The notes under the pieces are model-generated. The model did no database searches and had not been told where the DNA came from. It worked only from the letters and a program-made list of their open reading frames with translations. From Marsupella aquatica (taxonomy: Eukaryota > Plantae > Marchantiophyta): 64,000 bases of DNA. Location: assembly GCA_973895155.1 (NCBI GenBank), contig OZ316892.1:20895619-20959618 (forward strand), given 5' to 3'. Shown piece after piece: positions 1 through 64,000 of this stretch (the first letter of the stretch is position 1; the number at the start of each line of letters is the position of its first letter). The position numbers and the translations under genes are program-made.

Positions 1-2775
1 TGCCAGAAGAGTGCATCGACTTTGCCACCTCAAGTGGTGATGGTGGAACTCCTGCAGAATTGGAATCAATTTTATCTCTCACCGACACAACAGCTTCCAT
101 TAATGTCTTGAAGTTCACATGGAACAAGTCAGTCAATGAATTCAAACGTTCATTGATCTCTGGAAGACATGTTTCGACAGCCTTCAAACGACCACTTATC
201 TCTGTAAGTGAAGATCCACCTCCCTACATGACACAGGGGTATAGGTTCAATCACTCCATATGAAATGTTGGGCAATATATGCACAATCAATGTTATATAC
301 AGTGTACACCTGAAATTCAACGCAGGTCATTCAATTACCAATCAGAACTCATATAACTTACATGCTTGGAGGATTTAGATGCACCCTCTTGAGCCCGGGT
401 GTTCACAATTTCAGCCCTCAACTCTTCTTTTGAAGGGCTTTGCCCCAATTGGGCTTTCTGCACATGCATGACAAACACAAGTTATCGATCAATATTCAGG
501 GAACGTACACTAAAACAAAGTTTACATGTATGGGTTTACACTAAAAAACAGTACATAGTGTAGCATAAATTACATAGCTAGGCCATTCATTCTTACCAAA
601 CGTTTAGCTGTTAGTGCAGTGCCGGTCCTTCCTGTCAGATTAGGGTTTTGAACACTCAACCTGGCCTCGGTCATCTGTGAACTCTTCTTTTTTGAAGCAT
701 CTGTTACAAAATAAGCTACTAACCTTGCCCACACTTTATCATCACAACTGGCTGGTGGAGGCATATCTGGCTTCTCCCCACCTTCCTTCCAAGCCTTATG
801 CATTCTCCACCTCTCTTGCTTGATGATTTTACCTGCTGTACTCTCTAGGCAACCTATGTCCACGCCATCATCACTGCCCACATAATTCCATTTGGCAGCA
901 ACATTTTCACATACAGTCTTCCAATCTTTTGGATGCTGTTTTTTAAAATTAATAACACTCACATCTAACCAACGCAATACTTCAGCTTTCAAATCAGCAT
1001 GCCATCGGTTCTTGCGAGGACACTCAGCATCCACCCATTGTCTCTCATTCAACTTTACGTTCCCTTTCTTTGTCACCTCCCCTCGTGCACTGCTCTCGGT
1101 AGTACTGGGCGTTGTATTGGCCACCCCTTCATTCACCCTACCTGGGGTTCTGAAGCCACCTGGGAAAATACAATGCCATTCATGCTTGAGAACTACATAT
1201 AGCAGAATGGATGATGGCAACATTCAATGCTTCACTTCAAGAAAAATTCTTCAAACATACATACCTGTAGCTCTGCCTGTAGATGCCTGTGCAGGGACTG
1301 CACTCTGAAATTGTTGCAACCCTGGACCACCTGTCCAGCCTAGTACAGGGGCCGGATGATGTCACTTTCTAGGTATGTGTGTGCAAACATATGTACTGAA
1401 AACTAAGTACAAACTATAGGAAAACAACTGAACATTCACCGACATACCTGTCCCCCTTCCGTGCTGCGTCTGCATAGGGGCATTAGTGAATACTTGAGTC
1501 GATGGTTCGACTGTCCAACCTGCACACATACATTTTCTATCATTATACATGTGCAGAGTCCCCCCCACGTGAATGGACTCCACGTACATATAATGAGTTC
1601 TTCCATTGCTGACAAGATCAGACATTACCTGCCCCTCTTCCAGCGTTTGTAGGTACTGAATTTTGATATCCCTGCCAATTACCTTCACCACCTTCCCAAC
1701 CTTGTTCATTCCACGACCCACCACCATCCTCCCAACCTGGTTCAACCCATGTCTGTCCTTGTGGACATTGGAACTGATCATTACTAGCATTTGCCCAATC
1801 AGGTTGGGCAGAATCTGCATGCAATGGCAGGTGGACAAAATTTCATGTTGTCTGAATCCAATACATCCCAAACAATGTCAAAAATTGATATGCAGTCTGA
1901 AATTCAGGAGTGCCATGCCTTCACAAAGAACTGGCATATAGATATATACTCACATCCCCATGGTTGAGGTGGACGTCCATACCCACGAGATTGTGGGTTT
2001 GGACCTGCTCTGCCTCTACCACGGGCATAACCTAGAGCTTGCCCCTTGCCATAGTATTGTGGCACCAGCCTGGGATCTACCACTACTACCACCTCGCCAA
2101 CCTTGATCAGAGGTCAGCCCCCCTGCTGCTATGGTGCATGCACAGGCTTCGAAGGCAAAACAGAACTGGCAGGACGCTGCATCACATCACCAACTACAAT
2201 GTCAGGAACTAAGCAAGGTACATATGTGTAGTACTGAACATATGAAACCTCTAAACAAGAGTTTTTAACTCAAAACCTTGTTGGGAAAACTACTTACCTG
2301 TTTCTTTTGGGGCTGCTCTGCAATGTATTCATCTTCACAACCCCCATCCTCATCCATTTCCTCTGGAAAATACTCATCATCTGCATCTTCTTGTCTAGTG
2401 TCTGCACCCACCTGTGCAGCATCAATGTCATCTCCACATTCTGCCATTGTAGGTACGACCTTCTTGCTCAACCTGTCACTTCGACGCACAGGCCCAGAGA
2501 TAGTGCTGGTCACCCTTCTTGCGTACTCCTTTTGTTTCTTTGAAAATGCTGTGGCTCTGCGACATTCCAATATGAGAATACAGTCACAATTTCAGTGCCA
2601 CATTGAACTATTCATGTCACACAAACTCAGCGGAGGGGTGTAGTTGAGAATCGTTCCCTTACAATTCAGCCACATCCTTTTCCAGATCCAGTTCTGCGAT
2701 TTTGGCTTTCACGTATGCTCGTTGTTCCATAGCTTTCCTTTCATACTCACACATCTCTGTGTCACTCTGTTCCAT
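1..2775 (-). CDS. CACTA TnpA-like (Ptta/En/Spm, Transposase_24-like) multi-exon gene, 3' end outside window
   Basis: ATG at 2775 (MEQSDTEMCEYERKAMEQR); GT-AG-bounded exons in ORFs 2659-2859, 2265-2570, 1618-1824 and 570-1223; motif CDDKVWARLVAYF..KKKSSQM..AR..TGRTG..L, next exon KAQLGQSP; lies directly downstream of TnpD. Confidence 0.75.
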
Positions 2776-2931
2776 CCTACTGGACCACAAAAACATGTCA
2801 TCTATGGTCACCCCGTATAACACAATGCAACCACAATCACCAGGCATCCATCCATACATCTGTGTTGCTTCAGAATTACTTTATTACACATCCTTCCCCT
2901 CACTAATGTCCATGCAAACAATTCACATTAC

Positions 2932-5900
2932 TCATGGCACAGGCACACTGTTGGCATCTGCATCTATGAATTCGCCTCCTTCAGCAAATGCATCTACCCT
3001 TGTCACAGGAATGAAGTCCCCGCTATCATGAACTACAGGCACTTGGTCTGAATGCCGACGATCAAAGGCACTATGAGAGTGTAAATGAAACTCAAGGTTT
3101 GATCCTTCCATCCGACGTTGCCTGGCCTGTTTATGACACACTACACGCCAACCTGGGGAGTCTTCCACATCCAGGAAGAAAGCTTGCTCCACCTGACTAG
3201 GAAACACAAATGGCTCAGACCATTCGGGCAATTTCCCTCTGAAATTGGCCAGCAAGAAACCGTCGTTGTCTCTCTTCATGGTAGCCCTATTACCAAGCCA
3301 ATCCTGCCGCACCCATGAACCTTTCATAAGAATCACAGGACTGGACACCGCCCCATAGTCCAGAGCCCATATGTCAACTAATTCTCCCACATATCCCATC
3401 TCCATCCAGGCCCTGTCGTGATTGTGGCTCTGTTGCTCAAATACAGTGATGAGCCCGCAATCATTCGTCAACCTGTAGGCACTGTCACCATCCTTCACTC
3501 GGAAGTGATTCCCATATGCTCTCATCCGTTTGTAAGTCTTCACTTTCAGGCTAGGGGCATCAAACAGTAGGTAAACATCTGCATCCATGTCTGGGTGGGT
3601 CTCGTGATGCTCTCTAATTGCCACTCTGATCCACTCCATGAAACCTGGAAAAGTTGTTCTTGCAGTGGGATGGGCCGCCTTCAATGACTCATACTCCCTG
3701 AATGAACAACCACACAGCATTAGCTTGGGTAAACATGAACAGGCTGAAGGAGAAAACCACACGAACACAACATTTAAGCTCATGAACTGGATTATAGCAC
3801 ATGTATGCACTCACTGTATCCAGGGTTCGATCCATCACCACAGTGTTGTGCAATACAAAGTCATGTGCCAAGTCTCTCATAGATATGGTCAGGTTCTTTG
3901 TGGTTGCAGCCCCTTCCAGTACTTCACCTATCACCCCTTCCTCCTCATCAGAATTCCACACCCTGGTCTTCACATGCTCATATTGTGCTATGTATTCGGT
4001 CAGAAATCCCAGAGTCTCATCCTTGATGTAACCTTTAGCCATGCTTGCTTCAGGTTTGTAATATGTTCTCACGTGACCTTTGAGTAGCTTCATGTACCGT
4101 TCCAAAGGGTACAACCAACGAGCACTCACAGGCCCAAATTGGTGTAGCTCTTCCACAACATGGACAAGTAGGTGGGTCATGACATCAAAAAATGCGGGAG
4201 GAAAATAAATCTCCAGGTCACACAGCACCTGAGCGACATCTTCTGTCAGTTGTGGGAAGTGTGTTTCATCCCAAACCTTCACACAAATATGATGAAACAC
4301 ATCACTGAGTCGCATGATCACAGTACGAACAGGCTTCTGCAACAGGCCCCTCAGGCATAAAGGCAACACCTGTTGCATCAACATATGGTAGTCATGGCTT
4401 TTCATACTACCAAGCTTTCTAGTCATGATATGCTTCTTGAAAGCACTGCCATAGTTTGAAGGAACCTTCAAAGAACTCAACCTCTGCACAAATAGTTCCC
4501 ACTCTGTGTCTGTCAGAACATAGGGCGCTTGGTACTTCAAGAGCACATCAGCTCTGTGGGCATGTGGCCTCAACCAAAGATGGGGTTTCATTCCCCTCTG
4601 TTCAAGATCCAATCTCACTGAACCAGTGTCTTTCTCTCCACACAAGAATCTGAGTAGACTCTCACAAATATTCTTTTCAATGTGCATAACATCAATGTTA
4701 TGTTTGCTTGGCTCAAACTCCTGCATCGTTGCAATGCAAAAGCGTCAGGAAATGCCTCAAGTTTAGTCTCTCTCTTTGAAATGAATGCACATGCTCTGAA
4801 ACAAAACATGTATCCCAATTAGCATCAACTCCAAGAGGCTTACCCTCCAGTACTTGAGCTCCAAGTCCAATATGCTCAGTCTTTTTACACCATATCGCTT
4901 TATTGGATCACTCACTCCATCTTCCCTGCCCCCTCGTTTGATATAGTCATCCCTCAGTGCTCCCCACTGCCTGATCTCCTCTTTGGTCACTCGTGCCGGG
5001 GGTCCACGTTGCTCAATCTCATTGCCAAAGTGTGCAATCAGTGCCTGTCTTTCTCTGTAAGGGTGATCTACCTTCAGAAAACGACGATGGCCCATGTATA
5101 TCACTTTCTGCAGGGCTCTGGAGTACTCACTGGTGACATTGCGCCCATAGATAGTACAAGCACAATATCCTTTTGTTGTTTGGCCTGATATCATCCCATG
5201 GGCTGGGTAGTCAGCTATAGTCAGAATGACAATGGCTCTAAGGATGAATGGGTTTAACCTCCCAAGCCTCTGTAGGACATCATATGTGAGAACTCCTTCC
5301 TCCCAAAGCTTTCTCAATTCCTCCACTAGGGGAGCCAGAAACACATCTATGTTGGCAGATACAACACTGTCTGGCCCTGGTATCAGTAGGACCATCAGAA
5401 CAAAAAATCGCTTTGTAGTCATCCAAGGAGGAAGGTTATAATTCAAAATAGTTACAAGCCAGCACGAAAATTTGTTGTTCTTGTCTCCAAATGGGTTTAC
5501 CCCATCCAATGACAGCCCAAGTCTGACATTCCTCGGCTCAGCAGCAAATTCGGGATACATCTCATCTATGAGTTTCCATTGCCTTGAATCTGCAGCATGT
5601 CGTTGTAGCCCATCATCACTTTTCTTGTCAGTTGCCCAAGTCATCATCTCCGAGATGGCACGGCTTCTGAACATCCGCTGAAGTCTGGGAATGAGTGGAA
5701 AATGACGAAGTACCTTGGCGGGAACCATAGACTTTCCTGAGTTCCGATACCTGTGCTTCCCACACTTAGGGCATGTCAACGATTCTTTATACTCCTTTCT
5801 GAAAAGAACATGCCCATCAGGACAGGCATGGATCGAATCATAGTTCAATCCAAGATTAGATATGCATCTTTTTGCCTTGTACATGTTCTTGGGCAAAATA

Positions 5901-6667
5901 TTACCATCTGGTAGCACAGTTGTTCGCAAGAATGCCAACAACTCAGAAACCAAAACGTTGGGGACATTGTGGTTGCCGCAAATGTTCAGGAACATGATGA
6001 CAAATCCCAGTTTAGAACATTTGCTACCGGGGTACAAAGACTTCTTGCCTTCCTGTATTTGCAGGGGAGAGCCAAACATCCCATCATGCCCAGGGGTTTC
6101 CTGCCCTATCTCAAACTCATCAAGAGGCTCTTCGACAGGGGGCACACTTGCATCTGCAGTCGTATCCTCTTCGTTGTCTAGCCCATCATGAAATGCATCC
6201 AAGTCTTGGAAGATGTCTCTCACCATCTCTTCCACATGAATTCCTTCGTCACGTGGTGCTGCCTGAGCACCATCCCGTTGGAGAGCTGACAACCCACAGA
6301 GACCAGCTACAACATTTTCAAATGCACCAGGCAGAACCTCACTTGCCCGTCTTGCAGCATTGGCAGCATCAAATTCTAACCTCCACTCCTCATCGGAAGA
6401 ATCTTCCTCTACAGGATCATTCCAAACTCGATGTCGTGGATCTCTTCCATGAACCGCGATATGCCGCCAAACCTCATTCAGACCCCTGGTACGGGATCCT
6501 TGGCAGATTGCACAAGGACATCTCATCCTACTGGCTCCTGAAAGTCTAGTTCGTAACCTTTCACGCTGCCAAAGCTTATTATCATGGCGTGATATCCTTG
6601 TGGGATGATGCAAAGGCAGTGCCTGTGCCCTGGGCTGGGTCTGGGGAGGGTGGTGACCAGGGTGCAT
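2932..6667 (-). CDS. CACTA TnpD transposase (Transposase_21 + DUF4218 + DUF4216), 2 introns
   Basis: IHACPDG..F, CPKCG, RHFPLIPRLQRMF, EPRNVRLGLSLDGVNPF, DVFLAPLVEEL, ADYPA (4763-6667); HNIDVMHIEKNICE, MKSHDYH, FFDVMTHLLVH, GPVSARWLYPLER (3689-4726); EPFVFPSQVEQAFF, WRVV (2932-3810). Introns at about 4844-4722 and 3813-3699. Confidence 0.96.
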
Positions 6668-7100
6668 TGTAACAGGCTGGGAGCTCTGTAGTCATGGACA
6701 GCAGTGAACAAGGATGCCTAATGGTGGTATTTGTGTTCCATATATCCCTGACTGTATCTGCCAAAAGAGTTAACATAACGTGTACTAAATTCTCACAAAC
6801 CCTAAACCACCCCAAAAGAAAAAAACAGGTTCGCAAGTAGTGTACCTATTGTCAAGTGAATGACACAAAATTCCTAAATGTTGGAGGGTGTCACCACCTC
6901 CTCCGCTGTCCTCAAATGTACCGCCTCTGCATGTACGTTTACAGTGACACCCCCAGGCAGCAGGAAACAACAATCCACCAACAGTAAAATAAGCCCAACT
7001 GCCACCAACCATAACAAGGTACATTAGTTCAAAGATCACATTTATTTCAATGATCTGATTTATACAAAAAAACTTGTGTCCAAACTGATGCTACTACTCC

Positions 7101-7973
7101 TCAGTCTGATTCCGAATCGCTAATGACCCATTCCTCACTTGTTGTCTCATAGTCCTCTCTGTAAGGATCCTGACCCTTCCGTGGCCAGGCCTCAAAAAGA
7201 TCATAGTCCATTGGGTTTTGACGCTTCCCAGCTGCTACTGATTCCACAAGCCAAGCATATGAAACCACAAACACATTATGGGACATGACATAAAAGCGAA
7301 TGTCTCCCTTCCCAAACTTGCGACAGGCTTTGGGATATGACTTAGTAATGACATGAGTGGTGTCCTCTGTTATATTCTCCTCCACTGTCCCACCTAGGTC
7401 AAGCACTGTGGACTTGTACACTTTGCACTTAACCTCTCCAATTCCCGCCTCCACAAATACCATGCTCAGCCCTTTCAGAATGGGGGTTGGTTGCTTCGTC
7501 TCCTCAGCCAACATACTCTTCAGCCTTGTAGAGCTCTGTCCTTTGTTGAGTACAGGTCCATATTGGAGATCAGCAAGCCGTGCCTTTGCTTCCCAGACTT
7601 CTTGTTCAGCCCAAGCTGATGCAGTAGCTTCTTCATCCTCCCACAACTCATATTGCTCAGTATCCTGTACAATCTTATGTGCTATGGAATCTGTGATCCA
7701 AGAGGCCTCAACTACTTTTAGGCCTTGCTTAGTAATTGCAGAATTCAAGTAGGACCATGACCACTTCTTTATCACTGATAGCCATGTCCCTGCAACAACA
7801 TGTGTAGTCTCTGTAGTGATGTCCTGAACTACAGTGCCATGGAGCTCAGAGAATCATTTCTGTACAGTTGGCCAATGCACTTTGGTCAACCCATGCTGGC
7901 CATGGACCAAAATCGCTCTGACCCCTGTAAACATTGTTGGGTGGTCACACTTTCTACGTTTCCTAGGCTCCAT
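7101..7973 (-). pseudogene. Tandem BRCT-domain gene with one premature stop
   Basis: ATG 7973 MEPRKRRK..MFTGV..VQK*FSELHGTVVQDITTETTHVVAG..VVEASWITDS (BRCT1), then ILKGL..LGGTVEENITEDTTHVIT..VVSYAWLVES (BRCT2). In-frame TGA at 7854-7856. Confidence 0.85.
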
Positions 7974-8565
7974 GTACACACACCCTACGTGATGACAGTG
8001 AATTTTGGAAGAATGGGTTCACCTGACAATACAAGGACAACAAAATTCCTGCTTTTTGAGTTGATCTGGCCCACTGGTGCTCAGGTCCGATTTTGATAGG
8101 TACAAGGGATATGTGAACAATACGTACTAGGCACCTGCACGGATGCAGGACATTGTTTGAATATATACTACAAAATCCATATCCGTGGTGAAATGAAGTG
8201 CAACCAACTTGTCATGGCACATACATATTTTGTTGTAAAGGAGGATACATTCAATGACAAACTTATAGGGCAATTTGATTAATTGCATGCCTGATAATTT
8301 ATACGCTTACAACTTAGAAGTCCTGTTTTAATTTAGCAGTCTGATGAAAGTGTTTATGAAAATGACCACTCAGCCTAAATACTTCCAAGAAGGCTTGTAA
8401 GGATAAGTTTGTATAGGCATGTACCCAGCCACTGACGCCAGAGCACAAGATAAGTGCTGCCTATATAAACTCGCCTACCCAACTCCTTTTCAAAATTGGA
8501 ATCTCTACAATCTCAAAAAATAGTACATCCACATCAGGTGCACTGTGCATGTACAATGTCCAGCT

Positions 8566-9245
8566 TCACAGCCAAGATATGTGATCTCTCACAGGAGTGC
8601 GCGAGGTAGGATCAATGGCATGGCGATGACAATAAAATATCCATCGATCAACACCATGTGCAGAGTGATCATAGATTTCTCTGTCACAAGCATAACCCTC
8701 TGCTTGATGATCTTTCAGGCAATGATAGTGCCACATAGTGGGACACCTAGCACAGTGGACTATGTCAGTCCAGTAGTCATCATCATGCTCACCACATGCC
8801 TTGCACCTATGAAGTGGGCAAGCTGTGGCATGAGCAGGCAAACACTCAAAACAGAAAAATCTCACACAAAAACGGTCTGGACATTTCCTAACATTTGCTG
8901 CAGCATCAACAGAGCCCTCATAGGACCCCAACTTCCCACACTGTGCACACTTAGCCTGCTTCTCCAAACAATCAGTGCACATCCAGTCTCCCTGGTGTGT
9001 TGACGGGAGGCCCACCCTGGACAGTTGTTTTCTGCAGCAAGGTCAGACTCCGGATTGAGGTGGAAATGCCTCATGCAAGGGCCCTCACAAATGACCAGGC
9101 CCCCACCATCGTCACAAATGGCACAACAATGAGCTGCCTTCTGGAAAATCTGACTTGCAAAGAAGTTAGTAGCATCTGCCCCAAGTACACCTGTGTTTCT
9201 CACCTCTGTCACACGCTTTTTGGCTTGAATTTTAGGCCGTGCCAT
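8566..9245 (-). pseudogene. EDM2-type composite PHD-finger gene, one frameshift near 9015
   Basis: CAICDDGGGLVICEGPCMRHFH (8862-9245) continues in another frame as WMCTDC..CAQCGKLGS..CPLHRCKAC..CARCP..HYHCL..FYCHRHAID..TPVRDH, the motif order of the EDM2 PHD region. Confidence 0.85.
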
Positions 9246-9260
9246 GCCTGCGCATGAGAC

Positions 9261-9472
9261 AGACTCTACAATTTAGCAGACTTCACAGAAAGTAAAATAT
9301 ATTTAGCATTTAAGGTACAAAGGCATTTAGATAGACTCTACAATTTAGCAGACTACACAGAAAGTAAAATATATTTAGCATTTAAGGTACAAAGGCATTT
9401 AGATAGACTCTACAATTTAGCAGACTGCACAGAAAGTAAAATATATTTAGCATTTAAGGTACAAAGGCATTT
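9261..9472. repeat. 72-bp tandem repeat, ~3 copies
   Basis: AGACTCTACAATTTAGCAGAC...AAGGTACAAAGGCATTT starts at 9261, 9333 and 9405. Confidence 0.95.
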
Positions 9473-10089
9473 GCTACTGCAATGAATTGGAATGGCCACA
9501 CAAGGATGTAGAGCACACATACTTTTGGTATGTTGAGCCCACACACAAAACTGATCCCCTAATACAATTTCTCCACCAACACCTTAATTTTAATTGTGGC
9601 TATGATTCACCAAAGGAGATCTGCAACAACATTTCATGCATTTGAATCACATACAATAGTCGTGACATGTAAAATAGGCATTCTTCGAAGAGGATTGGTA
9701 TGAAGCAGTGTCATAAGGGTTGAAATTTATACATCCTAAATAGGTTATGATAGTGGCTGAGACAAATAAGTGAGGCATAAATCACATTTTGCATATTATC
9801 ACATGGCCCATTAATTCATTCAACGTTGCAATGTTCACCAGGTTAAAGCAGTCATGAAAGCAGTCTTTCAATAGAGACTTTTATGCGAGTTTGCTAGCCT
9901 CTTAAATTAGGATATTTTGCTTAGTGCAGGCATAATAGGATATAAGTTATGTACTGTTGACCCTAAACCCTGGACCCAAAATTGCTCATACATCAAAATT
10001 TTAAGTAAATATCCTCTGTGTTGAAGTTAGAGTGTTAAGCTATAGGTCAATGGTATCTGGTCTGTGCATGCGGTGTGACAAGTGGTCCT

Positions 10090-10539
10090 CTAGAGCATGT
10101 GATCCAAACATGTGTAGACACCAAAGTCACCGGTGGTGGGGTCTGGGAGGGCAGGACAAGTGACATCACCAGGCACACTGTAGGATGGCGAGTGGTTCCA
10201 GATGATACATTGTGCTTTGTGCAAAAATCGGCATCCAAGAGAATTGTCATCCAGTTCTGGGCTAGAAGCCCTACAGGCAGGACAGTCATATTGGCAACTG
10301 TGTACACACCCTTGGCACCTAATTTGTGGCGGGTCATGTACAAGAGACACAAATACCAAGGATGTCGGGAAGGGTACTGAAGCAGGTAGAGGCCGGCTGT
10401 AGTTGTTCCTGGAAACAACAGGGTACTCAAAGTACCATGCAGACTGGGCTGGAAGGATCCCAAGTCTGACATACTCAAGGTGCAACATCTCTGCCTTGCG
10501 TGCAAGTCGCACATGTTCAGCATTGCGGGTCCTCACCAT
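10090..10539 (-). CDS. Small Cys/His-rich hypothetical protein (149 aa)
   Basis: Open ATG ORF MVRTRNAEH..CQGCVHSCQYDCPAC..C..H..C..H..C..C..H, co-oriented with the PHD, BRCT and TnpD genes; no family recognised. Confidence 0.4.
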   Translation of the reverse strand: MVRTRNAEHVRLARKAEMLHLEYVRLGILPAQSAWYFEYPVVSRNNYSRPLPASVPFPTSLVFVSLVHDPPQIRCQGCVHSCQYDCPACRASSPELDDNSLGCRFLHKAQCIIWNHSPSYSVPGDVTCPALPDPTTGDFGVYTCLDHML

Positions 10540-13500
10540 AAGTGTTGCTTTCGTTGTGATGTCCTCTGTTCACGTCCTTTGATGAGCAAGGTGAGCAGGA
10601 GGTCGACTTGCCTCGCCAACAACAACCACCTAAACTAATCAGTTCCCACTCATTGTCTTGGTTCCAACTACAGGTCATAGTATACACATAGCATGAAACG
10701 TGCATAGTACATATTTGATTCTGAGTTTATGAGTTTCCTAAGACAAAAAGCTTGGTGATAAACCCATATTCTCGACGGACATGTATATCAATCATATTAA
10801 ACTCCTGTTTTTTCATCCAGAACGACCGAAAGTCTCACCTTGCAGGTTGCAGCAGAGAGAAAATTCACTGGTTGTCGTGTTGTGCAAGTGAACCTCCACT
10901 GATGCCCCGATTTAGCCCCTCAGATGCAGGTGACACTTACCAACTCCCAACTTGCCTGGTCTAACAGAAAATGCTTATATCTTCAGAACTTTATAGAGCA
11001 AGTACATGATCACATACTTCTGGATCTATTCATATTTGGAACTCTTGCCAACTACAACTCCCATTATGCACAAGCTCACATCAACAGAGAAAGATACAGA
11101 ATGCATACTTACTATGGCTCTAAGCACCTTCACTACCTTGTTGAACCCAGTCCTGAAGTCTTTTCAGCGTGTTTGTTGTGCTGTCTCCTTTGGCACCCAA
11201 CACCTTAGTCCTTGATGTAACAGAATGCGATTTTACAAGTTAGATGCTTTGGAACCTTCTATGGTCTTAGCTGAATTGATGTCATCGTAAGTGGTGAAAG
11301 ACAAGGAAGACGAAAGCTGTTGAAGAGCTGTGGACAACACACTAGCATGAAGTGCTTCAACCAATCCACTGCCAAACGGAACTCTTACACAGTCACATTC
11401 TTTCAGTAAACAGAAACTCAGTCAAACTTCATAATCAAAGTACAGACTCTGAAGGACCAAAGGAGGATGTTGTGAGTTTCTCTGTTGTTTAATGTGTTAC
11501 CCTTCTAGTTTCAAAGTTAGCAAATGTTGAATAATGTGTCTACCAGATCTTCGAAAAGAAGCCCACCACAATTAAGAACTTCAGTATCTGGGTGAGGTAT
11601 CAGAGTTGTACAGGTTATCCCAACATGTACAAGAACTATCGTGATACCACATTAAACAACCACACAGCAGATGTATGATGAGATGGCTTCTTGTCATAGA
11701 GTTCGGTTCCCTTGCATCCAGATCATCAAGACTACGACAGTCCCTGTCTCTCTGTGCAAGCGAGAAAGTACCAAGCAGTTCCATGATTCAAAGATCAAGT
11801 TCTCCTTGACGTACCGCAAGATTCAACCTCCATCGCGAAAGCTAAAGACGACTTACAAGGCCACCAAGCCCAACACATTTGTTTGAGTAGTGCGGGTGCA
11901 AGTTCCCAATTTTGAAACAATTTGGCTCATTTTATGTCCCGAGGGACTCCAGGAGTTTATGTATTGAGTTTCTAGGTCAAGATGCTTAATATAAGGAAAT
12001 TCAATTATCACTTCGTTCCCAACTTCTATTAATTGAATATACACAAGCTGGAAGCAAGAAGACAAGCCACAATCTAGCATCTTAGCCAAACACAATCGTC
12101 CCGACAAAGCAAAACTCAGCTGGACAGAAGTCACTCGGATCCACAAAAAATTGAAGATTCACCTCCAAGCCGGAGGCCGATCACTTCAGTACAACAGCTT
12201 CTGGACGGAACAAACTCTGCTCAGCCCCACAGAAACACAAATGTTAAGGCTCCAAGTCAGAGCTCACAAACAGAAACTCAGATAAATAACATTCAAAATC
12301 TGTCCAGGTTTGTGCAAAGTGTACATATTCATTCTTCTGGAATGAACATGCAATGCATACATCGCCTAGACACAGTCATTATAAATCATTGGGCAATTGG
12401 GGACCACTAAGCAGGTGTGTTCCTATTTCGAGGCTACAGGAAAGGATAGAGTGACACCAAACTGAAGAGTACACCAAAAGAAAAACAGCAAGAACCAAAG
12501 TCAATCATGTGTGGATAAATTGCACATGGGAAGTTCCCCTGAAGAAGCACCAGTTGCTAACATTGTCACCCGAACCACACCCAGTTTATTACCTCAATGT
12601 TTTCAGCCTCAATATCCAATCCTCAGCCCCCTGGTGCTTCCGTGTTTGTTCTGAAAATTTCTGTGATGAAATAATTATTCAATACATTCAATAGCAAAGA
12701 GAACTCAATCACAAAAGAAAAATAGTTAGTGTGAATGCTAATTTCTCAACACTTAACTAAATTCAAACCACCAATTCAAGTAGTAAGTTTCAAAAACTTG
12801 CCTTTACATGAAGAGAAACCAATTGGCCATGCATGTTACTAAAGCAATAAACAAATAATTAGGCTCAACCCCGGGCTCAACACACAGGCAATTAAACTAC
12901 TCGAAACATGCTGCTGAGAAGTAGCATTTTTTGAATGTCAGACTATGTGTAAGTGCCATGATCGTGCTCCTACGTTTCACAAGGAGGGCTGGCCCGAAAG
13001 GGAGAAGCAACAATGTGGAGTCTATACACGTAGCACAAATCCCAGTTTAGAAGGGTGGATGAAGTTCAGACAAGAGTTCAGAACTTGCCATTCGAGATTG
13101 CCAATCTGAACTTCACATTCACAAAGGACTTCATCCAGTTCAGGAGTTCAGATAGGAGTTCAGACAATCTGAAGAGGACTTTGGACTTGAATGAGGGACA
13201 GCGTGGCCATATAGTTATCCTTGTGGCCTTCAGCTGCGTGTCTCAGGCTGAATTTCACTTTCCAATTTCGAGAGTTCTGAAGGTCTAGTTTTAGTAACTT
13301 CCTCCTGTCTGACTCGACTTGGGATCATTCTCCCTATTTGCTAGCTTGTAGTTAGCTTTGACTCCTGTGAGCTTAGTTGACGACCCTCTTGAGATATTAA
13401 CAATTAGAACAAACACAAGTTGTCAAGACAGATTCCACTGGAGCAAAAAGTCCAAAATCAGGTGAAAGAAAACCTAAGGAAAGTCCATAAGAACGAAAGT

Positions 13501-13733
13501 AGGAAGGCAGGTGCACGGGCCACCGAGAAAAGTAAAGGATGCATGTGATTAGTGGGGAGGGATCTTAGCAAAAATAGGGGAAAGCAAGGGAACTTGCTGC
13601 TAAAATCAGCTGAACGATTGCACGGTTCCTATAAATTTAGTGGACCTTAAGGCCGTCTGTTCACCCCCCCACCCCATTGCCAGAGCACGGGGCACAAGGC
13701 ATGTTCTGATACAGGGAGGAGCAAAACAGTCAT

Positions 13734-14780
13734 GTCAAGCAAGAAGTGTGGAGAGACCAATCAGTAAGCAAAAATAGGGGAGAACATACATACATGATCA
13801 GCAGCAGCAGGAAACAAGAAAGATGATTTCGGGTGGCATCTTAGGGTCGGGGACACCACTGCAACACCAGGACTTAGGATATGAGTTGTTCTTAATCTGC
13901 TAGTAGCATCCGGCAGACCGGCGACCCATGGCAAAAGGGCAGAGCAGCAATCCGCTAAAACTACCGACTCTCACCTTTGCGCTACTGACTGTCACCTTTG
14001 TCCAAGGTAGCTAGTAATAGCAAGTTGAAGTCCCGCTCCAAGTTGTCGGCTTCCACTCCAAGCTCCCTAAAAGATTGTGGCCTCAGGTCCAAGTCGTTAG
14101 CTCGCACGCGCAACTCCCTAAACCTACACACAGCGGAAGCTTAGCTCACCAACAACTTGTAGAAACAATGACCTCCCCTCTGAAACTGATAAAAACACCT
14201 GAATACAAATAGTGAAGCACGAGGACAAAACAGGGAGAAGCGTTTTGCAGTTTGGGACAACAATGCTAGGAGTGTATACACTTCGGGCAACAGGGAGGTC
14301 CAATAATAGTTTGAATCTGACGGATGAAGCTCTAGGCGAATGAGCTCCAGGAGATTGGGTGCATGATTGAGTAGGCGATTGTAACAGCAGGCACCAGGCG
14401 ATTGAAGGAAGCAGCATTCGACAATGGACCTAGGCAGCTCGCGAATTTTGCTCAGCAGCGATGTCACCTAGACCCTAAACACGCAATGCATACATCACCT
14501 AGACAACTATACTTGCAGCCACGAGGTGAGTCTGCGATAGGGGATTGAAGGAAGCAGCAAGTCAAGCAAGAAGTGTGGAGAGACCAATCAGTAAGCCAAA
14601 ATAGGGGAGAACAGACATACATCAGCAGCAGCAGGAAACAAGAAAGATGATACTCTGTTCCATCTTAGAGTCGGGGACACTACTGCAACACCGGGACTTA
14701 GGATATGACATGTTTTTAAACTGGAGATAGCATCCAGCAGGCCGGCGACCCATGCCAAATGGGCAGAGCAGCAATCCGCC
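13734..14780. repeat. Diverged direct duplication (~220 bp)
   Basis: GTCAAGCAAGAAGTGTGGAGAGACCAATCAGTAAGC...GCAGAGCAGCAATCCGC at ~13734-13955 and ~14561-14780. Confidence 0.85.
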
Positions 14781-16526
14781 ATGTAGCGATAGGCGAGAGC
14801 AGCGATTACGACGATGAAAGATGGTCGAAGCTGAAGCAAAACCCCTAAAGATGCAGCTTGGCCATACTCTCCTTCCTCACCTCATAGCGCTAGGCATTCA
14901 ACCTCCCTCTTCAATGAACCTCACAGCAGCTTGAAGGTCGATAGATTTTACCTCGTCTCCTGAGCAGAAACGTCTGCATTAGCTGAACAGAGCCCGGAAC
15001 AGAGCTATCGCATTTAGCCTCCCGACTCCAAAATTGAACGCAACACAACCTCCAACTCCCAATGGCAGCTCAGTAGGTTGATCAGCTCGGTCAATGCAGG
15101 TCAGTCGACCTCAATAGCCACACTAGAAGCTCACCGCAAGTCACTCAAAGGTCAGACTAGAAGCTCCGCCGCCTTCACACCGTAGCAAAAAACAATGAGA
15201 CCAATATCGAGCAAGGCGACCCTGTTTGAATATTTGGCGACCATCAGGCTCCACCCCTCCTTTCTCGCTACCGTTCCCCCATGTGATGGTTAAGCTTCTC
15301 AGGACACAATCAATCGCACAAATGTAGCTTAAAGCAGGACCTCACTAAGCAAACTATCGGTTAGGACCTTATAGACATAGAGATAGATAGGTCAATGCAA
15401 CCTTACTTGGGCCGATGCAGCATGTCTCTTGACAATGTGAAGTAGCGCAACATTCCTCCACCTAGCTCGCAGTGATCCTCCGCCTTGCTTGCAGTAACCA
15501 GCCTCCGCCTAGCTAGTTTGCACTGTCATGGCTGCAACTTTTTGTGCAATGACTTGGCCCTCCTACCAACTACGAGCTCCCAAAAGTATGTCGAGCAGAT
15601 GTACACTCAGGCACCACCTCGTAGAGCTCAACTCCAAGTCGGCAGCTCTCACTTGAAACTCAATAGCAGCTTAGCTCACCAGCAGGTTGAAAAGCGACAA
15701 TGGACTCCCCTCAAAACTGATTGGCAGACCTCCACACTGACGCTCGTAGCAGGCCCAATCCTAAACACATTTGCACCCTAAAGTCTAGTCGCGCTCAAAC
15801 ACTTTCAAACGACCCTGCAGGAAGTTCGCGAAGAGTGCAGCTAGAATGAAGGTCGTCGACTCCCAATTTCCCTTGCAAAACCAACCTCTGCGGCACACTG
15901 ACCCTGAACACTTAGGGCAAGTAGTACCCCCAAAATCTCTTGCAAAACCAACCTCCAAGGTACACTGACCCTGAGGGAAAGTAGTACCCCTCACATGTGG
16001 GCAGCCATTGAGTGACTTAGCAAACAGGTTGGTTTGGACATAAAAGAACCAATGCAAATGACTTAGCAAAAAGTTCAATGTGGGGAGAGTGCACTTTGGT
16101 CAAGAACAAGGCCAAATATAGTCAGGTATGAATCCACATTATAAGTGAAAGTACTCACCATTCTGATGAAAACCCCCATATTTATACCCATTATATTTGG
16201 ACCTCGCCAACCATGAGTGTGCAATATGTAGTTGCACCGGGAGTTGCATATTAGGGATTGGCATCCGAAATTGGCTAATGGGATATGCATGCTGACGGAA
16301 TTTTAAAAAATGATGTCCAATTCATATTGCACTATTGTGGAGTAACTAACATAACTTACCTATTTCTTACTTACCAGTGTTACAATAGCGACATTGGATA
16401 AAGTTGTAAGCATGACTTCCCACAACCTCACCAAAACTTAGTTGGTATGATGTAACTAACATGACACCCACAAACTTGGAGTCGCATATTTATGAAGGTC
16501 TCGCACAAGTCACATAGGGGAGGGTC

Positions 16527-19500
16527 TCAGAATGGGTGGTTTTCTTCTAGTGATGACATCCTGGCGGACAGCCCCAGTTTCTTTGTCAGCTTCCTGTTTG
16601 AGCCTATGCCAACCCCTTTGCTCAACAACATGTGCTTGCAACCATATGACTCCACAGACGATATCATACTATCCCACAATTCCATCGCTAGAATTTGACT
16701 TGAAACTATTGGCACCGAATTCCCGTGCCAGTGTGGACATTCAGATCGTGGTACAGTGACTCTGCACCTGTGCTCCTTACGATGCTCCGCAGGGACACGC
16801 AGGGATGCATGAACTTTCTCCAAAGCCCTCTGATGAGGGAAAAGTCCATCGTCATCTTCCCAAATGTACGACGATATTTTTGTGAAAAAGTGTCGTGCAA
16901 AATGAAGAGAATAAGTGACTTCCTGGTCCTTCTAATTTGTTCTGGTGCGTCCATAGTCTGATACCATCCTCTCAAAGCGGTAGCACCAATAAACATAGTG
17001 TGGGCCATGTCGTTCTATCCCATCAAATATCTCTTCGCTCCCTAAAAATTGGGATCAAAACACATTGGGATTAGAACATCACCTCAGTGCAATGATGGAT
17101 CGACCAACAATGAATACCCACTGTCATCATGGTCATGTAGCAAGTGTAAACAAAATGACTCACCAGCAACATGCTCTAGAATTGCTCCATTTGGGCCCCA
17201 AGCCTCTTCTGAGCAAACTCTCCAAGAAGCCAGTAGAGACCTGCCTTTTTTCAATGTGGCTGTAGTCCAACCCTCTTGTCTACTTCTGATATAAAAGAGG
17301 CGTGCAATCTCTACCAAAAGAATCCCAAGCGTCCCAAGGTCAGAGTGGACACTAATGTCCATCTGTTGGAGGATATGAGGCAGACAATACAATATGATTT
17401 GCGTGAACTCTTCAACCTTGAAGTATCCCAATCTTTCAAAAGGTTGTTTAGGCCACCTTCCATCAAAACCTCTCGGTTTCCTAGCAGTAACCTCCTCCAG
17501 AGCATCTTCAAACTGTTTTTGATGTTGACGGGGAACACTCAAAACTAGAAGCTTGCAGTATTTCTTGAAAAGGCACAAGGCAAGGATATGCATTGTATCA
17601 TACACCAGATCCTTGCTCAAACAAAATCCAGTAAGCTCATGTAGTCGCCAAGCCCTGGTCATGTTTGAAATCCCGCACTCCCTGCTTATCTTCATCCTCT
17701 CTGCAGTTGTTCCTGCCCTGGTCATGTTCCTGGCCGCCTCCCTCACCTCTTCAATTTTCCGTGTAGGTGGTGGATATCTCATCTGCATCCTATTGTTGTC
17801 ATACACAGCCCTTCCCAGAAAACCTCGGGGTTGTGATTGGTCAGTCTCCTTTCGAGGATGATCAAACTTGCACTTCATCCATCGAGTGCTCATTTTACAA
17901 TTCCTACAAGTGGAATAACCTGTAACATTCCAGCCCCCAAATTTACATTGTGCGGGATGATCTCCAGTGAAAACTGCTAACAGTGCTTGTAGCACACACC
18001 TGGAGTCATTCGGTACATTATCCTCTTCAGCCAATAATTCCACAGGGTAATTGTAATCCACCTCTATCCCATCCACAAACAACTCCTCCAGTTCTCTTAT
18101 GAATGGTTCTAAGAAAGCATCCAAGCATTTCAGCTTTTTTTTTCTTACGTCGTCGTCATCACATGGCGGGATAAAAAGAACAGGGATAGGTGGAATTTTG
18201 GTTTGAGACCCGACACTTAAAACTTGGACCTCTACAGTCCAGGTGCTTTTGTGGGCAGTCTTGGCAGACTGAAATCCATCCCAGTGTGCCATGAGTGCAA
18301 TATTTTGGGGATCACCCTGCATGCGGTGGGTCACACTAGTTAGACAAAAGTTACTCTATCATAACCCATAAATACCCTAAAAATACCCATACCATACCCT
18401 GGTCATACAAAAGTGCGCAACAACAGTAACGCAAGAAGAAATCACTAACCTTTGCAAATTGTTTCGGGGCCGTGACTCGAGATCCGCAATCTGAGCATTG
18501 GAAGTCGTATTGTTTGCTGACATTATCCCAGTTGGCAGTATCCAACAACTCAGGAAATTTATTTGGTGTTGTTGAATAGCAAGCATAACAGTTTCGGCAT
18601 AACACGGGAATCTCAAACTGTGAGCAAGTGTCCCAAAAGTAGGATAGCTCGGAAGCACGATAGCCGTCCCACCATTCCTTGTACACAGGTCTGGGCATGG
18701 AATCCTTCTTAAACCACTTATCTTTGTCCCTCCACATTGCCTGGAACTCATGACAAATAGATCGACTGCTACATAACTTCCGCAACATGGGACCAATGGG
18801 GAAATATTCAAACCGGAGCATCTCCTTGCGAGCCGTGCCACAACCATCCAATGGGCAACGTTCCGAACAACGCAAACAATCCCTAGCTAGATGCCACTTC
18901 GTCCCTGCGATTGAACAACTGCACTTCAATCCAGTTCGAACATTGTAGTCATCTTGGTGCGACGGCGGTAGGACTACGGGAGCATGCCAGTTTGGCTTCT
19001 GTCCAATACACATTCTCCACAACTGCGTTTTTGGCATACCATATGCCTCAAACATGCCACACAAACCCTTGAATGATGACAATGCATCAATTCCATGGCG
19101 TCCTCCGTCCCACGTCACACCAGCGTGCCTCAGGAGTGCGCCCAGTCCTACATTTGCCATGTCGGATGGAGGGTCGGGTGAAGGTGTCAAATTTGTAGAT
19201 GGGGGAATCTGAATCTTCCCGAATAGCATTTTCAAAATGCTATCCTGCAATGCTTGAGGCATTTTAGCCTCATCAAGCATTGATTGTAATCTCCAAGTCT
19301 GTCGATAAATTGCTTCGTCCACGGTCAGTATTCTTCGAGGCATTATGTGGATACCATACTGCATGGGAAGCGTCTGACCAATCCCATCAACATCTAGGTC
19401 CTGCAAATTGTTTCTTCCAACATCATCATTCCCGTCTCCTCCTGTAAGTGCCCTGTACAAAAAAGTTGGGGCCGTATATCTGTGTTCTTGTCGGGACATT

Positions 19501-19574
19501 TGAACACCTAAGAAGCTGGCAGAATGACCGTCTTGATGCGATAGGCCATGGCCATCCGGATGCCCATGATCCAC
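16527..19574 (-). pseudogene. Second, divergent CMC-superfamily DDE transposase; 2 introns, one nonsense codon
   Basis: EYFPIGPMLRKL, EWWDG; MAHWDGFQ, LDAFLEPFIRELEELF, GDHPAQCK..G..GYSTCRNC, YDTMHIL; after splicing EHVAGSEEIFDGIERHGPHYVYWCYRFER, then in-frame TAG near 16933. Introns ~18449-18317 and ~17163-17042. Confidence 0.85.
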
Positions 19575-21596
19575 TAAAAACTTTGCAGGAATGACCCTGC
19601 CTTTCTTGTCATAGTTTGCATGTCATCTTCGATTCCTTGGGCTCACAAAATCATACCCATCCTGTAAGCGCGAACATTTGTATTGACAGGTGCATCGTTC
19701 CTTTGGTTCTGGCGTCATGGTGCACACTGCCGTTCCTGTGTGCAAAATATTGCAACGAAGTCGATTCAGAATTCCTCAGGAGGTGGATGTGCGCGGTGGG
19801 ATTGTCGGAAGGACGATTGGAGAAGTTCATTATTATGTTGAATACTGTGCATAATTAGGTGGGGCCCACGGCATTAATGACTCCGGGAAAGCATTCAAAT
19901 GTCCTTGTTGCATGTGAGCAAATGTGCTAGGTGGGAAACCTTATCGTTGACCCTGCAAGCCCGGGGCCACTGCCTCTAATCCCTCTAAGGCAGTCACTCA
20001 CCATGTTGAATTCATGCTTATGCTATTCAAATTTGAAGTTCATGTGTATGGTTTTCTTTCTTGGGCAGCTTACTCCGGGAGTTTATTGACATTTTTGGTT
20101 CACAGTGCATGTTTTTTATTATTGTTGGGACATTGAAATTGTTGTTGGGCCCTGTCTAGGTCTTTATTTATTTTGTATCCGACCCATCCTTTCTTACAAT
20201 ATGGTCTATGTAAATAGAATTGTCATCCAAGCTTTTTAATGGCATTCCAGTTCACCAAATGCATACCAGCTGGTTATAGGGGCTGGCCACGACATCAGCC
20301 ATCTCAAATGTCACAAGATTAGACAGTGTCACACATACTAATTATTGTGTGACCCTGAAATACCCTGCTGCCTCAATCTTACGTGCTCATGTCAATTTGT
20401 TTTGGGGTTAAGGACCCCCAATGTACCATTTGAAAATAGGTCATTGGTCGATACCCCCTTCTTAAATGAAGATAGAGTAATGGCGCAATATATTGAAGTT
20501 TAAATAAGTAATGTAGACTATGGAATATTCCTCTAGGGATATAGTGTAGCCTAATATTCCCTTTGTTAATTCATTTTAGTACTAGTTTGTTTACCTTCAT
20601 GAAGTCTATAAGCTACCAGAGTTTTAGACAAATTAACACAAGAAGAACAATAATTTTCTAGTACTAATTTACAAAAGGATCTAATGTGATAGGATAAGTA
20701 ATGTTTTTACATGCATAACAAGGCATTTTTAATGCATCAAACAATATACATGGGGGGGGGGGGTTTGTTCACTTAATGTAGCAAAAGAGGGAGGGCCGAG
20801 GGATTCTACTTATATTTTGATTTTATAAATACGTACATAATCCGCTTTTCAATTCGTCAAACTTTAATAAAGTTTGAAATGTAATTGAGCTTCATTTGTA
20901 AAATGTTAAGTTACACACATCAATTCAGAGTCTATCTGCTTGTCACCAAAAGTAATCTAACTTACTTGAATATAGAATGGCATGTATTTACTCTCGATCA
21001 CTTCTTATATAGTGTCACACTTGTTAATGATGGTCAACCTTCAAAATCCTTAGATTACGGATTATCTTGCGGATTATTAATCCTTAAATTACCCTTCCAT
21101 TGACATATCATACTAGCTAGCCTTCATTACCTGTTCTTTGCACAAACATGAATAGAGGATAGTACGTATAAATCATGACAAATGGCAACATGCTTATTAT
21201 TTGACATATTGGTCATGAGTTTTCTCATCCACATGATGAGCCATGGAGTTCCAGTTTAATTAAGAGGTTTCACTCGATCTACCTTGTAGTTGGCGCTTTA
21301 TAAGTTCTATTGTTAAGGGACTGAGACAATTGGTACCTACCTAGCTACCTCCCAAGTTCACCTTAGGATCACGGAACTTGTTATACATGCATCTGCGAAC
21401 ATGCATGTTTGATTTAATCACTCTCTCAAAAAGGAATAGGAAGATCACAAAACCCACCAATCATTTATTGACATGTGGCAACCAATGAATTGTGTGATGA
21501 AAAGTGGGACTTTTTGAATTGTTACCCCCTTACTTCATCCCTACTTCTAAGCACTTCCTTACAAATTAATAATGACTGAAACGCCCCATACTTTGG

Positions 21597-21870
21597 TGCA
21601 CATGATGTGAACATTTAATTTGTGGAAGTGACCCGCACCCCCACCCACCCTGAGCTACCTCCATACTTCATCCTTAAATTAATTAACCTCCCACATATGC
21701 ATGCATGCATATATGTACGTGCGCAAGTCTTAGGGTTTAGGGTTAGGGTAATGAATAAAAGGCCCCTTACTTCGATCATTTGCACATGATGTGAACATTT
21801 AATGGGTGGAAGTGACCCCCACCCCCACCCACCCTGAGCTACCTCCATGTTTCATCCTTAAATTAATTAA
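21597..21870. repeat. ~90-bp direct repeat, 2 copies, abutting the inner CACTA insertion
   Basis: TGCACATGATGTGAACATTTAAT...TTCATCCTTAAATTAATTAA at ~21597 and 21781. Confidence 0.9.
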
Positions 21871-22259
21871 CACTAGAAGAAAACAGGGCCCTTTATGACC
21901 AATCACCCAATGACGGAGATGAATAAATGACCAAAATTTCTAATGACACAAAAAGAATGACAGGAGAATGTCTGTCCACAATGACCAATAGACTGAAATG
22001 ACAAAATGTTAACTTTTGCGTCATTTTGTATAATGTTTGTAATGACTGATGCGACCAAAATGACCCAATTTCCCTAAATGGTCAATTTAGACACATGTCT
22101 TAAATGACGCAATTAATAACAACAATGATAAATCAGTGTTTAGCACCATTATAGTCACTCTGGACAATGATTGAAATGACCAAAAATTTATTTGGGTCAT
22201 TTTGGACAACGGTGATAAATGACAAAAAATGTATTTTCGTCATTTTAACCAACGGTGTT

Positions 22260-22700
22260 AAATGACAAAATATAGGGTCAATCTGAAAATGAGAATATAT
22301 CAATGTTTACAACAACATACCGTCATTATGGACTTCTCTCATAATGACTAACTCTAGGGTCAATCTTGAAATTAGGACATATCAGTGTTTTCAAGAACAT
22401 ACCGTCATTATGGACTTCTCTCTTAAATGACTAACTCTATGGTCAATCTTGAAATTAGGACATATCAGTATTTACAAGAACATACCGTCATTATGGACTT
22501 ATCTCATAAATCACTAACTCCAAAGTCAATCTTGAAATTATGATATATCAGTGTTTACAACAACATACTATCATTATGGACTTGTCGTATAAATGACTAA
22601 ATATAGAGTCAATCTAAAAATCATGATATATCAATGTTTACAATAACATACAGTCATTATGGACTTATTGCATAAATGACTACTTATAGAGTCATTAAAG
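22260..22700. repeat. CACTA subterminal ~63-bp repeats (~6-7 copies)
   Basis: Repeated GGTCAATCTTGAAATTA..ATATCAGTGTTTACAA.AACATACCGTCATTATGGACTT; inverted homolog at ~54100-54360. Confidence 0.9.
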
Positions 22701-22759
22701 AACCCAAGAGATATGAAGATTAAAATACTCAATAGTCATTCCAGACACCGGTCATAATT

Positions 22760-25460
22760 GTAGAGTCATTGATATAGTTGATAACCCTTCCACTAAATGC
22801 GGGACACAATACTCATCATTGTCCTCTCACTGGTTGCGGCATTAGCAATTTGAACACATGTCTTGCATTTACTTAAGGCATGATGCACCTAGCTTTGTGG
22901 AAATCACTCCCAAGTCATACACCTTTGGAGTGATTTGACAGAAGTGTTACCATATATAGATGCATAGTACTACCGTATCCAAAGGCAAATGAAGCCTTTT
23001 TGTCTCTCCAAGAAGTAGGGCAATACCAATGGAAGGTTGTCATCCTTTGTTGTAATTGTGTCATGTTTGTGTTGGTGTTTGGATGGGGAATATTATAATT
23101 GCAAATGAATAGTGATGGGGCATTCAAGGAGCTAATGTAATCTTTATTGGGTCATTTCTAAAAACATTTGTATCACAAATACCAATGACTACAAGTAGGG
23201 TCATTAAATTTGTCATATGGACTGTCATATAAGTCAAGTGACTGGACTTGTGGTCATTTGTGTGGTCCCTCATGCAGTCATTAAACACAAGCACTAATGA
23301 CCAGTTTGGGGCTAGGGGCTTGAGGTGGGCCCTAGAGTGTCATGGGGCCCCACATAGAGGTGAGAACCCCTCCACTAGGTGCAGGACACTATACTCATCA
23401 TTGTCCAACCACTAGTTGCGACATAAACACTTTGGACACATGTTTTTGCGTTTACTTTAAGGCATGATGCACCTTTGGGGAAATCACTCCCAAGTCGTAT
23501 GACTTTGGAGTGATTTGCCAAAAGTGTCACCATGCATGCATACCATCACATCCAAAGGCAAATAAAACTCGGTTTTGGGTTCTCCAAGAGGTAGTGCTGC
23601 ACCAATGGAATGGGCAGGGGAGTCATGCTTCTCATTATGGTGTGGGTGCGGGTTTAGGGAAGAGGAATATTCCAACCTTGCAAGGAATCTAAAGCTGGCT
23701 CTCTTTGGAGGTACTAGGGCCTTTATTGGGTCATATGTGAGCAATGGCCCGTCATAAATACCAATGACTAAAAATAGGGTCATTAAAACTGTCATATGGA
23801 GAGTCATATCAGTCTAATGACTGGATTTGTGGTCATTTGAGGGGTCCCTCATGCAGTCTTTAAGGAAAAGCACAAATGACCAGTTTGGGGCTAAGGGCTT
23901 GAGGTGGGCCCTAGAGTGCCATGGGGCCCCACATAGAGGTGAGAACCCCTCCACTAGGTGCGGGACACTATACTCATCATTGTCCAACCACTAGTTGCGA
24001 CATAAACACTTTGGACACATGTTTTTGCGTTTACTTAAGGCATGATGCACCTTTGGGGAAATCACTCCCAAGTCATACAACTTTGGAGTGATTTGCCAAA
24101 AGTGTCACCATGCATGCATACCATCTCATCCAAAGGCAAATAAAACTCGTTTTTTGGTTCTCCAAGAGGTAGTGTTGCACCAATGGAATGGGCAGGGGAG
24201 TCGTGCTTCTCAGTATGGTGTGGGTGCGGGTTTAGGGAAGAGGAATATTCCAACCTTGCAAGGAATCTAAAGTTGGTTCTCTTTGGAGGTACTAGGGCCT
24301 TTATTGGGTCATATGTGAGCAATGGCCCGTCATAAATGCCAATTACTACAAGAAGGGTCATTAAAATGGTCACATTGGATGTCATATAAGCCAAATGACC
24401 TGATTTATTGTCATTTGAGGGGTCCCTCATGCAGTCTTTAAGGAAAAGCACAAATGACCAGTTTGGGGCTAGGGGCTTGAGGTGGGCCCTAGAGTGCCAT
24501 GGGGCCCTACATAGAGGTGAGAATCCCTCCACTAGGTGCGGGACACTATACTCATCATTGTCCATCCACTAGTTGCAACATAAACACTTTGGAGACATGT
24601 TTTTGCGTTTACTTAAGGCGTGATGTACCTTTGGGGAAATCACTCCCAAGTCGTACGACTTTGGAGTGATTTGCCAAAAGTGTCACCATGCATGCATACC
24701 ATCACATCCGAAGGCAAATAAAAGTCATTTTTTGGTTCTCCAAGAGGTAGTGCTGCACCAATGGAATGGGCAGGAGAGTTGTGCTTCTCCGTATGGTGTG
24801 GGTGCAAGTTTAGGGAAGAGGAATATTCCAACCTTGCAAGGAATCTAAAGTTGGCTCTCTTTGGAGGTACTAGGGCATGGTTGTGGTGCTTCCTTGTATG
24901 GTGTGTGTGAGTGGGTTTAGGGTTTTGCAAGGAATTTAGAGCTGGCTCTCTTTGGAGGTCTAAGGACTTCATTGTGTCATTTGTGAACAATGGAGTGTCA
25001 TAAATGCCAATTACTACAAATAGGGTCATTGAAACGGTCATATAGAATAGGTCAAATGAGTGGACTTGTGGTCATTACATTGGTCCCTTGTGGAGTCATT
25101 TAGAAGAAGCTCAAATGATCAGTTTTGGGCTAGGGGCTAGAGGTGGGCCCTAGAGTGCCATGTGGCACTACATAGAGCTGGGAACCTGTCCACCGGGTGC
25201 AGGACACTCTACATACTATTCTTCATCCACTACTTGTGGCATAAACACTTTGGGATATGGGGATTCTATTTCTAAACCCTAAACTTGTGCTTCATTGGGC
25301 CATTTGTGAACAACTCTAGGTCATAAATGCCAAATAATGACCTCCTAGAATGTCATTGTGATTATGATATGGGAGTCAGTACCAAATCACCCAAAATGGG
25401 GTCATTAGAGGATTCCCTCATGATGTCATTGAGGAAAGAGGTTATAATGACCAAACTGGG
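22760..25460. repeat. ~578-bp tandem repeat array (4-5 copies)
   Basis: AATCACTCCCAAGTC anchor at ~22902, 23481, 24060 and 24638; explains the repeated ORFs 23484-23807, 24062-24565 and 24640-25041. Confidence 0.93.
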
Positions 25461-25782
25461 GCTAGGAGTAGAGGTGGGCCCTAGGGGATAACAAGGTTGT
25501 TGCAGGACAACAATGGAAAGGGTCTCTTTCTTCATTTCATTTGGGTTGATTGGTAATGGCTTATAAAATGTTTATGGCCCCTCCACACATATAGTCGTAT
25601 GGTGGAGTAAGCCTAAGTAACCTTATACGTTAGGGGTTCCAAACTTTTGTGTTACCCAACAACTAGTCCCAAGTCACCGTACTCATCAAAAGGAGTATGG
25701 GACAAGAAACTTATCTACCGTTTGTACCACTACTTGCAGCACATGACTTCATTTTGGAGCCAATCATGCTTTTGACTGTCAT

Positions 25783-25955
25783 AAGTGCCAATGACATGTA
25801 TCTAAGTCATATCCACCAAATGACTTAGATACATGTCATTGGCACTTTAAGTCATATCCACCAAATGACTTACTTTAAGTTGACTTACTTTAAGTCATAT
25901 CCACCAAATGACTTACTTTAAGTTGACTTACTTTAAGTCATATCCACCAAATGAC
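25783..25955. repeat. Perfect 28-bp-arm hairpin followed by tandem copies of its loop region
   Basis: Arms 25783-25810 and 25820-25847, 9-nt loop; TAAGTCATATCCACCAAATGAC repeated three more times downstream. Confidence 0.92.
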
Positions 25956-28712
25956 ACCAACAAGAGTCATTAGATACATGTGTTGGTGTCATTGAGGATC
26001 AGACACCAACAAAATAGGGCCTTAAATAGTATCATACAACCCTACTCTATACACTTTGTTTACAAGTACCCCAAATCCAAAAAATGCTAGAGAATAAAAA
26101 TTTCCAGTCTCCCCAAATAGTTAGCGTTGGCGAGGAAGGCCATGATGAAAACTACTAATTCAAAATTTTTGCCACCAACTAGCTCGATCATGCCCCACCC
26201 ACCGACAAGGTTATTACTTGGCTTAGGACATGTTCATGAGCGCAATACATGCCTATACATGGGATGGCTATCCTGGAGCCAAATTCTTAGTCTAAGCCAC
26301 GTAGACCACATAAAATCACCTGCCCAGCTAGGTTTCCTGGCCTAGCACATTGTTGTGGCTAGCTACTTTTAGCTGTATGCTTGTGTTAACCAATATCAAC
26401 TTATCTTATTCACTTTCAGAGCCCCTCCAGCAGGTACATGTACAGATGTCAAGGACATGGCTTATGGATCTCAGAACGAGGTAAAACTGTTGATTTATAC
26501 CTCCTTTACACCATGTTTACACCTTGTGTACAGGGTCTGTAAGTCACGACGTGCACCCTTATATATCAGGTTTGGAATCAACCCTTACAGTCACTTCAAA
26601 GGTCATCCAAACTGACTCAGGTGTCAAGCTGACCTGCAAGCTGGGTTCTAAAACCAAGGTTTACACTGGTTTATTGTCTCTTTACAGGTCCATAAGGAGA
26701 GTCGGATAGTGTAAAACGTATATTGTTACTTCCCTTTATATTTTCAAAATCTCCACTCGCAAGAAATGCCGCGCTCAAGGCTTTGGTGCTTCCAGACCTT
26801 CTAGCTCTCTCGCTACGGATCGAGCTTCATGCAACTGCGTCCTATTGTCCTTCGCGGCTTCTTGATTCAAACGACAAATTTTAGGGTGGGTTTGATTCTA
26901 ATCAACTAGCTGTAGTTGCAACTGCCAGTGTCCGCCGACTGAGCCCTTATCGCTAGTTTGCAATTGCATTGAACTTTCCCTTGTGTTTTCTCTAGACAGC
27001 CCCTGCCATCCACTTTGATTTTTCCCGTACATCTTCTCTCCGATAATATATACTCCACTTGAAGAGGGGAGAAAATTTTGATATTCAATGTATATCATGC
27101 TTTGGATCAAATAGCAGCATCATGATTCCTCGATCCTCGAAATGATCACCCAATGTTTGTCAATGTTTGGTCACATTCGGCCGGTGGCAATCGACATGTC
27201 AGTAGATTTTGGGATCCCTCGCTGTATTATTAATGATCTGAAGGAGGAGACTCGATCCTAAATGCCAAGATCTTTGGAATGTTTTTGCTGGCCGGCAAAG
27301 AGCGTCACGTCGTAAATGCTGTTGTATTTCCCTTTTGCAATACAGTCTTTTTCAAGTCTTTCTTCTCTGAGGCAGTCATCTTTTAATGCCCTTCATTGTA
27401 GGCACAATGTTGTGATTATCATGAACGCAATATGTGGTTGATCACAGTAGCCTCTCAGACTTTACCCTCGCAAGTGGTCCTTTTTTATCTGCGCTTGAAT
27501 GGTTTGTTTTATGAACATATCGCAATGAATGAGCTGCCAAATTTCCGTCCACAGGCGCTTTAGGGTGAGATAGGCCGTTTAATTTAGATCAATAATAGCT
27601 TCTACGGCATTTGAGAATCAAATCTTACCGTCTTCTGTTGGTTATGTTGTAGATATTGAATGTCAGAGAGGGACTGATGGCTTGTGGGGTCGCCACCAGC
27701 TTGCAAGACGGGGTAGCACTGGCTAGCAAAGTTCAGCATTCTGGAAAAGCCAATAATTTGCTGGATGCGTGGATTTCAGTTTTAGCTGTCACTTAATTCC
27801 CTTCAAATTAGTCGATCATATAGAGGGTACGTATTGACAATGGCTGTTTCCTAATACATGAATGATGTAATGCTAGAGTATTCATGGATCATTAAAAAAT
27901 CAGGAGTAAGTTTTCCGGGTTAGTTTGTACCTTCAAAATCTTTTGATGAAGGATTTGTACGCTCAGAATCTGATGTTCACTGCTAGAGAATTAATGAACT
28001 TCAGCCAATCTGAAGTGTTGCAAATCTTAAACTGATCGGCAGGAGCTTGCAAGTCCAAGATCACAATTTTGCTTTATCTTATTATTTTGAGTAGGTAGCA
28101 AATGTCCTTAATTTGCCAATCTTGTCGTCATGCACAGAAATTGTATCGGGGGGAGTTGATTCAGTCAATGATGTGAGGGTTCGAGGCAAGAATCCTCAGC
28201 TTCTCAATGCAAAACGTGATCTGGAAGAACTCTCCTGGAGCTAGGGATAGGCATCGAATCTATCACAGAACACGAGCGGAGCAAATACATATGGGCTGAA
28301 ATGAGATTCAGGGTTGCAATTCAGCATTTTGGCAAATTTCAAGTTAATTATCTTTAGCATTGGGACCAACGATTATAAACAAAAATAATAATAAGGCTGT
28401 AGTTTGCAAGTAGCTACAATCTTAAGCTGCAAGACAGCGAATTGAGGAATTTGTTTAACTTTTTCTTGCAACGGAATACAGGGCTTTTGGCATGCAATAG
28501 CACAGTATGTCCTAGTGCACAATGGTGCGCCCTAGGATACAGTCCTGGAGTGATTTAGGCTAGCGGGAGGGCTAGGGCAGAAAAATGTGAAATTCCCACT
28601 TACTTTAAGGCCAGCCGAAAGCCTCTCTGATGGGCTTGTTACTTTCATGTCTGTAAGAAAATTGGTGTCATCAATAGATGCTTCAAAAACGGAAGTACAA
28701 ATGAATAGTTGT

Positions 28713-31083
28713 TGTGACGCCAATGACATGGTCCTTATTTTGTAATCTGATTAAGTAGGTTGCTGTATGCAAGGAGTAGCTATTGATATTACATAACAAT
28801 TAGCAAGATGGCAAGAATAAGGGCAATCATGGCGTTAAGAGTAGGGAAATAAAAACTATGTCGCGGGTGGTCGATGACCATATCTCTTTCAATATGTCAC
28901 CAAATCCGGATCTGTAAAGAGCATTGGAAAGATCTGGTCAAGGCGAGTAAAATCGATATAAAACACTTGGGAAACGGAGGTGTATTAAGAGAGATACGGC
29001 CTGATTAGTGTGACGGGTTAACTTATGGCCGAAATTAGCGGATTCGGCTTCAGTTTCGGGTTAACCCAAGCTCGACCACGGCTTAGCTTATGTGAGCACG
29101 GCTTCAGCTTAGCTCAGGTAAGCACGGCTTCAGCTTAGGCTTAACCTAGGTTCGGATTAGATTGAACTCGGGTTAGCCTAAACTCGGGCTCAGGTTAGCA
29201 TAGGTAAGCTCGGGTTCGGGCTCAGCTTAGGCTAGGTTAGCGGGTAGCGGCCTAACCCGAGACCACGGGTTAGCTCTACTCGGGTTAGATAGGATAGCTA
29301 GGTTAGCCGAACTCGGGTTAGCTATGTAACCCGGGTTAGCGCAGCAGTGAGTACCCCCTCTCGGTTGCGGGGGCATAACTCTCTGTGTATTTGACCAAAT
29401 CAGCTATAATTGACCTCGTTGGAAAGAGGAGCTCAAGCCGCTTCCAACGCTGCTATCCACGCAGCAAATGGTTGAATACAGAAATCGGGAGAGGAGGCGT
29501 AAGCTCGCGAAAACCATGGAGGAGGGCCAAATCCGAAGTACATAGCCAATTCGAGATAGAAATAAAGCTGCGAGTTAGGGTTCAGTAGTTAGAGATAGTG
29601 GCGGCTCTGTTAGGGCTGGGATGGGGCTCCAGCAGCGTAGTACCCAGCCATTTGGGCTCAGTATGAGAGTATATAGAGCAGCCCCCCGGTAGAGATGGGG
29701 GGGGGACTTCAGTTGTGTGATCTCACTTAGACTGAGCAGCAGGGAGGAGCTCTGTGCAAGCAAGGCTGGACTTGGACGCTGCGTGTTGGGGAGAGCTTGG
29801 TTGTGCTATTACTCAGGGAGTAATCAACCAAGCTTCACAGCAACGGGTTGCTAGGTTTGCGAGCTGGATTGTGGCTCTTTCTAGTGAGTAGCACAACTGG
29901 GTTCTTTTCCCCCGATACAGAGCCTTGGTGATAGGTGATGTATTGGTGATTGTAAACTGTGGGGAGGATGTCAATTTGATTTGTGGTGAGCACATTAGGG
30001 AGGCTGAGACACTGATTGAGGGGCAGCAGGAGGAGCATTTACAGTTCAGTCTGGCAAGGCTACGTGATCCATGGGGAGTCCCGGCCTTTGTCTGGTGGAG
30101 AGCACTAAGGGATCTATGGCCAGAGCGGAGCTTGCAGGGCAAGCGTGAGGCCGGGCCTCATTGCAGTCTGGGGTAGATCGCCGTTAGGCCTGGTACCAGC
30201 TTTGAAGTCGAGTCAACTATGTATGCGTAACTTGACGTTCTGAATTGGAGGTGTGAGATCTGTATGTGCCCCCAAGAATGAAGTGCAGTGAAGGAGGTTG
30301 AGTTCAGGATTGAGTTTGCAAGGCAAGTACGGGATTGGTTTGAGTCCAATATGCCGTCGCAATCTGGAGTGAGCCGGGCTCAGGTTCAGGATTGAGCTTG
30401 CATGGCAAGCATGGGGCTTGCGGGGCAAGCATGTTGCAATCTGGAGTAGACAACCTTCGGGCCTATTGTTCGGATCAAGTGTTCTTAGTGAACTATTGTG
30501 CACATCGTTGAATCTAATTGAGTTTTCCTCTCAGGCCTCATTTCTCTCATGGATGTGTGTGTGTGTGAGGCAATCTAAGTGTATGATGGGACTAGCAGCG
30601 CCACTGAGAGGTGTACAGGGTGCATTGAAGCGGGCTAGGTGAGGACTGTCATAGCTCTGATTGCTGAGAGTGGAATGGCAGAGTGGTGGGGCAATGGCTT
30701 AGAAGTCCCTAAGCCGGGAATCAGTCAAGAGTCACTGGTTTATGGGTACATTCCGGCGGCGGAATAGAAACATACCTATGACAGTAAGCATACGTATAGA
30801 CCTATGCGCACCATAGCGCTAGGCCCTGTGTGTACGGGCCCGATATGAAGACTCCTTCTCACCAGAACTATCATGAGCGCGGATCTGATTCCCAACCTTG
30901 GTTCTTAGGGATTGAGCTTGGGTGATGTGTGACGGAGTCTTGTTATGATAGTCTGGTGTTAAGGGCATAAATTGGTGTTTACCGGCCTTCACAGCATCCC
31001 TTCGTGATCCTCAGGTACAAGGAGATGGTTTTGGCACCCATAGTGACGTCTTTGGTGTTAAGACCCATGTCAATCGCGTGACA
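28713..31083. mobile_element. Solo LTR (~2.37 kb), TSD GTTGT
   Basis: Starts TGTGACGC, ends GCGTGACA (7/8 inverted match); GTTGT at 28708-28712 and 31084-31088; internal GGGTTAG/CTCGG-rich short repeats at 29040-29340; no gag/pol, no adjacent PBS. Confidence 0.85.
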
Positions 31084-34000
31084 GTTGTCACATAAAAAAA
31101 ATTATCTCACAAAAGCAGTTGCTCCTGTATCACTATTTGATTGCCACATGCACCGGCTTGATCTGTTCAATTCAACGTGTCAGTCTGTGGCAAGATCAAT
31201 TTGGTGCATGTGTGAGTTTTGTACATAGGTGGACAAGCTCTTTTTGCTGTGAACTCGACCCCAAATGCCAAGATTCCGCAATGTTCTTGCTGGAGAAGAG
31301 GATCATGCCGCAAATGCCTTTGGTATGTACCTTCTCAAAGCCATTTTGGGGTTCTTCTCCTGGATTACAATCATTGTTGAATGCCCTTTATTGTAGACAC
31401 TGTTATAGTCATCATGAACTGAGGATTTGGTGGATCAGAGCAGCTTTCCGTTCTTTACCCTTTTCTAAACTTTAATGATTTGTAAATATATCTTGACCAA
31501 TCAACTGACTCCTTTCCCTTTGCGGGCGCTTTTGTAGTATCCGAATTATAGAATGACGTTATAGTAGGTAATATAGAAGTATGAATTTTGAAATATTATC
31601 AATATTTCTATGGCATTTGAGAAACATACCGTTTTGTTGGTTATGTTGTAGATATTAAATCATGCTGGAGCGGGATTGATGGCTTGGGGTACGGTTTGTG
31701 GGGTTTCTTTCATTAGTCATGTGTAGTGTATCACCACTGTTTCATGATTCACTTATAATGTGAGTCTAAAGTTTTTGGGCATTCAAGGAGAAAAATAAGC
31801 AGCAAGTTGTAGCTTCAAAATCTGCTGATTGAAGGATGTGCACAGTAAAATTGTACCCAATGGCAGCTCTCAAAACTCTTGGGACAAAGCTTTAAATGTC
31901 GTGTCTATTTGCTCCATAAGATCTCATCTGATGGGCTCTCTCTCTGCTGGCCACTAATATTGTAGAGACATCTCTCTATATCCCAGGGATCCAATTTGTG
32001 ATAGATTCACTGTTTGTGACAGTGCCAGAAATCAAGCGATGTAGTAAGCCAATGTAGTCTTGCAGCTAAAAGCTCTTGGAACTGACAATGTTCTTAGTTT
32101 TGACTTCATGGATAAGCCCTCAAGGTGAACTCCAGGGCAGCCATGGTAAAGTTTTTGGAGCATCTCTACAGCCTAGGGCACTTACGATGAAGAGAAGCTA
32201 TCAGATTCTTTGGGAATTCAAATGGCACGGTTTACATTGAAATTTTTGCTCTATAGATTGTAGTTGTCGGGGACTGTGGATTGAAATTGAATAGCTAGGT
32301 AGCTAGTGTGAGAGCATCTACTCAATAATTGGGATGGTAACCGTGAGTTCACTAAATTCTGTTGATTTTATTTTTTCATCATTCTCTATCTTTAGTTCAT
32401 GTTATTCCTCCTGGATGGCTAAGGTTTGATTTGAGTATATTAACCAACTTCATCTTTGACTGTTGCATGGTGCTTTGCCTATAAAGACAGGAAGGACACA
32501 ACTTTTTATGTGAAATTCTGACAAGGACTCATAAGTACTTGCATATGCTTTGTGTTTAATATTTTTCTTTGTACTTGCTGGCAGTGCTATATTTTAAGTG
32601 AATGTGTCAAAGGGCATGAGGCTACAAGGTAGCACTGGTAGCTGTGCCACCTAGAAAAGGTGCTTTCCCTTCTCCAATCTAGTGACCTAGCTTTAGGTCT
32701 GACTGAGGTTTTGTACAAAATTGATGTGGCAAACTATTGCATTCCTGCTTTTATTAATCAACAAGTAGAAAGGCCCAGAGTTCAATAAGAAGAAATAGCT
32801 TTCACCCTACCAGTCTCGTCTTCAAGTATATATGACATGCTTCGGTGGAATGAGATTTATCTGACTTCTGTCATACAGATAATTGAACATTAGACCATGG
32901 TCGATGATTGGTATATATGCACCGTCAAAACTCTCGTTTGACATTGTGGGTGGGTAGTGTTGGGTACACCAGGAATAGGGGAATAAAGCCAGGAGAAGAA
33001 ACAGGGATGGATGAAACCTTTGCTAGTTGCTGGAATCAATCGTGTCTTCAAGTAAGTTTTCCTGCTTGTGGTATTTTCACAGTCATGTTTTAATTGTGGC
33101 AGGATTGGTCCAATGAATATGTCCAAACTGCAGTACTAAAATTTATGTTGCAGATAGTGACTGTCAAAGGATCTTGCAGAGCTGATAATATATTGCAAGG
33201 ACTCTAACAAGGACACATTTCCGTGTAGTTCCCAGTATCATGAAGCTATCAACTATCAAGTATTATTTATTACTAACAGACTTCATCGTTGACTGTTGAC
33301 TTGGTTATTTGCCTCTAAAGCCAGGAAGGACACAACTTTTTATGTGAAATTCTGACAGGGACACATGTTTTGATAAGCTTTGCTTTAAATTGCTACTTTT
33401 TACTAACTTGTTGGCATGCAATGGTATATTTAAAGTGAATGTGTCAATGTACTTGCAGGAACGAGGTACCATTGGTCCCTGTGCTACCCTAGAAAAATGT
33501 GTATTGATTCCCTTCTCCAAATTTATTTATGGGCCCTGGTCCCTTTGCTGGGTGCACTTCTGATTGGTAATAGATCCTCTCTATGACTAGTACCTGGACG
33601 GAAGTGATTAAGTTGTCGGTACTCTGTTCCTGTATGTTCAACTTTGGTGACAAGAGGCTATTTTTGAGAGGCCTTCTGCACTTCTCAGTTATCTGGCATC
33701 TTTATTTAGAATTTTAATGTTGGTTGTGCTCTCCCCAAAGATGCTTCGACCTGAAGATTGGAACGATATGTCATCTCATGATGGGAATAACAATATTCTA
33801 CTTGTTAACGTGGCTAGTTCTTGATGACAATAAGGCTTACCAATGCGTCGTTGGGATGAGCTCTACTCTGGAATTAACATTTTTGTTACCGCTAGGGTAG
33901 GATGGAGTTGGAGAATGCTGACAATGGAGAGCTGCAGAAGTTTTGCAATCTACAAGGGGCGTCAAAGACTGGTCGGTAGGTAATTCTTAGATGAATATGT

Positions 34001-36079
34001 AACAAGTACCTACCTCTCAAATGATGCCCACAGTACACAATCAATGGATTTTTGGTTCACTGCATTGTGGAATTCTAGATGGGCCAAGAAACAGTTTATG
34101 TAGGCTTGATAGATGTAGGTTTTGTAGAATGAGTGACAACTTTGTTTTTCTGTAGACATTAAAAGTTGTTATGTATTTCAAATTGTAACATTCAATCCAT
34201 CTGATAATACTATTTGTATGTTTTTCTTCAATGACATTTTGTTTCATAAATTTGTATTGAGTTGAATAACTATTGCTTGACTTAAATGCATGTACCTTGG
34301 ATGAAGAGAATGTCTATTATTAGTAATGACATTTTGTAACTTTTATTCAGCAAATCTATTGGATTAGTATCCTGCATGACTCTTGAATGACACAAACAAT
34401 GACATAATGAATGGTCACTTCATACACATTTGTTTGTGTCCAATATGACCACTTAAATTTGTTTAACTCAAGTCATTTAAAATATGACCTGAATGACCCA
34501 CAAAATGACATATAAAATGACTTATTTCATGGTCATTATGAACATCTGTATTTATGTCCAATATGACTCGTCTCAAGTCATTCAAGACATATATGTATTT
34601 CCATGTGTCTACTCTCAATTCAGCCACATGCCCCCATATGACTTGTCTCTAAGTAGGTCATTTTGGACAAGTCCAAAATGACCCAAACCTATTGTCCCAT
34701 GGTGAATACCATTTGAGTCATGTGTCACTACTTGATTTGTTACATACTATGCATCATTTTGGACTTGTCCAAAATGACAATTGACCTATGTTCTTTAACT
34801 GCCACATGGCATTGTATAATTGGGTACGGAGACTATTGACGGTGAAAGATGATTGACCGTTGACGGTGATTTTTTTGGTCATTTCACACCGTTCACCATT
34901 TATGACCAAATCGTAAGTTAAGTCATTTCGGACAACATGAAATGACCACACATTTTTTGCGTCATTTGTCCAAAAAGACCGTGATGTAAATGTCCAATGC
35001 AACGCGTCTGGACAGATGGAAACGGATGCGTCATTGTTTTGATAAAAAGACCATGTGGGTAGTCATTGTTGCGGTCATAAACAACCATGTTTTCTACTAG
35101 TGTAATACGCCTGCCTAGCTGTATGTTTGGTCGCGTTTCACAGGACTTGGCAAGGAAATGATAATCATTTCCAATATTATTTTTATGTTTCTCATATTTA
35201 TGTAATAATATATACTAAGTGCGTGATGACCCCCCCCCCCCCTAAAGAAAAGAAAATAGAGTTTTAAAAAGCAAAATGACCCCTGCCTCACCCAATGCTT
35301 TTGTGTCCCTCCTCTTCAAAAACCCTTATAACTTCACCTTAAAAGCAGGAAAATGTGTTAAAAACTCTCCCCTTGTAAGTCATCATGATGTGACATAAAG
35401 TGTGCCAATGGTCCATATAACTGGCAATATAAGGGCCTAGATCCAACATTTGAAACATGTGGCACATGGCACTGACAAAGTATTGTAGACATTATTATGG
35501 GCCCTGTTTTAGGCCCCTCATCACAAGTTCAGCCATACAGCAACCTCTATAAGATTCAATGTATGTAAGGAAAGCTCCCACAAGTTCAGCCAATGCCTTC
35601 AGAAAATGAAAACTCAGATTTATGTTAGGGGAAGGGTGAGAAATTTAGAACAGAAGGAGACAAAGTCTTTTTTTATTTGATTTATTTTGCCGCATATTTA
35701 CTCCATTAAAACGTGCCCAAGTACACAAAGTGTCCGCCATGTCTCCCAAGAGAAAAACTCCGCGTCTCTCTAAAATGAACGTCTCCGCTTCCGTAGAGTC
35801 AACGTCCCCGTAAAATCAACGTCTCCCAAAACTCGGCCCTAAACTCCGGGTCTCCCTTCTGGATCCTCTACTTGCATTCACTTTGCGCCCCACGATAATG
35901 TACTTATCTAGTGACCCCTCTGCACAATTTGTCGAGTGTTCTGCAGTCCAGCTTGTCATTTGATTCGCAACCATTGCAGATCGGTATTTGTCCCTTCCTG
36001 AGTAGTGCTTGCGCCCGGCTGAGTGCCTGCCCTTCACCACTATTGTTTGGATTTCTGCTGGGCGGCTCTTTTCAGAGAC

Positions 36080-36777
36080 ATGGCCACACTTAAAGATGTC
36101 GTTGGCTGCTGCAATGCTGGAGAAACGAGGACCTTCCCATCGATGAGGGTTTTTGTGGTCAATTTTGATGCTCCAATCAATTTTCTGCGGAAGTTTCTAT
36201 ACCATGGATGCACTCGCTTCGTGACACCTGGGTGGATGTGTAATCGCATTGTTGAAGGGTCAAGTCGATGTCCCCATAATTCGGTTGTTGCTGGGACCTG
36301 GACAAAAAGGTATCATTTTGAGGTGTTCCTGGTTGACTCTACTATCGGGCCACACTTCCCTCCAGTGCAAGCTAAGATATTTGATGCAGCGACTGATCTC
36401 ATAGGGATGCCTCCGCAGGATTTTAGCGAGAAGGAAGACTTTGTCCAGTTTGCTACTGTCCATAGAGCTACAGCAAAGATGGAATCTGTGGACGTAGTGA
36501 TCCGCTGCAAAGACGGTGAGGCCATTATTTGTCACCTGTAAGCGATGACGACTGTGAGATCTTGCATTCTGTGGTGCCTACTTTTGTCACTCCACGGAAG
36601 ACGAAGTTGAAGACAGACAGTGTACCTTCAAGTTATCATACTGCACGAGGGAGGCATACAACAGAATCTTCAAGATCATCTATTAATGCTTCAGACCCGG
36701 CCACGGAGTCGCAGCTTAGTTCTGTTAGATGTAGATTGCAGGACCTGCTTGATAGTTTGGATGCAACTCATATCTGA
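36080..36777 (+). pseudogene. RPA70 C-terminal-like OB-fold (Zn-ribbon) ssDNA-binding protein
   Basis: ATG 36080; FLYHGC..CNRIV..CPH..RYHFEVFLVDST..AKIFDAATDLIGMPPQDF fits the Rep_fac-A_C pattern. Stop at 36541 with a possible continuation in frame 36529-36777. Confidence 0.7.
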
Positions 36778-38845
36778 TGTGACCAGATGCAAGCACAACG
36801 TACGACGGTTTGGCATTTTGGGCAGGAGTCTTTTAGTTTGTAAGGTTCCTACAGGCCATGCAATGACCTGCCATTTTGGTTTGATATGGCATAACGTGTA
36901 TGCTTGGTTTGTGGGGCAAGTGGGACCAGAATGTATGTATGTGAATGGTCGACTTATTTTCAATGTGCAATAAAGGGGGGCTCGGACCTGCATCTGTTAA
37001 ATGAAGGTTGTGATGTCCACGATGCGTTTGTTAAAACGTACCAGAAAGTAATTGGGTGTTAATCGGCTGGTGTTTAATCGATGAATGGGTCTCGGCAATT
37101 TTTCATTTTGCAATTTGTGCGCAATTTCTCAAGGAAAACTTCCAACTTCAAACTCTAATACAGGACAGCAAGTAGAACTCAGCCACTATAGCGCTTTTGC
37201 GGATCGCAGCGACATCATGTAGTGGGTCATCATAGTTCATGGAGAATTGGGTAAGGGCCCCTCCCCAATCTCCGGACATCAACAGACCAAAAAAACAGAG
37301 AAACACCTGAAACTCATTGGGCGGATCCGCGGCTCCATCGATCCCAATGACCAGGAAGGGAAAAAAAACACAAGCATACAGATAACCGTAAAAACAACGT
37401 GACCCCAAACAATATACTTATGGCAGATGTGTTCTTGTTCCAGTAGGTGTTCATTATATTTATGGAGAATTGATGGGTAATGTATGTAAATGAATAATGG
37501 AGTTCGCACTTTGAAGGCCGGGGCAACGCCTGCAACTCAATGAAGAAGTAAGTAATCATGAAAAAATAGACGATAACTTCCATATGCGTAAAATAGGTCG
37601 TAAAATTATCTTTTGTGACAACTTACCACTGCATACCGGTTGGCAAGGGGGGGTGGACAGCATACTGGCAACCTAGTTACCTGTCAAGGCAACCCGGGCG
37701 GTTGCCACAAAATAGGCATCGGCCTCGGACGATGCCACAACACCTTTGTTAGCATGGCGCTCATGATGTATATTGCTTCAACTGTAATCTCAAAGACTCA
37801 AAAAGTGTGGTCTGTTCTAAATATCCAAGTTCATTCTCATACTAACCTTATAACATTAGTGTTGGAACGAGCATAACCACAAATACCCCAAACATACCCC
37901 TCACATACCTCGCACATACCTCGCACCAGCAGAACAAACTACGTCACATCCGCTTCTTCACTTTCTCTGATATTAATGCTCTACCTGTTTCATATGACCT
38001 GCATAGCCTGCAAAACATTCCACATACCATATATAATTAATGATGCATGTTGCATGAAAATAGATCGCGGAGTCTGTATCATTGAACATCCAGATTCATA
38101 CCTGTTCCATCGATCAGAGCGCACCGGACACGAAGAAGATATATGGTTTAGTTGGTTTCTAAGGATCGGTGTACAGGGGGTGGCTGGCCAGCCTTGGGAT
38201 CGGTGAAATCGATGACGAGTTTCAAGGATGCGTAAATGGTACTATAGGATATTTACTAGACTTAAGCCCGGGCTAAGGAAGAAGTGGGTGGTAAAGGGTT
38301 AGGTAAGATCTGCTTTCGCTTTGAAGTATACGAGAACCCTGTATTTGACCTGCGAGCACATTTCAAACTCAAATCATAAGCAAAAACTATTGCAATCAAA
38401 AGAATTGACTCCGAGTGCTACCAATAATTTCTACCAAATCCAAAACACATTACAGGATATCGCACAAGGTGGCATGGGATTTGACAGAGAATTCTCCCAC
38501 GTAGTACGAAGATCCGCAGGTGGCCTGTGGACTTCCACGTTTTGGATGATGTTATCGGGCGCAAACGTGTAAAACTTATTCTGAAGTTGTCTGAGCTTGC
38601 ACAGAGGAGGATCGAACACTTAGAGTGGGAGGTGTGAGCTACGGTCAATGACCTCCACTCTTTAGTACCTTTTGGAATCGTTCCCGTGGAAATGATCCCT
38701 CTGAAACTGGAGGAAAATTGAGGCCAGCCTTATCTTCTTGGTATCCTATGTAGGGTATTTACCACATAGGCTTCTGATTGATCAGAAGGTCATCGCAGCT
38801 GGCGGCTTTACTTTCCCGAAGCGCAGGCTGCGCTAGTCTCCATGG

Positions 38846-41040
38846 CTTGGGGGTCTCACTATATGGAGGACCCCCCCATCACCTGGGACATTTTCATGCC
38901 TAGACCCCCATACTTATTAAGTTGAAATTTTTTTTTCCTCCCTCTTTCTTTCTTCTAAGAGTCTAAAATCCAAATTGTATTGCCCCTATAATTTGTGAAG
39001 TAAAGTGTCACATATCAATAAAAAATGCCTAGAAAGAAAAGATAAGTCTATGTCAGTACCTTGTGAAGTCATATGTCAAACATGGCACGCCCTGCAACAG
39101 TTCTTGCACCTTTGTCGACCTTAAACTTTGATCATTTCAATGCATCATTTATATTGTGTACCTAAAAGGTCATCCCAATATAAACCTTACGTGCATAAGT
39201 GGGATGGCCTTTAAGGTCACAACATAAATAATCCATTCCACCCATTGATCACCAATCCCATGCTCCATCCATACTCCATTTAAAACTTATGTTGAGAGAT
39301 GTAACATGTGACAGAGGGGAATTGAACCCCTAATTGAGAAAGGATCTCAAGTTGCCAATCCGTCACCCCCTATCCTATCCCACTACACCCACTAATATTA
39401 ACAAAATAAAACATATATACAGACTCTCAAAAACTAAACAGTAGCATGATATTCATACCATTGTTTGAAGATACTGATCCAAAGCACGTCTATCTATTGG
39501 ATCAGGTGCTTCCTCGTCTATGACCGCTACCAGATCGACTACCAGATTGACTCTAGGTGTGCCATGCGTGATAGATTTGGGCGTGAAATAGTAGCAAGCA
39601 AGCAAGTACGATCGTCAAAGCAGGCAGCGCCTACCTCCCGGTTGAGCAACACAGCAATGCAGCTCCACTCCTGGCACTCCGGTTTGAGATATCGCAACAC
39701 TCCCTGCAGTAGCCACCTCCCATTTCAGCAAGCTAGCAGCTCCCGTTTTAGCAAGCAACAATGCAACACTCCCGACACCCACCTCCTGGAGTGCAACACT
39801 CTCGCTCGATTCTTCACTCCCGGGTTCACTTCAAGCAGCAGCGCAGCCGCAAAGTCTCACTCTCCCCTTCACTCTAATCAGCGCACGCAACTGAGAAGTC
39901 TCGCTCTCCCCTTCACTCTAAGCAGCAGCGCAGCTGAGATGTCTCGCTCTCCCCTTCACTCTAAACAGCAGTGCAGCCAGGAACTCTTGGTCGATCCTTC
40001 ACTTCAAGCAGCAATGGCAGCAGCGCAGCTGAGATGTCTCGCTCTCCCCTTCACTCTAAACAGCAGCGCAGCCAGGAACTCTTGGTTGATCCTTCACTTC
40101 AAGTAGCAACGGCAGCAGCGCAGCCAAGAGCGCAACACTCTCGCTCTCCCCTTCACTCCAAGTAGCAGCGCTTCACTCGATCCTTTGCCGAGAACTCTCG
40201 CTCTCCCCTTCACTCTCGCTCTCCCCTTCACTCCTTCACTCGATCCTTCGCCGAGAACTCTTGAATGCTTGATCTTTCACTCCAGCCGCAACAGCAACAC
40301 AACTCGATCCTTCTCCGAGAAATCTTGCTTGATCCTTCACTCCAGCCGCAGCAGCAGTGCAATCGAGAGCACAATAGGAGTCGATCCTTCACTCCAGTAG
40401 CAGTGTAGTCGAGAGCACACTCTTGCTCGATCCAACCTTCACTCCAAGTGCAGTCGAGAGCACACTCTCGCTCGATCCGACCTTCACTCCAAGCAGGAGC
40501 ACAACTGGTTTAGACCCCATTTAGACCATTTGCTGCAAGGTACAAACAAAAGAGACTCTGTTGAGGCAAAGAGTGGGTGGGGCCAAAGGGATAGTGGAGG
40601 GAAATGACACAGGAGGAGACTGACAAGGGCCAATTGAGGTAAACGAGACACGTTAAACAGAAAAATTTCAAACTTAATCCCGGTCAAACCCTAACGTGAG
40701 TCCCCATAAAACCAGATCATTCTCAAATTCTTGCCATGTTAACATATTAGAAAAATTAGGAAAATATATTGGGAATGTTATGTGTGCCACGTGTACCAAT
40801 GACATAGTGACACGTGTACTTTACATAGTCCGACACAAAGACCCCCTAACTTCTTTGTATGCCTTCCATCTACAAAGTCAAAAATATTAATATCCCTATT
40901 ATTCTTACAAGTTGTCCAACATATAAGGTTGACCCTATTGTTCTTACACAAATCTTCTTAAGTCTTCCAAGAAACCCAATTAACGGACCCTATACTTCGT
41001 CGCACGTGATATGAGATTTTCGCAGAGTGAGACCCCCGAG
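38846..41040. mobile_element. Non-autonomous TIR element (2.2 kb), 8-bp TSD CTCCATGG
   Basis: Left CTTGGGGGTCTCACT, right AGTGAGACCCCCGAG (14/15 inverted match); CTCCATGG at 38838-38845 and 41041-41048; internal CTCGCTCTCCCCTTCACT and GATCCTTCACT repeats at 39800-40490. Confidence 0.92.
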
Positions 41041-41621
41041 CTCCATGGGAATAGTTTGTATCTTGTCCTAACTTGTCATAGTAATCCAAACTGCGTGGAC
41101 TTTTGAGTTAGGCCTAGAATAGTAGAGTGAGGGAAAATTTCCCAGCTGTATAATCATGATCGCAACTCCTAAATCCCCGGCCTAAATCGACTGGATAGAA
41201 ACAAAATCAACGATGCGGTTGACGCAATGGACTGCGGATATATCGCATTTTGAAGAGTGACATTATTAATTTGGACCAGGGCGGTCAGTTCAAAACTAAC
41301 GAGGACCAGCTTTGAGGCGGGCAACGCATGCACTACTTGCCTTGCAACCTTTACCTCGAACACGCGTGGGCGGGCGATTCAAACGGACGATGAACCTGCA
41401 GCCTTTACCTTCAACACGCACGGGCGGGCGATTCAAACGAATGATGAACGAGAGAGGCAGTGAGTGCGCTTGGTGTAATACTCCCTTTTCGTTTTAAGTC
41501 CCCCTCTGTATTTCACTATTTTTGCTACGCGTACGCCTGGAGTGAAGTCGATCTTCAGAGCACTGAAGTCGATCTTCAGAGTTTCCTACACTTGATCGAT
41601 GTTGATTGAAACAGAGTTGCA

Positions 41622-41850
41622 ATGCATAAATGGAGCAGGCTTACGTGTAAGGAATTGTGTGAAAACATTGATCAATGTTTAGAATCGACAATGTACACTC
41701 CCAAAATTGAGGAGTTGGATCTTACTGGGGAAAGCTTCTTCTGTATGGATGGGGATGATTGGCAACTTTTCTTTGACAGTGTGGGGATGAAGACATGGGT
41801 ACACAGGAAGAAGTTGAGGAGATGGGTGAATGAATGCAACGGGAGCAGCA
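41622..41850 (+). other. SAM (sterile alpha motif)-like domain
   Basis: WSRLTCKELCE..MYTPKIEELDLTGESFFCMDGDDW..VGMKTWVHRKKLRRWV fits the SAM consensus spacing. Confidence 0.65.
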
Positions 41851-44800
41851 ATATCGGAGTCACACAGCCATCACAGCTACAGCCATCACCGCTGCAGCCA
41901 TCACCGTTGCCGCCAATGAAGACACTATCTGAACGTGATACGAATCGAAAGGAGAGCTCTGGTGAAGAAGAGCACAAGTCTATCAGGCCTGCAGAAAATA
42001 CCCGCACTCCTGATGCGCCGGAGAGAGAGACGTCTATGATTGGTTCTACCAAGCATCATCAAGTAAGTTGTTTGTCTCCCGTGACATTAAATTAGCCTAT
42101 TGAAATCCATTGCGACCACGGCAAGGACCTCTTCTGATAATCACGCGAGGGCATCTAATGCAGTGCACAATGGTAGTTTCTTTGTTTGATTGAATACACG
42201 CTGATGTGTGTTTCGACGCTGCTATGCACAGTTCTATCCTTCGACAGAGGACATCTTCAATGTGACCAACAAATATGGAGGACGATCCATTCTGGCTTCT
42301 AAGCATGTAGAAGCGCACCAAGCTCACAAGGCAAATTACAGAACGGTGAGGAATTGGTTTGCGAATTTTGCCGCCGACAAGGAGATATACGAATACCTCA
42401 GTGCAGATTTCAAGTCTAACACAAAGACAAAAGAGAATTGTCGATTGTATGTTCAGAGTAGAATGCACGAACTTTCACCTCTCAAATTTGAGTGTCCAGA
42501 AACCGGATCTAAACATGAGATGCCTTGGCCAGAAAGCTTCCTGTTTGAGGTCATCAAGAACAGAAAGCATGAATGGAGGAAAGCAAAATGCAAAAATCAA
42601 GGAAGGTACGTACTGACAGATTCCCATTCATTAGTTAGCGCAGTGCCATTGATTTTGGCAATGAACTGTGTTCTATCTTTTGCAACTTGGAAATAACCTA
42701 GAAATACCCTGGAATTAACCTCAAGTACTTGCACTGAATTTCATTGCAGGTGCCATCCCTACGGCCCGAAAAAAGGAGCCGACTGATTTTGCAGATATGA
42801 AGGTAGAACCAGATGCAGATGAAGCGATTGCCATTGGACATGGACAATCATACCCAAAGATTTTTGTGGAACTTCGTGCGTATGCATTCAAGGTGACCTT
42901 GGTAGAATTGCAAATGAGAGACGCCGATAAGTCTGTAAGGTATAGGGGGCAGTACAGTGGAGAGGTCGTTGGTCGTGGAATACCAGAGAGCGTTCATGTT
43001 ATTAAGAAAGTGAGATGGTGGAAGATTAAGTTCATGAAGGCCTTGTCTGATGGTAATCCGTCATTGTTGGCGCCTTACTGGGTGCCATTAATGACACCTT
43101 CAAAGGGTCTGCAGATGGTACAATTTGGGCACTTAAAACCAATAAGTATGGTGCCATATACATATATAAATATATATATGCATTTACCAACCCTAGGTTC
43201 ATTGCATCGGAATGAATCTGCTTCTCCGGGTTCTGCAGGTTTTTTCATGTTGCCCAGTCGATATGTATCGAGAGGTAGAGATGTTGAATGAATGTGGTTT
43301 TCTACAATATATTTATATTGCAAGATTCCCTGGCACTCATGCACTGTCACTATTGATGTGCATGTACATATTGCAGGACATGTCCATTTTTGTTCCGAGA
43401 GCATATTGTTCCATGAGTCCCAATCTGGCTCATAAAGTATGCCAATCGTATTCAGGTCCCTCTCCTCAGGGTTCTGCTGTCTCAAGAAAGACCTCCAAGA
43501 GAGCGGGGTTACCGGAGATAGGTCCCTTTCCTGAGGGTTCTGCTGTCTCAGGAAAGGCCTCCAATGGAGCGGGGTTACCGGAGATGCCTGACGTTGAGGA
43601 AAATCCTCTTTCAAAACCGAAGAAGCGAGTGTTGGCATTAGCTGGCCATGAAGAAGATGCAGAGGGAGGGGCGGAAGTAGAGCATAGAGAGGAAAGCAAA
43701 GCAGATGATGCGGTCAGGTCCAGCGATGGAGAGCCAAGCGAGGATACTGAAGTACTGGATACCACTACATGCAGCCAGGAGAAAACATCGTCAACATCAA
43801 CTATCAACTTGCAAGTTGATTGCTTCACTACATCCACCCAACTTTACATTGAATCTGATGAGGATGATGAAGACACTAATATAAGGCCTAACGATCAACC
43901 GGAACCGGAGGTACTAGTATTTTGTCATCCTAGTTGCGTTCTTATATATCATACGTACGTAATTATAATTAAGACACCGAGTTTGCTTTATACTTATTTT
44001 TCAGGTAAAAAGACAAAAGATTGAGAGCAGTCCTGCAGGGGGAAACAACCCGCTACTGTCCAAGGTATATATCATATATCATTGTATGTATAAGTTTTGT
44101 ATATTGCAATTATTATAATGGCCTAAAAGTTCTATTGTAAGTGATGTATATGACTTTGCAATTCATTCTACTTTGAGCCTAGGTTCACCAATATATACAA
44201 TGATTTGCACATCCACATATGCATGGTAGGTTAAGACCGAGAAGGAACAAGGTGGAGTCCTTGCAAGCATTCGGGACCTAAATCAACCATTGAGTAGAGC
44301 ACGAAGAGGCAAGGGTCCGAACCCAGGCAAAGAAAACGTACCTTCATTTAGAGCTATTTCAACAAAGGTACAGGAGGATGCAAGGGAACGGTTGTTGACC
44401 TGCAAAAACATGGTATGATTTCTTATTTCCATCCATTGTAAGCCAGCAGTCTTTATTAGGTTGCAGCGATCATTGTGTACAATGTGTAGACAGAAACTGT
44501 ATGTGTGGAACGTACTCTTGTGGTCTCATTATGTGGTCATTATACTTGTAAGGCAAACCAGGAAGAAGTTTTGTGTGCTCAAGGAACCCGGTCGACGAGA
44601 AGTAACAAGTCCCAGGCTTCTGAAGACTCCAATATAGTAAGCATATACTGAGAAGTTTTGCACGATTCTGTAAATAATCATTTATAGCTTGTCATTGGTG
44701 TACTACCATATTTTAAAGCTCACCAAAGACTGTAACTTTTGCAGAATTTTGAAAAGCTCACCAAAGACGCCAAACTAGTATTGTGCATGAGAGCCATGGG

Positions 44801-45609
44801 TTTGATGAAGACCTGCGAAGTGGAGGCCAAATTGCGCACGTTTGTAGCAGATACGAACAAGCGGTCAAAGACTACCCCCAAGCCATTCACCAAACACGCT
44901 CAGAAGAATGCATCAGAGTTATTGGACATGGTGGCCAGGTGGATTGTAGAGCAGAATGTAGTGATCGTTACACATCTTCCGGCTTTAAATGCCAATGGCC
45001 AACAAAGGATCTTCCCTGAAAATGCTATGAAGAAAGCCGGGGAAGAGGTATAGTACTCACTACATAGATAGCATACCTGCATCGCTCTATGAACGGCACA
45101 AGCTAGACAGGTTATGAATATGATTGCATTATATATTGACCAAGGGCCACCACTACTTGCTTCGTGTTTCACATATATATATACATATATATATACATAT
45201 ATATATAGAGAGATGCTAACGTACTTAGTTTCTAATGTACAAATGAATGCTACTTAACTCACTGTGATCTTACTTACAACGCTATGAGGAAATGATTCAA
45301 AACCATATTAGAAATTTGATTTGCATAAGCTGGGCCCAATAAAGAACCTTACATTCACGATACCCATCGACATTTCATGGTATTCATTGGCAATATGACT
45401 GGATGGTTTTCGATGCAATTCATCTAGGGACGCCAGACATTTTTAATACCCCATTGGTAATACGTGAGGATCCCCCAATACCCCACAATACATAGGCGTT
45501 ACATCGTGAATCCCCACTTCATCGTAGGCAATTTGGACGATGCGGATGCACATTATCCTGGAATTTGACGATGCGGATGCAATTTGACGCAGCAAGAAGC
45601 CTGGAATCA

Positions 45610-46425
45610 AAAATACCCTACAAATACCCCACGGTATGCAGGTAAAATGCACAAGTAATCCCCGCTCCGACATAGGAAATCTGGACGGTGAAGATGCATA
45701 TCATCCTGCAAACCTCCAGGGCTGTTAGCAAGGCCACCTGGAGAGTGGCAATTGGAAGTGGCATACAAATACCCCAACGATACCCCAGGGTATGCGGGTA
45801 ATATGCACACAGAACCCCCACTTTACAACAAGAAATTTGGATGGTGGAGATGCATATCATCCTGCACACCTCCAGGGCTGCCAGCGAGGCCACCTGGAGA
45901 GCGGCCATTGGACGCTGACAACCCAAATACCCCAGAGATACACAAATGTATGCGGGTAATATGTACACGGAATCCCCACTTAGCCACAGCAAAATTGGAC
46001 GGTGGAGATGCATATCATCCTGCGCACCTCCAGGGCTGCCAGCGAAGCCACTTGGAGAGCGGCAATTGGACGCTGACAACCCAAATACCCCAAAGATACC
46101 CCACGGTATGCGGGTAATATGCACACGGAATCCCCACTTTACCACAACAAAATTGGATGGTGGAGATGAATATCATCCTGCACACCTCAGCGAAGCCACT
46201 TGGAGAGTGGCAATTGGACGTTGACATCCCAAATACCCCAGCGATACCCTACAGTATGCGGGTAATATGCACACGGAATCCCCACTTTACCACAGCAAAA
46301 TTGGATGGTGGAGATGAATATCATCCTGCACACCTCAGCGAAGCCACTTGGAGAGCGGCAATTGGACGCTGACATCCCAAATACCCCAGCGATACCCCAC
46401 GGTATGCGGGTAATATGCACACGGA
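45610..46425. repeat. Intronic 148-158 bp tandem repeat (~5.5 copies)
   Basis: GTATGCGGGTAATATG anchor at ~45634 (variant), 45790, 45948, 46105, 46254 and 46402. Confidence 0.93.
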
Positions 46426-47499
46426 TGTTGCGGAGAGCGCGACCATCCAAGGACCTGGATTATGCCAACTGCCTTCGGCTTATACAAATAAACACGCAAA
46501 TGTGGGGAAATGCGGAGGCGCTAAACCCTTATGTAGTTGGGTATATTACGGGAAACGCCCCAAATGTCACGCCTGTGGGACACATAGGCAAATTACCCCA
46601 GGGAAACGTCGAACTGCTAGAAGTATCAAATCCCTCGTTATGTATGGGAAAGCATGGGTATTTTCAACCAAATTCCCTAAGATGTCAGGAATCCCCACTT
46701 CTTTGTTATGGTACACTGATTCACCAAGTCAGGTGGGGAAATCCCCAACTCCTCGACCATGCATATCCTCCTTGCACAGACAACAACCGCAATGCAACAA
46801 TTATTGTTGAATCCAATGAGAAATCCCAATGGATGAGACTTCTTGTGCCAATAAAACTCTACTCAACTTTACTTAAGGTTGAGTGGATGGCTCGATTGGA
46901 GATAAGCGTAGCTGATAAGGGATTCTTCCCGGATGGGGTAACAATTGATCAGATGTTTGAGAAGACTCATTCTCAAATAAGTGGAGTTGACCTGGTGTTC
47001 GGATTTCTATATGTAAAGAAGCACATGCATGACAATCCAGACAGTGTGGACCCTCCATCTACTTGGAGAGTTCAAAGGATGATTAAAAAGGCACATTTCT
47101 CATATGAGCAGGCAATCGACAAGAGTTTCATTTTTTGTCCAGAGTTTCAAGAGGCCGCGTGCCGGACGTGGATTTCAGAGATGAAGAAAAAAGAAGCAAA
47201 GCATAAGGCAAAAGAGAGAAAGAAGACAGTGGAAAGAAGCGCGCAATCAAAGACAGAGAAGAAACGGAAGCTTCGAGAGCTAGTTGTGCAAGAAGAGAAA
47301 CAATCTGGGACTTGACGCTGTAAGAAGATGGCTTCAAAAAAGGATGACGATGAGGGTCCAAAGAAAAAGCAGACAAAGAAGGCAAAGGTTGCAAGATCAA
47401 AACTAATGCAAGCGTCGACATCAAACTTTGTCTTGCATCCAGAGGATGATAGGTGTCCAATAGAAGGACCCGAAGAAGATGATGTGCTCAAAGGCCAAG

Positions 47500-48095
47500 A
47501 AGTTTTGTGTAATATTGAGCAATATTATACTTTTGGCATCCGCAAAATTTTTGATATTCCTGTCAAAAGTATTATTCCGCCATCGGCCGTTTTTGTATAT
47601 CGAATGTTCAATCATTCGCATGCAATGGAGATATCCAAGTCTATGATGAAAAACCCTGGACAGGAACCACAAGTTGCTGATTTGATTCCGTATTGCGAGA
47701 GCACTCAACAGTTGCTTCATTATGACAACACACCTCAAGATAGGAAAGAGTTTTTGATTGGTGTGAAGAAGCAGGAGATCCAATTCCTTGCCACCAGTGG
47801 CCAGCATTCTGCAAGAGCTGCCCAATGGATCCAAGGGTGGGCCGACACTGATGCCAAGTTGACAGATCTAGCCAACAAACTAAAGTATAGGAAAGCAAGG
47901 ATCCTATCTGACCTCACTCCGAAGACAATTTTGGTTGAGCATTCAAGTTTATCGAACGCTGTGAATAATAATATGCAATTTAAGTCTTGTTTTTTAGAGA
48001 CTATTGTTCATGCAAGAAGGCAATTTGAGGAGTGCGGGAAACCGCCGCGTCCAGGGATTGGGACCAATCAAAATATAGACAGGAAAAACTATCAG
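47500..48095 (+). other. ParB/Srx-like domain
   Basis: FDIPVKSIIPP..VYR..N..H..ISKSM..PQVADLIP..FLATSGQHSARAA; GQHS occupies the ParB GxHR box position. Confidence 0.6.
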
Positions 48096-48159
48096 GTACA
48101 TTTCTGAGCAAGGCAATCTATTCTTGATTCCCTTTGATTAAAGATTGGGGTAGAGGTTT

Positions 48160-48345
48160 GCCTCGCCCTTAGGGCGAGGCTACTTGTCTTGTTTTCCTTG
48201 GTTAGAATATTAAAGCAAATGCTTGCCTTGCCCTGAGGGCGAGGCAACCTGGACTAGTCTCTCTAAGAATATTGCTTGAGTTCCATTTCTGTCAATTGCG
48301 GTTGGATGCAGAAGTTTGCCTCACCCTTAGGGCAAAGCGGCCTAG
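48160..48345. repeat. Three GC-rich palindromes in an intron, Helitron-3'-end-like
   Basis: GCCTCGCCCT-T-AGGGCGAGGC (48160-48180); TTGCCTTGCCCTGAGGGCGAGGCAA then CTAGT (48223-48258); degenerate third copy then CTAG (48315-48345). Confidence 0.7.
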
Positions 48346-49099
48346 CCTGTTTCAAACATCTAGATATAAACTTTCTACCATATGCATTGTACCCTGAAAC
48401 CAATGTCAAGTCCATTGGATATGCAGAATTGGTTTTTCCCTGGCAAAGGTCACAATGGGGAAGTCAAGCCTGAAAAGCATTTACTGGTTACTTTTTGCTG
48501 AGGATGAGCTCTTTGAATTATGGCAGAATGTGTGTGGAGAATGGTTGAGTGGGAAGCTCCAAGATGGTGTTGGTGGGTATGGAGGGCCAAGACCCCCCAA
48601 ATCGATTGTTCCCGGTACCTTTCAATGCTTTGAAGGAGAGATTAGTAGTGAACAAATAATTGAGATCTTGAAGGACGTTCAAGAGGAGCGTGCCTTGATG
48701 AAGAAGGATATCACCAACAAATCAGAGCTTGTCGCAATGGGAGACTTGGCACTTACAATCAAGATAATGTCCAAACTGAGACATTACTGGCTATTTTGCG
48801 GAAAAGTATTGTGAGAAGTTTCCTGTTGGCACATCTTGGGAGTCTCTAGTGACGTTGTTGCCTTCCTTGAAATCTGAGCTTGAGATGACAAAGTTGAGGA
48901 GAGCAGCGGGTGAGGTTTACCTCAACAATTTGTTGAAGAAGAACGTGGTCAAGGAGAGTTTCCCGCAAAGTCTGATGGTCAGACTAGATGGGTTGTATTG
49001 TAAAGAAATTAGTGGGATTGGTCGTTCTCGCACGGAGCCTTTCTTGACATTTTTTAGTGATAATTTGATGAAGACGACCAGGCCGGAGATGCTACAAGA

Positions 49100-49800
49100 G
49101 CCTTCGCCTTTGTGTCCTCTTGCCATTGTTGACTTCAGTAGGCTCCGACAACATGTTTGGACTGATTCTGAAATTATTGCATTACTGCAATACATTGTGG
49201 ATCTTCCAAGAAATCCAACAATTGTTGTTGTCATGACTGTGCATCCGGGGCCACTTGCTGCAAACATTTTGAGTGCCCTTAGGAAATTGCAGCATGAAAA
49301 GGGAATGGACATCCACGTTGATTACGGGAGCTATCGATAGAGTGATACACCAGTTCCAGAGGGCTTACTTTTCAATTGTGGTATGGAGGAGATAATCTTT
49401 GCAGGAATCACCACTGAGGAGAAATTTGATTGGAAGCAAGTGTTCAGGCCTGGATTTAATTGCCAATTTTCTTACAATTCAACGATAGACCTTGATTTCC
49501 AAGTGGGAGACAAGATGGAGAAGCGAGATAAGAATAAGAGTAAGACAAGTAAGGAGACAGAGGCCGAGTCAACTGTGACATTTCACATTGGAGATTTCTT
49601 GCGAAAGGCTCCCATGTTTGAGATGGCGGGAAGTAGAGGTGGCTTTCTGAATATTCACGCTAAGCCAAAATATATGCTGTAGAGTATTATTGAATTTTTT
49701 TCGACTGAAGGGGAAACTATCCTTGACTTTTTCTCGGGAGGACAGGTTATGAAGGTGTCCTTGTTGTGTTTCAGAGAATGCTTTGCGTATTCAGACATTG
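49100..49800 (+). other. Beta-class N4-cytosine/N6-adenine DNA methyltransferase-like domain
   Basis: Reading through the TAG codons: ..EEIIFAG..NIHAKPKYML*SIIEFFSTEGETILDFFSGGQVMKVSLLCFRECFAYSD matches the N6_N4_Mtase C-terminal pattern KP..L..II..S..G..VLD.F.G. The upstream catalytic-motif position reads LAIVDFSR, not (D/S)PPY. Confidence 0.7.
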
Positions 49801-51057
49801 AGGATGAATATGATTTCACTCAAGCATATGGAAGGGTTCTGCGAGAAGGTTCCTTCCATAATGAGTCACGGGATGGGCGGTTCCAAATTTGGCAGATCCT
49901 GCGATGTGGTTTCCGAGCGTGTTGGCGCCAAAGAAGGCGTAGAGCAGGGTGAAGATGAGATTGAGGAAGGAGAATTGGGTCACGACACAGACGATAGGGT
50001 CACCAGAAATTTGGATGAACGTGGAACACAAGTGGTAGGTACTCCCTACTTTGGTGTGGGGTTGATAGATGTTGTGGGTCGACCTGAGGGCGACCCACCA
50101 AAAAATCCCTTTGCCGGTGTAGAGAATTGGATGCACCAATCGGACCCAGATCTTACATCGTCCACATTGGACACACAATGGAAGGCAACCGCAGGTGATC
50201 TAGGTAATATTGGCAGAGTAGAATTGGAAGAAATGCCAGACATTGCGCTTGCAAAGGAGGATGATCGCCAAGTGCCTGAGACCGCAGCACATGAAGAAGA
50301 GAAGGCAGGTGCTTCAACTCCTCCCCTGTCTCCTCTATATTGCTCATTAGGGAGTAAATTGGTTTTACAAGTGCTTCTACAGGAAGCCCTGTAGTATTAT
50401 CATTTTCACAAAATTCTGGATCTGAGATAGGCAGGACTGGATATATGAAAATAGTCCGTCGTGCAACTCATTTTATATGGAGAAATGGACCAAAGGTTGG
50501 AATGATAGAATCACTAGACAAAGGTCCAAAGATAATGGCAAAATAAGATTACAAAAAAATGAACTTGAGATTGAGCCTAGTTTTTGCACCCCCATCCTTT
50601 GAAGAGCAACTTCCCAGTGGCATCAACTCTGAGATACAGAGTGTTCTAGGTGATCAGACAATAGATGAATTTGGGCATTTTAACATCGGAAATTATTAGC
50701 CTTTTCTTTGGTTCTTGGTATTTTAATGACAATCTAAGCTTTATCTTTGTAATAATATACTTTTTTACAGACCAAAGTTGCGTCGTAGAATCTCCTTCCT
50801 CAAATGACTTTAATGGCATTCCCTCGGAAAGCGTTGTTGTGGAGGAAGAGTTTGACCCAGGTATACCTTGGATCTAAAAAATAGCAAATTTTGAATGTAT
50901 TTGTTTTTCTAGGAGGGTCGCTCGCCCCAGGGTCGTTCCTCTCTCCTTCAAATGTTATAACAAAGTTTGTTTGATTTCAAATTTTGAGATTTTTCCTCGG
51001 TAGTAATTGTTTAAACTTTGAGTCACATTGACTAAGGGCTTATTTTAATGTTTCCAG

Positions 51058-52000
51058 ACTTCACTCCAATACTACACTCTCCGATCCGGCGAAAGCTCTT
51101 GGTTCTTGATCTTAACAAGATTTGTTGGGATTGCATTAAGACCAGAAGCTCAGGACCATGGCAAAATCAGACAAGTTTACGTGGTGTGCACTGGGGGAGA
51201 CATGGAGGGTTTAATTTCATGTATGTGGAGCGCCCCTACCTCCATGAATTTCTATATGCAGCTTTCATGGCTTTTGACGTCGCAATTTGGACCTGTGCAA
51301 GGAGGCCAAAAACAATGGACTTAATGGAGATGATTTTCATTGAGGAGGAGCGACAGAAGTTCAAGTTTGTCTTTACTCTAATAGTTGCATCCAAAGGTCA
51401 GATATAAGAGACGGGAAGGCCAACTTACTTTTGAAGAATCTGCAAACCATTTGGGACCGTTTTCCAGAAAAATATGATGCTTCTAATACAGTTCTTATTG
51501 ATGATTCTCCATTGAAGGCATTTTTGAATTATGACGTGAATGGATTGTTTCCAAATCCATTTACTCACACAGCTTCAAATGACACTTTTTTGCCCGAGAT
51601 ATTATGGCCGTATCTTTGCAAATTGAGAAAGGCCTATTGTGTTCAACATTATATCACTGTCAACAATCCAAAGTGGTCTGTTTTCAATTTATTAACAAGC
51701 AAGGAGGATCATGCTGCCATCTATGCTCTTTTGGAGGTGAAGTGGGGAGATTGTCGTTGTATCCATAAGGAGTTTGGAACCATCTTGGATGTGACTCCTG
51801 AAGAGATTCCTTGGAACGGAAAGGAGGAGGTCCAGCATTACCCACCACTAGAGATGTGGACCACGGATGAGATCAAAGAAACTGCAAATGCTATACTTGG
51901 AGACAACTATTCTGGTCCTCATAGACAAAATAGAAGGCATTTTATTTGGAAAGTTCTAAGAACTAGGGATCTCACCAATAAGTTTAAGAACATCATGTGA
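51058..52000 (+). other. FCP1/NIF-like HAD phosphatase domain
   Basis: KLLVLDLN, ERPYLHEFL..FDVAIWT, LKNLQTIW, NTVLIDDSPLKA; frameshift between ORFs 51048-51407 and 51431-52000. Confidence 0.88.
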
Positions 52001-52549
52001 GAGATACTTGCAACCGTGACATCTGCTATGATTAATTAGGAAGCAGACTTTCTTGTTCAAATAAGTTTTGTCTTCAGTTGATCATTAGGAGATAGGGTTG
52101 CTCTAGTGCCTACCCTGAATTGTGCATTCATATTATGTCAAAGGATATGTTTTGAACATGTAGGATAAAGTAAACAATTAGAATATGCTTAGTGTGAGGC
52201 TCTCTCACTAGACTAGACAATTTATTAATTATATTGTGGGTCAATCTCATTATGACCCTTGATTTATCATCATAGATATTTTTAATCTATGGTTTGAGTG
52301 GTATTGGCCTCTGATTTTTGGACTGAATCAAATTTACTTTAATTTATAAATTAATTAGAATATATGATTTAATTTATTATTAAACATTTGGGTGAAAAAA
52401 ACAAAAATTTGGGCATTCAAAAGTGCATATTTGGGCTAAAAAAATTAAAAAATGGGAATGATTTAAAAGAAATTTGGCCTGAAAAAAAACAACTTTAGGG
52501 TTCATATTTTGGACTTTTAAAAGTACAGTTTTAATGAATATAGTGATGT

Positions 52550-54747
52550 TTCCTTTGCCTTTGGATCAATGAAATTCAACCATGGTGACAATTTTGGCAA
52601 GTCACTCCAAAGCCGTATGACTTGGGAGTGATTTCCCCAAGGTTCCATCATGCCTTAAGTAAACAAAAAAATATGGCTCCAAAGTGTTCATGGTGCAACT
52701 AGTCGTTGGACAATAGCACTGGGTATAGTGTCCCGCACTTAGTGGAGAGGTTTCCACCTTCATGCAGGGCCCCATGGCACACTAGGGCCCACCCAAAGCT
52801 CCTAGACCCAAAGGGTCATTTCTGCTGGTACATAATGATGATATTTGTAGTCATTGGTTTTTTTGAGACAAGTATATTCATAAGTGACGGAATGAAGGCC
52901 CTAGTACCTCCAAAAAGAGCCCACTCTAGATTTCTTCCAAAAGTGGAATAAAACCCTAAACCCTTAGACCCTCATGCATATGCACCATAGTAAGAGGGAA
53001 GCACCACAACCATGCCCATTCCATTGTTGTAGCACTACCTCTTGGAGAAACGAAACAAATGGCTCCATTTGCCTTTGGAACATAAAATATTCATCCATGA
53101 TGACGCTTTTGGCAAATCACTCCAAAGTTATATGACTTGGGGGTGATTTCCCCAAAGTTGCATCAACACCTTAGGTAAACGCAAAAACATGTCTCACGAT
53201 TAATGATGGTGCAACTAGTGGCTAGAGAACAGTAAGTAGAGTGTCCAGCACCTTGTGAAGGGGTTGTTGGCCCCCCATGTAGTCCCTATCCCCAAACTGG
53301 TAATTTGTACTTCTCCTAAATGACTGCACAAGGGACCCCTCAAATCACCACAATTCATGTCATTTGACTTATATGATATCCAATGTGACCATTTTAATGA
53401 CCCTACTTGTAGTCATTGGTATTTATGACTGAACTTTGTTTGGAAATGACCCAATGAAGGCCCTAGCTAGTACCTCAAAAGAGAGCCCGCTCTAGATTCC
53501 TTGCAAAATTGTCCGAATATTCCTATAATTACCCTAAACCCGCACCCACACCATACAAGGAAGCACGACTCCCCTGCCCATTCCATTGGTGCAGCACTAC
53601 CTCTTGGAGAACCCAAAAAAATATTTTATTTGCCTTTGGATGTGATGGTATGCATCCATGGTGACACTTTTGGCAAATCATTCCAAAGTCGTACAACTTG
53701 GGAGTGATTTCCCCAAAGGTGCATCATGCCTTAAGTAAATGCAAAGACATGTGTTCAAATTGCTAATGCCGTAACTAGTGATTGGACAATGATGAGTATA
53801 GTGTCCCGCACACAGTGGAGGGGTTCTCACCTCTATGTAGGGCCCATGACACACTCGGGCCCACCTTAAGCTCGTAGACCAAAAATTGTCATTTATGCTG
53901 GTCCATAATGACACCATGAGGGATGTCTTGAATGACAACTTATATAGTCATTTGGTCAAAATTAATGACCTCTAATATGACTATTGACATTACCCTTATT
54001 GCAGTCATTGGCATTCTTCAATGACTCTACAATTATGACCGGTGTCTGGAATGTCTATTGAGTATTTTAATCTTGATATCTCTTGGGCTCTTTAATGACT
54101 CTATAAGTAGTCATTTATGCAATGATTTCATAATGACTGTATGTTATTGTAAACATTGATATATATCGTGATTTTTAGATTGACCCTATATTTAGTCATT
54201 TATGCGACAAGTCCATAATGACAGTATGTTGTTGTAAACACTGATATATGATAATTTCAAGATTGACCCTAGAGTTAGTCATTTATGAGAGAAGTCCATA
54301 ATGACGGTATGTTGTTGTAAACACTGATATATTCTTATTTTGAGAGTGACCCTAGATTTTGTCATTTAACACCATTGGTTAAAATGACGAAAATATATTT
54401 TTGTCATTTATCACCGTTGTCCAAAATGACCCAAATAGATTTTTGATCATTTCAATCATTGTCCAAAGTGACTATAATGGTGCTAAACACTGATTTATCA
54501 TGGTTGTTATTTATTGGGTCATTTAGGACATGTGTCTAAATTGACCATTTTAGGAAAATTGTGTCATTTTGGTCGCATCAGACATTATACAAAATGACGC
54601 AAAAGTTATCATTTTGTCATTTCAGTCTATTGGTCATTGTGGACAGTCATTCTCTCGTCATTCTTTTTGTGTCATTAGAAATTTTGGTCATTGATTCATT
54701 TCCATCATTGGATGATTGGTCATAAAGGGCCCTGTTTTCTTCTAGTG
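52550..54747 (-). repeat. CACTA end: TIR and subterminal repeats, inverted homolog of 21871-~24600
   Basis: First 35 nt identical to 21871-21905 in reverse complement; 63-bp repeats and ~3 diverged copies of the 578-bp unit. Confidence 0.96.
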
Positions 54748-54998
54748 GCCAGAGCTAAGTGTTAAGGTAGTGGAGTTCTGCGACTGTGAGGAAAAGAAAT
54801 TGAGGCTAGTGAGAAAAAGATTTTGGGAGAGGAAAGATGGTGAGGTGAGAAAAAGATGTCAAAGAGAGAAAGGATGTCGAGGGTGAGGGAATATGTCATG
54901 GTGAGATACTTGATGTCAAGGTTAAAAAAATATGACAAGATGAGAAAAGATAAAATGTCAAGGTGAGAAAACATATCAATGAGAGAGAAAGAGGAGGA

Positions 54999-55651
54999 GG
55001 CTACCCTTCCTTGCCTCCCGTGTCTGTGCCTAGGGTAGCCTAGCTCACAATGCCTTCATGTTATTGTATAGAAAAGGTCCTTAGGCAAAGCCAGGAGTTG
55101 CTGCAAAAAAATGGGCCCGGTGAGTGCAAGACTTTTGCCTGATTGTTGGATCAGACCATTGAGTCCCTCAATGCTCAGTCCTTGCTAGCCCTGCCCTCCT
55201 GCCCCGACCAGATAAAATTCACCCCACCCTCAATTGAAAGAAACTAATTACAACACCCCCCACCATCCAGAATAACAGCAAGATGGAAGGGCCCAGGTGA
55301 ACAGACAAATAACCAACCCTAACACCCTATCCTTATAGGATGAAACCAATTTAAGGCCATTAAAATAAACCTACCCCTAAGAAAACAAGAACGCCTCCCC
55401 ATTAAAAAAGAAAATGACAAGTTTGGGTTACTTTTGTTGGGAGTTTGGCCACTTCTTCTTCAAAAAGAATTGGAAATGGAAAATATTTTAAAACTGACAA
55501 AAAATAAGGGAAGCCTAGGAGCATGAAGGCATTGTGAGGAGGGCTACCCTAGGCACATGCAACCTACGTGCATGATTGTAGGGATTGTGGGCTAGGGCAT
55601 GATTGTAGGAATTGTGGGCTAGAATAGACACAGGAGGCAGGAAGGGTTGCC
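54999..55651. mobile_element. Possible MITE-like element with interrupted inverted ends
   Basis: GGCTACCCTTCCTTGCCTCCCGTGTCT..GTGCCTAGGGTAGCC..CTCACAATGCCTTCATG (54999-55060) is inverted at 55522-55651; no TSD found. Confidence 0.45.
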
Positions 55652-55916
55652 TGGCACTCACTGCCCGCCACATAGCATAGTAATCTAGGCCACAAACACT
55701 GTGGGCACTAAACAAATGTCACTTGTGGGTGATCCAAAGGCAAGGAAAAAATGTACTTTAGATCCAACGGCCCCCCAAAATCTGTTTTTGTAAGCTGATA
55801 TTGCCCACAAATGGGCAGCCAGGATTGAATATTATAGAGTCAAGAAGACAAGAAGATTGTACATGACATCACCTTCAAAGTAGTGAGTGTATTGTGTTAA
55901 ACCTTTTGCAATACTT

Positions 55917-57579
55917 TTGGCCTCTCTTTTAGGGCCAGGTACTTTGTTCTCATCTCCGTGACTTCATCGACAGTTCAATCTTCCTATTTCTCAGGGTGGT
56001 TTTGGGTTTACTTCCATTGAGTGTCTTGCATCTTTGGCCTTTTTGGGTGCATGGGTGGCCGCCTTCTCATTGTTGGCAGATCATTTCCTTATTGAGGATC
56101 GGCCTTTTTTACTTTCGTCTCTCATGGAGGTAAAGGAGGGTTCCCTCCCATTTCAGGTTCATTTGCGCACGGCACAATCATCATTACCAAATCTTGTCCG
56201 AGCTGCGTTACCTTCATTTCAGGAGTTTTTATCCTTGGACCCTGTTCGTCTTCAGGCAGACCTTGCTAGGCGTATGCACGCTTTCACCCTCTCCAACATC
56301 CTCACCGAGGCACCTGACATGGACCGAGCTCGGATTCTTTCTTATGGAGGGAAGGGCGCAGGAGGATGGCTTCAAGCCAATCCAGTCATTTCTCATCTAC
56401 GGATGTCTTCAGCAGAGTTCTCGACAGCCATGTGTCTTCGTATGGGGCTGCCCCATCCACTTCTTGTTTGTTTACCTACTTCTTGCGCTTATGGGAAGCC
56501 TTGTGATACCACAGGTGTCCATCTTCTTTGGTGCAGTTTGCAAGGCAAAATCATTTTTGTTCACGACACTGTGAGCTCGGGGTTTCAGTTCCACAAAAAT
56601 GGCATATCACGTGCGACGAAGGATAGGGTCATTTTATTGGTTTTAAGAGAAGACTTAAGAATTTTTTGTAGAAGAACAATAAGGTCTTTTAAATTCAATT
56701 TTGAGACTTATAAGAACATTAGGGTCTTTCTAATCGAATTTTTGGAATATTGGATTTTTGGACCCCCAAGGTTGTGAGAGATACGATTGCTCAAGTTCTC
56801 TCACAACCTTGGGGGTCCAAAAATCCAAGGTGTTAAGAGATACGATTGCTCAAGTTCTCTCTGGCTCTTTGACCTGCATGCGGTGGGAGGTGGTGCTCAA
56901 GTTACCTGGTCCTCCATCACAGCGGTTACGGGTGGATCTTACCATGGTCCGTGAGGGTCAACGTACTTTGGTAGATGTAGTGGTGGCAAACCCATTGCGC
57001 CAAGACCTCATTGGGACAATGACAACAACGGCAGAAGCAGCGGCATCACGAGCGACATCAACAAAGGAGGCAAAATATGTTGCACAAACTTCATCTTGAG
57101 ATACTTGGGATTCTTCGATAAGCTGCTCGGGATGTTCATGGCCGGATGGGTCCCACCGGACCCCCGCTATGTATTTTGACCGGGTTTTTGACTATGCACT
57201 TTCGCCAACGTATTTCAGTCACCTTACAGCGTGCTCAAGCTCGGGCCATCTATCATTGATCTCTGACAGTGGGTGCTAATGTGCCTCCGCAATGGCTAGC
57301 CCCCTAGAGGACATTCAAGTCTCACGTCTTGGCGATTTAGTTTCGACACTTTATTAGCTTTTTGCCACATTTGCTAGGAATGATGAGGATCTTGGACCAT
57401 TTGTGACAATTTTTGTTCATCTTTCTTGGTTTTTAGGGGTTTTTTTTTACTCAGTTTCTTTTGCATTTTGTTTTGGCATGTCCACTTGATACCTCTTTTG
57501 TTTATTCTTTTGTATTCTATTTGGCCCTTTTCTGCAAAAAATTTGTGTACTTTTTAATTTTAATTTAATTTTTAATTTG
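55917..57579 (+). mobile_element. 5'-truncated CRE-like (RLE-type) non-LTR retrotransposon, degenerate
   Basis: LPISQGGFG, AFLGAW, RARILS..GKGAGGWL..P, EFSTAMCLRMGLP, degenerate CCHC knuckle, HDTV/RDTIA, RVDL..TLVDVVV..KEAKY, QRISVTLQRAQA; (TTTTAA)-like tail at 57551-57577; flanking direct repeat TGAGTGTATTGTGTTAAACCTTTTGCAATACTT at 55884-55916 and 57592-57624. Confidence 0.85.
56576..56770. mobile_element. 195-bp MITE related to the 38846-41040 element, inserted in the CRE-like ORF
   Basis: Ends CTCGGGGTTTCA and GACCCCCAAG; first ~110 bp homologous to revcomp of 40931-41040; degenerate 8-bp TSD ACTGTGAG/GTTGTGAG; removal restores HDTVRDTIAQVLSG. Confidence 0.85.
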
Positions 57580-58544
57580 TTTTGCAATACTTGAGTGTAT
57601 TGTGTTAAACCTTTTGCAATACTTGAGCAGAATGCACTACGTTTACTTCCATCTGCAGACCTTCAAGTGTGTCTTCGAGTAGAATATTTAAAATCGAGCT
57701 CATTAGCGGCACATGTTTTTTTGCAATGCTTGAGAAGAATGCACTGACTTTGACTTCCCTCAGACCTTGCAGTTTCCACTTTCTTCGAGTTTCATATTTG
57801 AGTTGTTACACACTGTGCTCTACTGTAGGTTTTTCCTTTTCTATCTGGTCTTCGATTATACTCATCAGAATCTTTTGAGAGTCAGACATGAAAACACTAG
57901 AAAAGCCAAATGTCTGATGCCATCAGTTCAAATTATGGCGGCCAAAGTTGCTCCAAAGCAACAAACAATGTGCTAGGACAATTCTGGTTCTCGGATCTAT
58001 CGATGCTTCGGATATCCCGACCTGCGATTGGCCACTTGAGAAAAGTTCAATGTCACTTACGCTAGAGCTTCTCCTTACATTGGGTCCCATTGCTTCCGTT
58101 TCCCTCTGCGACCTGCCTTGTCGGTTTGTACCCGATAGTAAATTAATGGATATCAGCGGAATTCTCGACGCACGGGATAAGAGAATTGAGATTCACGCAT
58201 GCTGCATGCCTATAGATCTCCGTGAGCACCCGCTTGAAGTCCAATTGAAGCAATCTGGAATCGATCGATGCATTTACTATAGCTAGGATAGAATTGGTAA
58301 CTAGTCAGTTGAGAAATTGAGTTTGAGTTTCGAGCTAGTATGCTGTTTAGATCTCGGTGGGCATCCACTTCGGAACGGTGACCACGTCTGTGGAGGGTGC
58401 CAGAAAGAGTTGGAGTTTGGAGTTTCAAAAATCTTGTCGCGGCGGGACAGCTGATGAGGGGCAAGGGAGACAATTCAACTGCGGAAGATATTTGAAGATA
58501 TTTGAGGAACAAATCGATTTCGGAGACGGTCGGATGCTCGAGGA

Positions 58545-58990
58545 GTTTTCGCGCTCGAGTTTTTCAGTTATCGCGCAACTCCGCAATCTAGGTGCTGGGA
58601 GAGATCGGAGAGGGAGAGGGATTTTATGCTAGGGACCGAGATCGGATCCCTTTCTCACAAATTCAGAGATTCAGGGAGAACGGTGAGCCTCAGCTGCTAC
58701 TACCGAGACGAAAGAAAGTGCCGGCGGATGTGAATTGGGTTCTTCTTCCCTGGGAAAGAGAGGATGCCCGAGAGGTTTTTGCGCTCGAGTGTTTCAATTA
58801 TCGCACAACTCCGCAATCTAGGTGCTGGGAGAGATCGGAGAGGGAGAGGGATTTTATGCTAGGGACCGAGATTGGATCCCTTTCTCACAATTTCAGAGAT
58901 TCAGGGAGAACGGTGAGCATCAGCTGCTACTACCGAGACGAAAGAAGCGCCGGCGGTGTGAATTGGGTTCTTCTTGCCTGGGAAGGAGAA
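58545..58990. repeat. 230-bp tandem duplication
   Basis: GCGCTCGAGT..CCGCAATCTAGGTGCTGGGAGAGATCGG..TGAATTGGGTTCTTCTT at ~58551 and ~58781. Confidence 0.95.
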
Positions 58991-59288
58991 GTTAGATAGG
59001 AACTGTACGTGGGTGCCCTCAATTTTGGACTTGGAGATCCTTCGTTCTGGATCGGCAGATTTGAATCTGAAGGTGACGAGCGACTTGACCCAGTAGAAGT
59101 GTCATGGAGCGAACCATTAGGTCCAGAGATGCTGCTCTCTGGTGAATATGTAAGTGATGCATGGCCATGTTCAGGAATTCAGGGTTTGCAAAGACTGTAC
59201 TAAGCTCAATTGAGGCCCAGTCCATCGAGTCATTAATTTATGCTTGATGGGTTTCTGCTAGCTTCCGAGCATTGTCCGGGGCATTGTC

Positions 59289-62200
59289 ATGAAACGAATT
59301 GGCGGCCAGAGGATGACCCAGCAGTCGACTGGTGCGAATGATGCCCTGATTCAAAAAATCAAACTGCGATGGAACACCCTAGTTCGACAAATCAAAGCAC
59401 GAAAGTGGACGCTGTCTTATTTTTGCTGGCATAGCTCTCTTTCTGGTTTTACCCTGGGTATCCCCAGTGTTGGGATGGCGACGAGCTCTAGGTGAGCATC
59501 CTCTTTCGCAGGATAAGATTGTGAAGCAGGTCACAACCGTCTTTGAGTCACTTCCTTGCTGAACTTAATGTATGCATCACGTTTCACTTGAAGAGGTTAC
59601 CCACTTCTCGTTGCTCGATCGAGCGTCCAACGAAATTTTCTGTCTCTGTGGACAGTGTATGGAAGTACGATACGAGATGATGAAACGAATTGGGAGCCGC
59701 TGACAACAAGGACAGCTGAATGGGAGACTCCCCGTGCGGTTCAAGAAACAAACGACCAAAACTGGGTTGGTCTCGAGAAGATGCGCAAACACCGAGCGGT
59801 CGGGTCGTTGTGGTGGGACGAGAGAGCGGAGCAGTACTTCATATCCAAATTGGAGGAGAGCCAGTTCCCAGCAGACTGTTCTCAAGCGCACTGGATTGCC
59901 CACCCAGAGTGGTATGCAGGTACTTGTTGCTGACTCTCTATATTTGATTTGTTATCTTTGATTTGTTTCCCAGAATCACAGACCGGCGTCGATGTTGCAA
60001 TATGTTGACATCTTGGGAGTCCTACCTCTGTTCGTGGTTTACAAGCTCTCGTCCAGAAGATTGCTTTTCGTGGTTTCCTTGCTCAACTTAAATATTTTAA
60101 AACTTTTTGAAGTTTGACCCGTTTCTAATTTGGAACCTATCCAAAAGACACGCGTGGCCGATACATTTGGAAAAAAGAATCCGACATTCAGTCCGTAGAT
60201 GCATGTCTGAACATAATGGTATGAAAGCTGTTTACTGTAATGCTGGCGATGATGTCGGGGTTGAATTACTGTGGTTGTCAACCCGTTGTACGCTGCATCC
60301 TTCAAGGGGTAGAAAGACCGGATTAAGCTAGGTTAGGCTAGCTAGGGTTGGCTCCGACCATGAGAACTACAGCTTCAAATACGATCAGGGAGCTCGAATG
60401 GTGCCTAATTTCTACAGAATACCTCGAAGCTAACGTGTAGCCCCAGTAGCTCACGGATAATCTTTACGGAGTACACTTTCAGAGTTAAATTTTCTCAGGT
60501 GCTATTCATGAGCTTATCGATTGGTCGTTTGGGTACAACTGCTCTCTTGCAGTTTGAATCAGGTCTCCCTATGATTGAGAGGATTGGGAACTCGAGATTT
60601 TGTTCAACATTATTCCTATGCTTTACGAGAGGACATTCGATAAAATTTATTTATTTCAGCGATATGGTGTCCCATTGGAGCAATAGGATTCGGAGAGTGG
60701 TCCCAGTAATGTAGATCGGTATCGTCAATGATGACAGTCTGACTTCAAAGTGGTACCCTGGGACCCCCATAGCCCGACAGCTATCGATCACTTTCTGCAT
60801 AGGTCAGCATCGGACAAATTGATCGATATGAAGTTTCTCTAAACACAGTAGTTCAAGGGAGTCATGACTACTCAGAAGTCGGAAGACGCATAGCAAACAC
60901 TTAATTGTACTTATAGGAAGAGAAGAGTAGTCACGGGCAAAGCAAAGCCTCTTATCTGTGATGCTAAGTGTCACGCTACTACTCTATGTGGGCCAACACT
61001 ATGTGAGTAGCACGGTTCTGTGGACCCAACAGTACGTACAATCTTCCAGCGCGCTATGTGAGCAGCACCAAAGAGACTTGTCTCCACTCGTGTATTGAAA
61101 AGGATCGTTGCTAGGTTGATAACCGGAGATAAAGTGTGGGTAAAGAGCTCAACTAAAATACGTACAGTGTGAATCTAGCCTGATTACTAAATTGACAGCT
61201 GGAAGTAAAAGTGTGGTAAGACAGTTAAACTAAAAACTAGTGCAAATCTACTTGCACTAGCTCGGGAAGATCGCGCGATATATTGTCGATGGTTCCCAGT
61301 TGAGTTTGTGGATCGGATTAACTCAATTGGACGACTGTCACAACACATGTGAATAGTCACTCTAAGCACAGTTGGGTGTCATATAACGACCTAATTGTTT
61401 TTGCAGTTTCTTAAATTTTGTCATCTTATTGTCAAAATTCGATCATTTCGAGGTTATGAATTCTGCCCTAGCTGGCCATGCACACATTCCTGATGCAAGT
61501 CAGACTAGCTAGGTGGTCTTACTTTTTGCGGCATTTTGCTTCCAGTATTTTCTTCGTGCGATTCATCGCAGACCTTGTAAATAATGGTGTCCGTGCCGAA
61601 CATGGTAGGATGTGGAGTTTTCTGTCGTAGGATAGCTTGACTCAATGTTCCAGATGCGTGGTTCAAAGGGCAGAAATAGGTCGGCGTGTGATTATTGTAA
61701 CCTTCGATCTTTCTTAATATTGGATCGTTGTGAATTGCAGGCCTTCTGGCAGATCTACATATTTTCTCTGTCCCTCTATTTATTTCAATGGTCCGGGGCC
61801 ACACTCTTGTGCCCATCTCAGATTCGAAAGATCATCACGCTTTTGATGGTTGTGGCCCAAAGCTGTCCCACCTCAACATGCAGTGTTTCTTCAATGTGAC
61901 TAACTGCAACCCGGCAGGAGACCAACCCAGATTGTTGCGTATCCTAAACACGCGAAGGGACGAGGAGAGAACGACATGGGACGAATTGTTGATGGAAGGG
62001 GAGGGCTTCTTTTCACCAGGCGGGGTCACTGTCATTGAGTCTTGGAAGATGCCCGCTTGGACGACGGCGGTTTGCCTCGCCAACACCGTTTTTTCATCCT
62101 ACGTCGAGGCCTTCAATTATCACAAGTTTGCTCTATGGCATGCGATGGGCAATCATGGAAAGGTTGGCACTGTGACAGGCTCGAACACTACATGCCCCAG

Positions 62201-64000
62201 TAGCGAGCAGGTATGTTTCGCGACTCCAAATTTCATATTGAGCTTGCCCCAAGTCCGACGCGATGGTTGTTCTTGCTCTCGTTCTTGCTAAGGTCGGAGC
62301 CATAACGAGTTTTTAACAGGAACTGAAGATTGTCACTTCTAACCCCATCTTCTTGGATGTAAGATCAATGTGCTGTACTGTTAAATATGCCTAAACAGTC
62401 GGGCCCAAGTATACTTCATTATAAACCAGTACATTGCTCTTATATATAGAGTTGAATATTTTGGTAAATCATAACCGGAAATATTTGTTGCTACACATTC
62501 CATGTGGAATGAAAGTACAATTAGCAATGGTATCGATGAGTTGTTGCCTAGTTTAGGGCGAACAATATAAATTTGAATATAACGATGAATGATATGGATG
62601 CAATTCAGTTTCTGCTGGCAGTTATTTATAGGCAACTCTAGTGCCTAGCTTGTTTAAAGTTATTTTTCCCTCAGTTCCCAATTGAAGATACCAGTTGCCG
62701 ATATCATGATAATTTAAGTTAGCCAGGATGATGATGACCTGTGGCTCGGATCGTGGGTATACCATTGCAGGATTCAAGAACGAGGCGAGTTGAACTGGCG
62801 ATAACAGCTCTTATAAGTTCATGGATGCTGAACCGTACTCCAAACAGTGTGAAGCTTGTTGCTGACCAGATCATGTCCCGATACACAGATTCGTCCGGTC
62901 AGCCTTTGTGGAAGTCACCCGTTCTCGCCATTCACATTCGACGAACAGATAAACTGGTGAGTCCAAACCCTTGGTACCGGACCCCAATTTCAAGATTCCT
63001 CTTGTATAAAGAGCTTGTTGACAACACGTACCAATATCTAATTTGAAATTTCTCTTTACGTACGTCTTTACTAGCGGAAATGTTGGCGTGGCGTATACAC
63101 CGTATTAACTACTGGCACCAAATCTGAAGTTGCTCTAAATCGATTCTATTGTACTGAGTGACTTGTTTAATTGCAATATGGCTGGTCTTAAAAACCACAA
63201 AGTACTTGTAATGCGATTAGCCTCCTAGCTGACAGTATGTTATCCTATGAGTCTAGTTTCTGATTCTTCTATATTTCCTTGATGTTTTCTTACGTACCGT
63301 TGATGACAATGATATATCTGGGGGATGGCTTCAATTGTGACCCTGACAAATCCTTTTCCAAATCTGAGTGCCATTTTAAATTGCCTGAAGATCTACAGCA
63401 TTAGAGCTACCGAGATTCTCACACAAGATAAGGTTAGAGTGCGGCTATGCGATAGTGATGTTTGATTGTTCCTAGCCCCTGATTTGGCAAGGTGTCATCG
63501 AAATCTCGATGAACTGCATTGTGCGTAATTTTCCACAGGCCCCTTCTCCCTTAGTTGTAGTAGCTAGGTTTTTATAAAATATTTCAAGGACGAATTAAAT
63601 TATTAAAAAAGTAGACTCTGTGGGGGGCTTTGCAGAAGGAGGATCCGTACTTCGTTCAACATGGAGAGTACCGTCCAATAGAGGATTATGCCAGACATAT
63701 GAAACAAATGGAGGAGGAATATGGCTTCCAGTGGCCATCGATTTTCCTTATCTCCGATTCAGGCAGCGCAATGGAGTCTCTGATGAATGTTTTAAATGGA
63801 AATGACTCAGCTGCAGCTCCTCAGGAAGATAGGCGATATATTATGTACGACTGGGATAGTGATGACCATTTGGTTGAGAAATACGACAATCATCTCAATG
63901 TGCCGGAACGCTTCAAGCATGATATGCAGACCCATTTCCTTGCCACATTGTACATCGTGCAAAACATCGCAGACCATGCAATTGTCACACACACTTCCAA
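59289..64000 (+). CDS. Host alpha-1,6-fucosyltransferase-like gene (GT23, FUT8/NodZ family), multi-exon, runs off window
   Basis: Exons with KLEESQFPADCS (59655-59919), MQCFFNVTNC (61741-62210), VLAIHIRRTDKL (GT23 HxRRTDK motif, ~62920-62955) and FLATLYIVQNIADHAIVTHTS at the window end. Start exon uncertain. Confidence 0.78.

Follow-up and report, generated by a model that had tools for sequence, protein, structure and literature searches.

The window, that is, the whole stretch of 64,000 nucleotides of Marsupella aquatica DNA that was analysed, contains four CACTA-type ends, not three. All of them start with CACTA/G, carry short TIRs as is usual for CACTA/EnSpm elements, and have CACTAGWAGAAAAC in common. 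The features of the window are the following (strand in brackets):

1..16552 (-): element II, a younger high-copy CACTA with one end at 16552 and the other left of the window; depth 1641-1782 against 17-18 in the flank
570..1223 (-): TnpA-type exon (Transposase_24, Pfam E 1.9e-4, below the cut-off); the gene runs on left of the window
2932..6691 (-): TnpD transposase (Transposase_21 E 2e-67, DUF4218, DUF4216)
7101..7853 (-): tandem BRCT, open frame (Pfam BRCT E 9e-13, two stretches; weak BRCA1 matches)
8566..9272 (-): NSD-type multiple PHD fingers (PHD-1st_NSD, PHD_NSD, PHDvar_NSD, E 3e-6); one frameshift near 9014 in the window copy
10090..10569 (-): Cys/His-rich ORF; summed depth 6452-8216 at 10254-10263
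11541..11886 (+): frameshifted host RPL18A fragment, captured from the 3' part of the gene (Ribosomal_L18A E 1e-5; depth 1344-2362)
16523..16552 (-): CACTA end of type C, CACTAGAAGAAAACCACC...GACC, flank ATG
16553..54747 (-): element I, likely one unit; 24,960 bp visible without element III, the rest left of the window
16553..19712 (-): second, divergent EnSpm/CACTA transposase (Transposase_21 E 6.5e-7), with two in-frame stops; C-terminal 150+ residues removed by element II
21871..35102 (+): element III, a complete CACTA of 13,232 bp with an A-type left end, a B-type right end and a TAA duplication
36080..36541 (+): 153-aa ORF, OB-like of RPA70-C type by eye
41622..45053 (+): spliced gene, with a SAM-like first exon (by eye) and then an exon common to Adiantum transposase gene models
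45611..46425 (no strand): tandem array with a 158-bp unit in about 5 copies, adjoining the ParB-like gene on its upstream side
46422..50700 (+): decayed gene with a ParB/DndB-like domain (SGQHS), a helical linker, a beta-class methyltransferase (MTase) fold (DFSR; DFFSGG), an acidic linker and a conserved C-terminal domain
51036..52000 (+): NIF/HAD phosphatase-like exon, frameshifted (NIF E 3e-7 and 5e-7; motif DLNKI; depth 455-527)
52548..54747 (-): A-type terminal arm with 578-bp and 83-bp arrays, ATGAC subterminal motifs and TIR CACTAGAAGAAAACAGG; flank GCC at 54748-54750

The end at 54747 had been described as an unpaired CACTA end, and so it is: its reverse complement is CACTAGAAGAAAACAGGG, it is flanked by GCC, and the window holds no target-site partner for it. 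The end at 21871 is its twin, 90-95% identical, and pairs instead with 35102 through the 3-bp target duplication TAA/TAA of element III; the partners of the ends at 16552 (ATG) and 54747 (GCC) lie outside the window. Element III is itself nested in I; no transposase was found in it, and no Pfam match of note in 26-34 kb. The fourth end, at 16552, was overlooked by the sequence-only reading, which had proposed a single giant element from 1 to 54747; such an element would have no terminus between the transposase and the end at 54747. This site has 0 mismatches to CACTAGWAGAAAAC-N12-GACC, and the best among all other sites of the window has 4; the chance expectation is 0.0014 for the 14-mer alone and 4e-6 with GACC, which joined the pattern only after the site at 16552 had been seen. 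Subterminal ATGAC arrays are dense at 21871, 35102 and 54747 and at background level at 16552, where TGAC occurs 4 times within 400 bp versus 15-18 times at the other ends (window median 3). None of the contigs listed spans the 16552 junction.

The second transposase, located where it had been placed before, aligns with TnpD across 273 columns at 23%, the two Asp motifs falling in register, and both match Transposase_21, as expected of TnpD-type DDE transposases with a C(2)C motif. It has 14 homologues, 13 of which are named as coming from Riccia and Adiantum; in 8 of the 14 the alignment breaks off at 16551-16593 and the homologue continues with a conserved tail of 150+ residues, for which a profile search of the whole window gave no match (best E 1.9). 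Because the sequence at 16552 agrees with the other three ends and interrupts this transposase mid-protein, TnpD/TnpA, the two BRCT stretches, the NSD-type PHD fingers and the captured RPL18A fragment are assigned to the younger element II, which measures at least 16.5 kb. The TnpD/TnpA pair had been taken to belong with the 54747 end, which was not confirmed; the end at 16552 intervenes between them. Likewise, the genes proposed to form one toolkit of one element of more than 54 kb divide over at least two nested CACTA elements that are unlike in depth and divergence. An overlooked terminus can fuse nested elements into a false giant. The reading that we prefer, to which we give a probability of about 0.6, is that the window holds three nested CACTA/EnSpm elements, in which II cuts the transposase of I, and I likely reaches 54747 with the ParB-like/methyltransferase-fold/HAD genes as cargo, both cargo sets having a predicted anti-silencing (self-protection) role.

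Read depth was followed in the public run X3, which comes from the same organism, as four 1-kb flank contigs show 0 differences from the window; with a depth of 16.9-18.4 they served as the single-copy reference, and the comparison covers stretches of the window outside 35.1-46.4 kb, the part that holds the OB-like ORF and the 41.6-kb SAM-like gene. Taken as a rough measure and not as a copy number, the depth of single contigs relative to the flank was about 100, 100 and 92 for TnpD and the BRCT-PHD spacer, 12, 10 and 9 for the second transposase, and 27 and 27 for the ParB-like and MTase regions (contigs at depth 474-480). The window differed from the X3 contigs by 0.2-0.7% in element II, 1.1-1.8% in the second transposase and 5.3-6.8% in the MTase. 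Run X5 gave the same split, with 0.3-1.7% in 6 of 7 element II contigs, the exception being one that was 5.5% different, and 4.6-7.4% in 6/6 right-arm contigs. The depth and divergence figures indicate that the cargo they cover is amplified and not host sequence, though not in lockstep. The earlier claim of transposon-borne accessory genes, as opposed to single-copy host loci, is thus borne out, with single-contig depths of about 9-100 times the flank for TnpD, BRCT, PHD, the second transposase and ParB-like/MTase/HAD, and several loci in Calypogeia and Riccia; Pfam profile searches also found no intact ordinary host gene between TnpD/TnpA and the 54747 end. On the other hand, equal copy number and divergence across the parts of a giant were not seen (about 100x and 0.2-0.7%, 10x and 1-2%, 27x and 5-7%, depth again being a rough measure).

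These data also bear on whether the whole nest, the cut second transposase included, could be mobile as a compound unit of more than 55 kb, from the 54747 end to a partner left of the window. Such a unit would suit the lack of a partner for this end inside the window, the single TIR class common to all ends, the fall of depth inward from either side, and the summed depth of the A-end (2075 at 54502), which comes close to the depth of the TnpD module; other copies may therefore join the two. Nevertheless, we hold it to be very improbable, given the cut by the 16552 end, a tenfold spread among the parts in depth and likewise in divergence, and a TnpD:MTase depth ratio that differs between X3 (about 3.7) and X5 (near 1). 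Contigs on the element do not exceed about 2 kb, and the sole metagenome locus is of 1.8 kb. Within element II, depth falls from about 1800 to 320-580 across 11.5-16 kb, which suggests that most TnpD-BRCT-PHD copies are without the 5' arm that element II has in the window.

Under the nested reading, the second transposase, the OB-like ORF, the 41.6-kb gene and the ParB-like/MTase/HAD gene probably belong to one element of about 27-30 kb, the TnpA-type ORF of which is expected left of the window. This assignment is based on finding no further end between them and on a tie of its transposase to the 42.2-kb exon in Adiantum: against 4 of 5 gene models of second-type transposases from that genus, the exon scores higher than every one of 300 shuffles (BLASTP E 2e-7). 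The depths and divergences of the second transposase and the MTase (10x and 1-2%, 27x and 5-7%) are a poor simple fit to one unit, and could be explained if element I were a mosaic, with the MTase/HAD arm from an old element that has its end at 54747, and with the second transposase stemming from a separate younger one with a decayed or other-type end in 35-46 kb. The MTase gene indeed carries more lesions than the transposase, and contigs with the window's MTase alleles have a depth of only 9-53; since the Adiantum link joins the 41.6-kb gene to the second-type transposase, and no terminal-looking end-like site with 5 or fewer mismatches was found in 35-46 kb, a mosaic appears rather unlikely.

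For the genes of element II, TnpD and the two BRCT stretches were found as described before. A TnpA-type exon is also at its place, its Transposase_24 score being below the cut-off, and the PHD gene supposed to be of EDM2 type has fingers of NSD type. This PHD-finger gene may resemble EDM2. EDM2-like PHD proteins have atypical PHD repeats together with PGR and ELP domains, according to the available part of one source (PMC7529245). The window copy of TnpD has a 4-bp insertion near 3827 and a Tyr in place of the second Cys of C(2)C, neither of which is in the dominant contigs; the PHD frameshift is absent from them as well. The Cys/His-rich ORF gave no Pfam, PHROG or NCBIfam match.

The middle and right parts of element I were less well described by the sequence-only reading. 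The RPA70-like OB fold gave no Pfam or PDB match (Rep_fac-A_C included), nor did the SAM domain, both likenesses being by eye. The SAM-like exon looks like part of another gene than the ParB-like/MTase one, with the 158-bp array between them. The methyltransferase fold was confirmed: it matches PF01555 (E 1.2e-3), its model has a pLDDT of 84, and motif IV precedes motif I, the permuted order of beta-class amino-MTases. The top structure matches are CcrM, MboIIA and PvuII (Z 17.3, rmsd 3.5, 210 aligned). One intact homologue of 1009 aa (P0089) has the ParB-like, MTase and other parts in a single frame, and homologues of the MTase occur on 5 contigs from Calypogeia and at 4 loci in Riccia; among the matches listed, the Riccia MTase and transposase locus tags form no adjacent pair, which counts against the preferred reading. 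For the ParB domain, support consisted of weak DndB matches (E 0.005-0.04, in 3 of 10); SGQHS is invariant in 10/10, the model has a pLDDT of 40, and the fold search was uninformative. DndB is a ParB-superfamily protein, as stated in the available part of PMC10853773.

The HAD domain is present where it had been placed. The right-hand cargo had been called near-full-length; the methyltransferase/HAD gene has at least 4 in-frame stops and at least 3 frameshifts, and 8 of the 21 listed MTase differences are synonymous, a number compatible with neutral decay of the window copy. The catalytic (D/N/S)PP(Y/F/W) is replaced: xPPY occurs in 0 of 34 family rows, which have DFSR and variants at motif IV, as placed by strand position in the model and by the LAIVD pattern. 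FCP1/SCP Pol II CTD phosphatases have the motif DxDx(T/V); the NIF/HAD exon reads DLNKI there, and scored far under the NCBIfam cut-offs (FCP1 17 bits versus 135, HAD-IIID 28 versus 192). DNA modification and Pol II CTD dephosphorylation, both proposed earlier, are doubtful because the catalytic motifs have DFSR in place of xPPY and DLN in place of DxD. That the fold is nonetheless an active enzyme of new chemistry, marking the DNA or RNA of the element, would agree with the entire beta-class fold being retained, with an acidic first residue of motif IV in 34/34 rows (32 Asp, 2 Glu), with the conserved DFFSGG and with the fusion to a ParB/DndB-like domain. We consider it unlikely, since xPPY is missing and, in the available parts of the respective sources, changing SPPY to APPA killed the activity of rotifer N4CMT (PMC8885841) and the transposon-borne MTase domains of DIRS1 were judged inactive (PMC4738411).

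A tentative mechanism, with odds somewhat against it, can be proposed for the cargo of both elements. In element I, the tandem arrays of the element itself would serve as binding sites for the ParB-like domain; the MTase fold, being without xPPY, would bind bases or flip them but leave them unmethylated, which would shield the element from host 5mC silencing. In element II, the PHD fingers would read histone marks and the BRCT pair would dock onto phosphorylated repair proteins, allowing the element to be expressed in heterochromatin and its breaks to be mended. The cargo could instead be hitch-hiking host sequence, useless to the element: the copies in the window are damaged, the frameshifted RPL18A fragment reveals that element II captures host pieces, and gene-fragment capture by CACTA elements, the Pack-CACTA style, is described in the available part of PMC8978399. 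This explanation is doubtful in view of the PHD and TnpD frameshifts missing from the dominant contigs and of an MTase family that retains its motifs over 60 clusters (21-61% identity) and has several loci in each of two liverwort genera, a pattern more in line with long selection than with recent capture. Returning to the anti-silencing reading, if the PHD/BRCT pair and the ParB-like/methyltransferase-fold protein do act in this way, the accessory-gene strategy of red algae and fungi reaches land plants with other parts. To our knowledge, VANDAL is the only plant transposon family shown to have its own anti-silencing protein. It is conceivable, although improbable, that liverworts and their kin harbour a widespread CACTA lineage in which a ParB/DndB-like protein with the rewired DFSR beta-class fold and HAD would write or protect a new self-mark on element DNA, and a sister lineage equipped with a PHD histone reader and a BRCT repair adaptor of its own; these would be transposon-encoded anti-silencing systems of land plants that are independent of VANC. 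Because the DFSR family, conserved but without annotation, has members that are intact in nature, whether it is a pseudo-enzyme or a base-modifying enzyme of a new kind can be tested directly.

Comparisons with known systems rest on the available parts of the sources cited. Escape from silencing by cargo genes, predicted here, has already been proposed for red-algal and fungal relatives. The cargo proposed earlier holds up, the single giant element does not; for the parallel with giant cargo transposons, the red-algal Plavaka of 17-19 kb is a better comparison than Starships, and in our view is the precedent for a ParB and PF01555 cargo. The giant Plavaka (EnSpm/CACTA) of Bostrychia moritziana is of 17.4-19.1 kb with three accessory genes, two of which encode a ParB-like protein and a DNA methylase of PF01555 (10.1101/2025.02.11.637652); it shares with the window the CACTA superfamily, PF01555/ParB-like cargo, adjoining tandem arrays and mostly degenerate copies, and self-modification was proposed there. 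In contrast, its methylase is fused to SET and its ParB to a 2OG oxygenase, whereas here ParB-like and MTase parts form one protein, followed by HAD; moreover, the window belongs to a land plant, has DFSR at motif IV and encodes a transposase that matches Transposase_21, with no Plavaka model among the window's Pfam matches. The fungal TET/JBP-carrying EnSpm, ESTA and Plavaka elements (PMC12730594) share the CMCT clade, CAC..GTG ends, 3-bp duplications and an epigenetic enzyme thought to help escape silencing; the enzyme is another one, and the available part describes no PHD, BRCT or amino-MTase cargo. Angiosperm CACTA/En-Spm and Pack-CACTA (PMC8978399) share the TnpD and TnpA layout, the 3-bp duplication, the subterminal repeats next to the TIRs, the internal tandem arrays and the presence of captured pieces of genes in the 5' region, one element being of 16.5 kb; they differ in that the extra domains described there are only Transposase_24 and Peptidase_C48, with no PHD, BRCT or methyltransferase genes. 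Fungal Starships are also large mobile elements with cargo, but use a tyrosine recombinase, reach about 700 kb and carry host-benefit cargo, in contrast to DDE transposases, tens of kb and nuclear-function domains here. Marchantia DN4MT1 (10.1101/2021.02.12.428880) and rotifer N4CMT (PMC8885841; Z 15.8) share the permuted bacterial-type beta-class fold; these are host genes with SPPY and demonstrated 4mC activity, unlike the DFSR family amplified inside a transposon. Finally, the model for the proposed mechanism is VANDAL of Arabidopsis, another plant DNA transposon, whose accessory protein VANC binds the element's own tandem repeats and strips silent marks (PMC10398659); it belongs to the Mutator superfamily, its protein is unrelated and its function was shown experimentally, whereas here the function is predicted.

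Scanning the whole window for CACTA/G with dense ATGAC motifs revealed three CACTA ends, at 21871 (+), 35102 (-) and 54747 (-), the first and the last of one type (A) and the second of another (B). Over 169 bp the two A-type ends show 95% complementarity, and over 650 bp 90%. We rejected 21871 and 54747 as a pair since the 3-bp flanks differ (TAA before 21871, GCC after 54747), whereas those of 21871 and 35102 agree, TAA also following 35102. The presence of TAA on both outer sides indicates that 21871-35102 is a complete element of 13,232 bp (element III). The unmatched GCC bears out the sequence-only reading in that 54747 has no partner within the window. No coding sequence was recognised in the interior of element III (26000-34300), which contains a GC-rich block at 28.9-31 kb and two internal duplications (27250-27468 with 31253-31461, and 32438-32677 with 33271-33520). 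Both A-type arms (22772-25484 and 52548-54015) hold several repeats of a 578-bp unit; in these regions CpG and CHG are strongly depleted (o/e 0.2-0.3 and 0.3-0.5, respectively, in 2-kb bins), pointing to heavy methylation. Among viral contigs, seven showed the CACTA end pattern, roughly the chance expectation.

A fourth end, CACTAGAAGAAAACCACCCATTCTGAGACC, was found at 16552 (-), flanked by ATG. Like the other three, it matches CACTAGWAGAAAAC-N12-GACC with 0 mismatches, and no further site in the window has fewer than 4; the chance expectation of such a match is 0.0014 for the 14-mer and 4e-6 including GACC, which was added post hoc, once the site was known. Its subterminal array is sparse, with 4 TGAC in 400 bp versus 15-18 at the other ends. 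The end falls within the second transposase, for which 14 long homologues were detected, among them eight from Riccia sorocarpa and five from Adiantum nelumboides. Alignments stop at 16551-16593 in eight of these and earlier in two, and the remaining four have no match to this exon. All eight continue for at least 150 residues beyond the stop, in tails that are mutually homologous, and a profile of these tails, run against the window in six frames, detected none (best E 1.9). From these results it follows that the end at 16552 cuts the second transposase, and therefore that everything to its left is an insertion (element II) in an older CACTA element (element I, likely 16553-54747 minus element III). 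The pattern match and the homologue alignment stops led us to drop a chance match in a coding frame. That 16552 closes a small element was rejected as well, because the window has no ATG-preceded CACTA/G further left and lacks the transposase tail. The order of features is as follows.

Features of elements II and I, from left to right
1-16552, element II (visible part): TnpD, TnpA-type exon (below the cut-off), tandem BRCT domains and NSD-type PHD fingers (Pfam profile matches)
10090-10569 (-): Cys/His-rich ORF, no family match
11541-11886 (+): frameshifted 3' part of a captured host RPL18A gene (ribosomal protein L18A)
Right of 16552: cut second transposase, then element III
Between element III and the 41.6-kb gene: 153-aa ORF, likeness to the RPA70-C OB fold by eye only
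41.6-45.1 kb: spliced gene, first exon SAM-like by eye only
Right of the 41.6-45.1-kb gene: 158-bp array, then ParB-like/methyltransferase (MTase) gene, NIF/HAD exon and A arm

The right-hand genes are tied to the second transposase, and not to TnpD, by the 42.2-kb exon, which matches sequence downstream of the second-type transposase in Adiantum gene models; in a shuffle test it scored above all 300 shuffles for four of five Adiantum models and for none of three Riccia models. Among the Riccia locus tags listed, no MTase adjoins a transposase. Degenerate tandem repeats of 43-95 bp with the core CAGCAGCGCAGC occupy 39800-40500 inside element I.

Part of the cargo is present in six public sequencing runs, none of them recorded as RNA, and depth and divergence were assessed over 46.4-64 kb (four of six runs) and 2-22 kb (two of six). 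The organism is present in run X3, as four 1-kb contigs of the flank (the single-copy sequence right of 54747) show 0 differences from the window, at a depth of 16.9-18.4. In the same run, single-contig depth was 1641-1782 for TnpD and the BRCT-PHD spacer (0.2-0.7% different from the window), 165-215 for the second transposase (1.1-1.8%) and 474-480 for the ParB-like/MTase gene (5.3-6.8%), i.e., roughly 100, 10 and 27 times the flank for element II, the second transposase and the MTase, these ratios being depths and not copy numbers. In run X5, six of seven element II contigs differ by 0.3-1.7% and the remaining one by 5.5%, and all six right-arm contigs differ by 4.6-7.4%. A second MTase subfamily of about 80% identity (X3, record 19, 48865-50510) has a depth of 309, indicating the coexistence of two or more amplified versions. 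These data show that the cargo within the covered regions is amplified and that its parts do not move together. The proposal that the cargo is the element's own accessory set thus stands as regards amplification, but not as a single shared set. One giant element spanning 1-54747 is improbable, given that 16552 cuts the second transposase and the parts differ in depth and divergence; the two cargo-bearing CACTA families are real. Since the second transposase and the MTase are unequal in both depth and divergence, element I may itself be a mosaic, the depth data for it being confined to the two intervals given above.

Within element II, depth drops in steps between 11.5 and 15 kb, from 1800 down to about 330, and rises again to about 835 just inside 16552, indicating that the majority of TnpD-BRCT-PHD copies carry a different 5' arm, which may be of type A. 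The RPL18A fragment lies at the start of this step-down and is amplified together with element II. The deepest part is the Cys/His-rich ORF (6452-8216 summed depth in X3), which may be a further accessory gene common to several subfamilies. The TnpD and PHD frameshifts of the window copy are absent from the dominant contigs.

To the right of 54747, a repeat at 55800-57560 reaches a depth of 8,000-28,000 in X3; its ORFs, without a Pfam match, resemble those of a non-LTR retroelement, and a 115-bp piece of it recurs inverted at 40931-41043. The single-copy flank contains a 230-bp tandem duplication, 93% identical, at 58532-58989. A spliced host gene at 61700-64000 (+), of single-copy depth, has no Pfam or NCBIfam match; its IHIRRTDK motif is reminiscent of alpha-1,6-fucosyltransferase-like enzymes, and a paralogue of about 87% identity occurs in runs X1 and X2.

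The window copy of the ParB-like/MTase/HAD gene has at least four stops and at least three frameshifts. Translated through its stops, the MTase matched PF01555 at E 1.2e-3, and a model from 53 sequences (pLDDT 84) matched in a fold search (Z 17.3, rmsd 3.5, 210 aligned) the beta-class amino-methyltransferases CcrM, MboIIA, PvuII and rotifer N4CMT. At E 0.001 the family comprises 61 representatives, of which P0074 is false and was dropped as an unrelated bacterial repeat protein. Its named members are from liverworts, with five contigs in Calypogeia fissa and four loci in Riccia sorocarpa, which makes a seed-free land plant the probable host. In one intact member of 1009 aa the ParB-like domain, the MTase and a C-terminal domain share one frame; one Riccia member ends, by eye, in a HAD-like start. 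Scans with the MTase found no viral relative, a single 1.8-kb metagenome contig without flanks, and five prokaryote loci whose match is confined to 26-51 residues at motif I; by eye, the single locus examined is a type III Mod-like methylase. In the ParB-like domain SGQHS is invariant and three of ten members show weak DndB matches; its fold search, from a model with a pLDDT of only 40, gave no Z above 4.4, and the structure atlas no usable match. The HAD motif is DLNKI, with a score far below the FCP1 cut-offs. Motif I of the MTase is DFFSGG and motif IV is DFSR, DFAR, DLAR and similar, with xPPY in 0 of 34 rows; in N4CMT, loss of xPPY abolishes activity (PMC8885841). The fold is predicted to be a binding pseudo-enzyme, for which METTL14 and the DIRS1 MTase domain may serve as models (PMC4738411); that it performs a new chemistry seems doubtful.

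The BRCT pair of element II is predicted to engage repair proteins. Beyond the structure, amplification, fold and motifs observed, we propose that each family would be mobilised by its own DDE transposase acting on ends of shared type, that the ParB-like domain would bind the tandem arrays of the element, and that the PHD fingers would read histone marks. The predicted outcome is self-protection by the cargo, to which we assign a probability of roughly 0.4; mere hitch-hiking of the amplified cargo is an unlikely explanation. As precedents for the proposed binding steps, VANC has been shown to bind the repeats of its own element, and EDM2 binds H3K9me2 (PMC7529245).

No description of this cargo in CACTAs of seed-free or other land plants was found in the literature, the search extending to sources other than Repbase, most subscription papers and preprint supplements. 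In angiosperm CACTAs, as far as the accessible text goes, additions are limited to Transposase_24, Peptidase_C48 and gene fragments (PMC8978399). CACTA-superfamily elements with epigenetic cargo are already known. TET/JBP is found in EnSpm and Plavaka elements of fungi (PMC12730594). In Bostrychia, Plavaka elements measuring 17.4-19.1 kb have one gene that fuses a PF01555 methylase to SET and another that fuses ParB to a 2OG oxygenase, which adjoin tandem arrays (10.1101/2025.02.11.637652). Array binding has been proposed there for PAG3, and the same is proposed here for the ParB-like domain.
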